From positions 4,288,001-4,352,000 of the forward strand of contig OY762911.1 of assembly GCA_963666565.1 (NCBI GenBank): 64,000 nucleotides of DNA. Reading direction: 5' to 3'. The translations under genes and the position numbers were made by a program. How positions within the stretch are numbered: the first letter of the stretch is position 1; each line of letters opens with the position of its first letter. Origin of the DNA: Thermoanaerobaculia bacterium (GTDB taxonomy: Bacteria > Acidobacteriota > Thermoanaerobaculia > Multivoradales > Multivoraceae). The notes under the pieces are model-generated. The model had not been told where the DNA came from. It ran no database searches and was given only the letters and a program-made list of their open reading frames with translations. Positions 1 through 64,000 of the stretch are shown here, in pieces.

Positions 1-290
1 GTGCCCTCCGGCGCCAGGAAGACGTGGAACAGCAGGATGTTCAGGACGATCGGCGCCAGCGCGACGAGTGCCAGCGGCACGAACAGGCCGAGGATCAGCA
101 GGACGCCGCAGGCGATTTCCGTCACCTTGACGACCGGCCAGAGGTAGCCCGTGTCCATCATGGCCCCCATGAAAGCCGCCGCCTCGTCTCCCATCTCGGG
201 TTCCGGCCCCAGCCCGAACAGACCGATGACGCCGAACACGGCGAAGATCAGCCCCAGCAGGACGCGGGCAATCGTCGGAAGATGCTTCAT
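1..290 (-). CDS. DoxX-family membrane protein (runs off the window edge)
   Basis: Manual translation from ATG at 290: MKHLPTIARVLLGLIFAVFG...GYLWPVVKVTEIACGVLLILGLFVPLALVALAPIVLNILLFHVFLAPEG, a DoxX-like hydrophobic pattern. Confidence 0.8.
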   Translation of the reverse strand, partial: MKHLPTIARVLLGLIFAVFGVIGLFGLGPEPEMGDEAAAFMGAMMDTGYLWPVVKVTEIACGVLLILGLFVPLALVALAPIVLNILLFHVFLAPEG

Positions 291-413
291 CGTCTACCCT
301 CCCTGTCGCCCCGCTTCTCCATGAGGCGGGAAACCAGCTTAGCGTCCGAGAAAGGGACCTGCGAACAGACGGCCGCTCGCAGGCCGGCGCCAGCGGCAGT
401 CGGGAGCTCACCG

Positions 414-2363
414 ATGAACGATGTACACCGAAGCGCGATTCTCTGGCGGCCTTCGGCGGAACAGGTCGAGGCCTGCAACCTGACCCGCTACGTGCGGTGG
501 CTGGAGGACGAGCGCGGTTTGCGGTTCTCCGGCTACGACGAGCTCTGGCGCTGGTCCGTCGCCGACCTGGAGGGGTTCTGGGGCTCGATCGCCGAGCACT
601 TCACGGTCCGGTTCCACACACCGCCGGAACGAGCGCTCGGCAGCCGCTCGATGCCAGGCGCGCGCTGGTTTCCGGGCGCGACGCTCAACTACGCCGAGCA
701 CGCGCTGGCCAGCGCCGGCGACGAGCCGGCCCTCGTCTGCCGGGGCGAGGCGGGCGCACGGCGCGCGTTCAGCCGCGACGACCTGCGGCGCGAAGTCGCC
801 GCCGCGAGAGCGGGTCTGCGCAGGCTCGGCATCGAGAGCGGCGACCGGGTCGTCGCCTACTTGCCGAACGACGCCGAGGCGGTCATCGCGTTCCTCGCGA
901 CCGCCAGTCTTGGCGCGGTGTGGTCGAGTTGCCCGCCCGAGTTCGGCATCGAGAGCGTCCTGGACCGCTTCCGGCAGATCGAGCCGAAAGTCCTGATCGG
1001 AGTAGACGGCTACCGCTACAACGGACGGGACTACGACCGCGGCGGCGATCTGGAACGGATCGTCCGCTCGCTGCCGACACTCGAAGCTGCGGTCCTCGTC
1101 TCCTCGGCGGCCGGCGATGCGGGCGAGCCGCGACGCATCTCCTGGGCCGAACTGACCGCCGAACCAGGCGAACTCGCCTTCGAGGCCGTGCCGTTCGATC
1201 ACCCGCTCTGGATCCTCTACTCGTCCGGCACCACCGGCCTGCCGAAGGCGATCGTCCAGGGCCACGGCGGCATCCTGCTGGAGCACCTGAAGCAACTGGC
1301 GCTGCACACGGATCTCGGGCCCGGCGACCGCTTCTTCTGGTACACGACGACCGGCTGGATGATGTGGAACTACCTCGTCTCGGGGTTGCTCCTGGGCACG
1401 ACCGTGGTGCTCTTCGACGGTTCGCCCGGGTGGCCCGATCTCTCGGCGCTCTACCGCCTGGCCGACGAGGAGGCCGTGACCTGCTTCGGGGTCAGCGCGC
1501 CGTTCCTGATGGCATGCCGGGCCGCCGGGCTCGAACCCGGCAGGCGATTCGGCTTCGAAGCCCTGCGCGCCATCGGCTCGACCGGCGCGCCGCTCCCGGC
1601 CGAAGGGTTCGACTGGGTCCATGAGCACGTGAAGTCCGACGTCTGGCTCGGCTCGCTGTCCGGCGGCACGGACGTCTGCACCGGCTTCGTCGGGCCGAAT
1701 CCGCTGCAGGCGGTCCGGCGCGGCCGCATCCAGTGCCGCTCGCTCGGCGCCAAGGTGGAGGCGTTCGACGAGGGCGGCCGCGGAGTGACCGGGCAGGTCG
1801 GCGAACTCGTGCTGACGGAACCGCTGCCCTCGATGCCCCTCTTCTTCTGGAACGACGAGTCGGGCGACCGCTACCGGAAGAGCTACTTCGAGCACTGGCC
1901 CGGCGTCTGGCGCCACGGCGACTGGATCGAGTTCGACGGGGACGGAAGCTCCGTCATCTACGGCCGCTCCGACTCGACGCTCAACCGCGGCGGCGTGCGG
2001 ATGGGCACCTCCGAGTTCTACCGCGCCGCCGCGGAGTTGCCGGAGATCGAGGACTGCGTGATCGTCGACACGGGCAGCCTGGACCGCGAGGGCAAGCTTT
2101 GGCTGTTCGTCGTGCTGGCCGAGGGCGTCTCCCTCGACGCCGCGCTCGCCGACCGCATCCGCCGCCACCTCCGCGCCCGGCTCTCGCCCCGCCACGGGCC
2201 GAACGAGATCAGGGCGATTCCGGAGGTCCCGACGACCCTCTCCGGCAAGAAGCTCGAGGTGCCGATCAAGCGCATCCTGGCGGGCGAGCCGGTCGAGAGC
2301 GCCGTGAACGTCGGGACGCTCAAGAACCCGGAGTCGATCGCGGCTCTGGTCGCGTCGCTGTAG
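414..2363 (+). CDS. Acetoacetate--CoA ligase (acetoacetyl-CoA synthetase)
   Basis: AMP-binding motif YSSGTTGLPK, TTGWMMWN, SGGTDVCTGF, GRSDSTLNRGGVRMGTSE; start placed at MNDVH because the upstream ORF extension overlaps the doxX gene. Confidence 0.92.
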   Translation: MNDVHRSAILWRPSAEQVEACNLTRYVRWLEDERGLRFSGYDELWRWSVADLEGFWGSIAEHFTVRFHTPPERALGSRSMPGARWFPGATLNYAEHALASAGDEPALVCRGEAGARRAFSRDDLRREVAAARAGLRRLGIESGDRVVAYLPNDAEAVIAFLATASLGAVWSSCPPEFGIESVLDRFRQIEPKVLIGVDGYRYNGRDYDRGGDLERIVRSLPTLEAAVLVSSAAGDAGEPRRISWAELTAEPGELAFEAVPFDHPLWILYSSGTTGLPKAIVQGHGGILLEHLKQLALHTDLGPGDRFFWYTTTGWMMWNYLVSGLLLGTTVVLFDGSPGWPDLSALYRLADEEAVTCFGVSAPFLMACRAAGLEPGRRFGFEALRAIGSTGAPLPAEGFDWVHEHVKSDVWLGSLSGGTDVCTGFVGPNPLQAVRRGRIQCRSLGAKVEAFDEGGRGVTGQVGELVLTEPLPSMPLFFWNDESGDRYRKSYFEHWPGVWRHGDWIEFDGDGSSVIYGRSDSTLNRGGVRMGTSEFYRAAAELPEIEDCVIVDTGSLDREGKLWLFVVLAEGVSLDAALADRIRRHLRARLSPRHGPNEIRAIPEVPTTLSGKKLEVPIKRILAGEPVESAVNVGTLKNPESIAALVASL

Positions 2364-2370
2364 CCGCCCA

Positions 2371-2540
2371 CTGGGTGCGCGGGGCTGACATCCGACCGCC
2401 CGCAGACGGGCGCTCGGACTGTGACGCGGCTGGCGCGGGGACGCGCCAGCCGGGTTCCGACCCGCTGCCGCCGAAGGCGGCCAGGAAGACGAACCGGCCG
2501 GAGGCCGGCACCACTGGGTGCGCCGGCGTCCCCCGCCGGC
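2371..2540. repeat. Cluster of REP-like hairpin repeats between convergent genes
   Basis: CTGGGTGCGC leaders at 2371 and 2514, degenerate GGGTTCCGACCCGC at about 2452; same family as copies at 10103, 11108, 30352, 38881, 40205, 61509, 63676. Confidence 0.7.
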
Positions 2541-2568
2541 CAGCCGCCGAAGGCCGGCTCCGCCTTGG

Positions 2569-5334
2569 CTACTGGTTCAACTTGCCCGCAAAGTCGCCGC
2601 CGCGGAAGATCGAGACGTTCTCCAGCGAGATGTACTTCCGCAGCGCCTCGTTCACGTCGTCCAGCGTCAGATCGGCGATCGCCTGCTCCTGGGCCGCCAC
2701 GAACGCCATCGTCCGCTCGCTGAACAGGTTGTTGTTCAGCATCGACGCCACGGTACGATCCTGCGACCTTCCGTTCTGCTGCCGGTCCAGGTAGCCGCGC
2801 CGGGCGACCTCGAACTCCTCCTCGGTGAAGCCGCCTTCGAGCGCCTTGCCCACTTCGTCGCGGAAGGCCGCAACCACCTTGTCGGCGTTCTCCGGCGCGA
2901 AGATCGCGAACGTGAGGAACAGCGCGCTGTCGTCGACCGGCGGCGCGGCAACCTGCGACCCGACGCTGTAGGACAAGCCCTCCTCCTGGCGGATTCGCGT
3001 CGCCAGCCGCGAACTGAGGAATCCACCGCCAAGCATGTAGTTCGCCATCACCAGGGCCGGATAGTCCTCGTCGTCGTCGCGCATCGAGAAACTGGTGACC
3101 GCCATCATCATCGCGTTCGTCTTGTCCGGCGTCTCGAGGTCGACGCTCACCGTCTCGACGTCGCGGTACGGATCCGCCACGCGCTCGTAGGGCTCGGCCG
3201 CCCGCCAATCCCCGAACAGCTCTTCGAGCACACCGGCGACCTCGTCCGCGTCGAAGTCCCCGACGATCGCGATCGTGCCGCCCTCGCCGCCATGGAAGGA
3301 CGCCCAGAAGTCTCTCGCCTCCTCGACGGTCGCCGCGTTGAGGCGCTCGATCTGCTCGTCGAAGGTCGGCGAGTACCTGGGATGGTCCGCCGGCCAGCGG
3401 TTGAAGTGCCTGCTCATCGCCATCGGCACCTGCGCCATGGGTTCCGAGCGTTGGGACTCGATCCCGGCCAGGCGCTCCTCGCGCAAGAGATCGAACTCCT
3501 TCGCGTCGAAGGCCGGCTCGCGGAGGATCTCCGCCACCAGACCCAGCACGGCGACGAGATTCTCGCGCACCGTCGTGAACGACCCGCTGGCGATCAGGAC
3601 ACCGCCGCCAACACCGCCCTGCGCCTTCAGGCGATCCAACTCGTCACTGACTTCCTGTCTCGACCGGTTGGTTGTGCCACGCATGAGCATCGCCCCGGCC
3701 AGGTCGCCTGCCGTCGCGCGGCCCATCAGCGCCGCCTCGGTGCCGTGGCGGAAGGCGAAGCTGACGCTGACCGACTCGCCGCGCGTCTGCTTCGCCAGCA
3801 GAGCGACCTTGACGCCGTTCGAGAGTTCGAAGGCCCGGGTACGGCGGTCGATGTTCGCCGGCGTCGGGTCGAACGCCTCGCCCTCCGCGACCGCCTCGCG
3901 CCCGGCGTAGTCGGCCACCAGAGCCGCGACATCCGGCGGCTCGGGAATCTCCGCCCGCTCCGGCGTCGTGTCCGTCGGATGGAAGTAGCCGACGGTCCGG
4001 TTCGAGTTCCGCAGGTAGGTCTGCGCGACCTCGTGGACGCCCTCCGCCGTGACCTGCTCCAACCGGTCGCGGTGGAGGAAGAACAGCCGCCAGTCGCCCA
4101 TCGAGGCCCATTCGCTCAGATCGAGCGCGATCCGCTGCGGATCGTTGAACGCGAGTTCGATGCGCGAGAGATAGTCCCGCTTGGCGCGCTCGACCTCTTC
4201 CTCGGTGGGCGGCTCGGCGGCGACCTCGTCGAGGGTCGCGAACAGCGCCTCGGCGGCCTCCTCCAGGGAGTCCTCCTCACGGACCATCACGTTGGTCATC
4301 AGCACGCCCGGCTGGTTGAGCTGCAGGCTGGAGGCGAAAACCGCCGCCGCCAGCCCGGGCTCGACCAGGTTCCTGTACAGGCGTCCGGCCGGCTCGACGC
4401 CCAGGATGTGGCTGAGCACTTCGACCGCCGCGTACTGTTCGTGTGCGCCCGGCGGCACGTGGTAGACGGCCATCACGAGCTGCGTGTCGCCGACCCGCCG
4501 CAGGGTCACCGTCCGCTCTCCGTCCTGCGCCGGCTCGGCGGTGTAGGTGTCGAAGAGCGTGTTGGCGCCGGTCCGGTCGGGCCGCGGAGTGGGACCGAAC
4601 TTCTCCGCCACCAGTTCCAGCGCCCGATCGACCTCGAACCGCCCGGCGACAACCAGGATCGCATTGTCCGGCTGGTAGTACTTGCGGTAGAAGGCCTGCA
4701 GCCGCTCGATCGGCACGTTCTCGATGTCCGCCCGCGCGCCGATCGTGGAGTTGCCGTAGTTGTGCCAGTCGAAGGCGGCCGACATGACCCGCTTTCGCAG
4801 CACGCCCATCGGCTGGTTCTCGCCGCGCTCCCACTCGTTGCGCACGACGGTCATCTCGGACTCGAGGTCTTCGGCCGAGATGAAGGAGTTCACCATCCGG
4901 TCCGCTTCCAGATCGAGCGCCCACTCCAGGTTCTCGTCGGTCGCCGGGAAGGTCTCGAAGTAGTTCGTGCGGTCGAACCAGGTCGTCCCGTTGGGGAACG
5001 CGCCGTACTCCGTCATTTCGGCCGGGATGTCCGGGTGGTTCGGCGTGCCCTTGAAGACCAGATGCTCCAGCAGGTGAGCCATCCCCGTCTCGCCGTAGCC
5101 CTCGTGGCGGGAACCGACGAGGTACGTGATGTTCACGGTGATCTGCCGCTTGCTCTGGTCGGGAAAGAGCAGGAACCGGAGGCCGTTCTCCAGCCGGTAC
5201 TCCGTGATCCCTTCGACCGAGGCCACCTTGGTGACGCCGTCCGGCAGGTCCTGCGCCGCGAGCGGCAGCGCCGCCGCCAGCCACGCGAGCAGGCAAGCGG
5301 TCAACTTGAAAGCGAGCTTCGTCTTGCGCTTCAT
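2569..5334 (-). CDS. Secreted M16 (pitrilysin/insulinase-family) zinc protease
   Basis: Signal peptide MKRKTK...PLAAQD; inverted zinc motif HLLEH; NGTTWFDRTNYFET; SRLATRIRQEEGLSY. Confidence 0.93.
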   Translation of the reverse strand: MKRKTKLAFKLTACLLAWLAAALPLAAQDLPDGVTKVASVEGITEYRLENGLRFLLFPDQSKRQITVNITYLVGSRHEGYGETGMAHLLEHLVFKGTPNHPDIPAEMTEYGAFPNGTTWFDRTNYFETFPATDENLEWALDLEADRMVNSFISAEDLESEMTVVRNEWERGENQPMGVLRKRVMSAAFDWHNYGNSTIGARADIENVPIERLQAFYRKYYQPDNAILVVAGRFEVDRALELVAEKFGPTPRPDRTGANTLFDTYTAEPAQDGERTVTLRRVGDTQLVMAVYHVPPGAHEQYAAVEVLSHILGVEPAGRLYRNLVEPGLAAAVFASSLQLNQPGVLMTNVMVREEDSLEEAAEALFATLDEVAAEPPTEEEVERAKRDYLSRIELAFNDPQRIALDLSEWASMGDWRLFFLHRDRLEQVTAEGVHEVAQTYLRNSNRTVGYFHPTDTTPERAEIPEPPDVAALVADYAGREAVAEGEAFDPTPANIDRRTRAFELSNGVKVALLAKQTRGESVSVSFAFRHGTEAALMGRATAGDLAGAMLMRGTTNRSRQEVSDELDRLKAQGGVGGGVLIASGSFTTVRENLVAVLGLVAEILREPAFDAKEFDLLREERLAGIESQRSEPMAQVPMAMSRHFNRWPADHPRYSPTFDEQIERLNAATVEEARDFWASFHGGEGGTIAIVGDFDADEVAGVLEELFGDWRAAEPYERVADPYRDVETVSVDLETPDKTNAMMMAVTSFSMRDDDEDYPALVMANYMLGGGFLSSRLATRIRQEEGLSYSVGSQVAAPPVDDSALFLTFAIFAPENADKVVAAFRDEVGKALEGGFTEEEFEVARRGYLDRQQNGRSQDRTVASMLNNNLFSERTMAFVAAQEQAIADLTLDDVNEALRKYISLENVSIFRGGDFAGKLNQ

Positions 5335-5473
5335 CTTTGCTTCTCCAGGAGTCGGCGCAGCCCCGCGCTGCGCGTCCAAGGTCTTGTGCGGGAACGTCCT
5401 GATGTAGAACGGAGCCGGGTCCCGATTGTTTCCGGGTCAAGGCACCTTGCGTGGAGACTACCGCCGAGCGCCG

Positions 5474-6598
5474 CTACCGGCCGGCCCGGGTGTCCAGGCT
5501 GACGCTCTTCAGCAGGGCGAACACCGGCGAACCGACCGCGAGGCCAAGTTCCGCCGCCGACGCCCGCGTGATGCGGGCCCGCAGCCGATGCGATCCGAGA
5601 TCGACGGTCGCCTCGGCGAAGGCGGTCGACTCGTCCCGGTCGAGCGCCACGAGGACGCCGGACAGCACGTTGCGGATGCTGGTCGGCGACGGGCGCTCGG
5701 TGGCGAGCGAAACGTCGCGGGCGCGAACGAGCAACCGCGCCGACTCGCCGGGGGCCAGGTGCTCGATGCGCGGAACGCTGAGCCGCTGGCCGTCGAGGTC
5801 GAGCCAGGTCAGGCGGTACTCGTCGTCATGGGCGCCGACCCGCGCCTCCAGCACCGTCGCGGCCTGGAACCGCTCGGTGAGCGGCGCGAGGTCGAGCTGT
5901 TCGAGCACCTCGACCGTTCCACCGAACGCCTGAACACGGCCTTCGGCGAGCACCAGAACGCGGTCGGCCAGGAGCGCCACCTCGTCGACGGCGTGGCTGA
6001 CGTAGAGCGTCGGGATGCCGAAGCGCGGGTGAAGCGCCAGCAGGTACGGCATGATCTCCGCCTTACGGCGCCGGTCGAGGGCTGACAGCGGTTCGTCGAG
6101 CAGCAGCAGCCGCGGCCGGCTTAGCAGCGCCCGGCCCAGCGCGGCGCGCTGGCGCTCGCCGCCGGACAGGGTGTGCGGCCGCCGGCCGAGCAGCGGCGCC
6201 AGATCCAGGGCGTCGACGACGTCGTCGCGGTTGACCGCCGCAGCGACGCCGAGTTCCGGTGTACTCCGCCGATCCGCGTAGCCGAGGTTGCCCTCGACAT
6301 CGAGATGCGGAAACAGGCGGCCATCCTGAAAGGTGCAGCCCACGGGACGTCGGTGAGGCGGGGTCCGCACTCCCCGCCCACTGTCGAGCCAGGTCTCGCC
6401 ACCAAATGCGATCCGGCCCCGGGCGCAGGCCTCGAAGCCGAGAACCGCCCGCAGCAGGGTCGTCTTGCCGCTGCCCGACGGGCCGAAGACGGCTGTCACG
6501 CCGGCGGCGGGAATCGCCTGCTCAACGTCCAGGTCAAAGCCGGAGAAGCCGACCCGAACGTCGAGTTCAAGAGTTGTGCCCTCCCGCTCAGGCGACAT
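5474..6598 (-). CDS. modC: Molybdate ABC transporter ATP-binding protein
   Basis: Walker A GPSGSGKT, LSGGERQR, LLLDEP, C-terminal TOBE-like SIRNVL segment; follows modB. Confidence 0.92.
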   Translation of the reverse strand: MSPEREGTTLELDVRVGFSGFDLDVEQAIPAAGVTAVFGPSGSGKTTLLRAVLGFEACARGRIAFGGETWLDSGRGVRTPPHRRPVGCTFQDGRLFPHLDVEGNLGYADRRSTPELGVAAAVNRDDVVDALDLAPLLGRRPHTLSGGERQRAALGRALLSRPRLLLLDEPLSALDRRRKAEIMPYLLALHPRFGIPTLYVSHAVDEVALLADRVLVLAEGRVQAFGGTVEVLEQLDLAPLTERFQAATVLEARVGAHDDEYRLTWLDLDGQRLSVPRIEHLAPGESARLLVRARDVSLATERPSPTSIRNVLSGVLVALDRDESTAFAEATVDLGSHRLRARITRASAAELGLAVGSPVFALLKSVSLDTRAGR

Positions 6599-7265
6599 GA
6601 ACCGGCAGCCTCCGGTTGAACACGTAGACGAACACGAGCACCACGAACGCGAACAGCAGCAAGCCGGCGGCAAGCGTGTGCGCCTCCGCGTAGCGCAGGG
6701 TCTCGACATGCTCGTAGATGGCGATCGAGATGACCCGCGTCTTGCCGGGGATGTTGCCGCCGACCATCAGCACGACGCCGAACTCGCCGATGGTGTGGGC
6801 GAAAGTGAGCACCGCGGCGGTCAGGAAGCCGCGCAGCGACAGCGGCGCAGCGACGGTCAGGAAGGCGTCGAGCGGCGACGCGCGTAGCGCGGCAGCCGCC
6901 TCCAGAGGACCCCGGCCCAGCGACTCGAAGGCGGCCTGCAGCGGCTGCACCATGAACGGCAGCGAGTAGACGACGGAGGCGATCAGCAGCCCGGCGAACG
7001 AGAACGTCAGCGTCGTGTCCGTGACCTCGACCCAGAGCCCGCCCAGCCACGACCGGGGGCTCATCAGCAGCAGCAGATAGAAGCCCAGCACCGTCGGCGG
7101 CAGGACGAGCGGCAGCGCCGTCACCGCCTCGACCACCGGCTTGGCCCGCGAGCGCGTCCGCGCCAGCCACCACGCAAGCGGCGTCCCGAGAACGGCCAGC
7201 ACCAGGGTCGCGGCGCCCGCGAGTTGCAGGCTGAGCCACAGCGGGCCGAGTTCAGGCAGGTCCAC
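6588..7265 (-). CDS. modB: Molybdate ABC transporter permease
   Basis: LPLVLPPTVLGFYLL, FAHTIGEFGVVLMVGGNIPG; GTG start inferred. Confidence 0.92.
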   Translation of the reverse strand: MDLPELGPLWLSLQLAGAATLVLAVLGTPLAWWLARTRSRAKPVVEAVTALPLVLPPTVLGFYLLLLMSPRSWLGGLWVEVTDTTLTFSFAGLLIASVVYSLPFMVQPLQAAFESLGRGPLEAAAALRASPLDAFLTVAAPLSLRGFLTAAVLTFAHTIGEFGVVLMVGGNIPGKTRVISIAIYEHVETLRYAEAHTLAAGLLLFAFVVLVFVYVFNRRLPVHVA

Positions 7266-8229
7266 GGCGGCGGTTCTCAGCGGGCGCGGGCGTGACGGCA
7301 AGCGCGGGCGTGGCGGCGGTGGCGGCACCCGCCCCGTCTGGGGCCGGAGGCGCCGGCCCCCGCCGCGGCTGAGCGTGGTCGAGCCGCCCGGCTCCTTCGG
7401 CGACGGGAGGCTGTTCGCCACGGCGTTGCTGCCCGCGCTCGTGCAGACGCCGACGTTTGAGGAGGTCCGCTTGCGATACCAGGGCGTAGCCGAAGGACTC
7501 GATCGTCTCGAGGCCGCCCGGGCTGTGCAAGAAGACCTGGAACGCCTGAGCAGCCTCGCTGCGCTCGGCGCGCTTGAGCAGGACGGCGTCCTGGCGGATC
7601 GGCGGGTGGAGGTCTGCCGGGACGTTCCAGGAGCTCCCCGCAAGACCGTTGCGGGGACTGAGGACGGACGAACGCGCGACGAGGCCCAGTTCCGCGTTGC
7701 CGGAAGCGGTCATGGCGAAGGCCTGTCCGACGTTCTCGCCGAGGACGATCCTCGACTGGAGACTCTCCCACAGGCCGAGTTCGCGCAGGGTCTCGCGGGC
7801 GGCGGCGCCGTAGGGGGCCAGATCCGGGTTGGCAAGCGCCAGCCGGCGGAAGGCGGCGGTCCTCAGCGTGTCGGCGTCGACGGCGATCGTCGGATCGGCG
7901 GTCCACAGCACGAGTCGCCCGATGGCGTAGGTCCGCCGGGAGTCCTCGACGGCGAGCCCCTGTTCGACCAGCAGCCGCGGCCGCTCCTGGTCGGCGGCGA
8001 GAAACAGGTCGAAGGGAGCGCCGTGGAGAATCTGGGCGTAGAGCTTGCCGGTCGAACCGACGGTCACCGTCACCCGGTGGCCGGTCTCGCGCTCGAAGTC
8101 GACGGCGAGCGCCTCGACGGCTTCCGCCGCGTTGGCGGCCACCGCGACCGTCACCGTCGTCTCGCCCGCCCAGGCGCCGCCAGCCGTCAGGACGAGCGCC
8201 GGCAGGAGGCCCGTCCGGGCGGCCCTCAA
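7252..8229 (-). CDS. modA: Molybdate ABC transporter substrate-binding protein with an atypical C-terminal extension
   Basis: VAVAAN, GSTGKLYAQI.HGAPFDLFLAAD, ANPDLAPYG, GENVGQA; inferred TTG start overlaps the ggt-like stop codon. Confidence 0.88.
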   Translation of the reverse strand: MRAARTGLLPALVLTAGGAWAGETTVTVAVAANAAEAVEALAVDFERETGHRVTVTVGSTGKLYAQILHGAPFDLFLAADQERPRLLVEQGLAVEDSRRTYAIGRLVLWTADPTIAVDADTLRTAAFRRLALANPDLAPYGAAARETLRELGLWESLQSRIVLGENVGQAFAMTASGNAELGLVARSSVLSPRNGLAGSSWNVPADLHPPIRQDAVLLKRAERSEAAQAFQVFLHSPGGLETIESFGYALVSQADLLKRRRLHERGQQRRGEQPPVAEGAGRLDHAQPRRGPAPPAPDGAGAATAATPALAVTPAPAENRRRGPA

Positions 8230-10010
8230 ACGGCGACCGCCTGCGCCGTCCGCCTCGGATCGCCGCAGGCGACGGCACCGTCCTCGTCGATCAGGACGCC
8301 CTCGAACGAACCGCAGAGCCAGTTCCACGGGTTGACGACCTCGACCGTCTGGCCGGTCTCTTCCAGCAGCCGGACCGGATCGCCCGGCAGGTCGGCCTCC
8401 ACGATCAGCGCGCCGGGCACGCCCATCGACGAGCCGCCGAACCGCGGCTTGTGGACTGAAGTCTCAAGATCCAGGTCGAAGTCGAGCAGGTTCGTCGTGT
8501 TCTGGACGATGTTCTCGGTCAGCGAGACGCTCGGCGAGCCGGATGCGAGCACCGGCTTCCCGTCCCGCGTGAAGATGTTCGGGCAGATGCGGGCGTGCGC
8601 CCGGCCGCCCGGCTCGACCGGGCCGGAGCCGAGGTGGACGCCGGAGGCGCAGGCGTAGACGCCGTCGACGTAGATGCCGGTACGGAACGGCATCGACATG
8701 ACCGAGTGCAGCACGGTGGCGACGTTGCCCGCGGCGTCGACCACCGTGACGTGGTTCGAGCCCGGTGGAGGCGGCGGTACCACGCCCAGCGCCTCGTACC
8801 GGTCGTTGGGGCTGGCCGGCTTGCCCTCGAGCGCGGCGAACCGCTCCGCCGCGTAGTCCTTCGAGATCGCCCGCTCAACCTCGGGCAGGGTGCCGTCGAA
8901 GCGGCCACCCACCGCATCGGAGTACACCCGCCCGATGATCTGCATCATCCTGAGCGTCGTCTCGCCGGACTCGAACGCGGGGCCCGCCTGCTGGAGGTCG
9001 AGCAGCTCGACCATGTTCATGATCTCGACCAGGGCCTGGCCGCCGAAGTCCGGCGCGGGCGAACCGACGACGCCGTAGTCGCGGTAGGTGCCCATCACCG
9101 GCTCGTCCCAGAACGCCTCGTAGGCCGCCATGTCGTCGGCGGTGATCAGGCCTCCTCTGGCCTGCACGGTCTCGGCGTACCGGCGGCCGAACTCGCCCCG
9201 GTAGAAATGGTCGCCGCCTTCGGAGGCGAGCCGCTCGAGCGTGTCGGCGAGGGCGCTCTGCACCAGCTTGTCGCCGATGTTGCGCAGCGTGCTGCCGTCG
9301 AAGTAGATCTCCCGGCTGAAGGGCTCCCGGCCCAGCACCGCCGACTCGACGAACATCTCGCCCCACAGAAATGGGTGGATCTCGAAGCCGTCGCGGGCGT
9401 AGTGGATGGCCGGCGCCATCACGGTAGCCCGCGGCAGCAGGCCGTGGCGCTCGAGCCCGGCCTCGAAGCCGCCCCAGAACCCCGGCACGAAGCAGAGCGT
9501 GCCGTCCGTCTTCGTCATCAGCGCGCCGAACTCGGCCACGTCCATGTTCCGCACGTCCGGCACCGCCTGCGGCGCCGCCATCATGCCGTTGACGTAGGTG
9601 TACTCGCCGGAGGCGGCGTCGTAGTAGAGCATCGACAGGCAGCCGGAGAGGGTCGTCATGTGCGGCTCGACCACGGCCTGGGCGATGCTGGCGGCCATCA
9701 CGCCGTCGCAGGCGTTGCCGCCCAGGGCGAGCATGTCGGCCGCGGCGGCCGACGCCAGGGGATGGGTGCAGATGGCCAGGCCGTTGGCGCTGCGGACGGC
9801 CTGCTTGGGGCCGAAACGGGCGGTCGCCACCAGGGCGCGCCGCTTTTCGTCGTCCGGGGGCGTCCAGCCGTTGACGGCCGGCGGCGCGAGACCCTCGGGC
9901 TCCGATCCCGGTCCGCAACCGATCGCCATGGCCGCGCCACCGGCCGCCGCAGCCAGCAGGGTCCGGCGATTCAGAGTCAGGTCCGCCGTTTCAACGAGTC
10001 CTCTTCCCAT
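8226..10010 (-). CDS. Gamma-glutamyltransferase-family Ntn hydrolase, Tat signal and possible lipoprotein, divergent active site
   Basis: NRRTLL Tat motif then AIGC; HPLAS..A..ML..GGNA.D, VVEPHM, VPG, GGLITADDMAAY; SNHVTVVDAAGN aligns to canonical TTHxSVVDxxGN. Confidence 0.85.
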   Translation of the reverse strand: MGRGLVETADLTLNRRTLLAAAAGGAAMAIGCGPGSEPEGLAPPAVNGWTPPDDEKRRALVATARFGPKQAVRSANGLAICTHPLASAAAADMLALGGNACDGVMAASIAQAVVEPHMTTLSGCLSMLYYDAASGEYTYVNGMMAAPQAVPDVRNMDVAEFGALMTKTDGTLCFVPGFWGGFEAGLERHGLLPRATVMAPAIHYARDGFEIHPFLWGEMFVESAVLGREPFSREIYFDGSTLRNIGDKLVQSALADTLERLASEGGDHFYRGEFGRRYAETVQARGGLITADDMAAYEAFWDEPVMGTYRDYGVVGSPAPDFGGQALVEIMNMVELLDLQQAGPAFESGETTLRMMQIIGRVYSDAVGGRFDGTLPEVERAISKDYAAERFAALEGKPASPNDRYEALGVVPPPPPGSNHVTVVDAAGNVATVLHSVMSMPFRTGIYVDGVYACASGVHLGSGPVEPGGRAHARICPNIFTRDGKPVLASGSPSVSLTENIVQNTTNLLDFDLDLETSVHKPRFGGSSMGVPGALIVEADLPGDPVRLLEETGQTVEVVNPWNWLCGSFEGVLIDEDGAVACGDPRRTAQAVAV

Positions 10011-10102
10011 CGCTGCCTCCCTCACTCAAGTCTGGCATGAGGTTACCTTGCGCCAAGGCAGCCAAGGCGGCGCCGGCCTCTCGCGACCGCGGTTCGCTTC
10101 GG

Positions 10103-10155
10103 CTGGGTGCGCGGGTCTTCCGACCCGCATCGAGCGCGATGCCGCGAAGCGGCGA
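10103..10155 (+). repeat. REP-like element (family A) followed by a GCCGCGAAGCGGC hairpin
   Basis: CTGGGTGC-GCGGGTC-TTCC-GACCCGC. Confidence 0.8.
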
Positions 10156-10233
10156 GCCCGAGCCGGCCGGCCGCCTCCGGCTGCTGCCGTAAGATGCCTC
10201 ACCCAACCAACGAGGCAAGGGAGAGTTCGAGCC

Positions 10234-11007
10234 ATGTCCGAGCCGGTTCTGCTGGTCGAGAAGTCCGAAGGCATCGCCACCCTCACGCTGAACCGTCCAG
10301 GCGTGCTGAACGCCCTCTCGGAGGAGCTGCGCGACCTCCTCGCGCGGACCATCGAGGACCTCCACCAGGACGACGAAATCGGCGTGGTCATCCTGACCGG
10401 CGCCGGCCGCGCCTTCTGCGCCGGCCTCGACCTGAAGGAGATGAGCGATCCGGACCGGAAGCGCCGGTCGATCGCCGACCCGCCGAAGCTGCTCCGTTCG
10501 CTCCATCAACCCGTGATCGGCGCGATCAACGGGATCGCGGTGACCGGCGGCTTCGAGATCGCGCTCTCCTGCGACCTGTTGATCGCGACCCCCGAGGCGC
10601 GCTTCGCCGACACCCACGCCCGGGTCGGCCTGCTCTCCGGCTGGGGCCTCTCGGCGCGGCTGTCGCGGGCCATCGGCCCCGGCCGGGCCAAGGAACTCTC
10701 GCTGACCGGCAACTACCTGTCGGCGGACCGCGCCTGCGAGTGGGGCCTGGTCAACCGGATCGTGCCGCGAGAGGAGCTGCTCCCCACCTGCCGCGCCCTG
10801 GCCGTGGACATGCTGACCTGCCAGCGCGACGTGATGTTCCAGTACAAGCGGATGATCGACCGCGGCTTCGACCTGACCCTCGGCGACGCGATGGACTACG
10901 AGATCGAAGTCAACCGCATGTACCGCGGCCCCAGGCCCGAGGAAGTCGGCGAAAGGCTCGCCGGCATCCGCGCCCGCGGCCGCGCGCAGGCCGAAGACGC
11001 CCGCTAG
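10234..11007 (+). CDS. Enoyl-CoA hydratase/isomerase-family protein
   Basis: TLNRP..LNAL, AFCAGLDL, GGFEIALSCD, FADTHARVG. Confidence 0.9.
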   Translation: MSEPVLLVEKSEGIATLTLNRPGVLNALSEELRDLLARTIEDLHQDDEIGVVILTGAGRAFCAGLDLKEMSDPDRKRRSIADPPKLLRSLHQPVIGAINGIAVTGGFEIALSCDLLIATPEARFADTHARVGLLSGWGLSARLSRAIGPGRAKELSLTGNYLSADRACEWGLVNRIVPREELLPTCRALAVDMLTCQRDVMFQYKRMIDRGFDLTLGDAMDYEIEVNRMYRGPRPEEVGERLAGIRARGRAQAEDAR

Positions 11008-11107
11008 CCGGCGGAGGCGTGTACCCGCCCGGGAGGGGCCAGCGGGGGCTTGCCTCCTGCTGCCGTTCGCGCTTTCTCGAACAAGGGGAGGTCGGCGTCG
11101 GCTCACA

Positions 11108-11162
11108 CTGGGTGCGCCGGCGTCCTCGCCGGCTTCCGGAGAAGACACGCCGCGAAGCGGCG
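11108..11162 (+). repeat. REP-like element (family B) followed by a GCCGCGAAGCGGC hairpin
   Basis: CTGGGTGC-GCCGGCG-TCCT-CGCCGGC. Confidence 0.75.
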
Positions 11163-11183
11163 ACCATGCGGCCGCGGCCCGGT

Positions 11184-12761
11184 CTAACCTTCGGAGGCGG
11201 TCGGCACGTCGAAGTACTTCTCGACGATCCAGTCGGGTTGCCAACGGTCGGGTTCGCGTTCGGTGCCGGTGAGATCGCGGTGCAGCGGGGCCGGGTCGGC
11301 GACGGAGAGCGGCACGGTGTCGCCCATGGCGGTTTGCCAGCCTTCCAGGAGAGCTTCGAGGCGGGTTGCGGTTTCCGCGTGGCCGGGATCGGCGACGAGG
11401 TTCGTCAGTTCGTCGGGGTCTTCGGCGAGATCGAAGAGCTGGCGGTGGTTGACCTTGGGGTACACGATCAGCTTGAAGCGGTCGTCGCGAACGGCGCGCA
11501 TGACGTCGCGGTAGGGCAGGAAGACGCTCCGGCGCCAGGTTGGATCGCCGCCGGACCAGAGGGACGCCAGGTCCCGGCCGTCGATTCCGGACGGCGCCTC
11601 GACGCCCCCGGCTGTGAGCAGGGTCGGGAACAGGTCGTAGAGGTAGGTGAATGCCTCGGTCGCGCCGTGCGGGATGCCCGGGCCGCGGACGATCAGCGGG
11701 CAGCGCATGGAGTGTTCGTAGAGGTTCTGCTTGCCGAGCAGGCCGTGGCTGCCGACGGCGAGGCCGTGGTCGGCGGCGTAGACGACGATCGTGTTCTCCG
11801 CCTGGCCGTTCTCGTCCAGGGCGCCGAGGATGCGTCCAACCTGCTCGTCGAGGTGCGTGATCAGGCCGTAGTACTCGGCGAGCTGGTCCCGGATCGTGCC
11901 CTCGGTGCGCGGCCACGCTGCCAGGTTCTCGTCGCGGAGGATGAGCGCGCCGTTGTCGAAGGGGTGCTGCGGCATGTAGTTCGGCGGCAGCGGCAGGTTG
12001 CGCTGGTAGTAGCGCTCGCGGTACTCCGGCGGCGGCTGGCGCGGATCGTGCGGCGCCGTGAACGGCACGTAGGCGAAGAACGGCTGCTCCGTGCCGCCGC
12101 CGCGCGCCTTGGCCGCCTCGGCCCGCTCGTTCAGGAACTCGATGACCGCGTCGGCGAACAGCTCGCTGGAGAAGGTCTCCCCCACCCGCCGGCGCACCAT
12201 GCCGCCGTTCTCGATGTCCTGAACCTCGGTTCGGGTGTGGTCGGCCATGCCGCCGAGGTAGATCGCCGTGCCCCGGTCGAAGCTCCGCAACAGCGCCTCC
12301 TCGCCGTTGTGCCACTTGCCGGTGATGAACGTCCGGTAGCCCGCAGTCTCCAGCAGCCGGGGCAGGGTCGGCACGCCCTCCATGTCGTTGGGCGAGCGCA
12401 TCCAGCTCCGGCCGGTCAGCACCATCGCCCGGCTCGGAACGCACACGGCGCCGCTGTTCGAGCCGAACACGTAGTTGCGCCGGAAGCTCCACCCTTCCTC
12501 GACCAGACGGTCCAGGTTCGGTGTGTCGATCAGCTCGTTTCCCCAGGCGCCGATCGTGTCGGCGCGCTGATCGTCGGCGAACAGGAACAGGACGTTGGGC
12601 CGCGGCGGCCCCGGGGCTCCGTCGGCGCCGGACCCATCGGTCGGCGGCGCCGCACAGGCGAGGAGTGCGAGACACGCGGCCCACGCCGCCCCGCTCCGGG
12701 CCCGGGAGGCAACATCCCGCGCGCCGCTCCGCCGCCGGCCGTTCAACGGCGAACTCACCAC
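11184..12761 (-). CDS. Sulfatase (choline-sulfatase-like, Cys type), probable lipoprotein
   Basis: PNVLFLFADD, CVPSR formylglycine motif, GKWH, ADHG, GKQNLYE; LALLAC lipobox-like sequence; start uncertain. Confidence 0.9.
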   Translation of the reverse strand: MVSSPLNGRRRSGARDVASRARSGAAWAACLALLACAAPPTDGSGADGAPGPPRPNVLFLFADDQRADTIGAWGNELIDTPNLDRLVEEGWSFRRNYVFGSNSGAVCVPSRAMVLTGRSWMRSPNDMEGVPTLPRLLETAGYRTFITGKWHNGEEALLRSFDRGTAIYLGGMADHTRTEVQDIENGGMVRRRVGETFSSELFADAVIEFLNERAEAAKARGGGTEQPFFAYVPFTAPHDPRQPPPEYRERYYQRNLPLPPNYMPQHPFDNGALILRDENLAAWPRTEGTIRDQLAEYYGLITHLDEQVGRILGALDENGQAENTIVVYAADHGLAVGSHGLLGKQNLYEHSMRCPLIVRGPGIPHGATEAFTYLYDLFPTLLTAGGVEAPSGIDGRDLASLWSGGDPTWRRSVFLPYRDVMRAVRDDRFKLIVYPKVNHRQLFDLAEDPDELTNLVADPGHAETATRLEALLEGWQTAMGDTVPLSVADPAPLHRDLTGTEREPDRWQPDWIVEKYFDVPTASEG

Positions 12762-15565
12762 TCCAGCCGGACGCCGACCTCGAAGCGCCGCGGCTGCCGG
12801 TAGCGCGTCGGCTCGCCCGGGCCGGCGCCCCGCCAGCAGCCCCTGGAGTACGAGCAGACGCTCAGGACCTGCTCGTCGTCCAGCAGGTTGTAGACGGATG
12901 CCATCAGCCTTGCCCGCACCCCGTGTCCGTGTTCACTGTGATGTACGTGGCCGTGATCGTGATCGTCCTCTTCGGCGTCCCCGCCACCGAAGCGGAAGGC
13001 CCGCGACACCTGGAGGTCGATCTTGTGATTCTCGTTCGCCTCCAGGCTGCCGCGCGGCGCCTCGTAGACGCTGCCGTAGGGCGTGCCCCAGTTCCACGGA
13101 GTGTAGACGAACGGCGACGACCAGGTGGCGCCGAATCCCAGGAGGAACTCGGCGGGCAGGCTGACGTGCCCGTGGACCTTGACCCGGTGCCGGCGATGGT
13201 CCGGGAGGAAGCCGTAGCGGTTCTCGTAGTGGTCGGGGTAGATGTCGAAGTCCGAGCCCGTGGCGCCGGTGTAGGCGATGTTGCCCTTCGACTCGGAAAC
13301 GACCCAGGAGGCCGTGATGTGGGCCCTCGACGACCACCTGGTCTCGAAGTCGAGCAGGAAGCCCTGGTAGTCGCGCCTCAGTCCCGGCAGGTTCGCCACT
13401 ACGTAGTGGTCGCAGGCGGAGCCGGCGGACGGCGTCGGCCAGTTGCCGTTGCAGGTGTCCTCGATGATGTCGTGCGTCGCCTTGTCGACGTAGCTCAGCC
13501 CCAGCGACGTCCGCCGCGCGACCTCCACCTCCACGCCCAGGATCGCCTCTTCGGCGAAGGTCGGTTCGAGTTCCGGCTGGACGCGGTTCGGTTCGGCGTA
13601 GAAGGACCAGAACAGGAACCAGCCGAAGGGATCGTGCGCCAGGCGGTCCGCCGTCCAGCCGGGGACCACGTGCCCGCCGATCGACCGGGCGCCCCCCGCC
13701 ACGTCCATGCACTTGTCGGGCGTCACGCGCAGGAAGAGCGCCGAGAACGCCGAACAGGAACGGTAGTAGTTCCAGGGCGTCGTCACCACGCGGGTGAAGC
13801 TCGCCAGCCGCAACGCGCTCGGGTGCATGAAACGGCCCCAACTGGCCCGCACGGCCAGCCGGCCGTTCCCCAGCACGTCCCAGACCGCCCCGAACCGCGG
13901 CTGCAGCTTCGCCAGCGACGCGATCTCGGCGCCGACGTCGTTGTCGAAGCCCACGCCGTCCCGGCGCAGGCCCACCTTGAACGTCAGATCGTGGGTCGGG
14001 CGCCAGGTGTCCTGGAGATAGGTCGTCAGCAACTCGCCCGACGACGGCGACGGCGGCGCGTGCGGCCGCACCAGGTAGCTGTACGGTGCGCCCAGGAAGT
14101 TGTAGAAGACGCCGCCGCCCGTCAGGTTGCTCTGCCTGACGTAGGCCAGGTCGGCGAAGTCCACGCCGAAGCGGACTTCATGGTCGGCGCCGCCGTGGCC
14201 GCTGAACCAGGCGACGCTCGCCGACGCCTCGTCCCGGTCCCTGCTGGAGAACGACAGTCCGGAAGCGTTCACCGAAGCGCCGTAACCGAGGCCGACGTCG
14301 ACGTGGCCGCTCGTGTCGAGGTCGCCGCTCATCGGAGTGGCAGCCGACTCGCCGCGCGACCGCGAGAGGGTCAGCCGCCACTCGAACCGCGAAGCCGTGA
14401 GCCCCATCGCGTCGACGCTGGCGATGCCCGTGTCGCCGTCGCTGCGGCTCGCCGCCTCCGCGGCGGTGAACCGGCTGGCGTTCGCGTTCAGCACCGTCGG
14501 CCGGTCGCCCACCCAGCGGCCCATGACCTGCCACTGCGGGCTCGCCTGCCAGGTGAGCTTGGCGAGGTAGTTGTCCCGGTCGAGCTGGCGCGTCGTCGGC
14601 GACTCGGTCGGGGTTGCCTTGTCCTGGATCCGGCTCAGCGCGCCGAAGTACCAGAGCCGGTCCTGCAGGAACGGTCCGCCGAGCGTGAACGAGGGCTCGG
14701 AGTACTCGAAGATGTCGTCGTCCTTGTCGAAGTGCTCGCCGTTCGTGTTGAAGTTCGTGTCGCGGTAGCGCAGGTCGAAGGTGCCCGAGGTGTCGTTGCC
14801 GCCGGACTTGGTGATCACGTTGATCACGCCGCCCGTCGCGCGGCCGTAGCGCGCCTCGAAGCCGCCCGTCTCGAAGTTGATCTCCTGGATCGCGTCGAAG
14901 TTCAGATGGACCCCGACCGTCGCCGAGACGGGATCGGTCGAATCGACGCTGTCGATGTAGTAGACGTTCTCGGCCTGGGTCGACCCGAAGACGTGGGGAT
15001 TGGCCGAGAGCGGCGCCCGCGTCCCTTCCCGCCGCCGCCGCGACTGCGTCTGGGCCACCCCCGGCGCCTGGGCCAGGACGTTGTAGTAGCGCCGGTTCAG
15101 CGAACCCACCGACGACTCCTGCAGATGCTCGTAGGTGAACGTCTGCGACGTCGAGACCTGCTCCGGATCGACGACCGGCGTCTCGGCCACCACGGTGATC
15201 TCGCCGGCGAACTCGCCGAGCTCCAGGTCCACGTGGATCTCCGTCACCCGGTTGAGCCGCACCTCGACTTCGCTGCGGCGCTGCGGGACGAAGCCCTCGA
15301 GCTCGACGTCCACGGTGTACACGCCGGGCGGAAGGCTGTGGAAGTTGACGCCTCCGTCCGCGTCGCTGAACTCGGTGCGCGTGCCCATCAGGGAAGGCGA
15401 GGCGATGGTGACGGCGGCGCCGGGCAGCGGCGCGTGGTCGGCGTCCTCGATGTGGCCGGCGAGGCGCCCCGTCGGCTGGGCGGACGCGGGCGGGGCGGCG
15501 CCCAGAAGCGCGAGGGACAGAAGGGAGCAGCGAAGGAGGTTCCGGAAACCGGCGAACTCGGTCAT
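12755..15565 (-). CDS. TonB-dependent receptor with N-terminal carboxypeptidase-regulatory-like domain (Oar-like)
   Basis: Signal peptide; PLPGAAVT...LPPGVYTV; FDAIQE..TGGFEARYGRATGGVINVITKSG; GGPFLQDRLWYF; C-terminal VGVRLEW. Confidence 0.88.
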   Translation of the reverse strand: MTEFAGFRNLLRCSLLSLALLGAAPPASAQPTGRLAGHIEDADHAPLPGAAVTIASPSLMGTRTEFSDADGGVNFHSLPPGVYTVDVELEGFVPQRRSEVEVRLNRVTEIHVDLELGEFAGEITVVAETPVVDPEQVSTSQTFTYEHLQESSVGSLNRRYYNVLAQAPGVAQTQSRRRREGTRAPLSANPHVFGSTQAENVYYIDSVDSTDPVSATVGVHLNFDAIQEINFETGGFEARYGRATGGVINVITKSGGNDTSGTFDLRYRDTNFNTNGEHFDKDDDIFEYSEPSFTLGGPFLQDRLWYFGALSRIQDKATPTESPTTRQLDRDNYLAKLTWQASPQWQVMGRWVGDRPTVLNANASRFTAAEAASRSDGDTGIASVDAMGLTASRFEWRLTLSRSRGESAATPMSGDLDTSGHVDVGLGYGASVNASGLSFSSRDRDEASASVAWFSGHGGADHEVRFGVDFADLAYVRQSNLTGGGVFYNFLGAPYSYLVRPHAPPSPSSGELLTTYLQDTWRPTHDLTFKVGLRRDGVGFDNDVGAEIASLAKLQPRFGAVWDVLGNGRLAVRASWGRFMHPSALRLASFTRVVTTPWNYYRSCSAFSALFLRVTPDKCMDVAGGARSIGGHVVPGWTADRLAHDPFGWFLFWSFYAEPNRVQPELEPTFAEEAILGVEVEVARRTSLGLSYVDKATHDIIEDTCNGNWPTPSAGSACDHYVVANLPGLRRDYQGFLLDFETRWSSRAHITASWVVSESKGNIAYTGATGSDFDIYPDHYENRYGFLPDHRRHRVKVHGHVSLPAEFLLGFGATWSSPFVYTPWNWGTPYGSVYEAPRGSLEANENHKIDLQVSRAFRFGGGDAEEDDHDHGHVHHSEHGHGVRARLMASVYNLLDDEQVLSVCSYSRGCWRGAGPGEPTRYRQPRRFEVGVRLEW

Positions 15566-15736
15566 GGGCGATACTCCACGATGAAAGACCGCCAAACCGC
15601 CCGGCCCGCGATGCACCCGAAGCGACGACGGCCGACAAAGCCGACCGGGGACGATACTGCCAGAGACGGGCCCTGCAAGCTACACTGACGGGCCGCCCCT
15701 CCAGCGCAACGACCGACCATAGAGCCGCACTATCCC

Positions 15737-17272
15737 TTGATCCGACGCACTCCCGTTCTGGTCGGCATCGCGCAGGTGCTCCAGCGAGCCGACGATCCGG
15801 CCGACGCCCGGCCGCCGATCGAGTTGATGGTCGAAGCCGTCGACAACGCCCTCGATGATGCGGGAGCGGGCGGCCTGCGCCGGCGGATCGACTCCGTGCG
15901 GGCGATGAAGGGCGTGTGGGGCTACGGGAACCCCGCGCTGATGGTGACCGAGGCGCTGGACATGCCGGGCGCCGAGACCGGGCTCTCCGCGGTCAGCGGC
16001 AACCAGGTGCAGGCGGTCCTCAACCGGAGCGCGCTGGACGTCCAGGCCGGCCGCCGCGAGGCGATCGTGCTCTGCTCGTCCGAGTGCGGCCGCACGATGG
16101 GCCGCGCCGCGAAGGCCGGCCTGGAACTCGACTGGCTCCAGGACGACGATCCGCCGAAGCCGCCGGACGCGAGCTACGGCGACACCCGCTGGACCCGGCA
16201 CGAGATGGAGATGGCGCGCGGCATCCAGCAGGCCGTGCAGTACTACTCCCTGTTCGAGATCGCGCTGCGCCGCCGGAACGGCGAGACCGTGGAAGCGCAC
16301 CGCGCCCGCATCGCCGAGCTCTGGGCGGGTTTCAACCGGGTGGCGCAGGGCAACCCGAACGCCTGGATCAGGAAGCCGCTGACCGCCGGGGACATCGGCA
16401 CGGTGTCGCCCGCCAACCGCGCCGTGACCTACCCCTACCCGAAGCTGATGAACGCGAACATGCGGGTCGACATGGCGGCCGCGCTCGTTCTCTGTTCGCT
16501 CGACCTCGCGCGCTCGCTCGGCGTGCCGGAGTCGAAGATGGTCTTCCCGCTGAGCGGCACGGACGCCGTGGACCACTACTTCGTCTCGGAGCGCGACAAC
16601 CTCCACTCCTCGCCGGCGATCCGGCTGGCCGGACGGAGGGCCCTGGAACTCGCCGGCGTCGAGGTCGCGGACCTCGACTTCGTCGACGTCTACAGTTGCT
16701 TCCCCAGCGCGGTGCAGGTCGCGGCGCGCGAACTCGGCCTGGACCTGGAGCGCCCGCTCTCCGTCACCGGCGGCCTGACCTTCGGCGGCGGGCCGCTCAA
16801 CAGCTACGTGATGCACTCGATCGCCCGCACCGCGGAACTGCTGCGCGAGCGGGACGGCGGCCGCGCCGTGGTGACCGCGAACGGCGGCATGCTGACCAAG
16901 CACTCCTTCGGCGTCTACGGCGCCGCGGAACCGGACCGCCCCTACCGCCACGAGGATATGACGGCGGAGGTTCACGCGCTACCGAAGCGGACCGCCGCCG
17001 CCCGCTACGCGGGCCCGGCCGAGATCGAGTCCTACGCGGTGATGTTCGGGGGAGGCGCCGCGCAGTCGACGAAGTCGTTCCGCTCCGTGTACGGCAACCG
17101 GGCAGCGCCCACCGCCGAACCGTCCGTCGCCCACCTGGCGTGCCGGCTGCCCGACGGCCGGAGGGCCTGGGCCAACGTCGACGATCCCGACACGCTGAGC
17201 GCGATGTGCGAACAGGAGTTCTGCGGCCGGCCCGTCCAGCTCGACGGCGCCGGCGCCGCCGAGTGCCGGTGA
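15737..17272 (+). CDS. Acetyl-CoA acetyltransferase (thiolase-like) family protein with extra C-terminal domain
   Basis: TPVLVGIAQ, PYPKLMNAN.RVD.AAA, DVYSCFPSAVQ, VTGGLTFGGGP.N.Y..HSIA, TANGG.LTKH. Confidence 0.85.
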   Translation: MIRRTPVLVGIAQVLQRADDPADARPPIELMVEAVDNALDDAGAGGLRRRIDSVRAMKGVWGYGNPALMVTEALDMPGAETGLSAVSGNQVQAVLNRSALDVQAGRREAIVLCSSECGRTMGRAAKAGLELDWLQDDDPPKPPDASYGDTRWTRHEMEMARGIQQAVQYYSLFEIALRRRNGETVEAHRARIAELWAGFNRVAQGNPNAWIRKPLTAGDIGTVSPANRAVTYPYPKLMNANMRVDMAAALVLCSLDLARSLGVPESKMVFPLSGTDAVDHYFVSERDNLHSSPAIRLAGRRALELAGVEVADLDFVDVYSCFPSAVQVAARELGLDLERPLSVTGGLTFGGGPLNSYVMHSIARTAELLRERDGGRAVVTANGGMLTKHSFGVYGAAEPDRPYRHEDMTAEVHALPKRTAAARYAGPAEIESYAVMFGGGAAQSTKSFRSVYGNRAAPTAEPSVAHLACRLPDGRRAWANVDDPDTLSAMCEQEFCGRPVQLDGAGAAECR

Positions 17273-19005
17273 TGATCCGCCTCGCCGCGGCGGGACTCGC
17301 CGCGCTGCTGCTGACCGGCTGCCTGGGCCACCCCGCCGCACCGGCCCGCAGCGCGATGTTCGACTACGACCCGGGCGCGGACCCGATCGCCAACCCCGAC
17401 TCGCTGTTCGCGCCGTTCGACCCCGAGCGGGCCGACACCGAGGCCACGATCAACCGCTACTCGCTCGACCAGCCGACGTCGCTCAACCCGCTCTTCATCC
17501 GCGCCTGGACCGACGGCTTCCTCTACCGCCTGCTGTTCGATCCGATCGCTCACCGCGCCCCGGACCTCACCGCGGAGTGGAACCCGGCGATGGTGGACGA
17601 GGTCGAGGAGCTGGAGGGCGGCCTCGTCCACCGCATCAGGCTCCATGCCGGCATGCGCTGGCACGACGGCGCGCCGGTCACCTCCGAGGACGTCCGCTTC
17701 AGTTGGGAGGCGATCGCCGACGACAACGTGCCGGCGGTCGACTACAAGTACAAGGCCGCCGAGATCGAGGACATCCGCGTCATCGACGACATCACCTTCG
17801 ACGTCGTCCACCGGCAGGTCTCGGCGCTCCGCATCGACAACCTCTACTTCCCCGTCGTCCCGGCGCACATCCTGAACGACCCCGAAGAGCGCGCGGCCGA
17901 TCCGACGCTGCGAACCAGCGCCTACTACAACCGCTACCTGCGGGAACTCGGCATCGGCAACGGACCGTTCCGCTTCGTCGAGTGGATCCATGCCGACCGC
18001 GTGGTGGTCGAACGCTGGGAGGACTACCACCACGACAAGCCGCCCATCCGCCGCCAGGCGATCACCACCCACAGCGACCGCAACGCCGCCCTGCTCCAGT
18101 TCCGCAAGGGACAGCTCGACGACATCTGGCTGACCGTCCAGCAGCACGGCAGCCAGACCAACGACGAGGAGTTCCACGCCGCGGGCGTCAAGGCGTGGGG
18201 GCCGCGCTGGATGCAGGCCTACATCGGCTGGCAGCAGGGCGGCAACAACCACTTCTTCGGCGACGTCAGGGTGCGGCGGGCGATGGCCCACGCCTACGAC
18301 GCGGAGCGCGTGCTGCGGCAGGTGAGCTGGAACGTCTACACCCGCTCCAACGGGATGTTCCCGCCGAGCCACTGGAGCCACAACCCGGAGGTCCAGCCGC
18401 TGGAGTACGACCTGGAGAAGGCCGCCGCGTTGCTCGACGAGGCCGGCTGGCTGACCAGCCCCGACGACGGCTGGCGCTACAAGGAGATCGACGGCGAGCA
18501 GGTCCAGTTCCACTTCATGATGAACCTGCCCCAGTCCTTCGTCGACGCCCGCCGCATGGTCGACATCTACCGCGACGACCTGCGCCGCATCGGCGTCTCC
18601 TTCGACACCGAGATCCAGGAGAACGCGAGCCGCTCGCCGCTCCTGATCCAGCACGAGATGATCGCCCACGTCGACACCTACCAGGTCTTCGCCGACCCGG
18701 ACATCTGGCGCAACTTCTTCCACACCGAAGCGATCGACAACGGCCGCAACTACGACAGCTACAGCAACCCCAAGGTCGACGAACTTTTCGACCGCTCCCG
18801 CATGGAACTCGACCGCGACCGCCGCGCCGACCTGCTGCGCGAACTCCAGGCCCACGTCCAGGCCGACCAGCCCGCCCTGTTCCTGTGGAACTACAGCACC
18901 ACCTGGGGCTTCAGCAAGCGGATGCGCGGCGTCGAACTGGGGCCGGCGGGGGTCACCGCGTTCGTTCCCGGGACGCGGGCGTGGTGGGTCGAGAAGGATG
19001 ACTGA
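17272..19005 (+). CDS. ABC transporter family-5 (peptide/nickel) substrate-binding lipoprotein
   Basis: Lipobox LLLTGC; WHDGAPVTSEDVRFSW; GNGPFRF; FGDVRVRRAMAHA; NYDSYSNPKVDEL. Confidence 0.88.
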   Translation: MIRLAAAGLAALLLTGCLGHPAAPARSAMFDYDPGADPIANPDSLFAPFDPERADTEATINRYSLDQPTSLNPLFIRAWTDGFLYRLLFDPIAHRAPDLTAEWNPAMVDEVEELEGGLVHRIRLHAGMRWHDGAPVTSEDVRFSWEAIADDNVPAVDYKYKAAEIEDIRVIDDITFDVVHRQVSALRIDNLYFPVVPAHILNDPEERAADPTLRTSAYYNRYLRELGIGNGPFRFVEWIHADRVVVERWEDYHHDKPPIRRQAITTHSDRNAALLQFRKGQLDDIWLTVQQHGSQTNDEEFHAAGVKAWGPRWMQAYIGWQQGGNNHFFGDVRVRRAMAHAYDAERVLRQVSWNVYTRSNGMFPPSHWSHNPEVQPLEYDLEKAAALLDEAGWLTSPDDGWRYKEIDGEQVQFHFMMNLPQSFVDARRMVDIYRDDLRRIGVSFDTEIQENASRSPLLIQHEMIAHVDTYQVFADPDIWRNFFHTEAIDNGRNYDSYSNPKVDELFDRSRMELDRDRRADLLRELQAHVQADQPALFLWNYSTTWGFSKRMRGVELGPAGVTAFVPGTRAWWVEKDD

Positions 19006-19378
19006 ATGGCCGCCCGTGGACCCGTTCGTCGCCGCGGCGGCGTATCGCAGTCTTCGTCGCGTCGAATGGGATGACTCGGAAGAGGAGAACGGAACGATGG
19101 TGCTGCTGGTCCGCAACCGCGTGAAGGACATCGACCACTGGAAGCGCATCTTCGACGAGCAGGAGGCCGCCGGCATGGCCGCCGGCCTGTCCGTCAGGCA
19201 AGTCTGGCGCTCGGCCGACAGGGCGGACGAGGTGTTCTTCATCCTCGGCGTCGAGGACCGCGCGAAGGCCGAGGCGTACATGGCGACGCCTGAAGCCGCC
19301 GCGGTCGGCGAGGAGGCGGGCGCGATCGAGGGGGAGTACTGGTTCCTGGAGGAGTTCTCGGCAACCAAGGAAGGTTGA
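18998..19378 (+). CDS. Small dimeric alpha/beta-barrel (cyclase/ABM-like) protein
   Basis: VRNRVKDIDHWKRIFD...VWRSAD...EVFFIL..EDRAKAEAY pattern; an alternative start at 19097 is possible. Confidence 0.6.
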   Translation: MTEWPPVDPFVAAAAYRSLRRVEWDDSEEENGTMVLLVRNRVKDIDHWKRIFDEQEAAGMAAGLSVRQVWRSADRADEVFFILGVEDRAKAEAYMATPEAAAVGEEAGAIEGEYWFLEEFSATKEG

Positions 19379-19453
19379 GCCGGGCCGGGATCTGCTGGCG
19401 GGATCCGGCGCCACCGCAGCGAGGCGCGGCAACGGCGCTATCCTTCCGCCGAA

Positions 19454-19726
19454 GTGGCCGCCCCCACGATCTTCGAGACCTGCCAACCCCGCGAGGACAT
19501 CCTCCGCGGAGCCGTGACCGATGCCGATTTCGCGGCCGACCTGGCGTCGGTCGTACTTCGCCGCTTCTGCGCGTTTCCAACGGGCGTTCAGGTGCTCGTC
19601 GAGAGCCATAGCGACCACGTCCTGAATGGCATCCGGCGCGCCGCCAAAGCAGGGGTCCTGGAGCCGGAGGACGCAGCGCTCCAGGGCGCCGCGGGCGGCC
19701 CGGCGCTCGCTGTCTGGTCCTGCTGA
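19454..19726 (+). pseudogene. Chimeric remnant: DUF499-ATPase N-terminus fused to an AAA/DUF3696-type fragment
   Basis: PTIFETCQPREDIL.GAV.DADFAADLASV then GVQVLVESHSDHVLNGIRRA; both are small pieces of normally much larger proteins; recognised by eye. Confidence 0.6.
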
Positions 19727-19737
19727 CCGCGACACCG

Positions 19738-20370
19738 ATGCAGGTCCATCCGGAGCAGCGCATCGGCCGCATCGACCGCCTGGGCCAGCGGAGTCCGACG
19801 ATCCAGATCGTAAACCTGCACTACGACGACACTGTGGAGACCGACGTGTACCAGGCGCTGCGGGAACGCATCGGCTTTTTCAAGGCCGTCGTCGGCCGAC
19901 TGCAACCGATCCTGGCGAAGTTGCCACGCTCGATCACGGCGGAAGTTCTCGCCGGCCGGGCCTCCACCGACTCCCTCGCCCACCGCCTGGAAGGGCAGAT
20001 CGACGAAGCGCAGGCCGGCGGCTTCGATCTCGACGAAGTGCTCGAAGAAGACCTGGAGATGCCAGTCCTCCCTGAATCGCCCCTGACCATGGCCGACCTC
20101 GACCGCGTCATCTCACGGCCCGACCTGATGCCTCCCGGCGTCGAAGTGCAGCCGATGGGGCCGCGCGAGTACAGCCTCGCGGCACGCGGGATGCGGGAGG
20201 CGCTCAGGGTGACGACAGACCCGGCGTACTACGAGGACCATTCGGAGAGTATGGAGCTGTGGTCGCCGGGGAATCCGCTGTTCCAGGCACCGCAGGATCT
20301 CGGAGAAGATGACGCCGCCCCCGAAGGCCCGCCGCCCGTCTCCCTGCTGGACCTCCTGGACGCCGGATAG
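19738..20370 (+). pseudogene. C-terminal fragment of a SNF2-family helicase
   Basis: EQRIGRIDRLGQ (motif VI) and IVNLHYDDTVETDVY; all upstream helicase motifs are missing. Confidence 0.75.
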
Positions 20371-20399
20371 TCGAGGCGACTCGGGGCGGTCGTCCGGGC

Positions 20400-21554
20400 T
20401 CAGCCGAGCTCGCCGTTCCACAGCCGGCGGACGAACTCCTCCGGCGGCAGCACGTCGATGCCGTCGTCGGTCCGGCGGGCGCGCGCTTCGAGGCTGACGA
20501 CGATCCGGCGGCCGGCTTGCGGGTGGTCCTGGACCAGGCTGCGGAGGCCCTTCAGGTGCTGGCGGCCGATCCGGCGGCTGGCCTTCGACTCGACGACGAG
20601 TTCCATGTCGCCGACGACGAAGTCGACCTCCGTACCGCCGGCGAGACGCCAGTAGGAGAGCTCGCCCTCGCGGCCGCTGTAGGCGATCCAGGCGGCCAGC
20701 TCGTGGTGGACCCAGTTCTCGAAGGCGTGGCCCCATGCCTCCGAACCCCGTACCAGCCGGCCCCGGCGGGCGAGCCGATTCACGATCCCGACGTCCGCGA
20801 AGTAGAACTTCGGCGCCAGGATGACCCGGCGCTTCGGCCGCTTCCGGTAGGCCGGCAGCCAGCTTCCCAGCAAGGTGTCTTCGAGGATGCCGAAGTAGGC
20901 CCGCACCGTGTGGCCCGAGATGCCGCAGTCGCGCGCGATGTTCGAGAAGTTGACGATTCCGCCGTCGCTCAAGGCGGCGGCGTCCAGGAAGTCGCCGAAC
21001 GTGGGGAGCGACCGGACCGCACCTTCCGCCGCGATCTCCTCCCGCAGGTAGTCGCCGACATAGGCGTCCAGCAAGCGCCGAGGACGACTGCTTCGGTAGA
21101 CCGGCGGCAGGTAGCCGTGGTTCAGGAGTCGGTCGAGGTCGAAGTCGGCGCCGAGTTCGCGCGCCACGAGCCCCCGCAGCTCGTACCGCATGGCCCGGCC
21201 GCCCAGCAGATTCGCCGCGCCCCGCCGCACCTTGCGCGCGCTCGACCCGCAGAGAGCGAAACGGAGCCCGCGGTTCTCGATCAGCCAATGGACCTCGTCC
21301 AGCAGCGCGGGCGCCTTCTGGATCTCGTCGATCACCACCTGCCGGGACGGGTCCGCGCCCTCGGCCTCGATCTCCTGCCGGAGGAGCTCCGGCCGGCGGG
21401 CGTAGCGGCGGTACTCGTCGGCCTTCAGGAGGTCGATCCACCGGCCGTCGGGGTACGCCGCGCGCAGGAGGGTGCTCTTGCCCGTCTGACGCGGACCCCA
21501 GAGGAAGAAGGTCTCGCTGCCGGAGGGCGGGAGAACGAGTGACCGCTCGAACAT
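20400..21554 (-). CDS. AAA-family ATPase with DUF4143 domain
   Basis: GPRQTGKST, VIDEIQK.P.LLDEVH, CGSSARK, PKFYFADVG, EVDFV...VESK. Confidence 0.88.
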   Translation of the reverse strand: MFERSLVLPPSGSETFFLWGPRQTGKSTLLRAAYPDGRWIDLLKADEYRRYARRPELLRQEIEAEGADPSRQVVIDEIQKAPALLDEVHWLIENRGLRFALCGSSARKVRRGAANLLGGRAMRYELRGLVARELGADFDLDRLLNHGYLPPVYRSSRPRRLLDAYVGDYLREEIAAEGAVRSLPTFGDFLDAAALSDGGIVNFSNIARDCGISGHTVRAYFGILEDTLLGSWLPAYRKRPKRRVILAPKFYFADVGIVNRLARRGRLVRGSEAWGHAFENWVHHELAAWIAYSGREGELSYWRLAGGTEVDFVVGDMELVVESKASRRIGRQHLKGLRSLVQDHPQAGRRIVVSLEARARRTDDGIDVLPPEEFVRRLWNGELG

Positions 21555-21560
21555 GCGGCG

Positions 21561-21599
21561 CAGATTATCATGATGATCTGAAGTAGCGCTTCGGATCAT
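21561..21599. promoter_or_regulatory. Two overlapping AT-rich palindromes upstream of the AAA-DUF4143 gene (putative operator)
   Basis: CAGATTATCA|TGATGATCTG (9/10 pairs) and ATGATCTGAAG-N5-CTTCGGATCAT (10/11 pairs). Confidence 0.5.
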
Positions 21600-21716
21600 T
21601 GCGCGAAAGGGGGCACGCGGCGGGCCGCGTCCGTCCCAACTCGGGCGCGCTGCCTCCTGGCTACCGGGCGAGATCACGCAGGCCGGGCCGCGGGTCTCGG
21701 GCGACCGTACGCCCGG

Positions 21717-23318
21717 TCAGACGCCCCTGTTCTCCCGCACCGCGGCCCACAGGCCGACCCAGATGCTGTAGCACATCGCCAGCAGCACGAGGGTGAACGG
21801 GAGACCCGTGGAAACGGTCATCGCCTGCAGGGCGTCGAGCGCGCCCTTGCCGCCGACGAGCAGGAGAACCGCGGCGACGAGGCCCTCGACGGTGGCCCAG
21901 AAGACGCGCTGGCTGATGGGAACGTCCTCCTTGCCGCCGGCCGTGATCGTGTCGATGACCAGCGAACCCGAATCGGACGACGTGACGAAGAACACCAGGA
22001 CCAGGACGATGCCGATCAGGGAGAGGACCGGAGTCAGCGGAAACTGCTCGACCATCCGGAACAGCATGACCTCTTGGGCGGCGGCCGCCACCGGGGCCGT
22101 CGCATCCCCGATCTTCTGGGAGATCGCGGTGCCGCCGAAGGCCGCCATCCAGACGACCGACAGGACGGTCGGCACCAGGATCACGCAGACGACGAACTCG
22201 CGCACCGTCCGGCCCCGCGAAACCCGGGCGATGAACATGCCCACGAAGGGCGACCAGGACACCCACCAGGCCCAGTAGAACGAGGTCCAGGCGTGGGTGA
22301 AACCGGCGTCCTCGCGCCCGAACGGCATCGCCAGCGGCACGATGTTCGCCCCGTAGGCGAGAGCGCCCCTGAACGCCGTTGCGAGAATCTCGCCGGTCGG
22401 GCCGACCGCGACGATCGCGAGCAGGAGCAGCAGGGCGAGGACCATGTTCACTCCCGACAACACCTTGATGCCGGCGTCGAGACCGCGCACCAGCGAGACG
22501 ACGGCGAGCGTCGTGACGACCGAGATCAGGACGACGGCCGCCACGCCGCCCGTGCCCCAGCCGTAGAGCAGGTTGAAGCCGGCGAGGGCCTGGGTGGTTC
22601 CGAGGCCGAGCGACGTGGCGAGGCCGAAGAGGGTGGCGAACACGGCCAGCACGTCGATCATGTGCCCCGGCCAGCCCCGCACCCGGTCGCCGAGAATCGG
22701 GTAGAAGGCCGAGCGCAGGGTCAGCGGAAGGCCGTGGTTGTAGGCGAAGAAGGCGAGCGCCAGAGCGACCACGGCGTAGATCGCCCACGGATGCAAACCC
22801 CAGTGGTAGATGGACGCCGCCATCGCGAGGTCGCGCGCGGCCGCCGCGTCGCCGGCCGCGCCGCCGAGCGGCGCCCCGTCGCTGCGGACGCCGCCCTCCG
22901 CCACCGGACCGTCGAGGGCCGCCCCGAAGTGCGTCAGCGGCTCCGAGACGCCGAAGTACATCAGCCCGATTCCCATGCCGGCGGCGAACAGCATCCCGAA
23001 CCAGCCGAAGTAGCCGAAGTCGGGCTTCGCGTCCCGGCCGCCCAGACGCACCTTGCCGATGGGCAGGAGGACGAGCAGCAGGGCGAACAGAACGAAGAGA
23101 TTGCCGGCGGACAGGAAGAACCAGTCGAAGGTGCTCGTGATGGCCGGAAGCAACCAGCCGAAGAACCTCGCCGCCTGACTCTGGAACGACAGCGTGCCGA
23201 GAACGAACAGGAAGATCACCGCGCTCGAGACGACGAACACGGGGTTGTGAATGTCGAGCCCGAACGGGGTGATGTTGTCCTGCCCGACGCGGAGCTTCGA
23301 CGCCCTGGGGTCTCTCAC
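21717..23318 (-). CDS. BCCT-family (betaine/carnitine/choline) transporter
   Basis: WFGMLFAAGMGIGL, HWGLHPWAIY, WAWWVSWSPFVGMFIARVSRGRTVREF, FFVTSSDSGSLV. Confidence 0.95.
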   Translation of the reverse strand: MRDPRASKLRVGQDNITPFGLDIHNPVFVVSSAVIFLFVLGTLSFQSQAARFFGWLLPAITSTFDWFFLSAGNLFVLFALLLVLLPIGKVRLGGRDAKPDFGYFGWFGMLFAAGMGIGLMYFGVSEPLTHFGAALDGPVAEGGVRSDGAPLGGAAGDAAAARDLAMAASIYHWGLHPWAIYAVVALALAFFAYNHGLPLTLRSAFYPILGDRVRGWPGHMIDVLAVFATLFGLATSLGLGTTQALAGFNLLYGWGTGGVAAVVLISVVTTLAVVSLVRGLDAGIKVLSGVNMVLALLLLLAIVAVGPTGEILATAFRGALAYGANIVPLAMPFGREDAGFTHAWTSFYWAWWVSWSPFVGMFIARVSRGRTVREFVVCVILVPTVLSVVWMAAFGGTAISQKIGDATAPVAAAAQEVMLFRMVEQFPLTPVLSLIGIVLVLVFFVTSSDSGSLVIDTITAGGKEDVPISQRVFWATVEGLVAAVLLLVGGKGALDALQAMTVSTGLPFTLVLLAMCYSIWVGLWAAVRENRGV

Positions 23319-23403
23319 GGCGGAGAACGGTCTTCACGCACCGCCGGCGCCGCGGCGCTCGGCGCGACGGTCGGAACCGCCAGACGCCGCGGAGGTCGGC
23401 GGA

Positions 23404-24942
23404 TCAGTTGAACTGCTCCCGCAGCAGCCGCTTCAGGATCTTCCCCGACGGATTCCGCGGCAACTGGTCGATGAAGTGGACGGCAACCGGCTGCTTGAAG
23501 CGGGCCAGCTTGTCCTGGCAGAACTCCAGGATCTCCGCGCCTTCGAGGCTCTCGTCGGAGCGGACGACGATGGCGACCGGGGACTCGCCCCACTTCTCGC
23601 TCTCGCGGCCGATGACGCCGACTTCGAGGACCTTGGGGTGGCGGCCGATGACTTCTTCGAGCTCGGCGGGATAGACGTTCTCGCCGCCGGAGATGATCAT
23701 GTCCTTCAGCCGGTCCTGGATGTAGACGAAGCCGTCCTCGTCCATCACCGCGCCGTCGCCGGTGTAGAACCAGCCGTCCACGAGACTCTCGGCCGTGGCT
23801 TCCGGCCGGTTCCAGTACTCCTTCATCAGGTGGCGGCCGGCGACCAGGACCTCGCCCGCTTCGCCGGGGGCGCAATCCTTGCCGTCGTTGTCCACGACGC
23901 GCACGGAAGTGTGGAAGAAGGCCTTGCCGGTCGAACCGGCCTTGCGGATGGCGTCCTCTGGCGAGATCAGGCAGGCCGGGCCGCAGGTCTCGGTCAGGCC
24001 GTAGACCTGATGGATCTCGATGCCCAGCTTGTCGTAGGCCTCGATCAGGTTGACCGGTACCGGCGCCGCGCCGCTCATGCACCAGCGCAGGCGCTCGTGC
24101 TTGCAGCGCTCCGGGTCGTAGACCTGGAGCATGAAGTTGAGCATCGCCGGCACCTTGAGCATGACGTCGATCTTCTCCTCGTCGATCAACTGCCAGGTGC
24201 GCACCGGGTCGAACGCCCGCAGCACGACGCTGGTGCTGCCCCGGTGGACGTTGCCGGTCGCGGGCGTCAGGGCGCCGACGTGGAACAGCGGCAGCGACAC
24301 GAGGTAGCGGTCGCCGTAGCGGGTGTCGGCGCTGGCCATGATCGTCAGGCCCGCCCACAGGGCCGACTCGTGGGTGTGGACCGCGCCCTTGGGCAGGCCG
24401 GTGGTGCCCGAGGTGTACATGATGTAGAGCAGATCGTCGTCCGCGGCCCCGATCTCGGGCTCGGCGTCGCTCGCCGCCGACGTCGCGTCGAGGTACGAGA
24501 GGCAGCCGTCCGGCCGCTGCTCGTCCGGGCCGACGTGGATCCACTTCGTCACGTTCGTGCCGTTCTCGCCGCTGCCGCGCGCGATCAGGTCCAGCACCTG
24601 GGCCTGGAACTCGTCGCCGAAGACGAGCGTCTCGGCGCCGGCGTCGCGGATGATGAAGGAGAGTTCCTCGGGCGTCAGCCGCCAGTTGAGCGGCACGCAG
24701 ACGGCGCCGATCTTGGCGACCGCGAAGAAGGTCTCCATGTACTCGACGCTGTTCATCAGCAGCAGGGCGACCCGGTCGCCCTTGCCGACGCCGAGTTCGC
24801 GCAGCGCGTTGGCGGTGCGGTTCGAGCGGAGGTTCCACTCGGCGAAGGTGAAGCGGCGTTCCGTCTCGACATCGACGAAGCCCTCCATGTCCGGCGAGAG
24901 GGAGGCGCGCTTGGTCAGGATGAGGCCGACGTTGTCTTGCAT
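23404..24942 (-). CDS. Long-chain fatty acid--CoA ligase
   Basis: YTSGTTGLPKG, YGLTE, GWFYTGD, DRLKDMIISGGENVYPAE, LPRNPSGKILK. Confidence 0.92.
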   Translation of the reverse strand: MQDNVGLILTKRASLSPDMEGFVDVETERRFTFAEWNLRSNRTANALRELGVGKGDRVALLLMNSVEYMETFFAVAKIGAVCVPLNWRLTPEELSFIIRDAGAETLVFGDEFQAQVLDLIARGSGENGTNVTKWIHVGPDEQRPDGCLSYLDATSAASDAEPEIGAADDDLLYIMYTSGTTGLPKGAVHTHESALWAGLTIMASADTRYGDRYLVSLPLFHVGALTPATGNVHRGSTSVVLRAFDPVRTWQLIDEEKIDVMLKVPAMLNFMLQVYDPERCKHERLRWCMSGAAPVPVNLIEAYDKLGIEIHQVYGLTETCGPACLISPEDAIRKAGSTGKAFFHTSVRVVDNDGKDCAPGEAGEVLVAGRHLMKEYWNRPEATAESLVDGWFYTGDGAVMDEDGFVYIQDRLKDMIISGGENVYPAELEEVIGRHPKVLEVGVIGRESEKWGESPVAIVVRSDESLEGAEILEFCQDKLARFKQPVAVHFIDQLPRNPSGKILKRLLREQFN

Positions 24943-24959
24943 GGGTTCTCCTCGGGCGT

Positions 24960-25595
24960 TCAGGTGGCGGTCACGGCGTCGTCGAGGCCGTAGCTCTCGA
25001 GCGTTCCGTGCAGGGCGACGATGTCGAGCCCCATGACGAGCAGGTCGTGCTTCTCGCCGGCGAGGTCGCGAACGTGGTTCCGCATCAGGCCCTCGGGACG
25101 GAAACCGAGTCCCTCGAAGGCCGCGACGGCGCCCTTCTGGTCGGGCGTCATGCGCGCCACCACCTTCTCGATCCCGGCGGCGACGGCAGCCTGGAACGCC
25201 CCCTCCACGAGCAGCCGTCCGAGGCCCTTGCCGCGCGCCGCCTCGGAGATCACCACCCGGATCTCGGCGACGTGGGAAGACCACTGCAACTGGCTGCGGT
25301 CGATCGAAGAGTAGCCCAGCAGTTCGTCGTCCGCGAAGGCGAGCAGGGTCGTCATCTGGCCCGAACCGACCTGGCCGATCCAGCGGTCGATCACCTCGGC
25401 GTCGCGGATGTCGCGGCGCAGGAAGAGGAGATCGTGGTCCGGCAGGCCGTCGGCAAACGCCAGCACCGCGCCGCGGTCGTCGGGGCCCATGGGCCGCACG
25501 GTGAGATCGATGGCGCCGAGCCTGCTCGCCACCTCGCCGGCGGACGAGACGGAAGCGGAACCGCGTCCGCCCTCGCTCTTCCGTTCAGCCGTCAT
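24960..25595 (-). CDS. GNAT-family N-acetyltransferase
   Basis: ARGKGLGRLL acetyl-CoA-binding motif; FEGLGFRPEG..RNHVRD. Confidence 0.85.
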   Translation of the reverse strand: MTAERKSEGGRGSASVSSAGEVASRLGAIDLTVRPMGPDDRGAVLAFADGLPDHDLLFLRRDIRDAEVIDRWIGQVGSGQMTTLLAFADDELLGYSSIDRSQLQWSSHVAEIRVVISEAARGKGLGRLLVEGAFQAAVAAGIEKVVARMTPDQKGAVAAFEGLGFRPEGLMRNHVRDLAGEKHDLLVMGLDIVALHGTLESYGLDDAVTAT

Positions 25596-25661
25596 GCATT
25601 ATCCCCCTCCAGCGTCCCGTCTCTCCGGCTCCTCGGCATTCCTTCTCCGCTCGCGGGCGCC

Positions 25662-26789
25662 TTACGTGGACCGCTCGGCCAGCCACTCCTCGAGCCGCGG
25701 CCAGAGGCGGCGCACAGCGTTGCCGCCGGCGACCAGGCTGACGTGGCCGCCCTTCAGGATGAGCTCCTGCTTGTCCTCGGAACCGACCATACCGATCAGG
25801 TCCCGCGCCGCCTCGTACGGCACGATGTGGTCGTGCTCCGCGACGACGTGGATGAAGGGAACCTCGATGTTCGAGAGGTCGACGAGCCTGCCGCCGAGCC
25901 GGAACTCGCCCTTCATCAGCAGGTTCTGCTGCTGGAGTTCCTTCGTCGTCTGGCGGAAGCACTCGCCCGGGAAGGGGATCTGGTCGGCGGCCCAGCGCTG
26001 GAGCCGGCGATACGAGGTGACGAACTCGTCGTTCCACAGGTTGTCCCAGAGCCGCACCCGGCCCGCGACCTGCGACGCCGGCCGCAGGGCGTTGAAGGAG
26101 GCGTAGAGCATCTGCGGCGGGACGTTGCCCAGCCGGTCGACGATCCGGTCGACGTCGAAGTGGACCGGGTCGGTCCAGGTCCTGAACAGCCCCATCCCGT
26201 CGTAGTTGACCGGCGTCGTGAAGCAGGCCAGGTTGCGCAGCCTCCCGCCCGACGACGCGTCGGGGTGAAGCGCCGCGTAGAGCGCGGCCAGAAGACCGCC
26301 CATGCAGTAGCCGACGACCGAGACGTCGGGTTCGCCGCTCCGCTCGTGGACGACCTCCACGCACTCGGGAATGAAGTCGAGCACGTAGTCCTCGAGCCGC
26401 AGGCGCTTGTCCTCGGGCCGGGGCGTACCCCAGTCGATCATGTAGACGTCGAAGCCGCGGTCGAGCAGGAATTCGATCAGGCTGTGGCCCGGCGCCAGGT
26501 CGAGGATGTAGGGCTTGCTGATCAACGACATGACCAGCAGCAGCGGGGTCCGGTAGACCTCGTCCGCCCGCGCCCGGTAGTGGTACAGCCGGAGCGTGCC
26601 CCGGCTGTGGACCGTGTCCTTCGGCGTCAGGCCGACGCCGGGATCGCCGGTCCTGATGTACTCCAGGCCCTTGACGCTGCGGCGGAACGTGCGTTCCATC
26701 TCGCGGCGCACGCTGTCCGCGACGCCGGCGGTCGCGTCCAGCACGGGCGTCGCGCTGCGACCGGGCGGGGCCGCGGCGGGGGTCGTCAT
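25662..26789 (-). CDS. phaC: Class III polyhydroxyalkanoate synthase, PhaC subunit
   Basis: TPKDTV, KPYILDLAPG.SL, lipase box GYCMGG, EHDHIVP, GGHVSL; 375 aa fits class III. Confidence 0.9.
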   Translation of the reverse strand: MTTPAAAPPGRSATPVLDATAGVADSVRREMERTFRRSVKGLEYIRTGDPGVGLTPKDTVHSRGTLRLYHYRARADEVYRTPLLLVMSLISKPYILDLAPGHSLIEFLLDRGFDVYMIDWGTPRPEDKRLRLEDYVLDFIPECVEVVHERSGEPDVSVVGYCMGGLLAALYAALHPDASSGGRLRNLACFTTPVNYDGMGLFRTWTDPVHFDVDRIVDRLGNVPPQMLYASFNALRPASQVAGRVRLWDNLWNDEFVTSYRRLQRWAADQIPFPGECFRQTTKELQQQNLLMKGEFRLGGRLVDLSNIEVPFIHVVAEHDHIVPYEAARDLIGMVGSEDKQELILKGGHVSLVAGGNAVRRLWPRLEEWLAERST

Positions 26790-27268
26790 TCGGCCGCTTT
26801 CCCTTCACCGGCGGCGGTCGAGCCGGACGCGGCCGGCGACGCGCCGGCGGCCTTCGCGTCCGCTTCGACCCCGGCGCCGTCCCTCGCCTTCGACCGGGAC
26901 GGCGGGCGGCGGGTGCGAGCCGGCCGCGGGGCCGGGCTCGCGTCGCCCTTTCGTCCCATCGCCTGGGCCAGCAGACTCTCGATTCGCAGCAGCCTCTCCT
27001 CGACGGCGGCCAGCCGCTCCGCGAGTTCGGCGACATCGGTCCGCGTCGGGAGGTTCATCGCCTGGAAGTAGCGCTGCGCTCCCTCGTTCATCGTCTGCTG
27101 GAACATCGTCATCGCCTCGATCCAGCCGCCCGAGGCGCGGGCGAACTGCTCCGTGCCCATCATCTCGTTGAACGCCTTGTTCATCTGATGCTCGGACTGG
27201 GTCACCCACTCGCGCCACATGGCGAAGGGGTCGGGCGGCGGTTTCGGGGCGGGACGGTCGTCGGCCAT
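26786..27268 (-). CDS. phaE: PHA synthase PhaE-like subunit
   Basis: DPFAMWREW, MNLPTRTDV..L.ERL..VE.RL; overlaps the phaC start. Confidence 0.75.
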   Translation of the reverse strand: MADDRPAPKPPPDPFAMWREWVTQSEHQMNKAFNEMMGTEQFARASGGWIEAMTMFQQTMNEGAQRYFQAMNLPTRTDVAELAERLAAVEERLLRIESLLAQAMGRKGDASPAPRPARTRRPPSRSKARDGAGVEADAKAAGASPAASGSTAAGEGKAAE

Positions 27269-27280
27269 GGCGGCTCTAGC

Positions 27281-27616
27281 CTACGACGACTCCTCGGCCT
27301 GCGCGGTGAGCGAGTCGAGGTAGCTGTTCGCCAGGCCGAAGCTGGCGTCCATCGCGGAGCGGTAGGAGCTGCGGCCGTCCTGGAAGAGGCGGATCCACTC
27401 CTGCACCAGGCTCTTGGCCTCGGCCGGAAGCCGCTCGGAGTTCTCGGTCCACTTCGCGATCGCCTCTTCGCGCCGCTCCTGCATGGACGCCGCCATGTCG
27501 AAGCCGGTGTCGAACATGCGCTTCTGGAAGTCGAGCGCGCGCCGGTTGGCGTCGATCAGCGTTCCGCTGAACATCTGCCTCGGGCTCTTCGTCGCCGTGG
27601 TCGTGCTGGTCGTCAT
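27281..27616 (-). CDS. Phasin-like PHA granule protein
   Basis: Small amphipathic helical protein (FQKRMFDTGFD...LPAEAKSLVQEW) located between phaR and phaE. Confidence 0.6.
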   Translation of the reverse strand: MTTSTTTATKSPRQMFSGTLIDANRRALDFQKRMFDTGFDMAASMQERREEAIAKWTENSERLPAEAKSLVQEWIRLFQDGRSSYRSAMDASFGLANSYLDSLTAQAEESS

Positions 27617-27730
27617 CTGAGGTCTCCTGGGTGGTACGATCCGTGGCTCGGATGGCCCACCTGGTTGCGGCTCGCAAGCCTGTTTCGACGGGTGCAACGG
27701 TGGCGGTCGCGTCGTGCGACGGCCGCCGTC

Positions 27731-27771
27731 TTGTGCAGTGCAGCAAGAATGCTGCACAATATGCTGCACTG
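27731..27771. promoter_or_regulatory. Putative PhaR operator in the divergent promoter
   Basis: Nested TGCA-rich inverted repeats: GTGCAGCA-AGAA-TGCTGCAC, TTGTGCAG/CTGCACAA and CAGTGCAGCA/TGCTGCACTG. Confidence 0.65.
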
Positions 27772-27788
27772 TGTCAACCCCCCTCCGC

Positions 27789-28427
27789 ATGACCGAACCG
27801 ATCGTCATCAAGAAGTACGAGAACCGCCGGCTGTACGACACCCACAGCAGCCGCTACGTGAACCTCGACGGCGTCGCCGAACTGGTCCGCGGCGGCCGGG
27901 ACATCCAGGTCGTCGACTCGAAGACGGGGGAGGACGTCACCCGCCACGTCCTGACCCAGATCATCGTCGACGGCGCCAAGGACCCCGAGCACGGACCGCC
28001 GCTCGAGTTCCTCCGCGACCTCGTGCGGGCGCGCGACCAGGCCGGACGGGACTTCTTCCAGTGGTACCTGAAGAGCGCCGGCGAGGTCTACGAACGGATG
28101 CGCGAGTCCATGCGGCGAAGCCCGTTCACGCCGGACCCGTCCTGGATGCGCCTGTGGGACCCGCGCGCCATCGCCGAAGAGATGCAGGCGCAGATGACGC
28201 GCCAGATGGAGGGCATGTTCGGCCGCGCCGGCGGCGACGGCAGCGGCGCCGGGGCAGAGACGTCCCCGGCCTCTCCGCCGGCCGCGGCGGCGCCCCGGCA
28301 GCAGGGCGCCGCACAGCAACACGGCGCCGCGCCGCAGCGGGACGGCGGCGCGACTCGCGCCGAACTCGACGAACTGAAGAATCGGCTCCAGGATCTGGAG
28401 CGCCGACTCGCCGACTCCGCCGACTGA
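27789..28427 (+). CDS. phaR: PHA synthesis regulator (DNA-binding)
   Basis: IKKYENRRLYDT..SRYVNL....LVR.G.DIQVVD.KTGEDVTRHVLTQII. Confidence 0.92.
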   Translation: MTEPIVIKKYENRRLYDTHSSRYVNLDGVAELVRGGRDIQVVDSKTGEDVTRHVLTQIIVDGAKDPEHGPPLEFLRDLVRARDQAGRDFFQWYLKSAGEVYERMRESMRRSPFTPDPSWMRLWDPRAIAEEMQAQMTRQMEGMFGRAGGDGSGAGAETSPASPPAAAAPRQQGAAQQHGAAPQRDGGATRAELDELKNRLQDLERRLADSAD

Positions 28428-28431
28428 CCCG

Positions 28432-29307
28432 ATGCCCCTCTCCACCGCCGCGGCCGGCAGCGACCTCGGTTCCTCGACCCGCGAGATCGCCGTCCGCGAC
28501 GTGCTCGCCTACGCCGCCGGCATCGGCGACACCGGCGACGCCGTGTTCGACGACGCCCGGAACGGCGGCGTCGCGGCGCCGCCCTCCTACTGCGTCTCGC
28601 TCGAGTGGCCCGTCGTCAGCCGCGGCCGGGGGTCCGAACTCCTCGGCGGCGAGGTCCACGAACTGAGGCGCGGCGTCCACGCCAGCCAGGACTCCCACTT
28701 CCACCGCCCCATCCGCCCCGGCGATTCGCTAACGACCAGCGGCCGCTACGTCGGCATCCGGAGCACCCGAGCCGGCGTGCTGCTGACCACCCGCCTCGAC
28801 ACCGTCGACGGCAAGGGCCGGCCGGTCGCCACCTCCTGGTCGCGCTCGATCTTCCGCGGCGTCGAGACGGCGGGCCCCAACGCCGATACGGAGCAGGCCC
28901 CCGAGCCGCCCAGGCTCTGCCTGAACGGCGACGCTCCCGGCCGGAGCGAGATCTTCGTGCCGCGCGAAATGCCCCACGTCTACACGGAGTGCGCCCGGAT
29001 CTGGAATCCGATCCACACGGAGCGCGAGGTGGCGCTGGCCGCGGGCCTGCCCGACATCATCCTCCACGGCACGGCGACCTGGGCCCTCGCCGGCCGCGAA
29101 GTGCTCCGCGCCCACGGCGGCAGCGACCCTTCGCGGCTCCGGCGCCTGTACGGCCGATTCAGCGCGATGGTCGTCCCCGGCACGTCCATCGTGGTGGAGC
29201 ACGCGCCCGCCGGCGAGGCGGAAAGCGGCGGACGCCAGGTCGCCTTCCGGGTCCTGAACGCGGAAGGCCGGGAGGCCGTGAGCCAGGGCGTGGCGGTCGT
29301 CGCGTAG
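28432..29307 (+). CDS. MaoC/PhaJ-like double hot-dog (R)-specific enoyl-CoA hydratase
   Basis: LAYAAGIG; VHASQ..HFHRPI; hydratase-2-like WNPIHTE....AAGLPDIILHG. Confidence 0.8.
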   Translation: MPLSTAAAGSDLGSSTREIAVRDVLAYAAGIGDTGDAVFDDARNGGVAAPPSYCVSLEWPVVSRGRGSELLGGEVHELRRGVHASQDSHFHRPIRPGDSLTTSGRYVGIRSTRAGVLLTTRLDTVDGKGRPVATSWSRSIFRGVETAGPNADTEQAPEPPRLCLNGDAPGRSEIFVPREMPHVYTECARIWNPIHTEREVALAAGLPDIILHGTATWALAGREVLRAHGGSDPSRLRRLYGRFSAMVVPGTSIVVEHAPAGEAESGGRQVAFRVLNAEGREAVSQGVAVVA

Positions 29308-29393
29308 AGTACCGGCCTCGTTCCCGGCGCGACGCGGAGTTCGCCGGGGACCGCCAGGCCAACCACGGAAACAACGGACGGAGACAGGAAGAG

Positions 29394-30302
29394 ATGGGAA
29401 TCCTCGACGGCAAGACGGCGATCGTCACCGGCGCCGGCCGCGGCATCGGCAAGGGAATAGCGATCAAGTTCGCGGAAGAAGGCGCCAACGTGGTCGTCAA
29501 CGACCTGGGCGGCGCGACCGACGGCACCGGCGGTTCGCGGATCGCCGACGAGGTGGTCGAGGAGATCCGGAGCGCCGGCGGTTCGGCGGTTCCGAACTAC
29601 GACTCGGTGGCCACCGTCGAGGGCGGCCAGAGCATCTTCCAGACCGCGATCGACTCGTTCGGGGCGCTGGACATCCTGGTCAACAACGCCGGCATCCTGC
29701 GCGACCGGACGATCTTCAACCTGGAAGAGCCCGACTGGGACGCCGTGCTCGACGTCCACCTGAAGGGCCACTACTGCTGCAGCCGGCCGTTCGCCCGCTA
29801 CATCCGCGAGACGAACCGCCCGGGCTGCCGGATCATCAACTTCTCCTCCGTCTCCGGCCTCTACGGCAACTTCGGCCAGTCGAACTACGCGGCCGCCAAG
29901 GCGGGGATCGCCGGCCTGGCCCGGGTGCTTGCCCTGGAGTTGAACAAGTACGGCTGCACCGTGAACACGATCTCGCCGGGCGCCACGACCCGAATGACGG
30001 CGGACCTCCGCGCCTCGCGCGGCATGCAGATCGACGAGGACGCGCCGGAGCAGAGCCCGAACCAGATCGCGCCCGTCTGCGCCTGGCTGGCCTCGGACGC
30101 GGGCCAGGACATGACCGCTCAGATCATCGACGTCATGCGCGGCTGGGTCGGCATCATGCAGCAGCCCAAGGTGATCCGGAAGTTCAGCAAGGAAGGCATG
30201 TGGGACAACCGCGACATCGATCTGATCATGCCGCAGCTCCTCAAGGCGAAGCAGGAGCACGACGAGGCGGTCGACGCGAAGGCTGAGCCGACGCCGGTCT
30301 GA
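29394..30302 (+). CDS. SDR oxidoreductase resembling the MFE-2-type 3-hydroxyacyl-CoA dehydrogenase
   Basis: TGAGRGIG, VVVNDLG, NNAGILRD, GNFGQSNYAAAK. Confidence 0.88.
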   Translation: MGILDGKTAIVTGAGRGIGKGIAIKFAEEGANVVVNDLGGATDGTGGSRIADEVVEEIRSAGGSAVPNYDSVATVEGGQSIFQTAIDSFGALDILVNNAGILRDRTIFNLEEPDWDAVLDVHLKGHYCCSRPFARYIRETNRPGCRIINFSSVSGLYGNFGQSNYAAAKAGIAGLARVLALELNKYGCTVNTISPGATTRMTADLRASRGMQIDEDAPEQSPNQIAPVCAWLASDAGQDMTAQIIDVMRGWVGIMQQPKVIRKFSKEGMWDNRDIDLIMPQLLKAKQEHDEAVDAKAEPTPV

Positions 30303-30351
30303 GAGGAGCCGGCCGGGCGGCCGGCGCGTCTTCTGGCCGGCTACGCCGGCA

Positions 30352-30463
30352 GCGGGTCGGAAGACCCGCGCACCCAGTGCGGGTCGGAAGACCCGCGCAC
30401 CCGGTGCGGGTCGGAAGACCCGCGCACCCGGTGCGGGTCGGAAGACCCGCGTACCCGGTGCGG
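30352..30463 (-). repeat. Four head-to-tail 27-bp REP-like units
   Basis: GCGGGTCGGAAGACCCGCG(C/T)ACCC(A/G)GT four times with no spacers. Confidence 0.9.
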
Positions 30464-30464
30464 A

Positions 30465-30701
30465 TCAGGTCAGCCAGCGGACGTACCAGGGCGCTCCGTC
30501 GGCCTTGAGCTGCTCCTTGTAGCGCTGGCGTTCCAGCTTGCGCAGGAACGCCTCGCCCTTGTCGAAGCAGCAGTCCTTGTACTTCCGGCCGCTGCCGCAG
30601 GGGCAGGGTTCGTTCCGCTGCACCTTGCTGAAGCGCCGCGGCGCCGTGACGACCGACTTTCGGGTCGCTATCGCGTTGCTCAACCGTCTTCCGCGCTTCA
30701 T
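30465..30701 (-). CDS. Small SEC-C zinc-motif protein
   Basis: RNEPCPCGSGRKYKDCC. Confidence 0.8.
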   Translation of the reverse strand: MKRGRRLSNAIATRKSVVTAPRRFSKVQRNEPCPCGSGRKYKDCCFDKGEAFLRKLERQRYKEQLKADGAPWYVRWLT

Positions 30702-30903
30702 CGCACCATCCCCTGCCTGCCTGCATCCCGAGCGCCGTTCCCGGTTCGCGCCGCCGACGCCCGGCGGAACGCCGGGCGCCCGCCGATTGTAGCGTCGCTC
30801 GCTGCTACTCTACGAGCCGCGCCCGCCACGCCGCGACCGGAAAGCTCCAGGCGAGACGGCGGGCCTGCCGGCAACGACACCCGCGGACGATCACCAGGCC
30901 AAC

Positions 30904-32298
30904 ATGAGAATCTGCGTCGTCGGCTCCGGTTACGTCGGCCTGGTTACCGGGGCCTGCCTCGCCGACTTCGGCATGGACGTCGTCTGCGTCGACCAGGACG
31001 AGGCGAAGATCGCCCAACTCCAGGCCGGCGAGATCCCCATCTACGAGCCGGGCCTCAAGACCCTGGTCGCCAAGAACGAAGAGGCCGGCCGGCTGAGCTT
31101 CACGACCGATCTGGCGCCGGCGCTCGAATCCGCGGTCGCCGTGTTCATCGCGGTCGGCACGCCGCCCCGCGAGGACGGCTCCTCCGACCTGCGCTACGTG
31201 CGCGACGTGGCCCGGGCGATCTCCGGCCGGCTCGGCAGCTACAAGGCGATCGTCACGAAGAGCACGGTGCCCGTCGGCACCGGCCGGATGATCGAGGAGA
31301 TCGTTAGCGCGGGCCGCCGCCGCAACTTCTCCGTCGTCAGCAACCCGGAGTTCCTGCGCGAGGGCTCCGCGATCGAGGACTTCATGCGGCCGGACCGGCT
31401 CGTCATCGGCAGCCGCGACCGCCGCGCGACGGACATCATGCTGGAGATCTACTCTCCGCTCCGCGCCCGCGGCGTGCCGATCGTCGTCACCGACGTCGAG
31501 ACCGCGGAGATGATCAAGTACGCCTCGAACAGCTTCCTCGCCACCCGCATCTCCTTTATCAACGAGGTGGCGGAACTCTGCGAGCGAACCGGCGCCGACG
31601 TCCAGGTCGTGGCCCAGGGCATGGGCCTGGACCGGCGGATCGGTCCGCTGTTCCTCCGCCCCGGCCCCGGCTTCGGCGGCTCCTGCTTCCCGAAGGACAC
31701 CCGCGCCATGGCGTCGATGGCGCGGGACGCCGGCGCCCGGGTGCGGATCGTCGAGGCGACGCTCGAGGTCAACCGCCGCGTCCAGGAGCGGATGCTGCAC
31801 AAGATCGAGGCGGCGCTGGGAGACCCGGCGGGCAAGACCGTCGCCATGCTCGGCCTGTCCTTCAAGCCCGACACGGACGACATCCGGGAATCCCCGGCCC
31901 TGTTCGTGCTCGACCGGCTGCTGGCCCGCGGCGCCGCCGTGCGAGCGTACGATCCGGCGGCGATGGACAAGGCGCGCATCGTCCGACCCGAGGCGGTCTA
32001 CTGCCGCGATCCGTACGAGGCCGCGGAAGGCGCCGACCTGCTGGCCATCCTCACCGAGTGGAACCAGTTCCGCGCGCTCGAGTTCGACCGCCTGCGGCGC
32101 CTGCTGCGGCAGCCGAAGGTCGTCGATCTGCGGAACCTCTACGATCCCGAACGGGTCGCCGCGGCCGGCCTCGGCTACTCCTCGCTCGGACGCGCCGACG
32201 CCGCGGCGGGCGGCGCCGGGGCCAACGACGCGGCCATGCCCGACGGCGCGCCGGCGGTCGCCGCGGCCCACGTCCCGGCGGGAGCGAAGGCGTCGTGA
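30904..32298 (+). CDS. ugd: UDP-glucose 6-dehydrogenase
   Basis: [46 protein letters not shown]. Confidence 0.93.
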
Positions 32299-33251
32299 GC
32301 CAGCCGCTCTCCGTCGTCACCGGCGGCGCCGGGTTCATCGGCTCCCACCTCTGCGAACGGCTGCTCGCCGAGGGCCACCGGGTCTACTGCGTCGACAACT
32401 TCATCACCGGCAGCCCGGCGAACATCGAACACCTCCGCGACGACGAGCGCTTCACCCTGATCGAGCACGACGTCAGCAAGCCGGTCTACGTGGGCCCCGA
32501 CGTCGACAACGTCCTTCACTTCGCCTCGCCGGCGAGCCCGGTCGACTACCTGGAACTGCCCATCCAGACGCTCAAGGTCGGATCGCTCGGCACCCACAAC
32601 TCGCTCGGCCTGGCCAAGCACCACGGCGCCCGCTACCTGCTGGCCTCGACGTCGGAGGTCTACGGCGACCCGCTGGTCCACCCGCAGCCGGAGTCCTACT
32701 GGGGCAACGTGAACCCGGTCGGCCCGCGCGGCGTCTACGACGAGGCGAAGCGCTTCGCCGAAGCGATGGTCATGGCCTACCACCGGATCCACGCGCTGGA
32801 CACCCGGATCGTCCGCATCTTCAACACCTACGGGCCGCGCATGAGGCTGCGGGACGGGCGCGTGGTGCCGAACTTCATCCGCCAGGCGCTGTCCGGGAAG
32901 CCGCTGACCGTCTACGGCGACGGCGCCCAGACGCGCTCCTTCTGCTACATCGACGACCTGGTCGAGGGCGTGTGGCGGCTGCTGAACTCGTCGGAGACCG
33001 ACCCGGTCAACCTGGGCAACCCGCGCGAGATGACGGTGCTCGAGTTCGCCCAGGTGATCCGGGGCCTGACCGGCAGCCGCAGCGAGATCGAGTTTCAGCC
33101 CCTGCCCGTCGACGACCCGAAGACGCGCCAGCCGGACATCGGCCGCGCCTCCGGCCTGCTCGACTGGACGCCCCGAGTCGACCTGGAGAAGGGTCTGGAG
33201 AAGACGATCCGCTACTTCGCGGGCCTGCTGGACGACCAGGCCGGGCTGTAG
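32295..33251 (+). CDS. UDP-glucuronate decarboxylase (UDP-xylose synthase-like)
   Basis: [53 protein letters not shown]. Confidence 0.88.
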
Positions 33252-33260
33252 GATCGGAGC

Positions 33261-33811
33261 ATGAACCTCATCGGCTCCAGACCTTCGCCCTCCTCCGCCT
33301 TCGCCTTCATCGCCGCCGCCGCTCTCGCCGCGACGGCGCTCGCCGCCGACCCGGCGGCGGCCCAGGACGAACGGATGGCCGGCATCTGGCAGAAGGACAT
33401 CGCGCGCAGCGACGCGCCCTGGCCGGGACGCCCGGACCGGCCGCAGCCGAACGCGGCCGACATCGAAGTCGAGATCAGCCTGGTCGGCGACGACGTCGAG
33501 TTGATTCAGACCGCCCGCAGGCGCGACTGGCCCACTCCCCAGCACACCGACGTGACCTACGTCACGGACAACAAGCCCCACGCGGCGGCCGACTTGGCCA
33601 GCGGCAGAATGCAGGAAGTGCGGGCCAGGTGGCGGAAGAAGAAACTGACGTTTCGTTCACGGTCAGCCTGCCGGGCTTCGAGGCGGACGTGCAGCAGATC
33701 TGGGAGATAACCAAGCAGGGCGACCTGTTGCAGACGAACTTCGGGCGCGGCGCCGAGGGCCGCCCGGACATCCGCAGGAACTACTTCGTGCGCGCCACCG
33801 CCGTCCAGTAG
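33261..33811 (+). pseudogene. Secreted hypothetical protein with an apparent 1-bp frameshift near 33650
   Basis: Signal peptide; ...WRKKKLT continues sensibly in the -1 frame as VSFTVSLPGFEADVQQIWEI...RNYFVRATAVQ. Confidence 0.6.
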
Positions 33812-33899
33812 CCGGACCTCGCCCACGCCAAACCAACGAACGAACCGGTCCGGCGTCGAGCCACGCCGACGCGGGCCGCGAGGCAAGGAGTAACCAGGA

Positions 33900-34943
33900 A
33901 TGCGCACAGCCATCGGCATCGGGAGTGCCTACGCCTCCGGAACGAACTGGGACGCCCTGACGGAGTACGTCGTCGAGGCGGACCGCATGGGCATCGACGA
34001 CGTCTGGTCGGCCGAGGCCTGGGGCACCGACGCGGTGACCCCGCTCGCCTTCCTCGCCGGGCGGACCGAGCGGGTGCGCCTCGGCACCGGCATCATGCAG
34101 ATCTCGGCGCGCGCGCCCTCGATGACCGCGATGACCGCGATGTCGCTGGCGTCCATCTCGAAGGAGCGCTTCGTGCTCGGTCTCGGCGTCAGCGGCCCGC
34201 AGGTCGTCGAAGGGCTCCACGGCGTGCCGTTCGCCATGCCGCTGGGCCGCCTGCGCGAGTACGTCGACATTCTGAAGATCGCCCTGTCGGGCGAGAAGAT
34301 CGCCTACGACGGCAGGCACTACACGCTGCCCCGTCCGGGCGGCGAGGGAAAGGCGATCCGCATGTCGCAGCCGCCCCGGCCCGACCTGCCGATCTACCTC
34401 GCGACCCTCGGTCCGAAGTCCCTGGAGTACACCGGCGAGGTCGCCGACGGCTGGCTCGGCACGTCCTTCATCCCGGAACACACGGACGCCTTCTTCCCGG
34501 CGATGCGCGCCGGCGCCGAGCGTGCCGGCCGGTCGCTCGACGACGTCGACGTCCAGGTCGGCGGCGACGTCGAGTTCGGCGACGACCTGGAGCGGATGGC
34601 CGCCCGCCGCAAGCCGGCGATGGCCTTCACCCTGGGGGCGATGGGCTCGGCGCAGACGAACTTCTACAACGATGCCTACCGTCGCGCCGGCTTCATCGAT
34701 GCCGCCCGCGAGGTGCAGGCCCTGTGGATCTCCCGCAAGCGCGAGGAGGCCGCGGCACGGGTTCCCGACGAGATGGTGCTCGGCAACAACCTGATCGGCA
34801 ACGAGGCGCGGATCCGCGAACGCATCCGCGCCTACCGGGACGCCGGCGTCACGACGCTGCGCCTCAACCCCGCCGGGGGCACCGTTCGCGAGCGGCTCGA
34901 CACGCTGGGCCGGTTTCTGGAACTGGTCCGCGAGGAGGGATGA
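33900..34943 (+). CDS. LLM-class flavin/F420-dependent oxidoreductase
   Basis: WSAEAWGTDA.TPLA, LGTGIMQISAR, LGLGVSGPQVVEG.HG, GEVADGW. Confidence 0.9.
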   Translation: MRTAIGIGSAYASGTNWDALTEYVVEADRMGIDDVWSAEAWGTDAVTPLAFLAGRTERVRLGTGIMQISARAPSMTAMTAMSLASISKERFVLGLGVSGPQVVEGLHGVPFAMPLGRLREYVDILKIALSGEKIAYDGRHYTLPRPGGEGKAIRMSQPPRPDLPIYLATLGPKSLEYTGEVADGWLGTSFIPEHTDAFFPAMRAGAERAGRSLDDVDVQVGGDVEFGDDLERMAARRKPAMAFTLGAMGSAQTNFYNDAYRRAGFIDAAREVQALWISRKREEAAARVPDEMVLGNNLIGNEARIRERIRAYRDAGVTTLRLNPAGGTVRERLDTLGRFLELVREEG

Positions 34944-35620
34944 ACTTCCCGGCGCGGCACGGCCCGGAACTCCTCGCGCACGCCGAGCGGAACCTGGGGC
35001 GTTTCGAGCAGCGCGCCCTCGACCCGGAAGCCGCGGCGGCGCGGGCCGCGGAGGCTTCCGGCCACACCGGCGCCGCGCCGGCCAACGCGCACGCCGCGGT
35101 CGCGGTGACGCTGCTGCCCGACAAGGGCGGCCGCGGCTGCTTCCTGCTCACCCGGCGGTCGCTCCGGCTGCGGCGGCACCGCGGGCAGTGGGCGCTGCCC
35201 GGCGGCCGGATCGACGAGGAGGAGACGCCCGAGCAGGCCGCGCTTCGCGAACTCCACGAGGAGGTCGGGCTGGACCTCGACCCCGGCGCCGTCCTCGGTC
35301 GCCTGGACGACTTCGGCACCCGTTCCGGCTTCGTCATCACCCCGGTCGTCTTCTGGTGCGACGGCTACCGCGAACTGGCGCCGAATCCGGCCGAGGTCTA
35401 CCGGGCCTATCGCATCCCCCTGATCGACCTGGACCGCCCGGACGTGCCGGTGCTGCGGGAGATACCGGAGAGCGAGAACCCCGTGCTCTCCATGCCGATC
35501 CGCGGCGGCCTCGTCCATTCGCCGACCGCGGCGATCGTCTACCAGATGCTCGAGGTGGTGTTGCGCGGCAACGACGTCCGCGTGGCCCACTACGAGCAGC
35601 CGGTGTTCGCGTGGCGCTGA
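34940..35620 (+). CDS. NUDIX CoA-pyrophosphatase-like hydrolase
   Basis: RHRGQWALPGGRIDEEETPEQAALRELHEEVG Nudix box; NPAEV. Confidence 0.88.
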   Translation: MNFPARHGPELLAHAERNLGRFEQRALDPEAAAARAAEASGHTGAAPANAHAAVAVTLLPDKGGRGCFLLTRRSLRLRRHRGQWALPGGRIDEEETPEQAALRELHEEVGLDLDPGAVLGRLDDFGTRSGFVITPVVFWCDGYRELAPNPAEVYRAYRIPLIDLDRPDVPVLREIPESENPVLSMPIRGGLVHSPTAAIVYQMLEVVLRGNDVRVAHYEQPVFAWR

Positions 35621-35624
35621 CTCG

Positions 35625-36764
35625 ATGACCGGGCGCCACCCGCTCGACGGCGTCCTCGTCGTGGCCATCGAGCAGGCGGTGGCGGCGCCGCTGGCCACCT
35701 GCCGGTTGGCCGACGCCGGGGCGCGGGTCATCAAGGTCGAACGCGAGGGCGGCGACTTCGCCCGCGGCTACGACGGCAGCGGCGGTGTCTCGGCCTACTT
35801 CGCCTGGCTGAACCGCGGCAAGGAGTCCATCGTTCTCGACATCAAGGACGCGGGCGACAGAACCCTGCTCGAACGGATGATCGAGCGCGCGGATGTGTTC
35901 ATCCAGAACCTCGCTCCGGGCGCCGCCGCGCGCGCCGGCATCGGGTCGAAGGACCTCGGCAAGCGTCATCCCCGGCTGATCACCTGCGACATCTCCGGGT
36001 ACGGCGAGGAGGGTCCGTACCGGTCGATGCGCGCCTACGACCTCCTGGTCCAGGCCGAGAGCGGCGTCGCATCGATCACCGGTTCGCCGGAGGAGCCAGG
36101 ACGTGTCGGCGTATCGATCTGCGACTTCGCCACCGGCATCTACGCCTACTCCGCCATCCTCGAAGCCCTGATCGAGCGCGAGAGTACCGGCGCCGGCCGC
36201 AACGTCGAGGCCACCCTCTTCCACACGATGGCGGACTGGATGGCCGTGCCCCTGCTCAGCTTCGAGCAGCAGGGTCTCGACTGGCCGCGAGTCGGCCTCG
36301 GCCACCCGACGATCGTGCCCTACGGCCTGTTCCGGCTCGGTGACGGCGACTCCGTCCTGATCGGCGTCCAGAACGACCGCGAGTTCGTGCGGCTGTGCAA
36401 CGAGGTTCTCGACCGGCCGGAACTGGCCGACGCCTATCCGCGGAACGTGGACCGCGCCAATGCCCGCGACACCGTCGAAGGCGCGATCGGCGCCGTCTTC
36501 CGGCGACACGACCGCGCTTCGATCCAGGCCGCCCTGAACCAGGCCCGCATCGCCTACGGCTTCCTGAACGACGTGGCCGCGCTGTCGCGCCATCCACAAC
36601 TCCGCCGGGCCAGGCAACCTCTCCCCGACGGCACCGAGATCGACATGGTCGCACCCGCCGCCGCCCCCTACGAACCGGGAAGACGCCTGCCGCCGGTTCC
36701 CGAACTGGACGAGCACGGCGCCGCGGTCCGCGCCGAGTTCGGGACCGGCCCCGGGGCCGCGTAG
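35625..36764 (+). CDS. Class III CoA-transferase (CaiB/BaiF)
   Basis: LADAGARVIKVER, NRGKES, ISGYG..GPY, AYDLLVQAESG. Confidence 0.9.
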   Translation: MTGRHPLDGVLVVAIEQAVAAPLATCRLADAGARVIKVEREGGDFARGYDGSGGVSAYFAWLNRGKESIVLDIKDAGDRTLLERMIERADVFIQNLAPGAAARAGIGSKDLGKRHPRLITCDISGYGEEGPYRSMRAYDLLVQAESGVASITGSPEEPGRVGVSICDFATGIYAYSAILEALIERESTGAGRNVEATLFHTMADWMAVPLLSFEQQGLDWPRVGLGHPTIVPYGLFRLGDGDSVLIGVQNDREFVRLCNEVLDRPELADAYPRNVDRANARDTVEGAIGAVFRRHDRASIQAALNQARIAYGFLNDVAALSRHPQLRRARQPLPDGTEIDMVAPAAAPYEPGRRLPPVPELDEHGAAVRAEFGTGPGAA

Positions 36765-36780
36765 GGCTGCGGTAAGTGCC

Positions 36781-36953
36781 GCCTGCGGCGGTCCGGGGGA
36801 AGGGTGCCAGCGGACGCTCACGCTTTCTTGGTGGTTGGGAGGTGAGCGCTCGCTTCGGTCGGCTGCGCTCCGTCAGGTCGGAGGTAGGCGTACGGGCATC
36901 GGGCGTCGCTTGCCTCCAGCCCGCTGGCACCCTTCCCCCGGACCGCCGCAGGC
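36781..36953. mobile_element. 173-bp MITE-like element with 33-bp perfect terminal inverted repeats
   Basis: 36781-36813 GCCTGCGGCGGTCCGGGGGAAGGGTGCCAGCGG is the exact reverse complement of 36921-36953; no transposase and no obvious target-site duplication. Confidence 0.55.
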
Positions 36954-36985
36954 TGGACGACCTGCCGTGAACGCGGCCTCGCTCC

Positions 36986-37873
36986 TTACAGGGTGGCGTG
37001 GCCCGCGACCAAGGTGATCCAGATCAGAGGCAGAACGACCAGCGAACCGAGAAAGAGGGTCCGGGCGCGTGCGCGGCTGCGGTCGGACGCAAACCGCATG
37101 GCGAACAGAGCGAAGACACCGCTGAAAGCGGCGGCCGCGATGGCGAAGGCCGCAGGTGTGAGGCCAACGGCGGACGCGAGAAGACAGAGGGCGGCCAGCA
37201 GGAGGGCCCAGAGGAGAGAGTGCGTTGCCGTCCGGCCACCGTCCGGATCCGTTGCGGCCAGTACCCTGAAACCCGCCCTCGCGTAGTCATCGCGGTGCAG
37301 CCAGGCCAAGGAGTGGAAGTGCGGGAGCTGCCAGGCGAAGACGATGCCGAAGAGGAGCCAGGCCTCGACGGTCAGGGCGCCGGTCGCGGCGGCCCAGCCG
37401 ATCACCGGCGGCAGGGCGCCGGGCACCGCGCCGGCGAGAACGGCCAACGACGTTCGGCGCTTGAGCGGCGTGTAGATCCAGGCGTAGCTGACGAGGGTCG
37501 CCAGCGCCACGACCGCGGAGAGCGGGTTGGCGCCGAGGGCGAGGACGGCGAGGCCCGCGACGCTCAGAACGGTGGCGAAGAGCTGGCCCGCCGCCGGCGA
37601 GATGCCGCCCAGGGGCAGCGGCCGGAAGCGGGTGCGGATCATCAGGGCGTCGAGGTCGCGCTCCGCAACCTGGTTGAACGCGGCGCCGCCGGCGGCGACT
37701 AGACCGGAGCCAGCCAGGACGGAGAGAAGGACTCCCAGGTCGAGCGCGCCGGCCCCGAGGTAGTAGCCGATACCGACGGTGGCAACGGCCAGGGCATTAA
37801 GCCGCGGCTTGGTCAGCGCCAGCCACAGGGCGGCGCGATTCGGCCGTGCCGCTTCCGCGGCGAGGAGCGTCAC
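36986..37873 (-). CDS. ctaB: Heme o synthase (protoheme IX farnesyltransferase)
   Basis: LTKPR, NQVAERDLDALM.RT.FRPLP, YTPLKRRT, GALPPVIGW, WQLPHF. Confidence 0.92.
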   Translation of the reverse strand: MTLLAAEAARPNRAALWLALTKPRLNALAVATVGIGYYLGAGALDLGVLLSVLAGSGLVAAGGAAFNQVAERDLDALMIRTRFRPLPLGGISPAAGQLFATVLSVAGLAVLALGANPLSAVVALATLVSYAWIYTPLKRRTSLAVLAGAVPGALPPVIGWAAATGALTVEAWLLFGIVFAWQLPHFHSLAWLHRDDYARAGFRVLAATDPDGGRTATHSLLWALLLAALCLLASAVGLTPAAFAIAAAAFSGVFALFAMRFASDRSRARARTLFLGSLVVLPLIWITLVAGHATL

Positions 37874-38847
37874 GCGGGAACCCGCCCGGGGGCGTCGCCG
37901 TTGCTCGTCGCGAAGCGGGTCGCCCGGATCGCCGAAGCGTCGCCGAACCAGGCCCGATGCACCCGCAGCGCCAGCGCCACCGAGACGACCCACAGCAGGC
38001 CGCCGGTCGCCACGTGCGCGGTGTTGACGTGCGGCTGCAGGCCGCTCCACACCGTCCATGCGCCGAGGCCGACCTGAGCCAGCAGCACCGTTCCCAGGAG
38101 CAAGGCCGGGCGGACGAGTTCCGGCCGGTGGCGATGAGCCCCGAGCACCCGCGCGATCAGGGCCACCGCCGCGACGGTCACGGCGACGGCGCCCAGCCGA
38201 TGCGCGAAGTGCAGGGCGATGCCCAGGCTCCACTCCGGCGGCAGCAGCCGGCCGAACGCCAGCGGGAAGTCCGGAATGGCGAGCCCGGCGTCGTTGTGGC
38301 GCATCGTCGCGCCGAGGAGGATCTGGACGTACACGAGAGCCGGAACGGCGAGCGCCAGCCGCGCCAGCAGCCGGTCGTTCAGCGGCGCCTGCCGCCCGAA
38401 GCCCGCCCGCCAGCCCGGCGACGTGAAGACGCCCAGGCTCACGACGAGGGCGAAGAAGAGCTGGGCCAGACCGGCATGGCTGATCGAGATCGGTTTCGGC
38501 AGCAGGTAGATCACCGTGATGCCGCCGAGCAGGCCCTGCGCGATGACCGCGGCGAGCGCCGTCCAGGCCAGCCGGCGCACCCAGGCGCGGGTCTCAACGC
38601 GGGAAGCCCACACCGCCAGACCGATCGTCATCAGCCCGACCACGCTGGCGATCAGGCGGTGGCCGTGCTCGTAGAGGATGCCGCCCACCATCTTCGAGAA
38701 CGGGAAGGCGAACATGAAGTAGCCGTAGGTGTTCGGCCAGTCGGGAACGGCGAGCCCCGAGTCCGTGCTGGTGACCAGGCCGCCGGCCGCGATCAGCAGC
38801 AGGGACGCCGCGGCCAGCAGCCGGAGGTAGTGGTGCAGCCAGCGCAC
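37870..38847 (-). CDS. ctaA: Heme A synthase (COX15/CtaA family)
   Basis: GGLVTSTDSGLAVPDWP, EHGHRLIA, QGLLGGITV, HFAHR. Confidence 0.88.
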   Translation of the reverse strand: MRWLHHYLRLLAAASLLLIAAGGLVTSTDSGLAVPDWPNTYGYFMFAFPFSKMVGGILYEHGHRLIASVVGLMTIGLAVWASRVETRAWVRRLAWTALAAVIAQGLLGGITVIYLLPKPISISHAGLAQLFFALVVSLGVFTSPGWRAGFGRQAPLNDRLLARLALAVPALVYVQILLGATMRHNDAGLAIPDFPLAFGRLLPPEWSLGIALHFAHRLGAVAVTVAAVALIARVLGAHRHRPELVRPALLLGTVLLAQVGLGAWTVWSGLQPHVNTAHVATGGLLWVVSVALALRVHRAWFGDASAIRATRFATSNGDAPGRVPA

Positions 38848-38879
38848 GACCGGCGGACTCTATCCGCGCAGCCGCACGC

Positions 38880-38946
38880 CTGGGTGCGCGGGTCTTCTGA
38901 CCCGCTGCCGCCGCAGGCGGCGGAAGAACGCCGCCGCGAAGCGGCG
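38880..38946 (+). repeat. REP-like element (family A) with downstream hairpins
   Basis: CTGGGTGCGCGGGTCTTCTGACCCGC followed by GCCGCGAAGCGGC. Confidence 0.75.
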
Positions 38947-38966
38947 ACTTCAAAACCCGCAGTTCT

Positions 38967-40151
38967 TCAACCGACGATCTTCAGGCGGCGCAGTTCGTCG
39001 ATCTCGGCGGCCGTCATGCCCAACCCCCCCAGCAGGTCGTCGGCGCCCTCGCCCAGGGCCGGCGACGGCGCGACCGGCGCCGGCGGCGTACCCGAGAACT
39101 TCGCCGCCGGACGAGGCACCCTCATCCGGCCGACCTGCGGATGATCGACTTCCCGCAGCAGCTCGTTCTCGACCACCTGCGGGTCGGTCAGCACCTCGTT
39201 GCGGGTCAGGATCGGCGCACAGGGCACATCCTCGGCTTCGAGCGCGGCGATCCACTCCACGGAGGTGCGCTGCCGCATGACGTCGCCGACCATGTCGAGC
39301 CGCTGGTCAGCGTTCGAGATCCGCCCCGCCGCCGTGTTGTACCGCTCGTCCTCCAGCCACTCGAGATGGCCGGTGGCCTGGGCCATGCCCTCCCACTCGG
39401 CGTCGGAGATCGTGGACGCCGTGATGTAACCGTCGGCGGTCCGGTAGATCAGGTCGCTGGTCGACCCGGGCCGGCCGTGCGCGACCTCGCCGCCGACCAG
39501 GATCTGGCGCACGAAGCCCTCGGGCCAGGTGAAGGAGATCGTCGCGTCGAGCATGGCGAGGTCCAGGTGCTGGCCCTCCCCCGTCCGTTCGCGGGCCAGC
39601 AGCGCCGCGGTGATCGCCTGGGCCGCGGTCAGGCCGGTCACCTTGTCCGGGATGATCGTCCGCACCATCTTCGGCTCGCCGGTGACGCGGTCGGCCTGGA
39701 TGTCGGCGAAGCCCGACAGAGCCTGGATGATCGGGTCGTACACGCGCTTCTGGGCGTACGGCCCTTCCTGCCCGAAGCCGCTGATCGACGCATAGACGAG
39801 CCGGGGATTCAGCTCGCGCAGGCGCTCCGCGCCCAGCCCCAGCCGGTCGATCACGCCGGGCCGGAAGTTCTGGACGAAGACGTCGGCGGTGCCGACCAGC
39901 TTCAGCAGGAGGTCGATGCCGCGCTCCTGCTTCAGATCGAGGACCAGGGAGCGCTTGCCGCGGTTGATCGTCGCGAACCCGGCGGTGACGCCGCCTCGCT
40001 GCGGTCCGAGGCGGCGCATGATGTCGCCGCCCGGGGGCGCCTCGACCTTGACGACCTCCGCGCCCTGGTCGGCGAGGAGCATCGTGGCGATCGGGGCCGA
40101 GACCATCGTCGCCAGTTCGATGACCCGGTAGCCGTCGAGTGGACCGCCCAT
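38967..40151 (-). CDS. Class III CoA-transferase (CaiB/BaiF)
   Basis: LADQGAEVVKVE, NRGKRSL, NFRPG, SISGFGQEGPY. Confidence 0.9.
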   Translation of the reverse strand: MGGPLDGYRVIELATMVSAPIATMLLADQGAEVVKVEAPPGGDIMRRLGPQRGGVTAGFATINRGKRSLVLDLKQERGIDLLLKLVGTADVFVQNFRPGVIDRLGLGAERLRELNPRLVYASISGFGQEGPYAQKRVYDPIIQALSGFADIQADRVTGEPKMVRTIIPDKVTGLTAAQAITAALLARERTGEGQHLDLAMLDATISFTWPEGFVRQILVGGEVAHGRPGSTSDLIYRTADGYITASTISDAEWEGMAQATGHLEWLEDERYNTAAGRISNADQRLDMVGDVMRQRTSVEWIAALEAEDVPCAPILTRNEVLTDPQVVENELLREVDHPQVGRMRVPRPAAKFSGTPPAPVAPSPALGEGADDLLGGLGMTAAEIDELRRLKIVG

Positions 40152-40204
40152 GGCGGCGCAGGCTAGCAGGCGCGCCGCGGGTTTCTGGCCGCCTTCGGCG
40201 GCAT

Positions 40205-40230
40205 GCGGGTCGGAAGACCCGCGCACCCAG
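40205..40230 (-). repeat. REP-like element (family A)
   Basis: GCGGGTCGGAAGACCCGCGCACCCAG. Confidence 0.8.
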
Positions 40231-40240
40231 CGGGCAGCGG

Positions 40241-42094
40241 CTACCGGGCCAGTTCTCTCAACGTGAAGTTCACGGTCAGGGAATGCCGCGGATTCAGGAC
40301 CGTCTCGAACGGCTCGCTGACCTCCCACTTGGCCAGGCTGAAGCGCCGGGCCGAGATGCGCACCCAACCGGGCGGCACGCCGCGCGCCGAGTAGGCGCCG
40401 TCTTCGCCGACGCTCGCCTGATGCACGAGGCTTCCGTCCGCCGACTCGAAGCGGACGATCGCGCCGTCCGCCGGCTGGCCCGTGGACGCGCTCACCACGC
40501 GGCCGCGGATCACGGTGTCGGCGAGTTCCAGCAAGAGCGGCTCGTCGGCCGGCACGTCGATGCCGTGGAAGAACTGCATCGCCTCGTGGTCCGGCGCGAT
40601 GACATCCACCCGCCAGCCCTCCCGTCCCGGCAGCGCTCCCCGGAACCAGCCGTCGTCGTCGCTGCGGAACGTCAGGTCCGGCGAGGTCTGGCGGCCGCCG
40701 AAGAACACGAGCCCCCGCACCGGCACGTCGTCCAGCATCAGTCGCCCCACAACCGGGATCAGGTCCAGTTCGACGACCGCGACCAGGTCGCCCACGATCT
40801 CCAGGTAGTCCAGGCCGCCGAACCGGCCGCCCGCCTCGTCGGCGATCTCCACACTGAACGCGCCGTTGCCCGGCACGTGAAACCGCACCCGGCCGTTCTC
40901 CACCACCGCCCGCTGCTGGGGGTAGTCCCCGGGCCGGTACTGCCGCCAGAACTCGACCGGGTTCGCCGGCTCGATCTGCTTCAGCCGGGCCACCCACTCG
41001 CTCTCGTAAGGCGGATCGGCGGGGAGCACGGAGACTTCCAGGAGGTGGCTTCGCATGAGCGGGATCCGTTTCCGCGGAAACGTCTCGGCGTCCCTCCGGA
41101 GCGTGTAGGGGCCGGCGCGCGCAGCCACGCGGTCGTCGCAGTCGACCTGGATCCAGTGGTGGCCGGGGCCCAGGCCCGCCGCCTGGAAGAACCCGTCCCG
41201 GTCCACATCCACCGTCGCGGCGACGTCCTCCAGGCCGGTCGTCCAGAACGCCGGATCGGCCTTTGCGATGTGGACCACGCAACGCTCGATCAGCTCCCGG
41301 AAGCCCGGTCCCGGCGCGACGAAGCCGGCGAGACTGGCGCCGGGGACGAGCGTCTGGTCGCCCAGGCGAAGCTGCCGCCGGCCGTGGAGCGGCGTCTGCC
41401 AGCGGTACTCGGGCGAGTGTCCGGGCAGCCAGAACACGAGGTGAACCAGGGCGCCCGGCAGTTCGCAGGACCAGCGGCCGTCGGCCGCCACCGGGCATCG
41501 GACCCTGGCGCCCTTCAGGCGGAAGCGCGGGTCCATCCGTTCCGGATCGACGTCGCCGAGGAGGATCGAGACTTCGGCGGGCGGCCGGCGGGGACCGACC
41601 ACGCGCCCCGACACGGCGACCGCCGGGAAGACCGGCACCTCGTACAGGCGCACGACGTCGCCCGCGGGTTCTTCGGCGCCGGACTCCTCTGCGGCCGCGG
41701 CCCCGGCGCCCGGCGGCGAGTCCGTCTCCGCGTCCGGCGCCAGGCCGGGATCGACGTACACCTCGCGGCCCCAGAAGCCGCTGCCGGCCGCCGGCCGCAC
41801 GTTCCACGGTCCGGGCTCGCGCAGGAACACCTGGAACGGCTGATCGCTGACCACTGGCAGGTCCTGCTCGACGCCCTCGGCGTTCCTTGCCACCAGCGTC
41901 ACGTCGGCAGCGACCGTGCGATACGCCACCGCCTGCAGCACGACGCCGGTCACCTCCTCCGCCGGCGTCCGTCCCGCGGATCCCGCCGGTTCCTGCGCCG
42001 CGGAAGCGGCGGCGCCAAGGACAAGCGCGGCCGCCAGCGGCCCTGCCCTGCCAAGAGGCCCTGCTCTGCCAAGAGATCGCGTCCAGACCCTCAT
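40241..42094 (-). CDS. Secreted protein with carboxypeptidase-regulatory-like beta-sandwich domains
   Basis: Signal peptide ...AASAAQ; repeated xSGRV, D.DG.F and G.Y...GVPPG motifs. Confidence 0.65.
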   Translation of the reverse strand: MRVWTRSLGRAGPLGRAGPLAAALVLGAAASAAQEPAGSAGRTPAEEVTGVVLQAVAYRTVAADVTLVARNAEGVEQDLPVVSDQPFQVFLREPGPWNVRPAAGSGFWGREVYVDPGLAPDAETDSPPGAGAAAAEESGAEEPAGDVVRLYEVPVFPAVAVSGRVVGPRRPPAEVSILLGDVDPERMDPRFRLKGARVRCPVAADGRWSCELPGALVHLVFWLPGHSPEYRWQTPLHGRRQLRLGDQTLVPGASLAGFVAPGPGFRELIERCVVHIAKADPAFWTTGLEDVAATVDVDRDGFFQAAGLGPGHHWIQVDCDDRVAARAGPYTLRRDAETFPRKRIPLMRSHLLEVSVLPADPPYESEWVARLKQIEPANPVEFWRQYRPGDYPQQRAVVENGRVRFHVPGNGAFSVEIADEAGGRFGGLDYLEIVGDLVAVVELDLIPVVGRLMLDDVPVRGLVFFGGRQTSPDLTFRSDDDGWFRGALPGREGWRVDVIAPDHEAMQFFHGIDVPADEPLLLELADTVIRGRVVSASTGQPADGAIVRFESADGSLVHQASVGEDGAYSARGVPPGWVRISARRFSLAKWEVSEPFETVLNPRHSLTVNFTLRELAR

Positions 42095-42196
42095 TCCGCT
42101 CCGTCGCCGCGCCGCGACAGCTTCCCCCATGCCATTGCCAACCCGCGTGGCCGGCCCGCCGATTCCGCCGACCTCGACCGCTTCCGGCTCTCAACT

Positions 42197-45100
42197 CTAC
42201 CGAGGCGGGCCGTCAACGGCCCGGCCTCGCGTGTCGGATGTCGGCCTCCTCGGCCGTTCCTCGCAAGCGGCGATCCGCTTCAGCTCGAGGCGGTCGAACC
42301 AGGCATCGCCCAGGTTCGCGCCGTCGCGGGCCGCGCGGATTCTGATCGCGCCGACCGAGGCGGGGATGCACTTCGTCATGGCCCGGCACTCCCAGGCCCC
42401 GGTCGAGGAGGCCACGAGGTGGGCGTCGTCGAAGTCCGCGTCCCGGCCGGCGCCGTCGTCGAAGTCCACGAAGACGTTGTCGCGGGCGTTTTCCCGGACC
42501 ATGCAGGCCGAGAGTTGGTAGGTGCCGCCTTCGATGGGGATCCAGTCCTCGGTGACCGCCGCGTCGGGCGCTGCGCCAGGCGTTGCGTCGCCGCCGTCGC
42601 CGCCGTCGCCGCCGCCGCGGAGCACCAGGCTCCAGGCGCCGGCGTCGAGGCCCGAGGGCGGCCGGGCGACCGCCGCGTCGCCCCAGGCGGCCGTCCAGCC
42701 GGGCGCCGCGGGAGCCCTGTCCTGCCCGCCGTCGAGTCGGGGCGCGCCGGAGGTCCCGGCCCGCTCGCCCTCGAGTCCGGCTCCGGGCGCGACGTCGTCC
42801 AGGTTCCCGTTCAGCACCGCCGTCTTCGGCCAGCCCGGCGAGAACGGATCGAACCACGGAACCGCCGGCGCCGCAGGCGCGACCGGCGTCAACGCCTTCT
42901 CGACGGCCCACCATTCGACGACCGACGCGACGCCGGATCGCCGCGCGTACACTGCGCCGTAGCCCCGCGCCAGGAAGAACGTGTCGTGGACCTCCGCCCG
43001 CGCCGCGTCCGGCCAGTAGCGGACTTCCAGCACGTCCTCGAAGACGAGGCCGGGGACCGGCGGCACCTCGAACGCCGCCCGGTGCGACAGCGCCTCCATG
43101 CGCATCGTCGCCCACAGGACGCCGTCCTGGTTCCGCCGGCGGTCCGAGAGCAGCCGCCCGGTTGCGGGGCCTTCCACGACATCGCCCACCGCCATGAAGC
43201 GGTTCATCCAGCGGAAGGGACGGTCCAGCGCGACGCTCGGCCGGGCTTCCCCGCCCGCCGAGGCGCCGCCGAACGTACCCCAGTAGTCGAGGCCGCCCTC
43301 GACCTCCTCGAAGATGTCGTAGCGCTCGCCGCCCGGATCGCCCAGCAAGGCCACCTTCCTGCCCCACAGGTCGCCGCGCCAGAAGGAGCGGAGATACGCC
43401 GTGCCCTCGGCCGGCGCCGCGCGCCCGTCCCCGAGGCGGGTCCGCACCTTCAAGGCGCTGCCGTGCGGCAGCAGCCAGTACTCGAACATGTCGACCGCGC
43501 CGGACGGCGACGGCGGCGCAAGGGCCGTCGACGACCAGGCGGACGCTCCCTCCGTCACCGTTGCCGAGAAGGTCAGCGTCGTCTTGCCCCCGTTCCTGCC
43601 CGTCGCGGTGTAGGTGTACGTGGTGGCCTCAAGCGTCGCCGTCGGCGTCCCCGACACCGTCCGCGTCGCCGCCGCGAACGTCACGCCGGCGGGCAGCTCT
43701 GGCGTCAGCGAGTAGGTCACCCTGCCGCCGCCGCCGCTTGCCGCGGGCAGCGTCAGCGAGGCGATCGCCGCGTCCTTCGTCCACGACTGATTCGCGACGG
43801 TCGCGGCGCCGAACGACGGGTCCTCCACCGCGATCGTCGCGCTCGTCGTCGAGTCGCCGAACCAGGAACCGGGATCGCGCACCATCCGCCACGCGAAGAC
43901 GTGGCCGCCCGTAGTCGACGGCGCCGTGATCGAGATCGTGAAGACCGCCTCGCCGTTCGGCGCCACGTCCGACGCCAGGGAGACCCGGTTCGTGCCCCAC
44001 GTCGTGTTGTCGGCGGGACTCTGCGAGCCCAGTTTGTAGCCCAGGGCCGTCGTCCAGGTCGTCGTCCCCGTGTTCCGCATCGTCACCGTCACCGTCGCCG
44101 TGCCGCCGGCCGCCATCTTCGTCGGCACGCCGGTCGCCGACACGAACGCCGCGCTGTCGCCGGCGGCCGCCGCCACCCGGATCCGGAACGTCAGCGTCGC
44201 CTTGTTGCCGGCCCCGTCGGTTGCCGTGTACGTGTACGTCGCCCCCGTCTGCGACGCCGTCGGCGTCCCCGACAACGTCCGCGTCGCCGCGGCGAAAGTC
44301 ACGCCCGCGGGCAGCGCGGGAGACAACGCGTAGGTCAGCGTCGCGTTGCTGCCGCTCGCCGCCGGCAGCGTCAGCGTCGCGATCGCCGTGTCCTTCACCC
44401 ACGCCTGGTCGGCCACCGTCGCGTCGCCGAACGACGGATCTTCCACCGTTATCGTCTTGCTCGTCGTCGAATCGCCGAACCACGTCGCCGCGTCCCGCAC
44501 CATCTGCCACGCGAACGCGTGCGAGCCTGTCGTCGAAGGCGCCGCGATCGCGAACGTGAAGTCCGCCGTCGCGTTCGGCGCCGTGTCCGAAGGCACGGAC
44601 ACCCGGCTCGAAACCCACGTCGTGTTGTCGGCCGGACTCTGCGCCCCCAGCTTGTAGCCGGCGGCCGACGTCCACGTCGTCGTGCCCGTGTTCCGCATCG
44701 TCACCGTCACCGTCGCCGTGCCGCCCGCCGCGATCTTCGACGGCACGCCCGAGTACGACACGAACGCCGCGTTGTCCACCGGCGCCTCCGTCGCCTCGAT
44801 CCGGAACGAGATCGTCGCCTTGTCGCCGTCCGTGTCCGTCGCCGTGTACGTGTACCAGGCCTCCGCCTTCGCCGCCGTCGGCGTACCCGCCAGCGTCCGC
44901 GTCGCCGCCGTGAAGGTCACGCCCGCCGGCGGCGAGGGCGTCAGCGCGTAGGTCAAAGCGCCCGTGCCGCCGCTCGCCGCCGGCAGCGTCAGCGACGCGA
45001 TCGGCGTGCCCTTGATCCAGGCCTGGTCGGCCACCGTCGCGTCGCCGAACGACGGGTCCTCCACCGTGATCGTGTTCAGCGTCGTCTTGGCGCCGAACCA

Positions 45101-48100
45101 GCCCGACGAGCCCTGGATCATCTGCCACCGGAACTTGTAGCTCCCCGTCGTCGTCGGCGCCACGATCGTGAACGTGAAGTCGCCCGTCGCGTTCGGCGCC
45201 ACGTCCGATGCGAGCGATACCCGCTTGAGGCCCCACGTCGTGTTGTTCTCCGGCCGCTGGGAACCCAGCTTGTAGTTCGCGGACGTCCACGTCGTCGTCC
45301 CGGTGTTCTGCATCCGCACCGTCACCGTCGCCTTGCCGCCGGCGACGATCTTCGTCGGCACGCCCGTGTACGACACGAAGGTCGCCCCGTCCGACGCCTT
45401 GCCCGCCACCCGGATGGTGAACGTGAGGGTCGCCGCGTCGCCGTCCGCGTCCGTCGCCTTGTACGTGTACGTCGTCGCGTCCTGCTTGCTCGTCGGCGTC
45501 CCCGACAGCCGCCGCGTCGAGTCGTCGAACGTCACGCCAGCCGGCAGGGTCCCGGTCAGCGAGTAGCTCAGCTTGCCGTTGCCGCCGGTCGCCGCCGGCA
45601 GCGTCACCGTGCCGATGGACACGTTCTTCACCCAGGTCTTGTCCAGGATCGACGACGAGCCGAACGACGGCGTCGTGTCCGCCTCCACCGCGATCGTCTC
45701 GAGCGTCGACTTGGCGCCGAACCAGCCGGCCGCGCCCTTCAGCATCCGCCACCGGAACTTGTAACTCCCCGTCTTCGCCGGCGCGGTGATCGTGAACGTG
45801 AAGTCCGCCGTCGCGTTCGGCGGCGTGGAGGCCGGCAGAGCGACCCGCTTCAGGCCCCAGGTCGTGTTGTCCTCCGGCCGTTGCGAGCCCAACTGGTAGC
45901 CCGCGGCCGACGTCCAGGTGGTCGTGCCGGCGTTCCGCATCCGGACGGTCACCGTCGCCGTCGAACCCGCCGCCATCGTCGAAGGCAAGCCCGTGTAGGA
46001 GACGAACGACGCGCCGTCCGACGCCTTCCCGTCCACCCGGATGGTGAACGTGACCGTCGCCGCGTCGCCGTCCGTGTCCGTCGCCTTGTAGGTGTACGTC
46101 GTCGCGGCCTGCTTCTTCGTCGGCGTCCCCGACAGCGTCCGCGCCGTGGCGTCGAACGTCACGCCCGCGGGCAGGGTCCCGGTCAGCGAGTAGGCGAGCT
46201 TGCCGTTGCCGCCCGTCGCCGCCGGCAGCGTCACCGTGCCGATCGACACGTTCTTCACCCAGGTCCGGTCGAGCGGCGGCGTCCCGAACGACGGCGACGT
46301 GTCCGGCGCCGCCGACACCGCGATCGTCTCGAGCGTCGACTTGGCGCCGAACCAGCCGGCCGCGCCCTTCAGCATCCGCCACCGGAACTTGTAGCTCCCC
46401 GTCTTCGCCGGCGCCGTAATGCTGAACGAGAAGTCCGCCGTCGCGTTCGGCGGCGTGGAAGCCGGCAGAGCGACCCGCTTCAGGCCCCAGGTCGTGTTGT
46501 CGGCGGGCCGCTGCGAGCCCAACTGGTAGGCCGCGGCCGAGGTCCAGGTCGTCGTCCCCGCGTTCCGCATCCGGACGGTTACCGTCGCGGTCGAACCGGC
46601 CGTCATCGTCGAGGGCACGCCCGTGTAGGACACGAACGCCGCGCCGTCCGACGCCTTGCCGTCCACCCGGATGGTGAACGTGAGCGTCGCCGACTTGGCG
46701 GCGGTGTCCGTCGCCTTGTAGGTGTACGTGACCGCGGACTGCTTCTTCGTCGGCGTGCCCGACAGCGTCCGCGCCGAGGCGTCGAACGTCACGCCCGCGG
46801 GCAGGGTCCCGGTCAGGGAGTAGCTCAACGAGCCGGTTCCGCCGATCGCCTTCGGCAGCGTCACCGTCCCGATCGACACGTTCTTCACCCACGTCCGGTC
46901 GCGGATCGTCTCGCTGAAGGTCGGAATGGCCGGCGCCGCCGACACCGCGATCGCGAACGTGAGCGTCGCCGTGTCGCCGTCCGTGTCGGTCGCCGTGTAC
47001 GTGTACGTCGTCGCGGCCAGCGTCGCGGTCGGCGTGCCCGACAGCGTCCGCGACGAAGGAGAAGAGTCGAACGACAGGCCCGCGGGCAGCGCCGGCGACA
47101 GCGAGTAGGCCAGGGTCCCGTCGCCGCCGGTCGCCGCCGGCAGCACCGTAGAGGTCATCGCCCGGTTCTGCGTCAGCGTCATGTCGGGAATCGTCTTGCC
47201 GCCGAACGAGGGCTGCTTGTCCGCGCTGTCGTCGTCGGTCACCGTCACGGCTACCGACGCCCTCACGCTGGCGTAGTCGCCGCCGGCAGCGGTCAGGTCG
47301 ACCGTCGTGCTCTCGTTCGCAGCGTCCGCGTCCTGCTCGCCCGTCACCGTCACGGTCTGGGTCGTGTTGTAGTTCGTCGTCGTGAACGTCAGGCTCGACG
47401 GACTCGCCGTCGCGGCTGTCGTGTCCCCGCTCGACACTGTCACGGTCACGTTCGCCGTCGGCTGCGTCGCCAGCTTCGCCGTGAACGTGCCGCTGCCGCC
47501 CTCGGCCACCGTCAGGCTCGTCGGGCTCGCGACCACGGCCTTCGTGTCGTCGTCCGTCACCGTCGCGCCCACCGAAGCGGACACGTTGGCGTAATCGCCG
47601 CCGGCAGCGGTCAGGCCGACGGTCACGCTCTCGTCGGCCGCGTCGGCGTCCTGCTTGCCCGTCACCGTCACCGTCTGCGCCGTCGCGTAGTTCGTCGTCG
47701 TGAAGGTCAGGCTCGCCGGACTCGCCGTCGCGGCGCCCGGGTCCCCGCTCGACACCGACACCGTCACGTTCGCCGTCGGCTGCGTCGCCAGCTTCGCCGT
47801 GAACGTGCCGCTGCCGCCCTCGGCGACCGTCAGACTCGTCGGGCTCACCGTCAGAGCCGCGGTCTCGTCGTCGTCCACCGTCACGGCCACCGACGCGGAT
47901 ACGTTGGCGTAATCGCCGCCGGCAGCGGTCAGGCCGACGGTCACGCTCTCGTCGGACGCGTCGGCGTCCTGCTTGCCCGTCACCGTCACCGTCTGCGCTG
48001 TGGTGTAGTTCGTCGTCGTGAAGGTCAGGGTCGCCGGACTCGCCGTCGCGGCGCCCGGGTCCCCGCTCGACACCGACACCGTCACGTCGGCCGTCGGCTG

Positions 48101-50812
48101 CGTCGCCAGCTTCGCCGTGAAGGTGCCGCTGCCACCCTCGGTCACCGTACTGCTCGCCGGGCTGACGACGACAGTCCGCGTATCGTCGTCCGTCACCGTC
48201 ACGCTCACCGAGGCCGACACGTTGTCGTAGCCCCCGCCGCTGGCGCTCAGGTTGACGGTCGTGCTTTCGTTGGACGCGTCCGCGTCCTCCACGCCCGTCA
48301 CCGTCACTGTCTGGAACGTGTTGTAGTTCGTCGTCGTGAACGTCAGGCTCGCCGAGCTCACCGTCGCGACCGTCGTGTCACCGCTCGACACCGACACCGT
48401 CACGTCGGCCGTCGGAAGCGCCGCCAGCTTCACCGTGAAGTCCCTCTTGTCCTCCGCGGCCGTACCCTCCGTGACCGTCAGACTCGTAGTGCTCACGGTC
48501 AGATCGACTATCGCGATCGTGAACGTCAGTGACGCGGTGTTCGGAGATGGCGTGGCCGAGTCCGTCGCCGTGTAGGTGTACTCCGTCGCGTCCTGCGCCG
48601 CGGTCGGCGTGCCCGAGAGCGTCCGCGAAGAAGAAGACGCGTCGAACGACAGACCCGCCGGCGGCGTCGGCGACAGCGCGTAGGTGAAGGTCCCGGTGCC
48701 GCCAGTCGCCGCCGGCAGGGCCTTCGATGTCATCGCCCGGTTGCGGATCAGGGTCATGTTCGAGATCGTCTTCCCGAACGACGGTGGGGGCGTCGCCGCC
48801 ACTACGGAGACCGTGAACGTCAGTATGGCCGCGTCGCTGTCGCTCCGGTTGTTGTCCGAATCCGTCGCCTTCCATGTACACGTCGTCGCGTCCAGCAACG
48901 CCGTCGGCGTGCCGCTGATGGTCCTGTTCGACCGGGTCACGCCGGTAGGCAGATTGCAGTTGAACGCGTGCGACAACGGGCCATTGCCGCCGGTCGCATC
49001 GGGAAGGGTGATCGGCGTGATCGCTACGTCCTTCGTCCAGACCTTGTCTCCGACGTCCTCGTTCCCGAATGAGGGGGCCGTGTCCTTTTCCACCGTCACG
49101 CTCACCGACGCCGATTCGTTTCCGTAGTCGCCGCCGCTGGCCTTCAGGTTGATCGTGACGCTGCCGGCCTTCTTTCCCGTCACTGTCACTTCCTTCGTGG
49201 AGCTGTAGTTGAAAGCGTTGAACGCCAAGCTGCTCGGGCCCACCGTCGCTACCGTCGTACTCGTGCTCGTCACCGACACCGTCACCGGTTCGCTCGGCAA
49301 CGTCGCCAGATTCGCCTTGAAGACGCCAGTTTCGCCCTCCACGATCGACAGGCTCGTCGGATCGACATCGATGCCCCGCGAATCGACGTCGTTCACCGTC
49401 GCGGCAACCGACGCCGTGCCTTTGCCGCAGCTTTCCTCGCTCGATTCCAGGTCGATCGTCACGTTTTCGTCCCACGCATCGGGGTCACGGACGCCACTCA
49501 CCTTCACCGACTTCGTGGTGTTCCAGTTGGAAGTGCTGAACTGCAGGCTCGAACTCACCGTCGCCGCCCCGGTGTCGTCGCTCTCCAGTGTCACCGACAC
49601 CGTGCCGGCTGGCCTGGCCGCCAACTTCACACCAAAGGAGCCGTTGCCCCCCTCGTTGACCGTCAGCTTCGGCAAGCTGGCGACCGGAGCCGGCGTGTCG
49701 CCAGCCGTGACCGTCACGCTGACCGACGCCGAGACGTTGTTGTAGCCGCCGCCGCTCGCCCTCAGGTTGATCGTCGTGGTCTTGTTCGTGGCGTTGCAGT
49801 GCAGAACGCCGGTGACCGTCACCGTCTTCGCCGCGGTTTCGCCCTTGTTGAAGATCAGCGTCGCCGGACTCACCGTCGCCGTTCCGGCAGCCCCGCTCGA
49901 AACCGACACCGTCACCTTGCCCGTCGGCGGGGTCGTCGGCGCCACCGTGAACGTCCCCGTCGCTCCGCTTTTGATCGTCAGGTTCTTCGGGCTCGCCGTG
50001 AGAGCGGGCCGTTTCGCCCAGATCTGGAAGGTCAACGTATCGGCATCGCTGTCCGCCTTGTTGTCGTCCGAGTCCTCCACCTTCCACGTGCAGTTCGTCG
50101 GCCCCCACGCCGTTGCGGGCGTGCCGACGATCTGCATCTTCTTCCGGCTCACGCCATTGGGCAAGTAACACGACACCAGCGAGTACTTCAAAGCTCCGTT
50201 GCCGCCAGTGGCCGACGGTAGATCCACCGCTGTGATCGCCTTGCCCCTCTCCCAAACCTGGTCGGAGATCGTCTGGTCGCCGAACGTTGGCGCCGTGTCC
50301 GGCTCCTTGTTCGTCACCTTGATCGTCACGCTCGTCGTCTTGTCGCCGAAAGGAGTGCTCGTGAGAGCCTCGACGATCGGTCCGATCGGTATGTTGACCT
50401 TGTCCGTGCGGCGCGTCATCTGCCACTGGAAGACGTAGTCGCCCTCCTGTTTCGGCGCCGTGATCTCCATCGTGAACTCGCGCTGCTGGTTCGGCGCCAC
50501 GCCCGAAACCCCCACGCTGTCGACGCCCCAGCCGTTACCGAGCGCGATCAGCGCGTAGCTGGTCACCGTCCCTCCCGAAACCGTGGCGCGCCACGTCGTC
50601 GTGCCGATGTTCCGCATCGTCACCGTCACCGATTTCTTGCCGCCCGGTTTCATCGTCAGCGATACGCCGGAGTACGAAACGAACGACGCGTTGTCTCCGC
50701 CGCGCGCCGCGCTGGCGGTGAACGCGAGGGCGGCGAACAGCACTGCCGCCGCCCCGCGGCGAAGCGCCGCACTGCCGGTTCCGACCGTTCTCGAAGTCGT
50801 CGCGTCCCTCAT
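42197..50812 (-). CDS. 2871-aa modular surface protein/adhesin (NBR1-Ig-like, putative-Ig and Calx-beta-like repeats; C-terminal CBM-like domain)
   Basis: Signal peptide; 6 x 'FVSY.G.P..TVTV.MRN.GTTTW...F.W.M'; 10 x 'PSFG...LP.A.GG.G.L.Y.L...LP.G..F.....LSGTPT'; 7 x 'L.V.EG.SGTF..KLA..P...VTV'; Thr-rich. Confidence 0.85.
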   Translation of the reverse strand: MRDATTSRTVGTGSAALRRGAAAVLFAALAFTASAARGGDNASFVSYSGVSLTMKPGGKKSVTVTMRNIGTTTWRATVSGGTVTSYALIALGNGWGVDSVGVSGVAPNQQREFTMEITAPKQEGDYVFQWQMTRRTDKVNIPIGPIVEALTSTPFGDKTTSVTIKVTNKEPDTAPTFGDQTISDQVWERGKAITAVDLPSATGGNGALKYSLVSCYLPNGVSRKKMQIVGTPATAWGPTNCTWKVEDSDDNKADSDADTLTFQIWAKRPALTASPKNLTIKSGATGTFTVAPTTPPTGKVTVSVSSGAAGTATVSPATLIFNKGETAAKTVTVTGVLHCNATNKTTTINLRASGGGYNNVSASVSVTVTAGDTPAPVASLPKLTVNEGGNGSFGVKLAARPAGTVSVTLESDDTGAATVSSSLQFSTSNWNTTKSVKVSGVRDPDAWDENVTIDLESSEESCGKGTASVAATVNDVDSRGIDVDPTSLSIVEGETGVFKANLATLPSEPVTVSVTSTSTTVATVGPSSLAFNAFNYSSTKEVTVTGKKAGSVTINLKASGGDYGNESASVSVTVEKDTAPSFGNEDVGDKVWTKDVAITPITLPDATGGNGPLSHAFNCNLPTGVTRSNRTISGTPTALLDATTCTWKATDSDNNRSDSDAAILTFTVSVVAATPPPSFGKTISNMTLIRNRAMTSKALPAATGGTGTFTYALSPTPPAGLSFDASSSSRTLSGTPTAAQDATEYTYTATDSATPSPNTASLTFTIAIVDLTVSTTSLTVTEGTAAEDKRDFTVKLAALPTADVTVSVSSGDTTVATVSSASLTFTTTNYNTFQTVTVTGVEDADASNESTTVNLSASGGGYDNVSASVSVTVTDDDTRTVVVSPASSTVTEGGSGTFTAKLATQPTADVTVSVSSGDPGAATASPATLTFTTTNYTTAQTVTVTGKQDADASDESVTVGLTAAGGDYANVSASVAVTVDDDETAALTVSPTSLTVAEGGSGTFTAKLATQPTANVTVSVSSGDPGAATASPASLTFTTTNYATAQTVTVTGKQDADAADESVTVGLTAAGGDYANVSASVGATVTDDDTKAVVASPTSLTVAEGGSGTFTAKLATQPTANVTVTVSSGDTTAATASPSSLTFTTTNYNTTQTVTVTGEQDADAANESTTVDLTAAGGDYASVRASVAVTVTDDDSADKQPSFGGKTIPDMTLTQNRAMTSTVLPAATGGDGTLAYSLSPALPAGLSFDSSPSSRTLSGTPTATLAATTYTYTATDTDGDTATLTFAIAVSAAPAIPTFSETIRDRTWVKNVSIGTVTLPKAIGGTGSLSYSLTGTLPAGVTFDASARTLSGTPTKKQSAVTYTYKATDTAAKSATLTFTIRVDGKASDGAAFVSYTGVPSTMTAGSTATVTVRMRNAGTTTWTSAAAYQLGSQRPADNTTWGLKRVALPASTPPNATADFSFSITAPAKTGSYKFRWRMLKGAAGWFGAKSTLETIAVSAAPDTSPSFGTPPLDRTWVKNVSIGTVTLPAATGGNGKLAYSLTGTLPAGVTFDATARTLSGTPTKKQAATTYTYKATDTDGDAATVTFTIRVDGKASDGASFVSYTGLPSTMAAGSTATVTVRMRNAGTTTWTSAAGYQLGSQRPEDNTTWGLKRVALPASTPPNATADFTFTITAPAKTGSYKFRWRMLKGAAGWFGAKSTLETIAVEADTTPSFGSSSILDKTWVKNVSIGTVTLPAATGGNGKLSYSLTGTLPAGVTFDDSTRRLSGTPTSKQDATTYTYKATDADGDAATLTFTIRVAGKASDGATFVSYTGVPTKIVAGGKATVTVRMQNTGTTTWTSANYKLGSQRPENNTTWGLKRVSLASDVAPNATGDFTFTIVAPTTTGSYKFRWQMIQGSSGWFGAKTTLNTITVEDPSFGDATVADQAWIKGTPIASLTLPAASGGTGALTYALTPSPPAGVTFTAATRTLAGTPTAAKAEAWYTYTATDTDGDKATISFRIEATEAPVDNAAFVSYSGVPSKIAAGGTATVTVTMRNTGTTTWTSAAGYKLGAQSPADNTTWVSSRVSVPSDTAPNATADFTFAIAAPSTTGSHAFAWQMVRDAATWFGDSTTSKTITVEDPSFGDATVADQAWVKDTAIATLTLPAASGSNATLTYALSPALPAGVTFAAATRTLSGTPTASQTGATYTYTATDGAGNKATLTFRIRVAAAAGDSAAFVSATGVPTKMAAGGTATVTVTMRNTGTTTWTTALGYKLGSQSPADNTTWGTNRVSLASDVAPNGEAVFTISITAPSTTGGHVFAWRMVRDPGSWFGDSTTSATIAVEDPSFGAATVANQSWTKDAAIASLTLPAASGGGGRVTYSLTPELPAGVTFAAATRTVSGTPTATLEATTYTYTATGRNGGKTTLTFSATVTEGASAWSSTALAPPSPSGAVDMFEYWLLPHGSALKVRTRLGDGRAAPAEGTAYLRSFWRGDLWGRKVALLGDPGGERYDIFEEVEGGLDYWGTFGGASAGGEARPSVALDRPFRWMNRFMAVGDVVEGPATGRLLSDRRRNQDGVLWATMRMEALSHRAAFEVPPVPGLVFEDVLEVRYWPDAARAEVHDTFFLARGYGAVYARRSGVASVVEWWAVEKALTPVAPAAPAVPWFDPFSPGWPKTAVLNGNLDDVAPGAGLEGERAGTSGAPRLDGGQDRAPAAPGWTAAWGDAAVARPPSGLDAGAWSLVLRGGGDGGDGGDATPGAAPDAAVTEDWIPIEGGTYQLSACMVRENARDNVFVDFDDGAGRDADFDDAHLVASSTGAWECRAMTKCIPASVGAIRIRAARDGANLGDAWFDRLELKRIAACEERPRRPTSDTRGRAVDGPPR
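43561..46920. repeat. Intragenic tandem repeats of about 612-627 bp (NBR1-Ig-like plus Ig pair)
   Basis: Near-identical DNA at a 627-bp offset (45573 vs 46200) and a 612-bp offset (44070 vs 44682). Confidence 0.85.
47230..48500. repeat. Four intragenic tandem 318-bp (106-aa) repeats
   Basis: Homologous positions at 47382, 47700, 48018 and 48336. Confidence 0.88.
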
Positions 50813-50851
50813 TTCAGTCGCCCTCCCTTCGCCGTCGGGTCGAACCTCCGC

Positions 50852-53800
50852 TCAACGCGCCGCCGCGCCGGCGACGCAGGCCAACGCTTCGGTGTCGACG
50901 ATCGCCGGGGCCGGCTGCCCGGCGGTCGTGCCGTACCTCTTCGTCGCCCCGGTCACCGAGTCCTCCACCAGCAGGTCGAGGCCCATGTCGGTCGCCGAGG
51001 CGGCGAACACCCAGTGGTGTCCGTTGATCGAGCAGCCGTCCAGGACCTTCACCAGCACCTCCCAGTTCTCCGGGTCGAGGAACCAGAAGAGGCCCGCCCT
51101 TTCCGTGCCCGCCCGCGCGACGAGGCCCTCGTGCCGCTCGCCGCCCAACGTGGACGCCTCGATTCCCACCGAGAACCGGCCGCTCCCCAGACACAGCGTC
51201 GTCGGGCCGGCCTCGCACCGGCCCGCCGCCCTATCCGCCGCCGCGAGCCCGGGCGCGTAAGCTCTCGCTCCGGTCGCGAACCCGCCGAACGCCCCGTCGC
51301 CGGCGCGCTCCGAGGAAGCCGCGCCGGCCGTGGCCGCGTCGCCGCAGGCCAGGGGGAACGCCTCCGTGTCCACGATCGCCGACGCCGGCCGGTCCCGATC
51401 GTTCCAGTACGACCGCGAATCGCCGGTGACCGTGTCCTTCACCCGTATCCAGTAACCCAGATCGGTCGTCGAAGCGCCAAGTACCCACATCCGCCCGTTG
51501 ATCGCGCAGCCGTCCAGCACCTTGATCAGCACCTCCCAGTTCTCCGGATCGAAGAAGTGGAAGAGCCCCGAGTCGTTCGTGCCCGCGGGAACGACCCGGC
51601 CGCGGCCTCCTCCCCCCTGGCTGAACCAAGTGTCCCATTTCATCTCGACCTTGAAGCGCGAGTCCCGCAGGCACAGCGTCTCCGCGTCCGGCGTACAGGT
51701 ACCACGCGGCGCGGCCCCGATCACGGCGGGGAGGGAGAAGCCCCGCTCGTTGTACGCGTACACCCTCGTCGCGAACAGCGGGTCGTACCCCCACCCGAAC
51801 GGGACGAAGGCCGTCTCCGTGTTCGGAGGAACGCGCGCCACCCGGGAAACACCCGACTGAACCTCGAAGCCCAGTTCGTCGTCCGAGTTGTCCTTCCAGC
51901 TCAGGCGGGCCGTTTCTCCCTCGACGACCACGGAAAGGTCCGAGGGCGCCCGAGGCCCCGCGCCGCGAGCCCCCAGAGTCAGATGCGTCCGGGAGGGCAG
52001 GCTACCCCCATGGCTGTTGGTGGCCGCGACTTCAAACGTGTAGCGGCCGCCTCGGGCAAGCCCCTCGATGTCCACCGGGCTCCGGTCGGTCGGGGGCGAG
52101 TGGCGCCAGCCCTCGAGGAGGGCACTGACCCAGTAACTGTCGCTCCCGGGCTTTCCCGTCCAGCTCACCCGCACCGTCGTCGGCCCGATGGCCGTGGCCG
52201 TGAGATCGGCGACGGGACCTGGAGCGAGCGGATGGCGTCGCCAGCGGAAGGCCGCCGACTCGCCGGCCTCCGAAGCCGCAGTCTCATGGACCGCGAACAC
52301 CCGCACTCGGTACTCGCGGTCCCGGGGCTGTACCCTCGGCTCCCGGAAAGACTCGCTCGTCTCGTTTGGCAATGGCCATCTTCGCCCGACGGGCTCGCCG
52401 TCCTCCAGAAGTTGCACCTCGAACCCGATCTCGTTGTCCGAGTTGTCCGTCCAACGCACATGCACATGTGACGAGGATGCCTCCGCGACTACGTCAGACG
52501 GCGCCCTGAGCGGCTCGCCGGGGATAGCCAAGTAGGCGTAACCGCTCCGCAGGGACCGCTCCTCCCCTTTCGTCGCCAGCACGTGGCACTTGTAGGTCGT
52601 GCCCGGTTCATGGCGTTCCAGAGGAATCGTCGCCCGAGTACTGCCTTCGACCCGCCGAACGGTGTCTCTGCCATGGAAGTCGTAGCACCCCACCTCGTAC
52701 CCGTCCGCGTCCGGCGCGTTGCCCTGCCAGGAAAGGCGCAGGAACTCGCCGTCCCGCCGTATCCGAAGGTCGCTCGGCGGCGCCGGCACTCCCTCCATGG
52801 AACGCAGGTGGTCGCTGTAGCGCGCGCCGATGTGGACCGTTTCCCGCAACAGCCGCTCGTTGTCCCGCACGCCCGCGATGCCGACCGCGGCGCCCCAGGG
52901 CCGGAACCGCGGCGTGGAGAAGAACGGCTCGATCTGGCCCGGGTAGCTCATCGCCGTGCCGATGCTCGGCATCGCGTCGTCGTTCCAGTGGCCGAAGGCG
53001 TAGGGCCTGAACGCTGTCTCCGGCGCCTTGGTCGCGGCCGGGTCGTGGTTGGCGCCCAGATTGTGGCCAATCTCGTGAACGAAGGTGACGACGTAGTCGC
53101 AGTAGCCGGCGTTCGACGTCCAGGCGTAGGCGGCGTTGGCAAAGGTCCGTGCCGTGTCGCCCCTCTGCAGCGGGAAGGCTTGGCCGCAAGGGCCGGTAAG
53201 GGCCGGGCCTTCGCCCGTGAAGAGATGCACCAGGTCGGCCCGGTGTTCATGGCGCAGGCGCCACTGGTCTCCGTCCTCCCAGAGGAGCATCAGCAGGGGG
53301 CGCTTCGGAAAGCGCAGACGTTCGTCTCTCATGGCCCGGTCCAGAACGGCGGACGCCTGGAAGGCGTGGACGATGTGCGGCTCCACCGGGAGATCGTTGT
53401 TGCGAAACACCATCTTCAGGTAGTCGCCCGCGTGGCGGATCGCAGCCTCTGGTCCGCCGATGCCCGCCCAGTTCTCCGCCGCCGTCGCCGTGTACGCCAC
53501 CAGGATGTCCAGCCGGTCGTGGCTCTGCGGACTGCTCACCGGCTGGGGTAAATCGGCAGAGTGGGCCCCTGTTCGGGTATGGGCCGCAGCGTCGTGGGGG
53601 TGCTCCTCGATTGTCTCCACCTCGCAGAAGGGCACCCCCTCCGGCCGCGGACCGCCGACCGGCGCCATCCCGCCCCGGCCGTCCGACGCCGCATGGATCC
53701 GGTAGGCGCCTCCGCCCGCGGCCCCGAACCGGCCCACCAGGCGGCCGCCCTCCACCGTCAGCACCACCGTGTCGTACCCCGCGTCGGGGTGGCCGCCCGA

Positions 53801-54115
53801 CCACATCAGGTCGCCGCCGCCGCGGTCCTCGAAGACGCTCCGCTCCGCCGAGAGGACGCTGCCGTCCGGCGTCGGCACCTCCAGCCAGGGCGGCGCGCTC
53901 CGCAGCAGGCCCAAGTCCACCTGCACCGCCGTCGGAACCGGCCCGATCAACGGGCCTAGATCGTCCGTTGAGGACGCGTCCGCAACGCCCGGGACGAGCG
54001 TCAGCAACCGTTGCGCCTGAGCCGCGGAAGCCGGCGCAAGGAGAAGCGCCGCCGGCAAGCCGCACGCCAGCGCTGCGCGGCGGCATCCAGCGAGCAGTGA
54101 AGCCAACGGAATCAT
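50852..54115 (-). CDS. Secreted reprolysin-like (M12) zinc metalloprotease with Fn3-like domains and two Cys-bounded 'VKVLDGC' domains
   Basis: Signal peptide; prodomain with PFCEV; HEIGHNLGANH; Met-turn TAMSY; APSDL...W.DNSD.E.GFEV Fn3-like repeats; start may be 54148. Confidence 0.88.
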   Translation of the reverse strand: MIPLASLLAGCRRAALACGLPAALLLAPASAAQAQRLLTLVPGVADASSTDDLGPLIGPVPTAVQVDLGLLRSAPPWLEVPTPDGSVLSAERSVFEDRGGGDLMWSGGHPDAGYDTVVLTVEGGRLVGRFGAAGGGAYRIHAASDGRGGMAPVGGPRPEGVPFCEVETIEEHPHDAAAHTRTGAHSADLPQPVSSPQSHDRLDILVAYTATAAENWAGIGGPEAAIRHAGDYLKMVFRNNDLPVEPHIVHAFQASAVLDRAMRDERLRFPKRPLLMLLWEDGDQWRLRHEHRADLVHLFTGEGPALTGPCGQAFPLQRGDTARTFANAAYAWTSNAGYCDYVVTFVHEIGHNLGANHDPAATKAPETAFRPYAFGHWNDDAMPSIGTAMSYPGQIEPFFSTPRFRPWGAAVGIAGVRDNERLLRETVHIGARYSDHLRSMEGVPAPPSDLRIRRDGEFLRLSWQGNAPDADGYEVGCYDFHGRDTVRRVEGSTRATIPLERHEPGTTYKCHVLATKGEERSLRSGYAYLAIPGEPLRAPSDVVAEASSSHVHVRWTDNSDNEIGFEVQLLEDGEPVGRRWPLPNETSESFREPRVQPRDREYRVRVFAVHETAASEAGESAAFRWRRHPLAPGPVADLTATAIGPTTVRVSWTGKPGSDSYWVSALLEGWRHSPPTDRSPVDIEGLARGGRYTFEVAATNSHGGSLPSRTHLTLGARGAGPRAPSDLSVVVEGETARLSWKDNSDDELGFEVQSGVSRVARVPPNTETAFVPFGWGYDPLFATRVYAYNERGFSLPAVIGAAPRGTCTPDAETLCLRDSRFKVEMKWDTWFSQGGGGRGRVVPAGTNDSGLFHFFDPENWEVLIKVLDGCAINGRMWVLGASTTDLGYWIRVKDTVTGDSRSYWNDRDRPASAIVDTEAFPLACGDAATAGAASSERAGDGAFGGFATGARAYAPGLAAADRAAGRCEAGPTTLCLGSGRFSVGIEASTLGGERHEGLVARAGTERAGLFWFLDPENWEVLVKVLDGCSINGHHWVFAASATDMGLDLLVEDSVTGATKRYGTTAGQPAPAIVDTEALACVAGAAAR

Positions 54116-54232
54116 CGGGAGACTGCGATCAGCAGACCGTTCAGGCAATGGGAACCAGAATCATACCCATTGATGCGACCAGACCTCGAAATGTCGGGAC
54201 CGCAGGCCGCCGCCGTCGTGACGAACCTCCGC

Positions 54233-55039
54233 TCAACGCGCCCCCGCGCCGCCAACACAGGCCAGCGCCTCCGTGTCGACGATCGCCGGCGACGGCTGGC
54301 CTGGCTCGTTCCCGTAGGACCGCGACTCGCCCGTCACCGTGTCGGTCACCGCGATCCGGTAACCGAGGTCCGTCGTCGAAGCGCCCAGCACCCAGACCCG
54401 CCCGTTGATCGAGCAGCCGTCCAGCACCTTGACCAGCACTTCCCAGTTCTCCGGGTCGAAGAACCGGAACAGGCCCGAGTCGTTCGTGCCCGCGTGAACG
54501 ACCCGCCCGGCGCCCGACTCTCCGGCCGAGGTCCGCCACTCCATCTTCACCTCGTAGCGGGAGTCCCGCAGGCAAACCGTCTCCGCATCCGCCCGACAGG
54601 AACCGGCAGGCGCGGCCGCCTCCACCAGCACCGTCCGCGTCGCCGAGTCCGAACTCGAGCCGTCGCTTACCGTCAGCGTGACGGTGTAGAACCCCGGCGT
54701 GGACCACGTGTGCATTGGCGACGCCGCGTCCGACGAGGCGCCGTCGCCGAAACTCCAGCGCCGCTCGGTCACGCCGCCGCCGCTCGTGTCCACGAGCCTC
54801 ACGGGCGTCCCCGTCAGCGCCCGGCAGAGGTCCTCGCTGCAACGGATGTGGAGTCCGAAGGATGCCTTCACCGGCCCGCGCGGAGTTTCCGCAGCGCGGC
54901 GAGTGCTGTATCCGCGCTCGTTGTAGGCGAAGACCCGGATGGTCTTTGCGGAGGGGGTCAGGTCGACGAATGGCCTGAAGACGACTGTTTCCGTATCCGC
55001 GGGGACCGTGAGCTCCCTGTCCCAGTTTCGGGTTCCGTG
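54233..55039 (-). pseudogene. 3' fragment of a related surface protein (Fn3 end, PKD domain, 'VKVLDGC' domain), cut by IS21
   Basis: RVFAYNERG; WSFGDG.....P.HTWSTPGFYTVTLTVSD; FFDPENWEVLVKVLDGC; 5' end abuts the IS end. Confidence 0.82.
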
Positions 55040-55162
55040 TGTTGGGGGCAACTGTAAATCTCCCATTCGTGGCAACCGAAAACCGCACAGTAGGCGGTTT
55101 GCGGTAGCCGCTCCGTCGATCGATGCTGTCGGCTTCGCCAACGGCAATGGAGCGACGGATGG

Positions 55163-56188
55163 ATGTACGGATGGGAGATCAGGATGCAGTTGAGGCACTA
55201 CCTGGAGCGAGGCGTCTCGAAGGCGGAGTTGGCCAGGCGGTTCGGCGTCGGTCGGCGGACGATCCACGCGTGGATCGAGTCGGGCCAGTTGGACCGCGAT
55301 CTGTCGGCGGGCGAGGCGCGATACTCGCCGCGGCCGCGGGTCGCTCACAAGCTGGACCCGTACAAGGAGTTGATCGAGGTTCGGCTCGGCGAGTTCCCCA
55401 AGCTGTCGGCGAAGCGCCTGTTCGATGAGGTGCGCGCGGCTGGCTACGACGGCGGCTACAGCCGCGTGAGGGACTACGTGCGGGAGGTGCGGCCGCGGCC
55501 TGCTCAGGAGCCTCCGGTGCGGTTCGAGACGCCGGCGGGCCATCAGGGCCAGGTGGACTTCGGCACGTTCAAGCTGCCTTGGGGACGTCGGCATGCGCTG
55601 CTGGTGGTGCTCGGCTACTCCCGGCTGTTGTGGCTGCGTTTCTACACGCGCCAGACGATGCCGGTCCTCATCGAGGGGCTTGAGAGCGCCTTCGGTCGGT
55701 TCGGCGGCGTGCCGCAGGAGCTCCTCTTCGATCAGATGCGGGCCGTGGTCGTGTCGGACGACCGCTCCTCGGGCGGCGAGTTGGCGTTGAACGCCGAGTT
55801 TCTGCGGTTCGCTGCCCACTGGGGGTTCGTGCCGCGGTCGTGCCGTCCCTACCGGGCGCAGACCAAGGGCAAGGTGGAGCGGCCGATCCGATACGTGCGG
55901 GAGAGTTTCTTCTACGGTCGGCCCTTCACGAATGACGCCGACCTGAATGAGCAGGCCCAGCGCTGGCTGGAGGGCACCGCCAATGTGCGCCGGCACGGCA
56001 CGACGGGCGAGCGCCCGGTGGACCGTTTCGAGCGTGACGAGCGCCAGGCGCTTGGTCCCCTGGCCAGCCAGCCGTACCGGCGCCTGGGCGCTCGGCAGCC
56101 CGAAACGGCGGCCCGGCGCCGCTTCAAGGCGCCGAAGGTACAGGTGCAGCGGCGTCCCTTGCGGGAGTACTCGGAGGCGGTCCGATGA
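55163..56188 (+). CDS. istA: IS21 transposase
   Basis: N-terminal HTH; RFETPAGHQGQVDFG; LGYSR; LFDQM; QTKGKVER. Confidence 0.95.
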   Translation: MYGWEIRMQLRHYLERGVSKAELARRFGVGRRTIHAWIESGQLDRDLSAGEARYSPRPRVAHKLDPYKELIEVRLGEFPKLSAKRLFDEVRAAGYDGGYSRVRDYVREVRPRPAQEPPVRFETPAGHQGQVDFGTFKLPWGRRHALLVVLGYSRLLWLRFYTRQTMPVLIEGLESAFGRFGGVPQELLFDQMRAVVVSDDRSSGGELALNAEFLRFAAHWGFVPRSCRPYRAQTKGKVERPIRYVRESFFYGRPFTNDADLNEQAQRWLEGTANVRRHGTTGERPVDRFERDERQALGPLASQPYRRLGARQPETAARRRFKAPKVQVQRRPLREYSEAVR

Positions 56189-56982
56189 AGGCTCCGGCTG
56201 GCGACCGGCGGGCTCGGCTGCGGGCGATGCTGGCGGACCTGAAAACGCCCGGGGCGCTGGAAGCCGTGGACGGCATCCTTCACCAGGCCGACAGCGGCGC
56301 GGTGACCGCTTCCGAAGCGATCGAGGATCTGCTTTCGGCTCAGATCGTGCTGCGCAACAACCGCCGGCTGCAGGCGGCGATGCGCTCGTCGCGCCTGCCG
56401 GCGGTCAAGACGCTCGACCAGTTCGACTTCAGCTTCCAGCCCAGCATCAAGCGGGAGCAGATCGAGAGCCTCCACGAGCTGGGCTTCCTCAAGCGCGCCG
56501 AGAATGTGATTCTCCTGGGCCCGCCCGGGGTGGGCAAGACGCATCTCGCGATCAGTCTGGCGATCACGGCCGCCGAGTCGGGCCGCAAGGTCTACTACGG
56601 CACGCTGGCGGCCCTGATCGAGTCGCTGACCGAGGCGAAGGCCGCGGGAAACCTGTCGCGTCGGCTCCGGGTCCTCACCCATCCCGCCTTGCTGGTCGTG
56701 GACGAGATCGGCTACCTGCCGATCAGCCAGGACGGCGCAGTGCTCTTCTTCCAGTTGATCAACGCCCGGCACGAGCGGGCCTCCACGGTGCTCACCTCCA
56801 ACAAGGGCTTCGAGGAGTGGGGCGGCGTGCTCGGCGACGAGATCATGGCCGCGGCGCTCATCGACCGCCTCCTGCACCACTGCCACATCGTCAATATCCG
56901 CGGCAACAGTTACCGGATGAGGGCCCACCAGGACCTCCTGCGCCCTGCCCGCGAAGAGCGTAGCCAGAAAGCCGGCTCATGA
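56185..56982 (+). CDS. istB: IS21 helper ATPase
   Basis: FDFSFQP; GPPGVGKTHLA; VDEIGY; TSNK; DRLLHH...G.SYR. Confidence 0.95.
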   Translation: MKAPAGDRRARLRAMLADLKTPGALEAVDGILHQADSGAVTASEAIEDLLSAQIVLRNNRRLQAAMRSSRLPAVKTLDQFDFSFQPSIKREQIESLHELGFLKRAENVILLGPPGVGKTHLAISLAITAAESGRKVYYGTLAALIESLTEAKAAGNLSRRLRVLTHPALLVVDEIGYLPISQDGAVLFFQLINARHERASTVLTSNKGFEEWGGVLGDEIMAAALIDRLLHHCHIVNIRGNSYRMRAHQDLLRPAREERSQKAGS

Positions 56983-57164
56983 TCAGCCGCCAACCCCCCA
57001 GCCTCGCCGCGCGTCCGGTGTCGGCCTCCGGTCGCTCCGCTCCCTCCGGCCGACACCGGAGTCCTGCGGCGCTTCTCCGGACGCCTGCCCCGACCTCTAC
57101 CGCCTCTCCTCGAGTGTGCAGTTTTCAGTTGCCACAAGTGTGCAGTTTTCGGTTGCCATTGACA

Positions 57165-59682
57165 CGCCGGCGCCGTACTCCCGGGCGGCGTTTCGCCACC
57201 TCATCTTCACCTCGAAGCGCGAGTCCCGAAGACAGAGCGTCTCCGCGTCCGGCAGGCAGGAACCTGTGGGCGGCCTGACCTCGGTCACGGCGGGCAGGGA
57301 AAAGCCCTGCTCGTTGTACGCGAATACCCTCGTCGCGTGTAGCGGGTTGTTCACGTAGGCGGATGGGACGAGGGCCGTCGTCGTGTCCGGCGGGACCAGT
57401 GCCAACCTGTGGCTCGCCCACTGAACTTCGAAACCCCACTCGTCGTGGGAGTTGTCCTTCCAGCCCAGGCGCGCCGTTTCTCCCTCGACGACCACGGAAA
57501 GGTCCGAGGGCGCCTCCGGTCCCGCCCCGCGAGCCCCCAGAGTCAAATGCGCCCAGGATGGCGGGCTGTAGCCATACTCGTTGCCGGGCCTGACTTCGAA
57601 CGTGTAGCGCCCGCCCCGGGCGAGGCCCTCGATGTCCACCGACTCGGTACGTACGCTCCCGATCAGGTGATGCCAGCCCTCAAGACGAGCCGTGACCAGG
57701 TACTTGTCGCTCCCGCGACTTCCCCTCCAACTGACCCTAGCCGTCGTCGGCCCGATGGCCGTAGCGGTGAGATCCGTGAGAGATTCCGGGGCCAGCGGAT
57801 GTCTGCGCCAACGAAAGGTCTCCGACTCGGCGCTCTCGGAACGGGCGGCGGGGTTTCTTGCGAACACCTTCACCCGGTAGTCGCGGTCCCGAGGCTGTAC
57901 CTTCGAAGTCAGGAAGTCCCCCTCCGCCCCCTCCGACACCCACTTGCGCGCGATCGGCTCGTTGCCCTCCAGCAGCAACATCTCGAACCCGAACTCGTTG
58001 TCCGAATTGTCCGCCCAACGGACCGTCAGGACCGAGTCGGACGGAACCACGACCACGTCCGACGGCGCCGCGACAGGCTCGCCGGGGATGCTCAGGAAGG
58101 CGTAGCCGCTGCGCAGGGACCGCTCTTCGCCCTTCGTCGCCACCACCCAGCACTGGTACCATGTGCCCGGTTCAGGGCGTTCCAGCGGAATCGTTGCCTC
58201 GCTGCGACCCTCGACCCGAAGGGTGGGGTCGTGACCGCCCCAACACCTGACCTCGTATCCGTCAGCTTCCGGCGCGTTGCCCTTCCAGGAGAGGCGCAGG
58301 AACTCGCCTTCGCGCCGTATCCGAAGGTCGCTCGGCGGCGCCGGCACTCCCTCCAGCGAACGCAAGTAGTCGCTGTAGCGCGCGCCGACGTGGACCGTTT
58401 TCTGCAACAGCCGCTCGTTGTCCCGCGCTCCCGCGATGCCGACGACGGCGCCCCAGGGCCTGATCCGCGGCGTGGAGAAGAACGGCTCGATCTGGCCCAT
58501 GTTGCTCACGGCCGTCCCGATGCTCGGCATCACGTCCACGTCCCCGTGACCGAAGCCGTACGGCCTGAACGCGTTCTCCGGGAAACCTGTGCTGCCCGGA
58601 TCGTGGTTGGCCCCCAGATTGTGGCCAATCTCGTGAACGAAGGTGACCACGTAGTCGCAGTAGCCGGCGTTGCTCGTCCAGGCGAAGGCGTCCGAGTGGA
58701 AATTCTTGGGCGTGGGCCCGTCATAGAAGCCCCTGATCAAGAGAAAGGCCCGGCCGCACGGACCGACGAGGGCCGGGCCTTCGCCCGTGAATAGATGCAC
58801 CAGGTCGGCCCGGTGTTCATGGCGCAGGCGCAACACGTCTCCATCGTCACGGAGCCCGTCCAACAGTCCTCGCCACCGGGAGCGTTGATCTCGCGCCGCC
58901 CGGTCGAGAACGGCGGACGTCTGAAAGGCGTGGACGATGTGCGGCTCCACCGGTAGCTCGTTGTTCCGAAACACCATCTTCAGGTAGTCGCCCGCGTGGC
59001 GGATCGCAGCCTCGGGGCCGCCGATCGCCGCCCAGTTCTTCGCCGCCGTCGCCGTGTACGCCACCAGGATGTCCAGCCGGTCGTGGCTCTGCGGACTGCT
59101 CACCGGCTGGAGAAGATCGGCGCCGTGGGACCCCGCCCGGGCATGGGCCGCAGCGTCGCGGGCGGCCTCCGGGACCGTCTCCACCTCGCAGAAAGGCACG
59201 CCCTCCGGCCGCGAACCGCCGACCGGCGCCATGCCGCCCCGGCCATCGGCCGCCGCGTGGATCTGGTACGCCCCGCCGCCCGCGGCGCCGAACCGGCCCA
59301 CCAGACGGCCGCCCTCCACCGTCAGCACCACCGTGTCGTACCCCGCGTCCGGGTGGCCGCCGGACCACATCAGGTCGCCGCCGCCGCGGTCCTCGAACAC
59401 GCTCCGCTCCGCCGAGAGGACGCTGCCGTCCGGCGTCGGCACCTCCAGCCAGAGCGGCGCGCTGCGCAGCAAGTCCAGGTCCACTTCCACCGCCGTCGGA
59501 ACCGGCCCGATCGACGGGCCGGGACCGTCCGCCGAGGAAGCCTCCGCAACGCCCGGAACGAGCGTCAGCAACCGTTGCGCCTGAGCCGCCGGAGCCCACC
59601 CAAGGAGAAACGCCGCCAGCAAGGCGCACCGCAACACTGCCTCCAGAAATCCGAAAAACAGCGAAATGGCTTGAAATCTCAA
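57165..59682 (-). pseudogene. M12 metalloprotease paralogue, C-terminally truncated by IS21
   Basis: Near-identical prodomain to 50852-54115; HEIGHNLGANH; stops after ETLCLRDSRFEVKMRW...GAG where the IS end begins; start uncertain. Confidence 0.85.
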
Positions 59683-59790
59683 GAAGTCGTTAGAGTAGTA
59701 CGGTGCCTTGGCCGCGTAATCTCCAAACCCCCGGAACCTCGGGCCGCTGAGCCGGTCCCGCGAATAGCGGTTCCGTCAACGAGCCGCCGC

Positions 59791-60537
59791 CTACGGCAGC
59801 GTCATCACCAGGGGCTTCTTCCTCGTGACGACGATCGTGTGCTCGAACTGGACCGTCGTCGTGCCGCGCCTGTTGAGCAGCGTCCAGCCGTCCTTGGCCG
59901 TCTTCGCCTGCTCGCGGCCGTTGGTCAGGAACGGCTCGATCGTCAGCACCATGCCGTCGTGCAGGAAGCGGTCGTCGTTCGGGTCGTCGAAGCCGGGCAC
60001 GAACTTCGGCTCTTCGTGGAGCGAGCGGCCGATGCCGTGCGAGCCGAGGTTGCGGATCAGGCCGAAGCCTGCCCGGGTCGCCGTCTCCTCGATCGCGCGG
60101 CCGATGTTGCGCATGCGGCGGCCGTGGCGGGCCTGCCGCAGCGCCGAGCGCAGCGCCCGCCGGGTGGCCGAGATCATGCGGCGCTTCTCCCCGTTCACCG
60201 GCGGCACGGGGTAGGCCGCGCCGGTGTCGCTGAAGTAGCCGTCGAGTTCGAGCGACACGTCGACGTGAACGAGGTCGCCGGCCTCGATCCGCCGCTCGCC
60301 GGCGATGCCGTGCGCCACTTCCTCGTTGACGCTGATGCAGGTAGCGGCCGGAAAGTCGTAGCAGAACTCCGGCGCCGAGCGGGCGCCGCGGGCTTCCATG
60401 TACTCCCGGCCGATCAGGTCCAGTTCGGCGGTCGTCATGCCCGGCTCGAGAGACTCGCCCATCCGGGCGAGGCAGCGTGCCGCGACCCGGCCCGCCCGGC
60501 GCAGGGCCTCCAGATCCTCGCGGCCGCCGATCGTCAT
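59791..60537 (-). CDS. map: Methionine aminopeptidase type I
   Basis: CISVNEEVAHG; DVS..LDGYFSD; HGIGRSLHEEP; TIEPF; QFEHT. Confidence 0.93.
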   Translation of the reverse strand: MTIGGREDLEALRRAGRVAARCLARMGESLEPGMTTAELDLIGREYMEARGARSAPEFCYDFPAATCISVNEEVAHGIAGERRIEAGDLVHVDVSLELDGYFSDTGAAYPVPPVNGEKRRMISATRRALRSALRQARHGRRMRNIGRAIEETATRAGFGLIRNLGSHGIGRSLHEEPKFVPGFDDPNDDRFLHDGMVLTIEPFLTNGREQAKTAKDGWTLLNRRGTTTVQFEHTIVVTRKKPLVMTLP

Positions 60538-60679
60538 CGCGGCCCGCCGGCAGAGCGGCCGCCGAGCCGCCGGGCAAGGAACCGGGCGATTGCGGCGGCG
60601 TGCGACGCCGTCCGCGAGCGCCGGCTATTGCCCGGCTGCGAGGTTGTCGGCGGCGGTGCGCCGGTGCGCGAGCCGGCCA

Positions 60680-61459
60680 TCAATCGGGCAAGACGAGGAT
60701 GCGCAGGTTGCGGAACCAGATCTCGTTGCCGTGGTCCTGAAGCGCGATGTGGCCCGTCTCCATCATGCCGTAGCCGGGCATGGAGGCGAACTTGCTGGCG
60801 GCGACGAGTTCCTTCCACTCTTCGTTCCAGAGCGCGTACTCGACGACCTTCTCGCCGTTCAGCCAGTGGGTGACGGCGGCGCCCTCGACCCGCAGGGCGG
60901 ACGTGTTGAACTCGCCGACCGGCGCCAGTTCGCCACCCTGCCGGGCGTGGAGCGCGTAGTTCGAGGCCGCCGAGGTCTCCATCCGCTGGCCGTCCCGATG
61001 TCCGTCGTCGTCCAGGATCTGGAACTCGGGGCCCGTCGAGTAGGACGCGCCGGCATCCTCGGAAACGTGGAACATGACGCCGCTGTTGCCGCCCGCCGTC
61101 ACCGCCCAGTCGAAGCGAAATTCGAAGTTCCTGTACTGCTCCCGGGTCAGCAGATCGGCCCGCGGCCCGGCGTCGTCGCCGGGAGGCACGAAGTGAATCG
61201 TGCCGTCGGCCACCGCCCAGCCCGCCGGTACCCGGTCCAGCTTGAAGCCGCGCCACCGGTCGAGCGACTCGCCGTCGAACAGCGACTGGAAGCCCGCTTC
61301 GGCTTCCTCGGCCGTGAGTTCGTTGAGGGCCGGGTCGGCAGGCGCCGCCGCGGTCTCTTCGGTTTCGGCGTCGTCCCCGGCGCCCACGCGGATCTCCACG
61401 CAGGCGCCCGCTCCGACCGCCAGCAACACGGCAACGCCAATCGTCAACGTCTTCTTCAT
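60680..61459 (-). CDS. DUF1080 (3-keto-disaccharide hydrolase-like) lipoprotein
   Basis: Lipobox GAGAC; LFDGESL..W; GGNSGV; GPEFQILD; GHIALQDHG..IWFRNLRI. Confidence 0.9.
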   Translation of the reverse strand: MKKTLTIGVAVLLAVGAGACVEIRVGAGDDAETEETAAAPADPALNELTAEEAEAGFQSLFDGESLDRWRGFKLDRVPAGWAVADGTIHFVPPGDDAGPRADLLTREQYRNFEFRFDWAVTAGGNSGVMFHVSEDAGASYSTGPEFQILDDDGHRDGQRMETSAASNYALHARQGGELAPVGEFNTSALRVEGAAVTHWLNGEKVVEYALWNEEWKELVAASKFASMPGYGMMETGHIALQDHGNEIWFRNLRILVLPD

Positions 61460-61508
61460 CCGTTCATCCTCCTTGATGGAAATGGCCGCCGGCCGCGACG
61501 GCCTTCCG

Positions 61509-61653
61509 CTGGGTGCGCGGGTCTTCCGACCCGCCCTTGGGCGGCGCCGCGGAGCGGCGCAAGCCCGGACAGTCAAAGCCGCCGGCCAAAGGCCGGCAAC
61601 AATCCTGGACGCCGCCTGCGGCGGCAGCCGGCGAGGACGCCGGCGCACCCAGT
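61509..61653. repeat. Inverted pair of REP-like elements (family A forward, family B reverse)
   Basis: CTGGGTGCGCGGGTCTTCCGACCCGC ... GCCGGCGAGGACGCCGGCGCACCCAG. Confidence 0.78.
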
Positions 61654-61680
61654 GTGCGGCCCCTTCCCCTGCGCGGGTTC

Positions 61681-63798
61681 CTATTGCCCATAACGAACGC
61701 CGATCCGGACCGAACGTTCCGGGCCCGGAAAACCGACCTGCGTCTCGTACGACTCGTCGAAGGCATTGTCGGCGCGCAGGCTCACGCGCCACCGCTCCGC
61801 GGCCTGCCACGCGAGCGACAGGCCGACGAGGTCACGGCCGGCGACAGAGGTCCGGAACGGCGCCGGAATCTGCTCGTCCAGGTACGAGCCGGTGTGCCGC
61901 GCCTCGAAGCCGAGCCGGACCGACTCGCTCACGTCGACCCGCACGCCGATGCCGCCGTAGAGATCCGGCCGGCGCCGCAGCGGCCGCCCGGTGGCCAGGT
62001 CCTCCGTGTCCTGCGACGTGGCGCGGACATCGACCTCGACGCGCGCCGACGGGTTCCAGACCAGGAACGCCTCCAGCCCTTCGGCGTCCACCTTGCTCCG
62101 GTTGACGATCTGAAACGTGTCGAAGTCGAAGTCGATCAGGTTCTCGAACCGGTTCGAGAACAGGGTGACGCCGCCCCGCAGCGAGCCGCCCCGTTCCGCA
62201 CCGACGCGCGCCCGGAACTCGACTCCCAGGTCCGCCCCGGCGCTCGTCTCGGCCTGGAGGTCCGGGTTGCCGCCGATGGCCCGCGGCGTCGCCAGGGCGT
62301 AGAGGCTCGGCAGCTTGAACGCCTCGCCGGCCGATGCCCGCACCGACCACGAAGCGCCGCCCGGCGCGTAGCGCAGACCGACGCGCGGGCTGAACTCCTC
62401 GCCCTCGCCCTCGAAGAAATCGGCCCGCGCGCCGATCTCGGCCACGAAGCCGCCGCGGCCCCACCGCCACTCCGCGAACGCGCCGGCGCGTTCCCGCTCG
62501 ATCAGGTAGTCGCCGGCGAGCGGGCCTCCGAAGTAGGGCGGCAGCAGCAGCAGACTCCGGTTGCGCCCTTCCTCCGCCAGACCCTCCACGCCCAGGCCGA
62601 TCTCGTACGGCGCTCCGCCGGCCGGAGCGAAGGCGCCGGTCCAGGCCACCCGCAGGTCGTTGAAGTCCGTGGACTCGGAGATCGGCGGCACCACAGGGAC
62701 GATCGGAGGGCTGTCGCGGTCGAGCGCGTGCTCGTACAACGTGGACCGCAACGTGTGGCGCCAGGCCTTCCCGGCGCCGAGGTCGACCGTCGCCGCCAGC
62801 CCGAGGTCCCCGTGGTCGGACTCCCGCAGGTCGCCGCTGCCGAAGATCGGACCGCCCGAACCGTCAGGGTAGTCGTCCGCCCGCCAGTCCGAGAAGCGCC
62901 CCGAAAGGCGAAGCGCGGACGCCTCGCCCAGGTTCCGGCCCCAGCGCGCGCTGAGCGTCTGCTGCTCCAGCGCGTCCTCGCCGACCCGGCCCCGCTCCTC
63001 GCGGACCGCAGCGTTGATCGAACCGTGCGACGACTCGCCCGCGCGCCCCCAGGAGAGCCGGCCGCTCAGGTGGTCGTGATCTCCCGCGTGCGCGCTCCAG
63101 CCCAGGAAGGGCGCCTCGTCGCGCGGCGCCGCCGTGATCAGTTGCACCGCCCCTGCCAGGGAACTCGACCCATAAAACGAGGAGAGCGGTCCGCGGACCA
63201 CCTCCAGGCGCTCGATCTCGGCCGCGCCCACGCTGCCGAGCGGGAAGGCGCCGCCGTACTGGTCCGTGCTGTCGGCCATCGGCACGCCGTCGATCAGGAC
63301 GAGCGAGAAATTCGCGTCGCCGCCGCGCAGCGACACGCCGGCGAGAGCGGCGCTGGAGTCGTTGCCGAGCACCCAGGCGCCGGGCACGAGCCGCAGCGCC
63401 TCGGCCGCGTCGCGCACCGCCAGCCCCTCCAGGTCGCGGGCTTCGACGACCTGCACCGAGGCCGTTGCCCCGTCGAGAGCGCGGGCCCGCACCGTCGCCG
63501 TCTCGTAGAACACGGTCTCCGGCGCCGAGCCGTCCCGGCCTTCGGCCTCAGCCGCAGCCTCGTCCTGCCCGGGTAGTGCCGCCGGCGCCGCCAGCGCCAG
63601 CGTCGCGAGAGCGATCAACGCAAGCAGGGACAGCGAGCCTCCGCTGCACCGTCGCGCAGGGACCAGGGCCGTCCGCTGGGTGCGCGGGTCTTCCGACCCG
63701 CCCACGGGCGGAGCCGCGGAGCGGCGCAGCCCGAAGAAAAGGGCCGTCGGCGGCCAGTTCCATGCACAGGCTTTCGGCAAGTCCATCCGGTCGTTCAT
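61681..63798 (-). CDS. TonB-dependent receptor (BtuB-like architecture)
   Basis: ETATVRA; SLRGG; LVLIDGVP; IERLEVVRGPLSSFYGS; GNPDLQAE; DNAFDESY; start uncertain. Confidence 0.88.
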   Translation of the reverse strand: MNDRMDLPKACAWNWPPTALFFGLRRSAAPPVGGSEDPRTQRTALVPARRCSGGSLSLLALIALATLALAAPAALPGQDEAAAEAEGRDGSAPETVFYETATVRARALDGATASVQVVEARDLEGLAVRDAAEALRLVPGAWVLGNDSSAALAGVSLRGGDANFSLVLIDGVPMADSTDQYGGAFPLGSVGAAEIERLEVVRGPLSSFYGSSSLAGAVQLITAAPRDEAPFLGWSAHAGDHDHLSGRLSWGRAGESSHGSINAAVREERGRVGEDALEQQTLSARWGRNLGEASALRLSGRFSDWRADDYPDGSGGPIFGSGDLRESDHGDLGLAATVDLGAGKAWRHTLRSTLYEHALDRDSPPIVPVVPPISESTDFNDLRVAWTGAFAPAGGAPYEIGLGVEGLAEEGRNRSLLLLPPYFGGPLAGDYLIERERAGAFAEWRWGRGGFVAEIGARADFFEGEGEEFSPRVGLRYAPGGASWSVRASAGEAFKLPSLYALATPRAIGGNPDLQAETSAGADLGVEFRARVGAERGGSLRGGVTLFSNRFENLIDFDFDTFQIVNRSKVDAEGLEAFLVWNPSARVEVDVRATSQDTEDLATGRPLRRRPDLYGGIGVRVDVSESVRLGFEARHTGSYLDEQIPAPFRTSVAGRDLVGLSLAWQAAERWRVSLRADNAFDESYETQVGFPGPERSVRIGVRYGQ
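63676..63735 (+). repeat. REP-like element (family A), extended copy matching 61509-61568
   Basis: GCTGGGTGCGCGGGTCTTCCGACCCGCCC..GGGCGG.GCCGCGGAGCGGCGCA. Confidence 0.8.
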
Positions 63799-63847
63799 GG
63801 CCGGTCAGCTTAGCCGAGAGGCCCGCTGCTATCGTGCCGACCCGCTC

Positions 63848-64000
63848 ATGAACCCGCTACGACGCACCGCGCCGGCGATCGCCCTGTTCCTCGCCTCGAC
63901 GACGGCGGCCCAGGAGATCGAGACGACCCGCTTCGAGGTCCCCGGCCTCGACGCGCCGGTCGAGATCCTGGTCGACCGCTGGGGCGTCGCCCACGTCTTC
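63848..64000 (+). CDS. Penicillin acylase-family protein, N-terminus (runs off the window edge)
   Basis: Manual translation MNPLRRTAPAIALFLASTTAAQEIETTRFEVPGLDAPVEILVDRWGVAHVF. Confidence 0.8.
   Translation, partial: MNPLRRTAPAIALFLASTTAAQEIETTRFEVPGLDAPVEILVDRWGVAHVF

Follow-up and report, generated by a model that had tools for sequence, protein, structure and literature searches.

A multi-copy cassette pairing metzincin-type protease genes with a giant adhesin-like gene in an uncultured Acidobacteriota lineage

In the LapA/LapG/LapD system of Pseudomonas, a giant repeat adhesin is encoded near the gene of a dedicated protease: the adhesin, LapA, belongs to the RTX proteins and is secreted through a T1SS; the protease, LapG, is periplasmic and of the cysteine type. 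The cellulosome combines a scaffoldin, which carries a CBM and cohesins, with enzymes tagged by dockerins. Fibrillar adhesin-like proteins, as Monzon et al. (2021; PMC8286594) describe them, are long polypeptides with a tandem Ig-like stalk and a binding-type end domain, and about half of that set has no recognizable anchor. The locus described here resembles each of these systems in part. It lies in a window of 64,000 nt (the whole stretch of DNA analyzed) from an uncultured Acidobacteriota (Thermoanaerobaculia) lineage, and its features are as follows.

40241-42130, minus strand: ORF of a 629-aa CarboxypepD_reg-like protein
42197-50812, minus strand: ORF of the 2871-aa adhesin-like protein
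42197-43555, minus strand: its terminal module, AdhC (residues 2420-2871), an all-beta N-terminal part followed by a predicted CBM-like jelly roll
50813-50851, minus strand: 39-nt protease-adhesin spacer, in which Shine-Dalgarno-like GAAGGGAGGG precedes the ATG by about 8 nt
50852-54148, minus strand: intact metzincin protease, 1098 aa from TTG; 50852-54115 from ATG, 1087 aa (gene-caller product P0117)
54233 to about 55043, minus strand: ORF of a protease 3' fragment
55044-57158, plus strand: IS21-family element, between the truncated protease and the protease fragment
55163-56188, plus strand: istA
56185-56982, plus strand: istB
57097-59682, minus strand: truncated protease ORF, with protease sequence proper at 57159-59682
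about 42250-59761, minus strand: accessory insertion (approximate), one cassette array copy plus the IS21 element

The original prediction had placed all host genes on the minus strand in the order protease, IS, protease fragment, protease, adhesin, CarboxypepD_reg-like gene, and the ORF coordinates and Pfam matches agree with it. It had also assigned signal peptides to four proteins; the N-terminus of each has a hydrophobic stretch of 12 aa (Kyte-Doolittle 2.1-2.45) and, behind it, A-x-A-type sites of small residues, so that, on hydropathy and cleavage-type residues, the four N-termini are best described as signal-peptide-like. Nucleotide similarity to paralogous cassettes broke off at 42246-42251 and at 59761, which delimits a segment of ~17.5 kb. 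Since map and the 629-aa gene adjoin in 20/20 relatives, with neither adhesin nor protease between them, this segment is, judged by gene neighborhood, an accessory insertion that interrupts a core-gene pair.

The giant protein runs from its signal-peptide-like N-terminus through NBR1/FW, He_PIG and ~105-aa Ig-like repeats to a 450-aa terminal module. Self-built HMMs detected six NBR1/FW Ig repeats, ten He_PIG repeats and seven of the further ~105-aa Ig-like repeats, Pfam matched He_PIG in eight stretches and N_BRCA1_IG in six, and the protein is rich in Thr (16.4%) and Ala (14.4%). The tandem stalk-type repeats by which fibrillar adhesin-like proteins are recognized are therefore present, He_PIG being a family that is not named in the main text of PMC8286594. 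The giant protein departs from those described there in a stalk that combines three kinds of repeat (NBR1/FW, He_PIG and an Ig-like one without a name), in a two-part tip, likewise unnamed, that also occurs as a free secreted protein, and in the coupling of its gene to that of a protease. The absence of any T1SS, T5SS or sortase signature, which the original prediction had remarked on, was borne out by Pfam and NCBIfam profile searches, in which the adhesin had no match to RTX, T1SS, autotransporter or sortase families. Cell-anchor families likewise gave no match in the profile search, as in the anchorless half of the Monzon set, a result that is still compatible with attachment to the cell surface, and since no cell anchor was found, the word adhesin is used here as a reading of the architecture. 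Two paralogues in the same genome are 86-88% identical (G000:C1:3071243-3079780 and 3167346-3175520).

The terminal module AdhC, whose final ~17 codons extend past the cassette boundary, gave an AF2 model with pLDDT 81 and pTM 0.76. Structure comparison of model residues ~230-430 returned CBM16 (2zew) as the best match, with Z 15.5 and an rmsd of 2.3 Å over 140 residues, and the jelly roll also resembled a porphyran-binding CBM, CBM4, CBM61 and CBM22 (Z 11-15.5 and rmsd 2.3-3.4 Å overall, for the last ~200 residues). The predicted fold of these last ~200 residues thus agrees with the CBM4/9/16/22/61 jelly rolls, and AdhC homologues gave weak CBM_4_9 matches in Pfam. In contrast to those families, no Pfam family scored above threshold on the adhesin's own terminal module, where adhesive families were also without a match, and AdhC is carried on a nonenzymatic fiber. 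In the model, then, the tip has a CBM-like fold, which does not by itself prove sugar binding. Free-standing secreted homologues of 408-435 aa also occur, bearing the name 'hypothetical protein' or none in their sources.

Directly upstream of the adhesin gene lies the intact protease, composed of a signal-peptide-like N-terminus, an N-domain, a catalytic domain with HEIGHNLGANHD, an fn3 region and two ~115-aa ProtCT domains (~51314-51724 and 50855-51256). Pfam matched Reprolysin_3/4/5 and fn3 on both the intact and the truncated protease; for the former, scores were 38.9 bits for Reprolysin_3 (cut-off 22.4), 34.0 for Reprolysin_5 (27) and 32.0 for Reprolysin_4 (22), and for the latter, all three lay above cut-off. 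The zinc motif HEIGHNLGANHD, of the HExxHxxGxxH(D) type, is found in both (nt 53045-53077 in the intact gene, nt 58603-58635 in the truncated one), and candidate Met-turn methionines follow ~30-35 residues past the zinc site, in GTAMSYPG and AVSNMG, respectively. Zinc site and family scores fit the reprolysin-like, M12B-type metzincins (PF13582, PF13583 and PF13688). Solved metzincins, however, are matched weakly and around the zinc site (best E 0.0015, MMP-12), the scores for Mep72 of Pseudomonas aeruginosa (NF052434), at 38.8-47.4 bits, fell far below the cut-off (645), and the combination of fn3 region and ProtCT is specific to this lineage.

ProtCT is an unannotated, Cys-containing beta domain of ~115 aa at the protease C-termini. 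It occurs in 63 copies on 45 ORFs of the genome, mostly secreted enzymes among the ORFs examined (M60, M9, S8 and M12-like peptidases, alkaline phosphatase and nuclease are among its carriers), and it matched at least 1638 database proteins. No Pfam family was assigned (0 significant among 26 members), no PDB sequence relative was found (best E 0.1), Foldseek gave no match at E ≤ 0.001, and VIA matches reached Z 5.7 at best. A role as a cleaved C-terminal sorting signal was dropped, because tandem copies are common and the domain can stand near the N-terminus: the last copy lies away from the C-terminus in 37/120 best database matches, and in all 20 of those 37 proteins that were listed, a tandem pair sits near the N-terminus.

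The upstream part of the array is interrupted by the IS21-family element, which has the expected IstA (NF033546, 279.5 bits; cut-off 160), IstB (IstB_IS21, PF01695, 268 bits, with rve/IS21 and IstB Pfam matches) and 61-nt imperfect terminal inverted repeats (55047-55107 and 57097-57157), with TGTGCAGTTTTCGGTTGCCA repeated at its right end. By tblastn it is the sole copy in the genome. The truncated protease is cut by the element within its first ProtCT domain, and the last ~20 codons of its ORF are IS sequence, the tail MATENCTLVATENCTLEERR being encoded by the IS right end. The fragment on the other side, comprising an fn3 end, a PKD domain (Pfam) and one ProtCT, comes from a third protease gene and shares 93% identity with the terminal part of the final pre-adhesin protease at G000:C1:3166414-3167211; comparison of the ORF sequences ruled it out as the continuation of the truncated protease. 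No target-site duplication was found, and the flanks differ, deriving from different protease genes, which fits deletion or recombination beside the IS. Both junctions are bridged by contigs of four sequencing runs, all from one study that is possibly the source of the assembly. As read from these junctions, the upstream array has decayed, IS21 insertion and adjacent deletion having left a truncated protease and a 3' fragment.

The cassette is present four times in the genome, flanked by unrelated housekeeping genes, and the synteny test across relatives that the original prediction proposed came out in favor of the protease-adhesin pair. Among 19 assessable related loci (24 fetched), all from Acidobacteriota (Thermoanaerobaculia) MAGs, in 17 a co-directional protease gene immediately preceded the adhesin gene, and in two (L053 and L056) no protease lay upstream; in 6/9 further relatives, the adhesin start followed the best protease match. 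Gaps, measured from match ends, were mostly below ~100 bp. Adjacency held at loci with only 50-70% protein identity to the window and despite varying protease number (one to several per cassette) and adhesin length. Genomes carried one to seven cassettes, with IS insertions and pseudogenes. Its recurrence at paralogous as well as orthologous loci places the arrangement, on this comparison, beyond chance. Within the window, the predicted gap of ~40 bp with a GGAGG-like site, between protease stop and adhesin ATG, could be read directly as the 39-nt spacer with GAAGGGAGGG. No terminator-like site was seen in it, in a scan that overall gave no more sites than chance, and a promoter scan returned 0 sites. 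From spacing alone, the two genes are probably cotranscribed.

We therefore regard the locus as one copy of a multi-copy cassette in which one or more secreted metzincin proteases precede a giant fibrillar adhesin-like protein, a reading that we favor on balance, with some reserve; it is synteny that argues for a functional coupling of the two. Both proteins would leave the cytoplasm by Sec and would cross the outer membrane through the single T2SS-like apparatus of the genome, where one cluster brings GspF and GspE together with a secretin and pseudopilins and a single T2SSE-type ATPase is encoded. T2SSG (PF08334) had no match, and pseudopilin-like N_methyl proteins are present in the secretin cluster. 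The T9SS profiles TIGR04183 (Por_Secre_tail) and TIGR04189 (SprA) were unmatched in the genome, as they were in the control genomes, and the surroundings of all four cassettes lack T1SS genes. Outside the cell, the Thr/Ala-rich Ig-repeat stalk might display a carbohydrate-binding tip on a polysaccharide-containing matrix or surface, where the coexpressed protease, held nearby by ProtCT acting as binding modules, could digest matrix protein or trim the fiber. If the pairing is functional, it would constitute a lineage-specific, fast turning-over surface toolkit in an uncultured acidobacterial genus, and AdhC and ProtCT, two unnamed modules of which the latter is carried by thousands of secreted proteins, would gain a testable genomic context. 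We found no account of the cassette among the papers listed for Acidobacteriota and Thermoanaerobaculia, including sponge symbionts, and nothing under the family name Multivoraceae.

Alternatively, the adhesin itself could be the chief substrate of the protease, which would trim or free it in a release switch that follows LapG-LapA logic with unrelated parts. The repeated adjacency of the genes, their short spacer and the apparent export of both products to one compartment speak for such a switch, which we nevertheless consider unlikely. The protease number varies from cassette to cassette, protease pieces decay while the adhesin stays, and a related protease (~50% identity) was solitary, without a downstream adhesin, in 5/5 loci examined. 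Nor do the pair co-vary tightly: across 16 cassettes, identity of the protease catalytic domain tracked that of the adhesin N-terminus with a Spearman rho of 0.38 (120 nonindependent pairs), and among same-genome pairs, rho was 0.24 and not significant (15 pairs). Given this weak tracking, the two genes are, by their identities, not tightly coevolving, and cassette copies recombine. The LapA/LapG analogy drawn in the original prediction is also unsupported by the parts: the protease, secreted and with a signal-peptide-like N-terminus, fn3 and ProtCT, is a metzincin, and the adhesin, whose N-terminus is of the Sec type, lacks RTX and T1SS features; profile searches found neither LapD nor a LapG-type (C93) cysteine protease, and no RTX or T1SS family on the adhesin.

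With about the same low probability, the association could reflect block duplication and nothing else, a segment holding a general secreted protease and a general adhesin having been copied as a unit while the two act independently. Adjacency could indeed persist merely through such copying: cassette copies share 84-91% DNA identity and sharp common boundaries, the paired genes co-vary weakly, and many kinds of ProtCT enzymes occur elsewhere in the genome without adhesins. However, simple copying sits poorly with an adjacency that is kept at 50-70% identity through changes in protease number and adhesin length, with spacers that remain short and with close protease paralogues that, in this genome, all lie within cassettes.

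Much less probable, in our view, is a role of the adhesin as a scaffold, in which NBR1/FW and He_PIG repeats would dock ProtCT enzymes and the CBM-like tip would fix the assembly to a polysaccharide matrix. Docking of protein by bacterial FW copies is conceivable, since the eukaryotic FW domain recognizes a protein partner, including that partner's N-terminal di-glycine (PMC9233695). A prediction of the complex between adhesin residues 38-266 (NBR1 + He_PIG) and ProtCT scored 0.00, which is uninformative either way. The likeness to a cellulosome is one of analogy only: here, too, many secreted enzymes that share a small terminal domain accompany a giant protein that is built of repeats and has a CBM-like tip, but profile searches found neither cohesin nor dockerin families, docking is putative and ProtCT also occurs at N-termini. 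Were the scaffold reading true, a Gram-negative Acidobacteriota lineage would possess a cellulosome-like machine at its surface for the degradation of protein.

Hardly credible, finally, is the three-part island in which proteases, adhesin and 629-aa protein form one module: the 629-aa gene is co-oriented with the adhesin and 66 nt from it in this genome, but it is a core gene that adjoins map in all 20 relatives, which have no cassette at that site, it has no paralogue or homologue beside the other three cassettes, and cassette similarity stops ~50 bp before the adhesin stop. The carboxypeptidase-regulatory-like partner thus failed the synteny test, and what survives of the proposed 19.5-kb island is a ~17.5-kb protease/adhesin cassette of two gene types rather than three. 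Judged by its distribution (one copy in the genome, and a counterpart in 38 of the 41 further genomes from the genus), the 629-aa gene is an unrelated neighbor outside the cassette. Its product is an exported CarboxypepD_reg-like beta-sandwich protein, in which Pfam matched CarboxypepD_reg (PF13620) at residues 541-624 only, and its look-alikes in the atlas are multi-CarboxypepD_reg proteins.

The window carries one copy (about 42250-59761) of a lineage-specific, multi-copy cassette in which one or more metzincin protease genes are followed by a giant fibrillar adhesin-like gene, and which is built from known kinds of parts together with two unnamed modules. The source genome, G000, is a single contig of 4.79 Mb with a G+C content of about 70%. 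The ORFs between 40241 and 59682, which the original prediction had joined into a three-part island of proteases, adhesin, and a carboxypeptidase-regulatory-like gene, matched as listed there and, with their flanks, are as follows.

40241-42130, minus strand: 629-aa gene; Pfam CarboxypepD_reg at residues 541-624 only
42197-50812, minus strand: 2871-aa giant adhesin-like gene; Pfam He_PIG and N_BRCA1_IG
50852-54148, minus strand: protease; Pfam Reprolysin_3/4/5 above cut-offs, and fn3
54233 to about 55043, minus strand: protease 3' fragment; Pfam PKD
55163-56982, plus strand: istA and istB; IS21 transposase confirmed by NCBIfam
57097-59682, minus strand: truncated protease; Pfam Reprolysin_3/4/5 above cut-offs, and fn3
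Flank on one side: housekeeping genes (CoA-transferase, CtaA, CtaB)
Flank on the other side: housekeeping genes (methionine aminopeptidase [map], a 3-keto-disaccharide hydrolase-like protein, a TonB-dependent receptor)

The intact protease is 1087 aa long when read from the ATG at 54115, in agreement with the gene caller's product (P0117). The sequence HEIGHNLGANHD is present in the intact and truncated proteases alike, and a simple hydrophobicity check gave signal-peptide-like N-termini on all four proteins. Only 39 nt separate the protease stop from the adhesin ATG, which is preceded by GAAGGGAGGG.

Gene order in relatives indicates that the 629-aa gene is a neighbor of the cassette and no partner to it. 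This gene is single copy in G000 and has a match in 38 of the remaining 41 genomes of the genus (46-82% identity). When the loci of 20 of these relatives were fetched and compared with the window proteins, map adjoined the 629-aa gene in every one, CoA-transferase came next in 19, and in none did an adhesin or protease lie between map and the 629-aa gene; the carboxypeptidase-regulatory partner of the original prediction was thus not borne out. Between map and the 629-aa gene, 14 loci had a gap of at most about 260 bp and the other 6 (L026, L027, L028, L033, L039, and L041) one of about 1.3 kb, so that this junction varies in other genomes as well. Nucleotide similarity between the window and its paralogous cassettes ended at 42246-42251 and at 59761, and these boundaries, taken with the core-gene synteny, delimit an accessory segment of about 17.5 kb between two core genes. 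Since the first boundary falls about 50 bp before the adhesin stop codon, the last ~17 codons of the window adhesin are apparently local sequence; they are missing from the paralogue in the alignment of the adhesin with its homologues (A1). A GC-rich hairpin at 42202-42229 (GAGGCCGGGCCG / CGGCCCGCCTC), which overlaps the adhesin's last codons just past the cassette boundary, may represent either a terminator lacking a T-run or what is left of the insertion junction.

Tblastn of the window proteins against their own genome brought up these paralogous cassettes, three in addition to the window copy.

G000:C1:3064656-3079780: a pair of proteases ahead of an adhesin with 86% full-length identity
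G000:C1:3152072-3175520: some six protease genes or gene pieces ahead of an adhesin with 88% identity across residues 571-2871
G000:C1:1741040-1749907: a pair of proteases ahead of a short, broken adhesin-like remnant

The remnant (G000:C1:1741040-1743357) matched the window adhesin in two frames with a stop codon, at 56% identity for the N-terminus and 87% for the C-terminal part. These three cassettes are flanked by unrelated housekeeping genes (RF3, acyl-CoA dehydrogenase, Nramp, ferritin, an MFS transporter, and Glu/Gln-tRNA synthetases).

The protease arrays also show signs of decay. An IS21 element, the sole copy in G000 by tblastn, occupies about 55044-57158 and has 61-nt imperfect terminal inverted repeats with repeated end motifs; no target duplication was visible at its flanks. 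The upstream protease is broken within its first ProtCT domain (our name for a Cys-containing beta domain of ~115 aa at the protease ends), with the final codons of its ORF supplied by the IS. The 3' fragment beyond the element does not supply the missing end of this gene: it has a PKD domain and shares 93% identity with the terminus of the final protease in the 3.16-Mb cassette. We infer from this arrangement that IS insertion, followed by adjacent deletion or recombination, led to the loss of most of a third protease gene. Both IS21 junctions were bridged by contigs from four runs of one study; as the assembly may derive from these runs, this support is not independent. A 592-aa ORF (G000:C1:3152982-3154757, or L069:8982-10757), which has six copies at 98-100% identity and no Pfam hit, interrupts another protease in the 3.15-Mb cassette.

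Similarity of the protease catalytic region to solved metzincins was confined to the surroundings of the zinc site (best E 0.0015). The fn3 region is followed by two ProtCT domains with conserved cysteines and the core FFxxxNxE(V/L)LVKVLDGC, and in the window ProtCT lies at two places.

50855-51724: end of the intact protease
54236-54640: protease 3' fragment

A profile search covering every six-frame ORF of G000 found 63 copies of ProtCT, single or in tandem, on 45 ORFs, many of which encode secreted enzymes; in 38 of the 45, no more than 14 residues separated the last copy from the end of the ORF. Among 20 carriers examined with Pfam, several of which had no match at all, the partners included peptidases (M60 enhancin-like, M12-like, S8 subtilase with P-domain and PKD, and M9 collagenase) as well as alkaline phosphatase, EEP nuclease, PQQ and GSDH dehydrogenases, and an LRR protein. 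ProtCT itself had no significant Pfam hit among 26 members, no NCBIfam match on that part of the protease, and no sequence relative found in the PDB. Its structure model was confident (pLDDT 90.4), with no Foldseek match at E ≤ 0.001 and a best VIA match of Z 5.7. At least 1638 database proteins match ProtCT; any names they bear derive from their other domains, and many of those listed carry FG-GAP/VCBS families. In the best 120 of these matches, the last copy was C-terminal in 83 and away from the C-terminus in 37, and all 20 listed of the latter had a tandem pair near the N-terminus. Because of these copy positions and the partner families, we read ProtCT as a putative binding or tethering module rather than a cleaved sorting signal. 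Of 151 genomes sampled evenly across the phylum, 14 had it (a tally that includes G080, flagged as unpublished), with large expansions in a few.

The adhesin is rich in Thr (16%) and Ala (14%). By self-built profiles, its signal-peptide-like start is followed by an NBR1/FW domain (39-135), He_PIG, three Ig-like repeats of ~105 aa, two He_PIG, four Ig-like repeats, two He_PIG, five NBR1-He_PIG units up to residue 2420, and a terminal module of 450 aa. This architecture fits the "fibrillar adhesin-like" definition of Monzon et al. (PMC8286594), according to whom about half of such proteins are without a known anchor. A HMMER search of the full library with the terminal module gave 71 proteins at E ≤ 0.001. 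Free-standing homologues of 408-435 aa with signal-like starts (P0012-P0031), which come from other metagenomic bacteria and are named "hypothetical protein" or not at all, align to the whole module at 26-38% identity. The AF2 model made from the homologue alignment (pLDDT 81, pTM 0.76) was all-beta in its N-part, and its residues ~230-430 matched CBM16 (2zew; Z 15.5, rmsd 2.3 Å over 140 residues), a porphyran-binding CBM (Z 14.3), and also CBM4, CBM61, and CBM22; as modeled, the last ~200 residues thus resemble carbohydrate-binding jelly rolls. Three other giant repeat-protein regions of G000 (G000:C1:2301445-2308914, 2288923-2295243, and 4228795-4247095) have He_PIG or the ~105-aa Ig-like repeat in common with the adhesin, at 32-47% identity, and the terminal module is missing from them.

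The adhesin's last 452 residues were matched in 15 of the 41 other genomes of the genus, up to seven times per genome, in ORFs of about 1200-3000 aa. We fetched 24 adhesin loci from public contigs titled Acidobacteria, Thermoanaerobaculia, or "Candidatus Multivorans/Multivoraceae" MAGs, 5 of which were excluded from the count owing to a contig end or an adhesin longer than the flank. A same-strand protease gene ended just upstream of the adhesin start in 17 of the 19 assessable loci and was absent from the other 2 (L053 and L056). Nine more relatives were judged by their best protease hit. In six, an adhesin started directly after the protease; in the other three, a second protease came next, there was no flank to judge, or no adhesin began within 570 bp. 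Synteny across relatives therefore upheld the protease-adhesin pair of the predicted module and not the 629-aa gene, and the original interpretation as a whole is partly supported. Given that the pair has been kept over considerable divergence and with a short spacer, we consider it quite probable that protease and adhesin form a co-expressed unit.

How the two proteins work together is less certain. Most likely, although we hold this with lower confidence than co-expression, the CBM-like tip of the fiber would fasten onto a polysaccharide-containing matrix, and the protease would act on protein nearby while tethered through its ProtCT modules. The main rival is that the protease processes the fiber itself. 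Across 16 cassettes, protease catalytic-domain identity and adhesin N-terminal identity were correlated with a Spearman rho of 0.38 over 120 non-independent pairs, and within genomes with a nonsignificant rho of 0.24; a correlation this weak argues against a specific lock-and-key pair. In one cassette pair, the adhesin ends were 99% identical and the proteases 82%, a sign that the copies have recombined with one another. Evidence against an obligate link between protease and adhesin comes from a related protease, which has the same architecture at about 50% identity and stood alone in all five loci examined. A scaffold, with ProtCT docking on the fiber's repeats, is a further but improbable reading.

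As to export of the tip-bearing fiber and its protease, no further gene, an exporter in particular, travels with the pair at the G000 cassettes, and the TolC-like proteins present in G000 are not beside any cassette. The T9SS families TIGR04183 and TIGR04189 drew no match in G000, nor in any of the control genomes. The most economical route would be Sec followed by a T2SS-like step. G000 has a single secretin and a single T2SSE-type ATPase, both in the same compact cluster (L118; G000:C1:397001-414000) with the order ECF sigma, GspF, GspE with an MshEN domain, three unknown genes, secretin, and two N-methyl pseudopilin-like genes. Adjoining this cluster, on the other strand, is the gene for a 729-aa protein that bears ProtCT.
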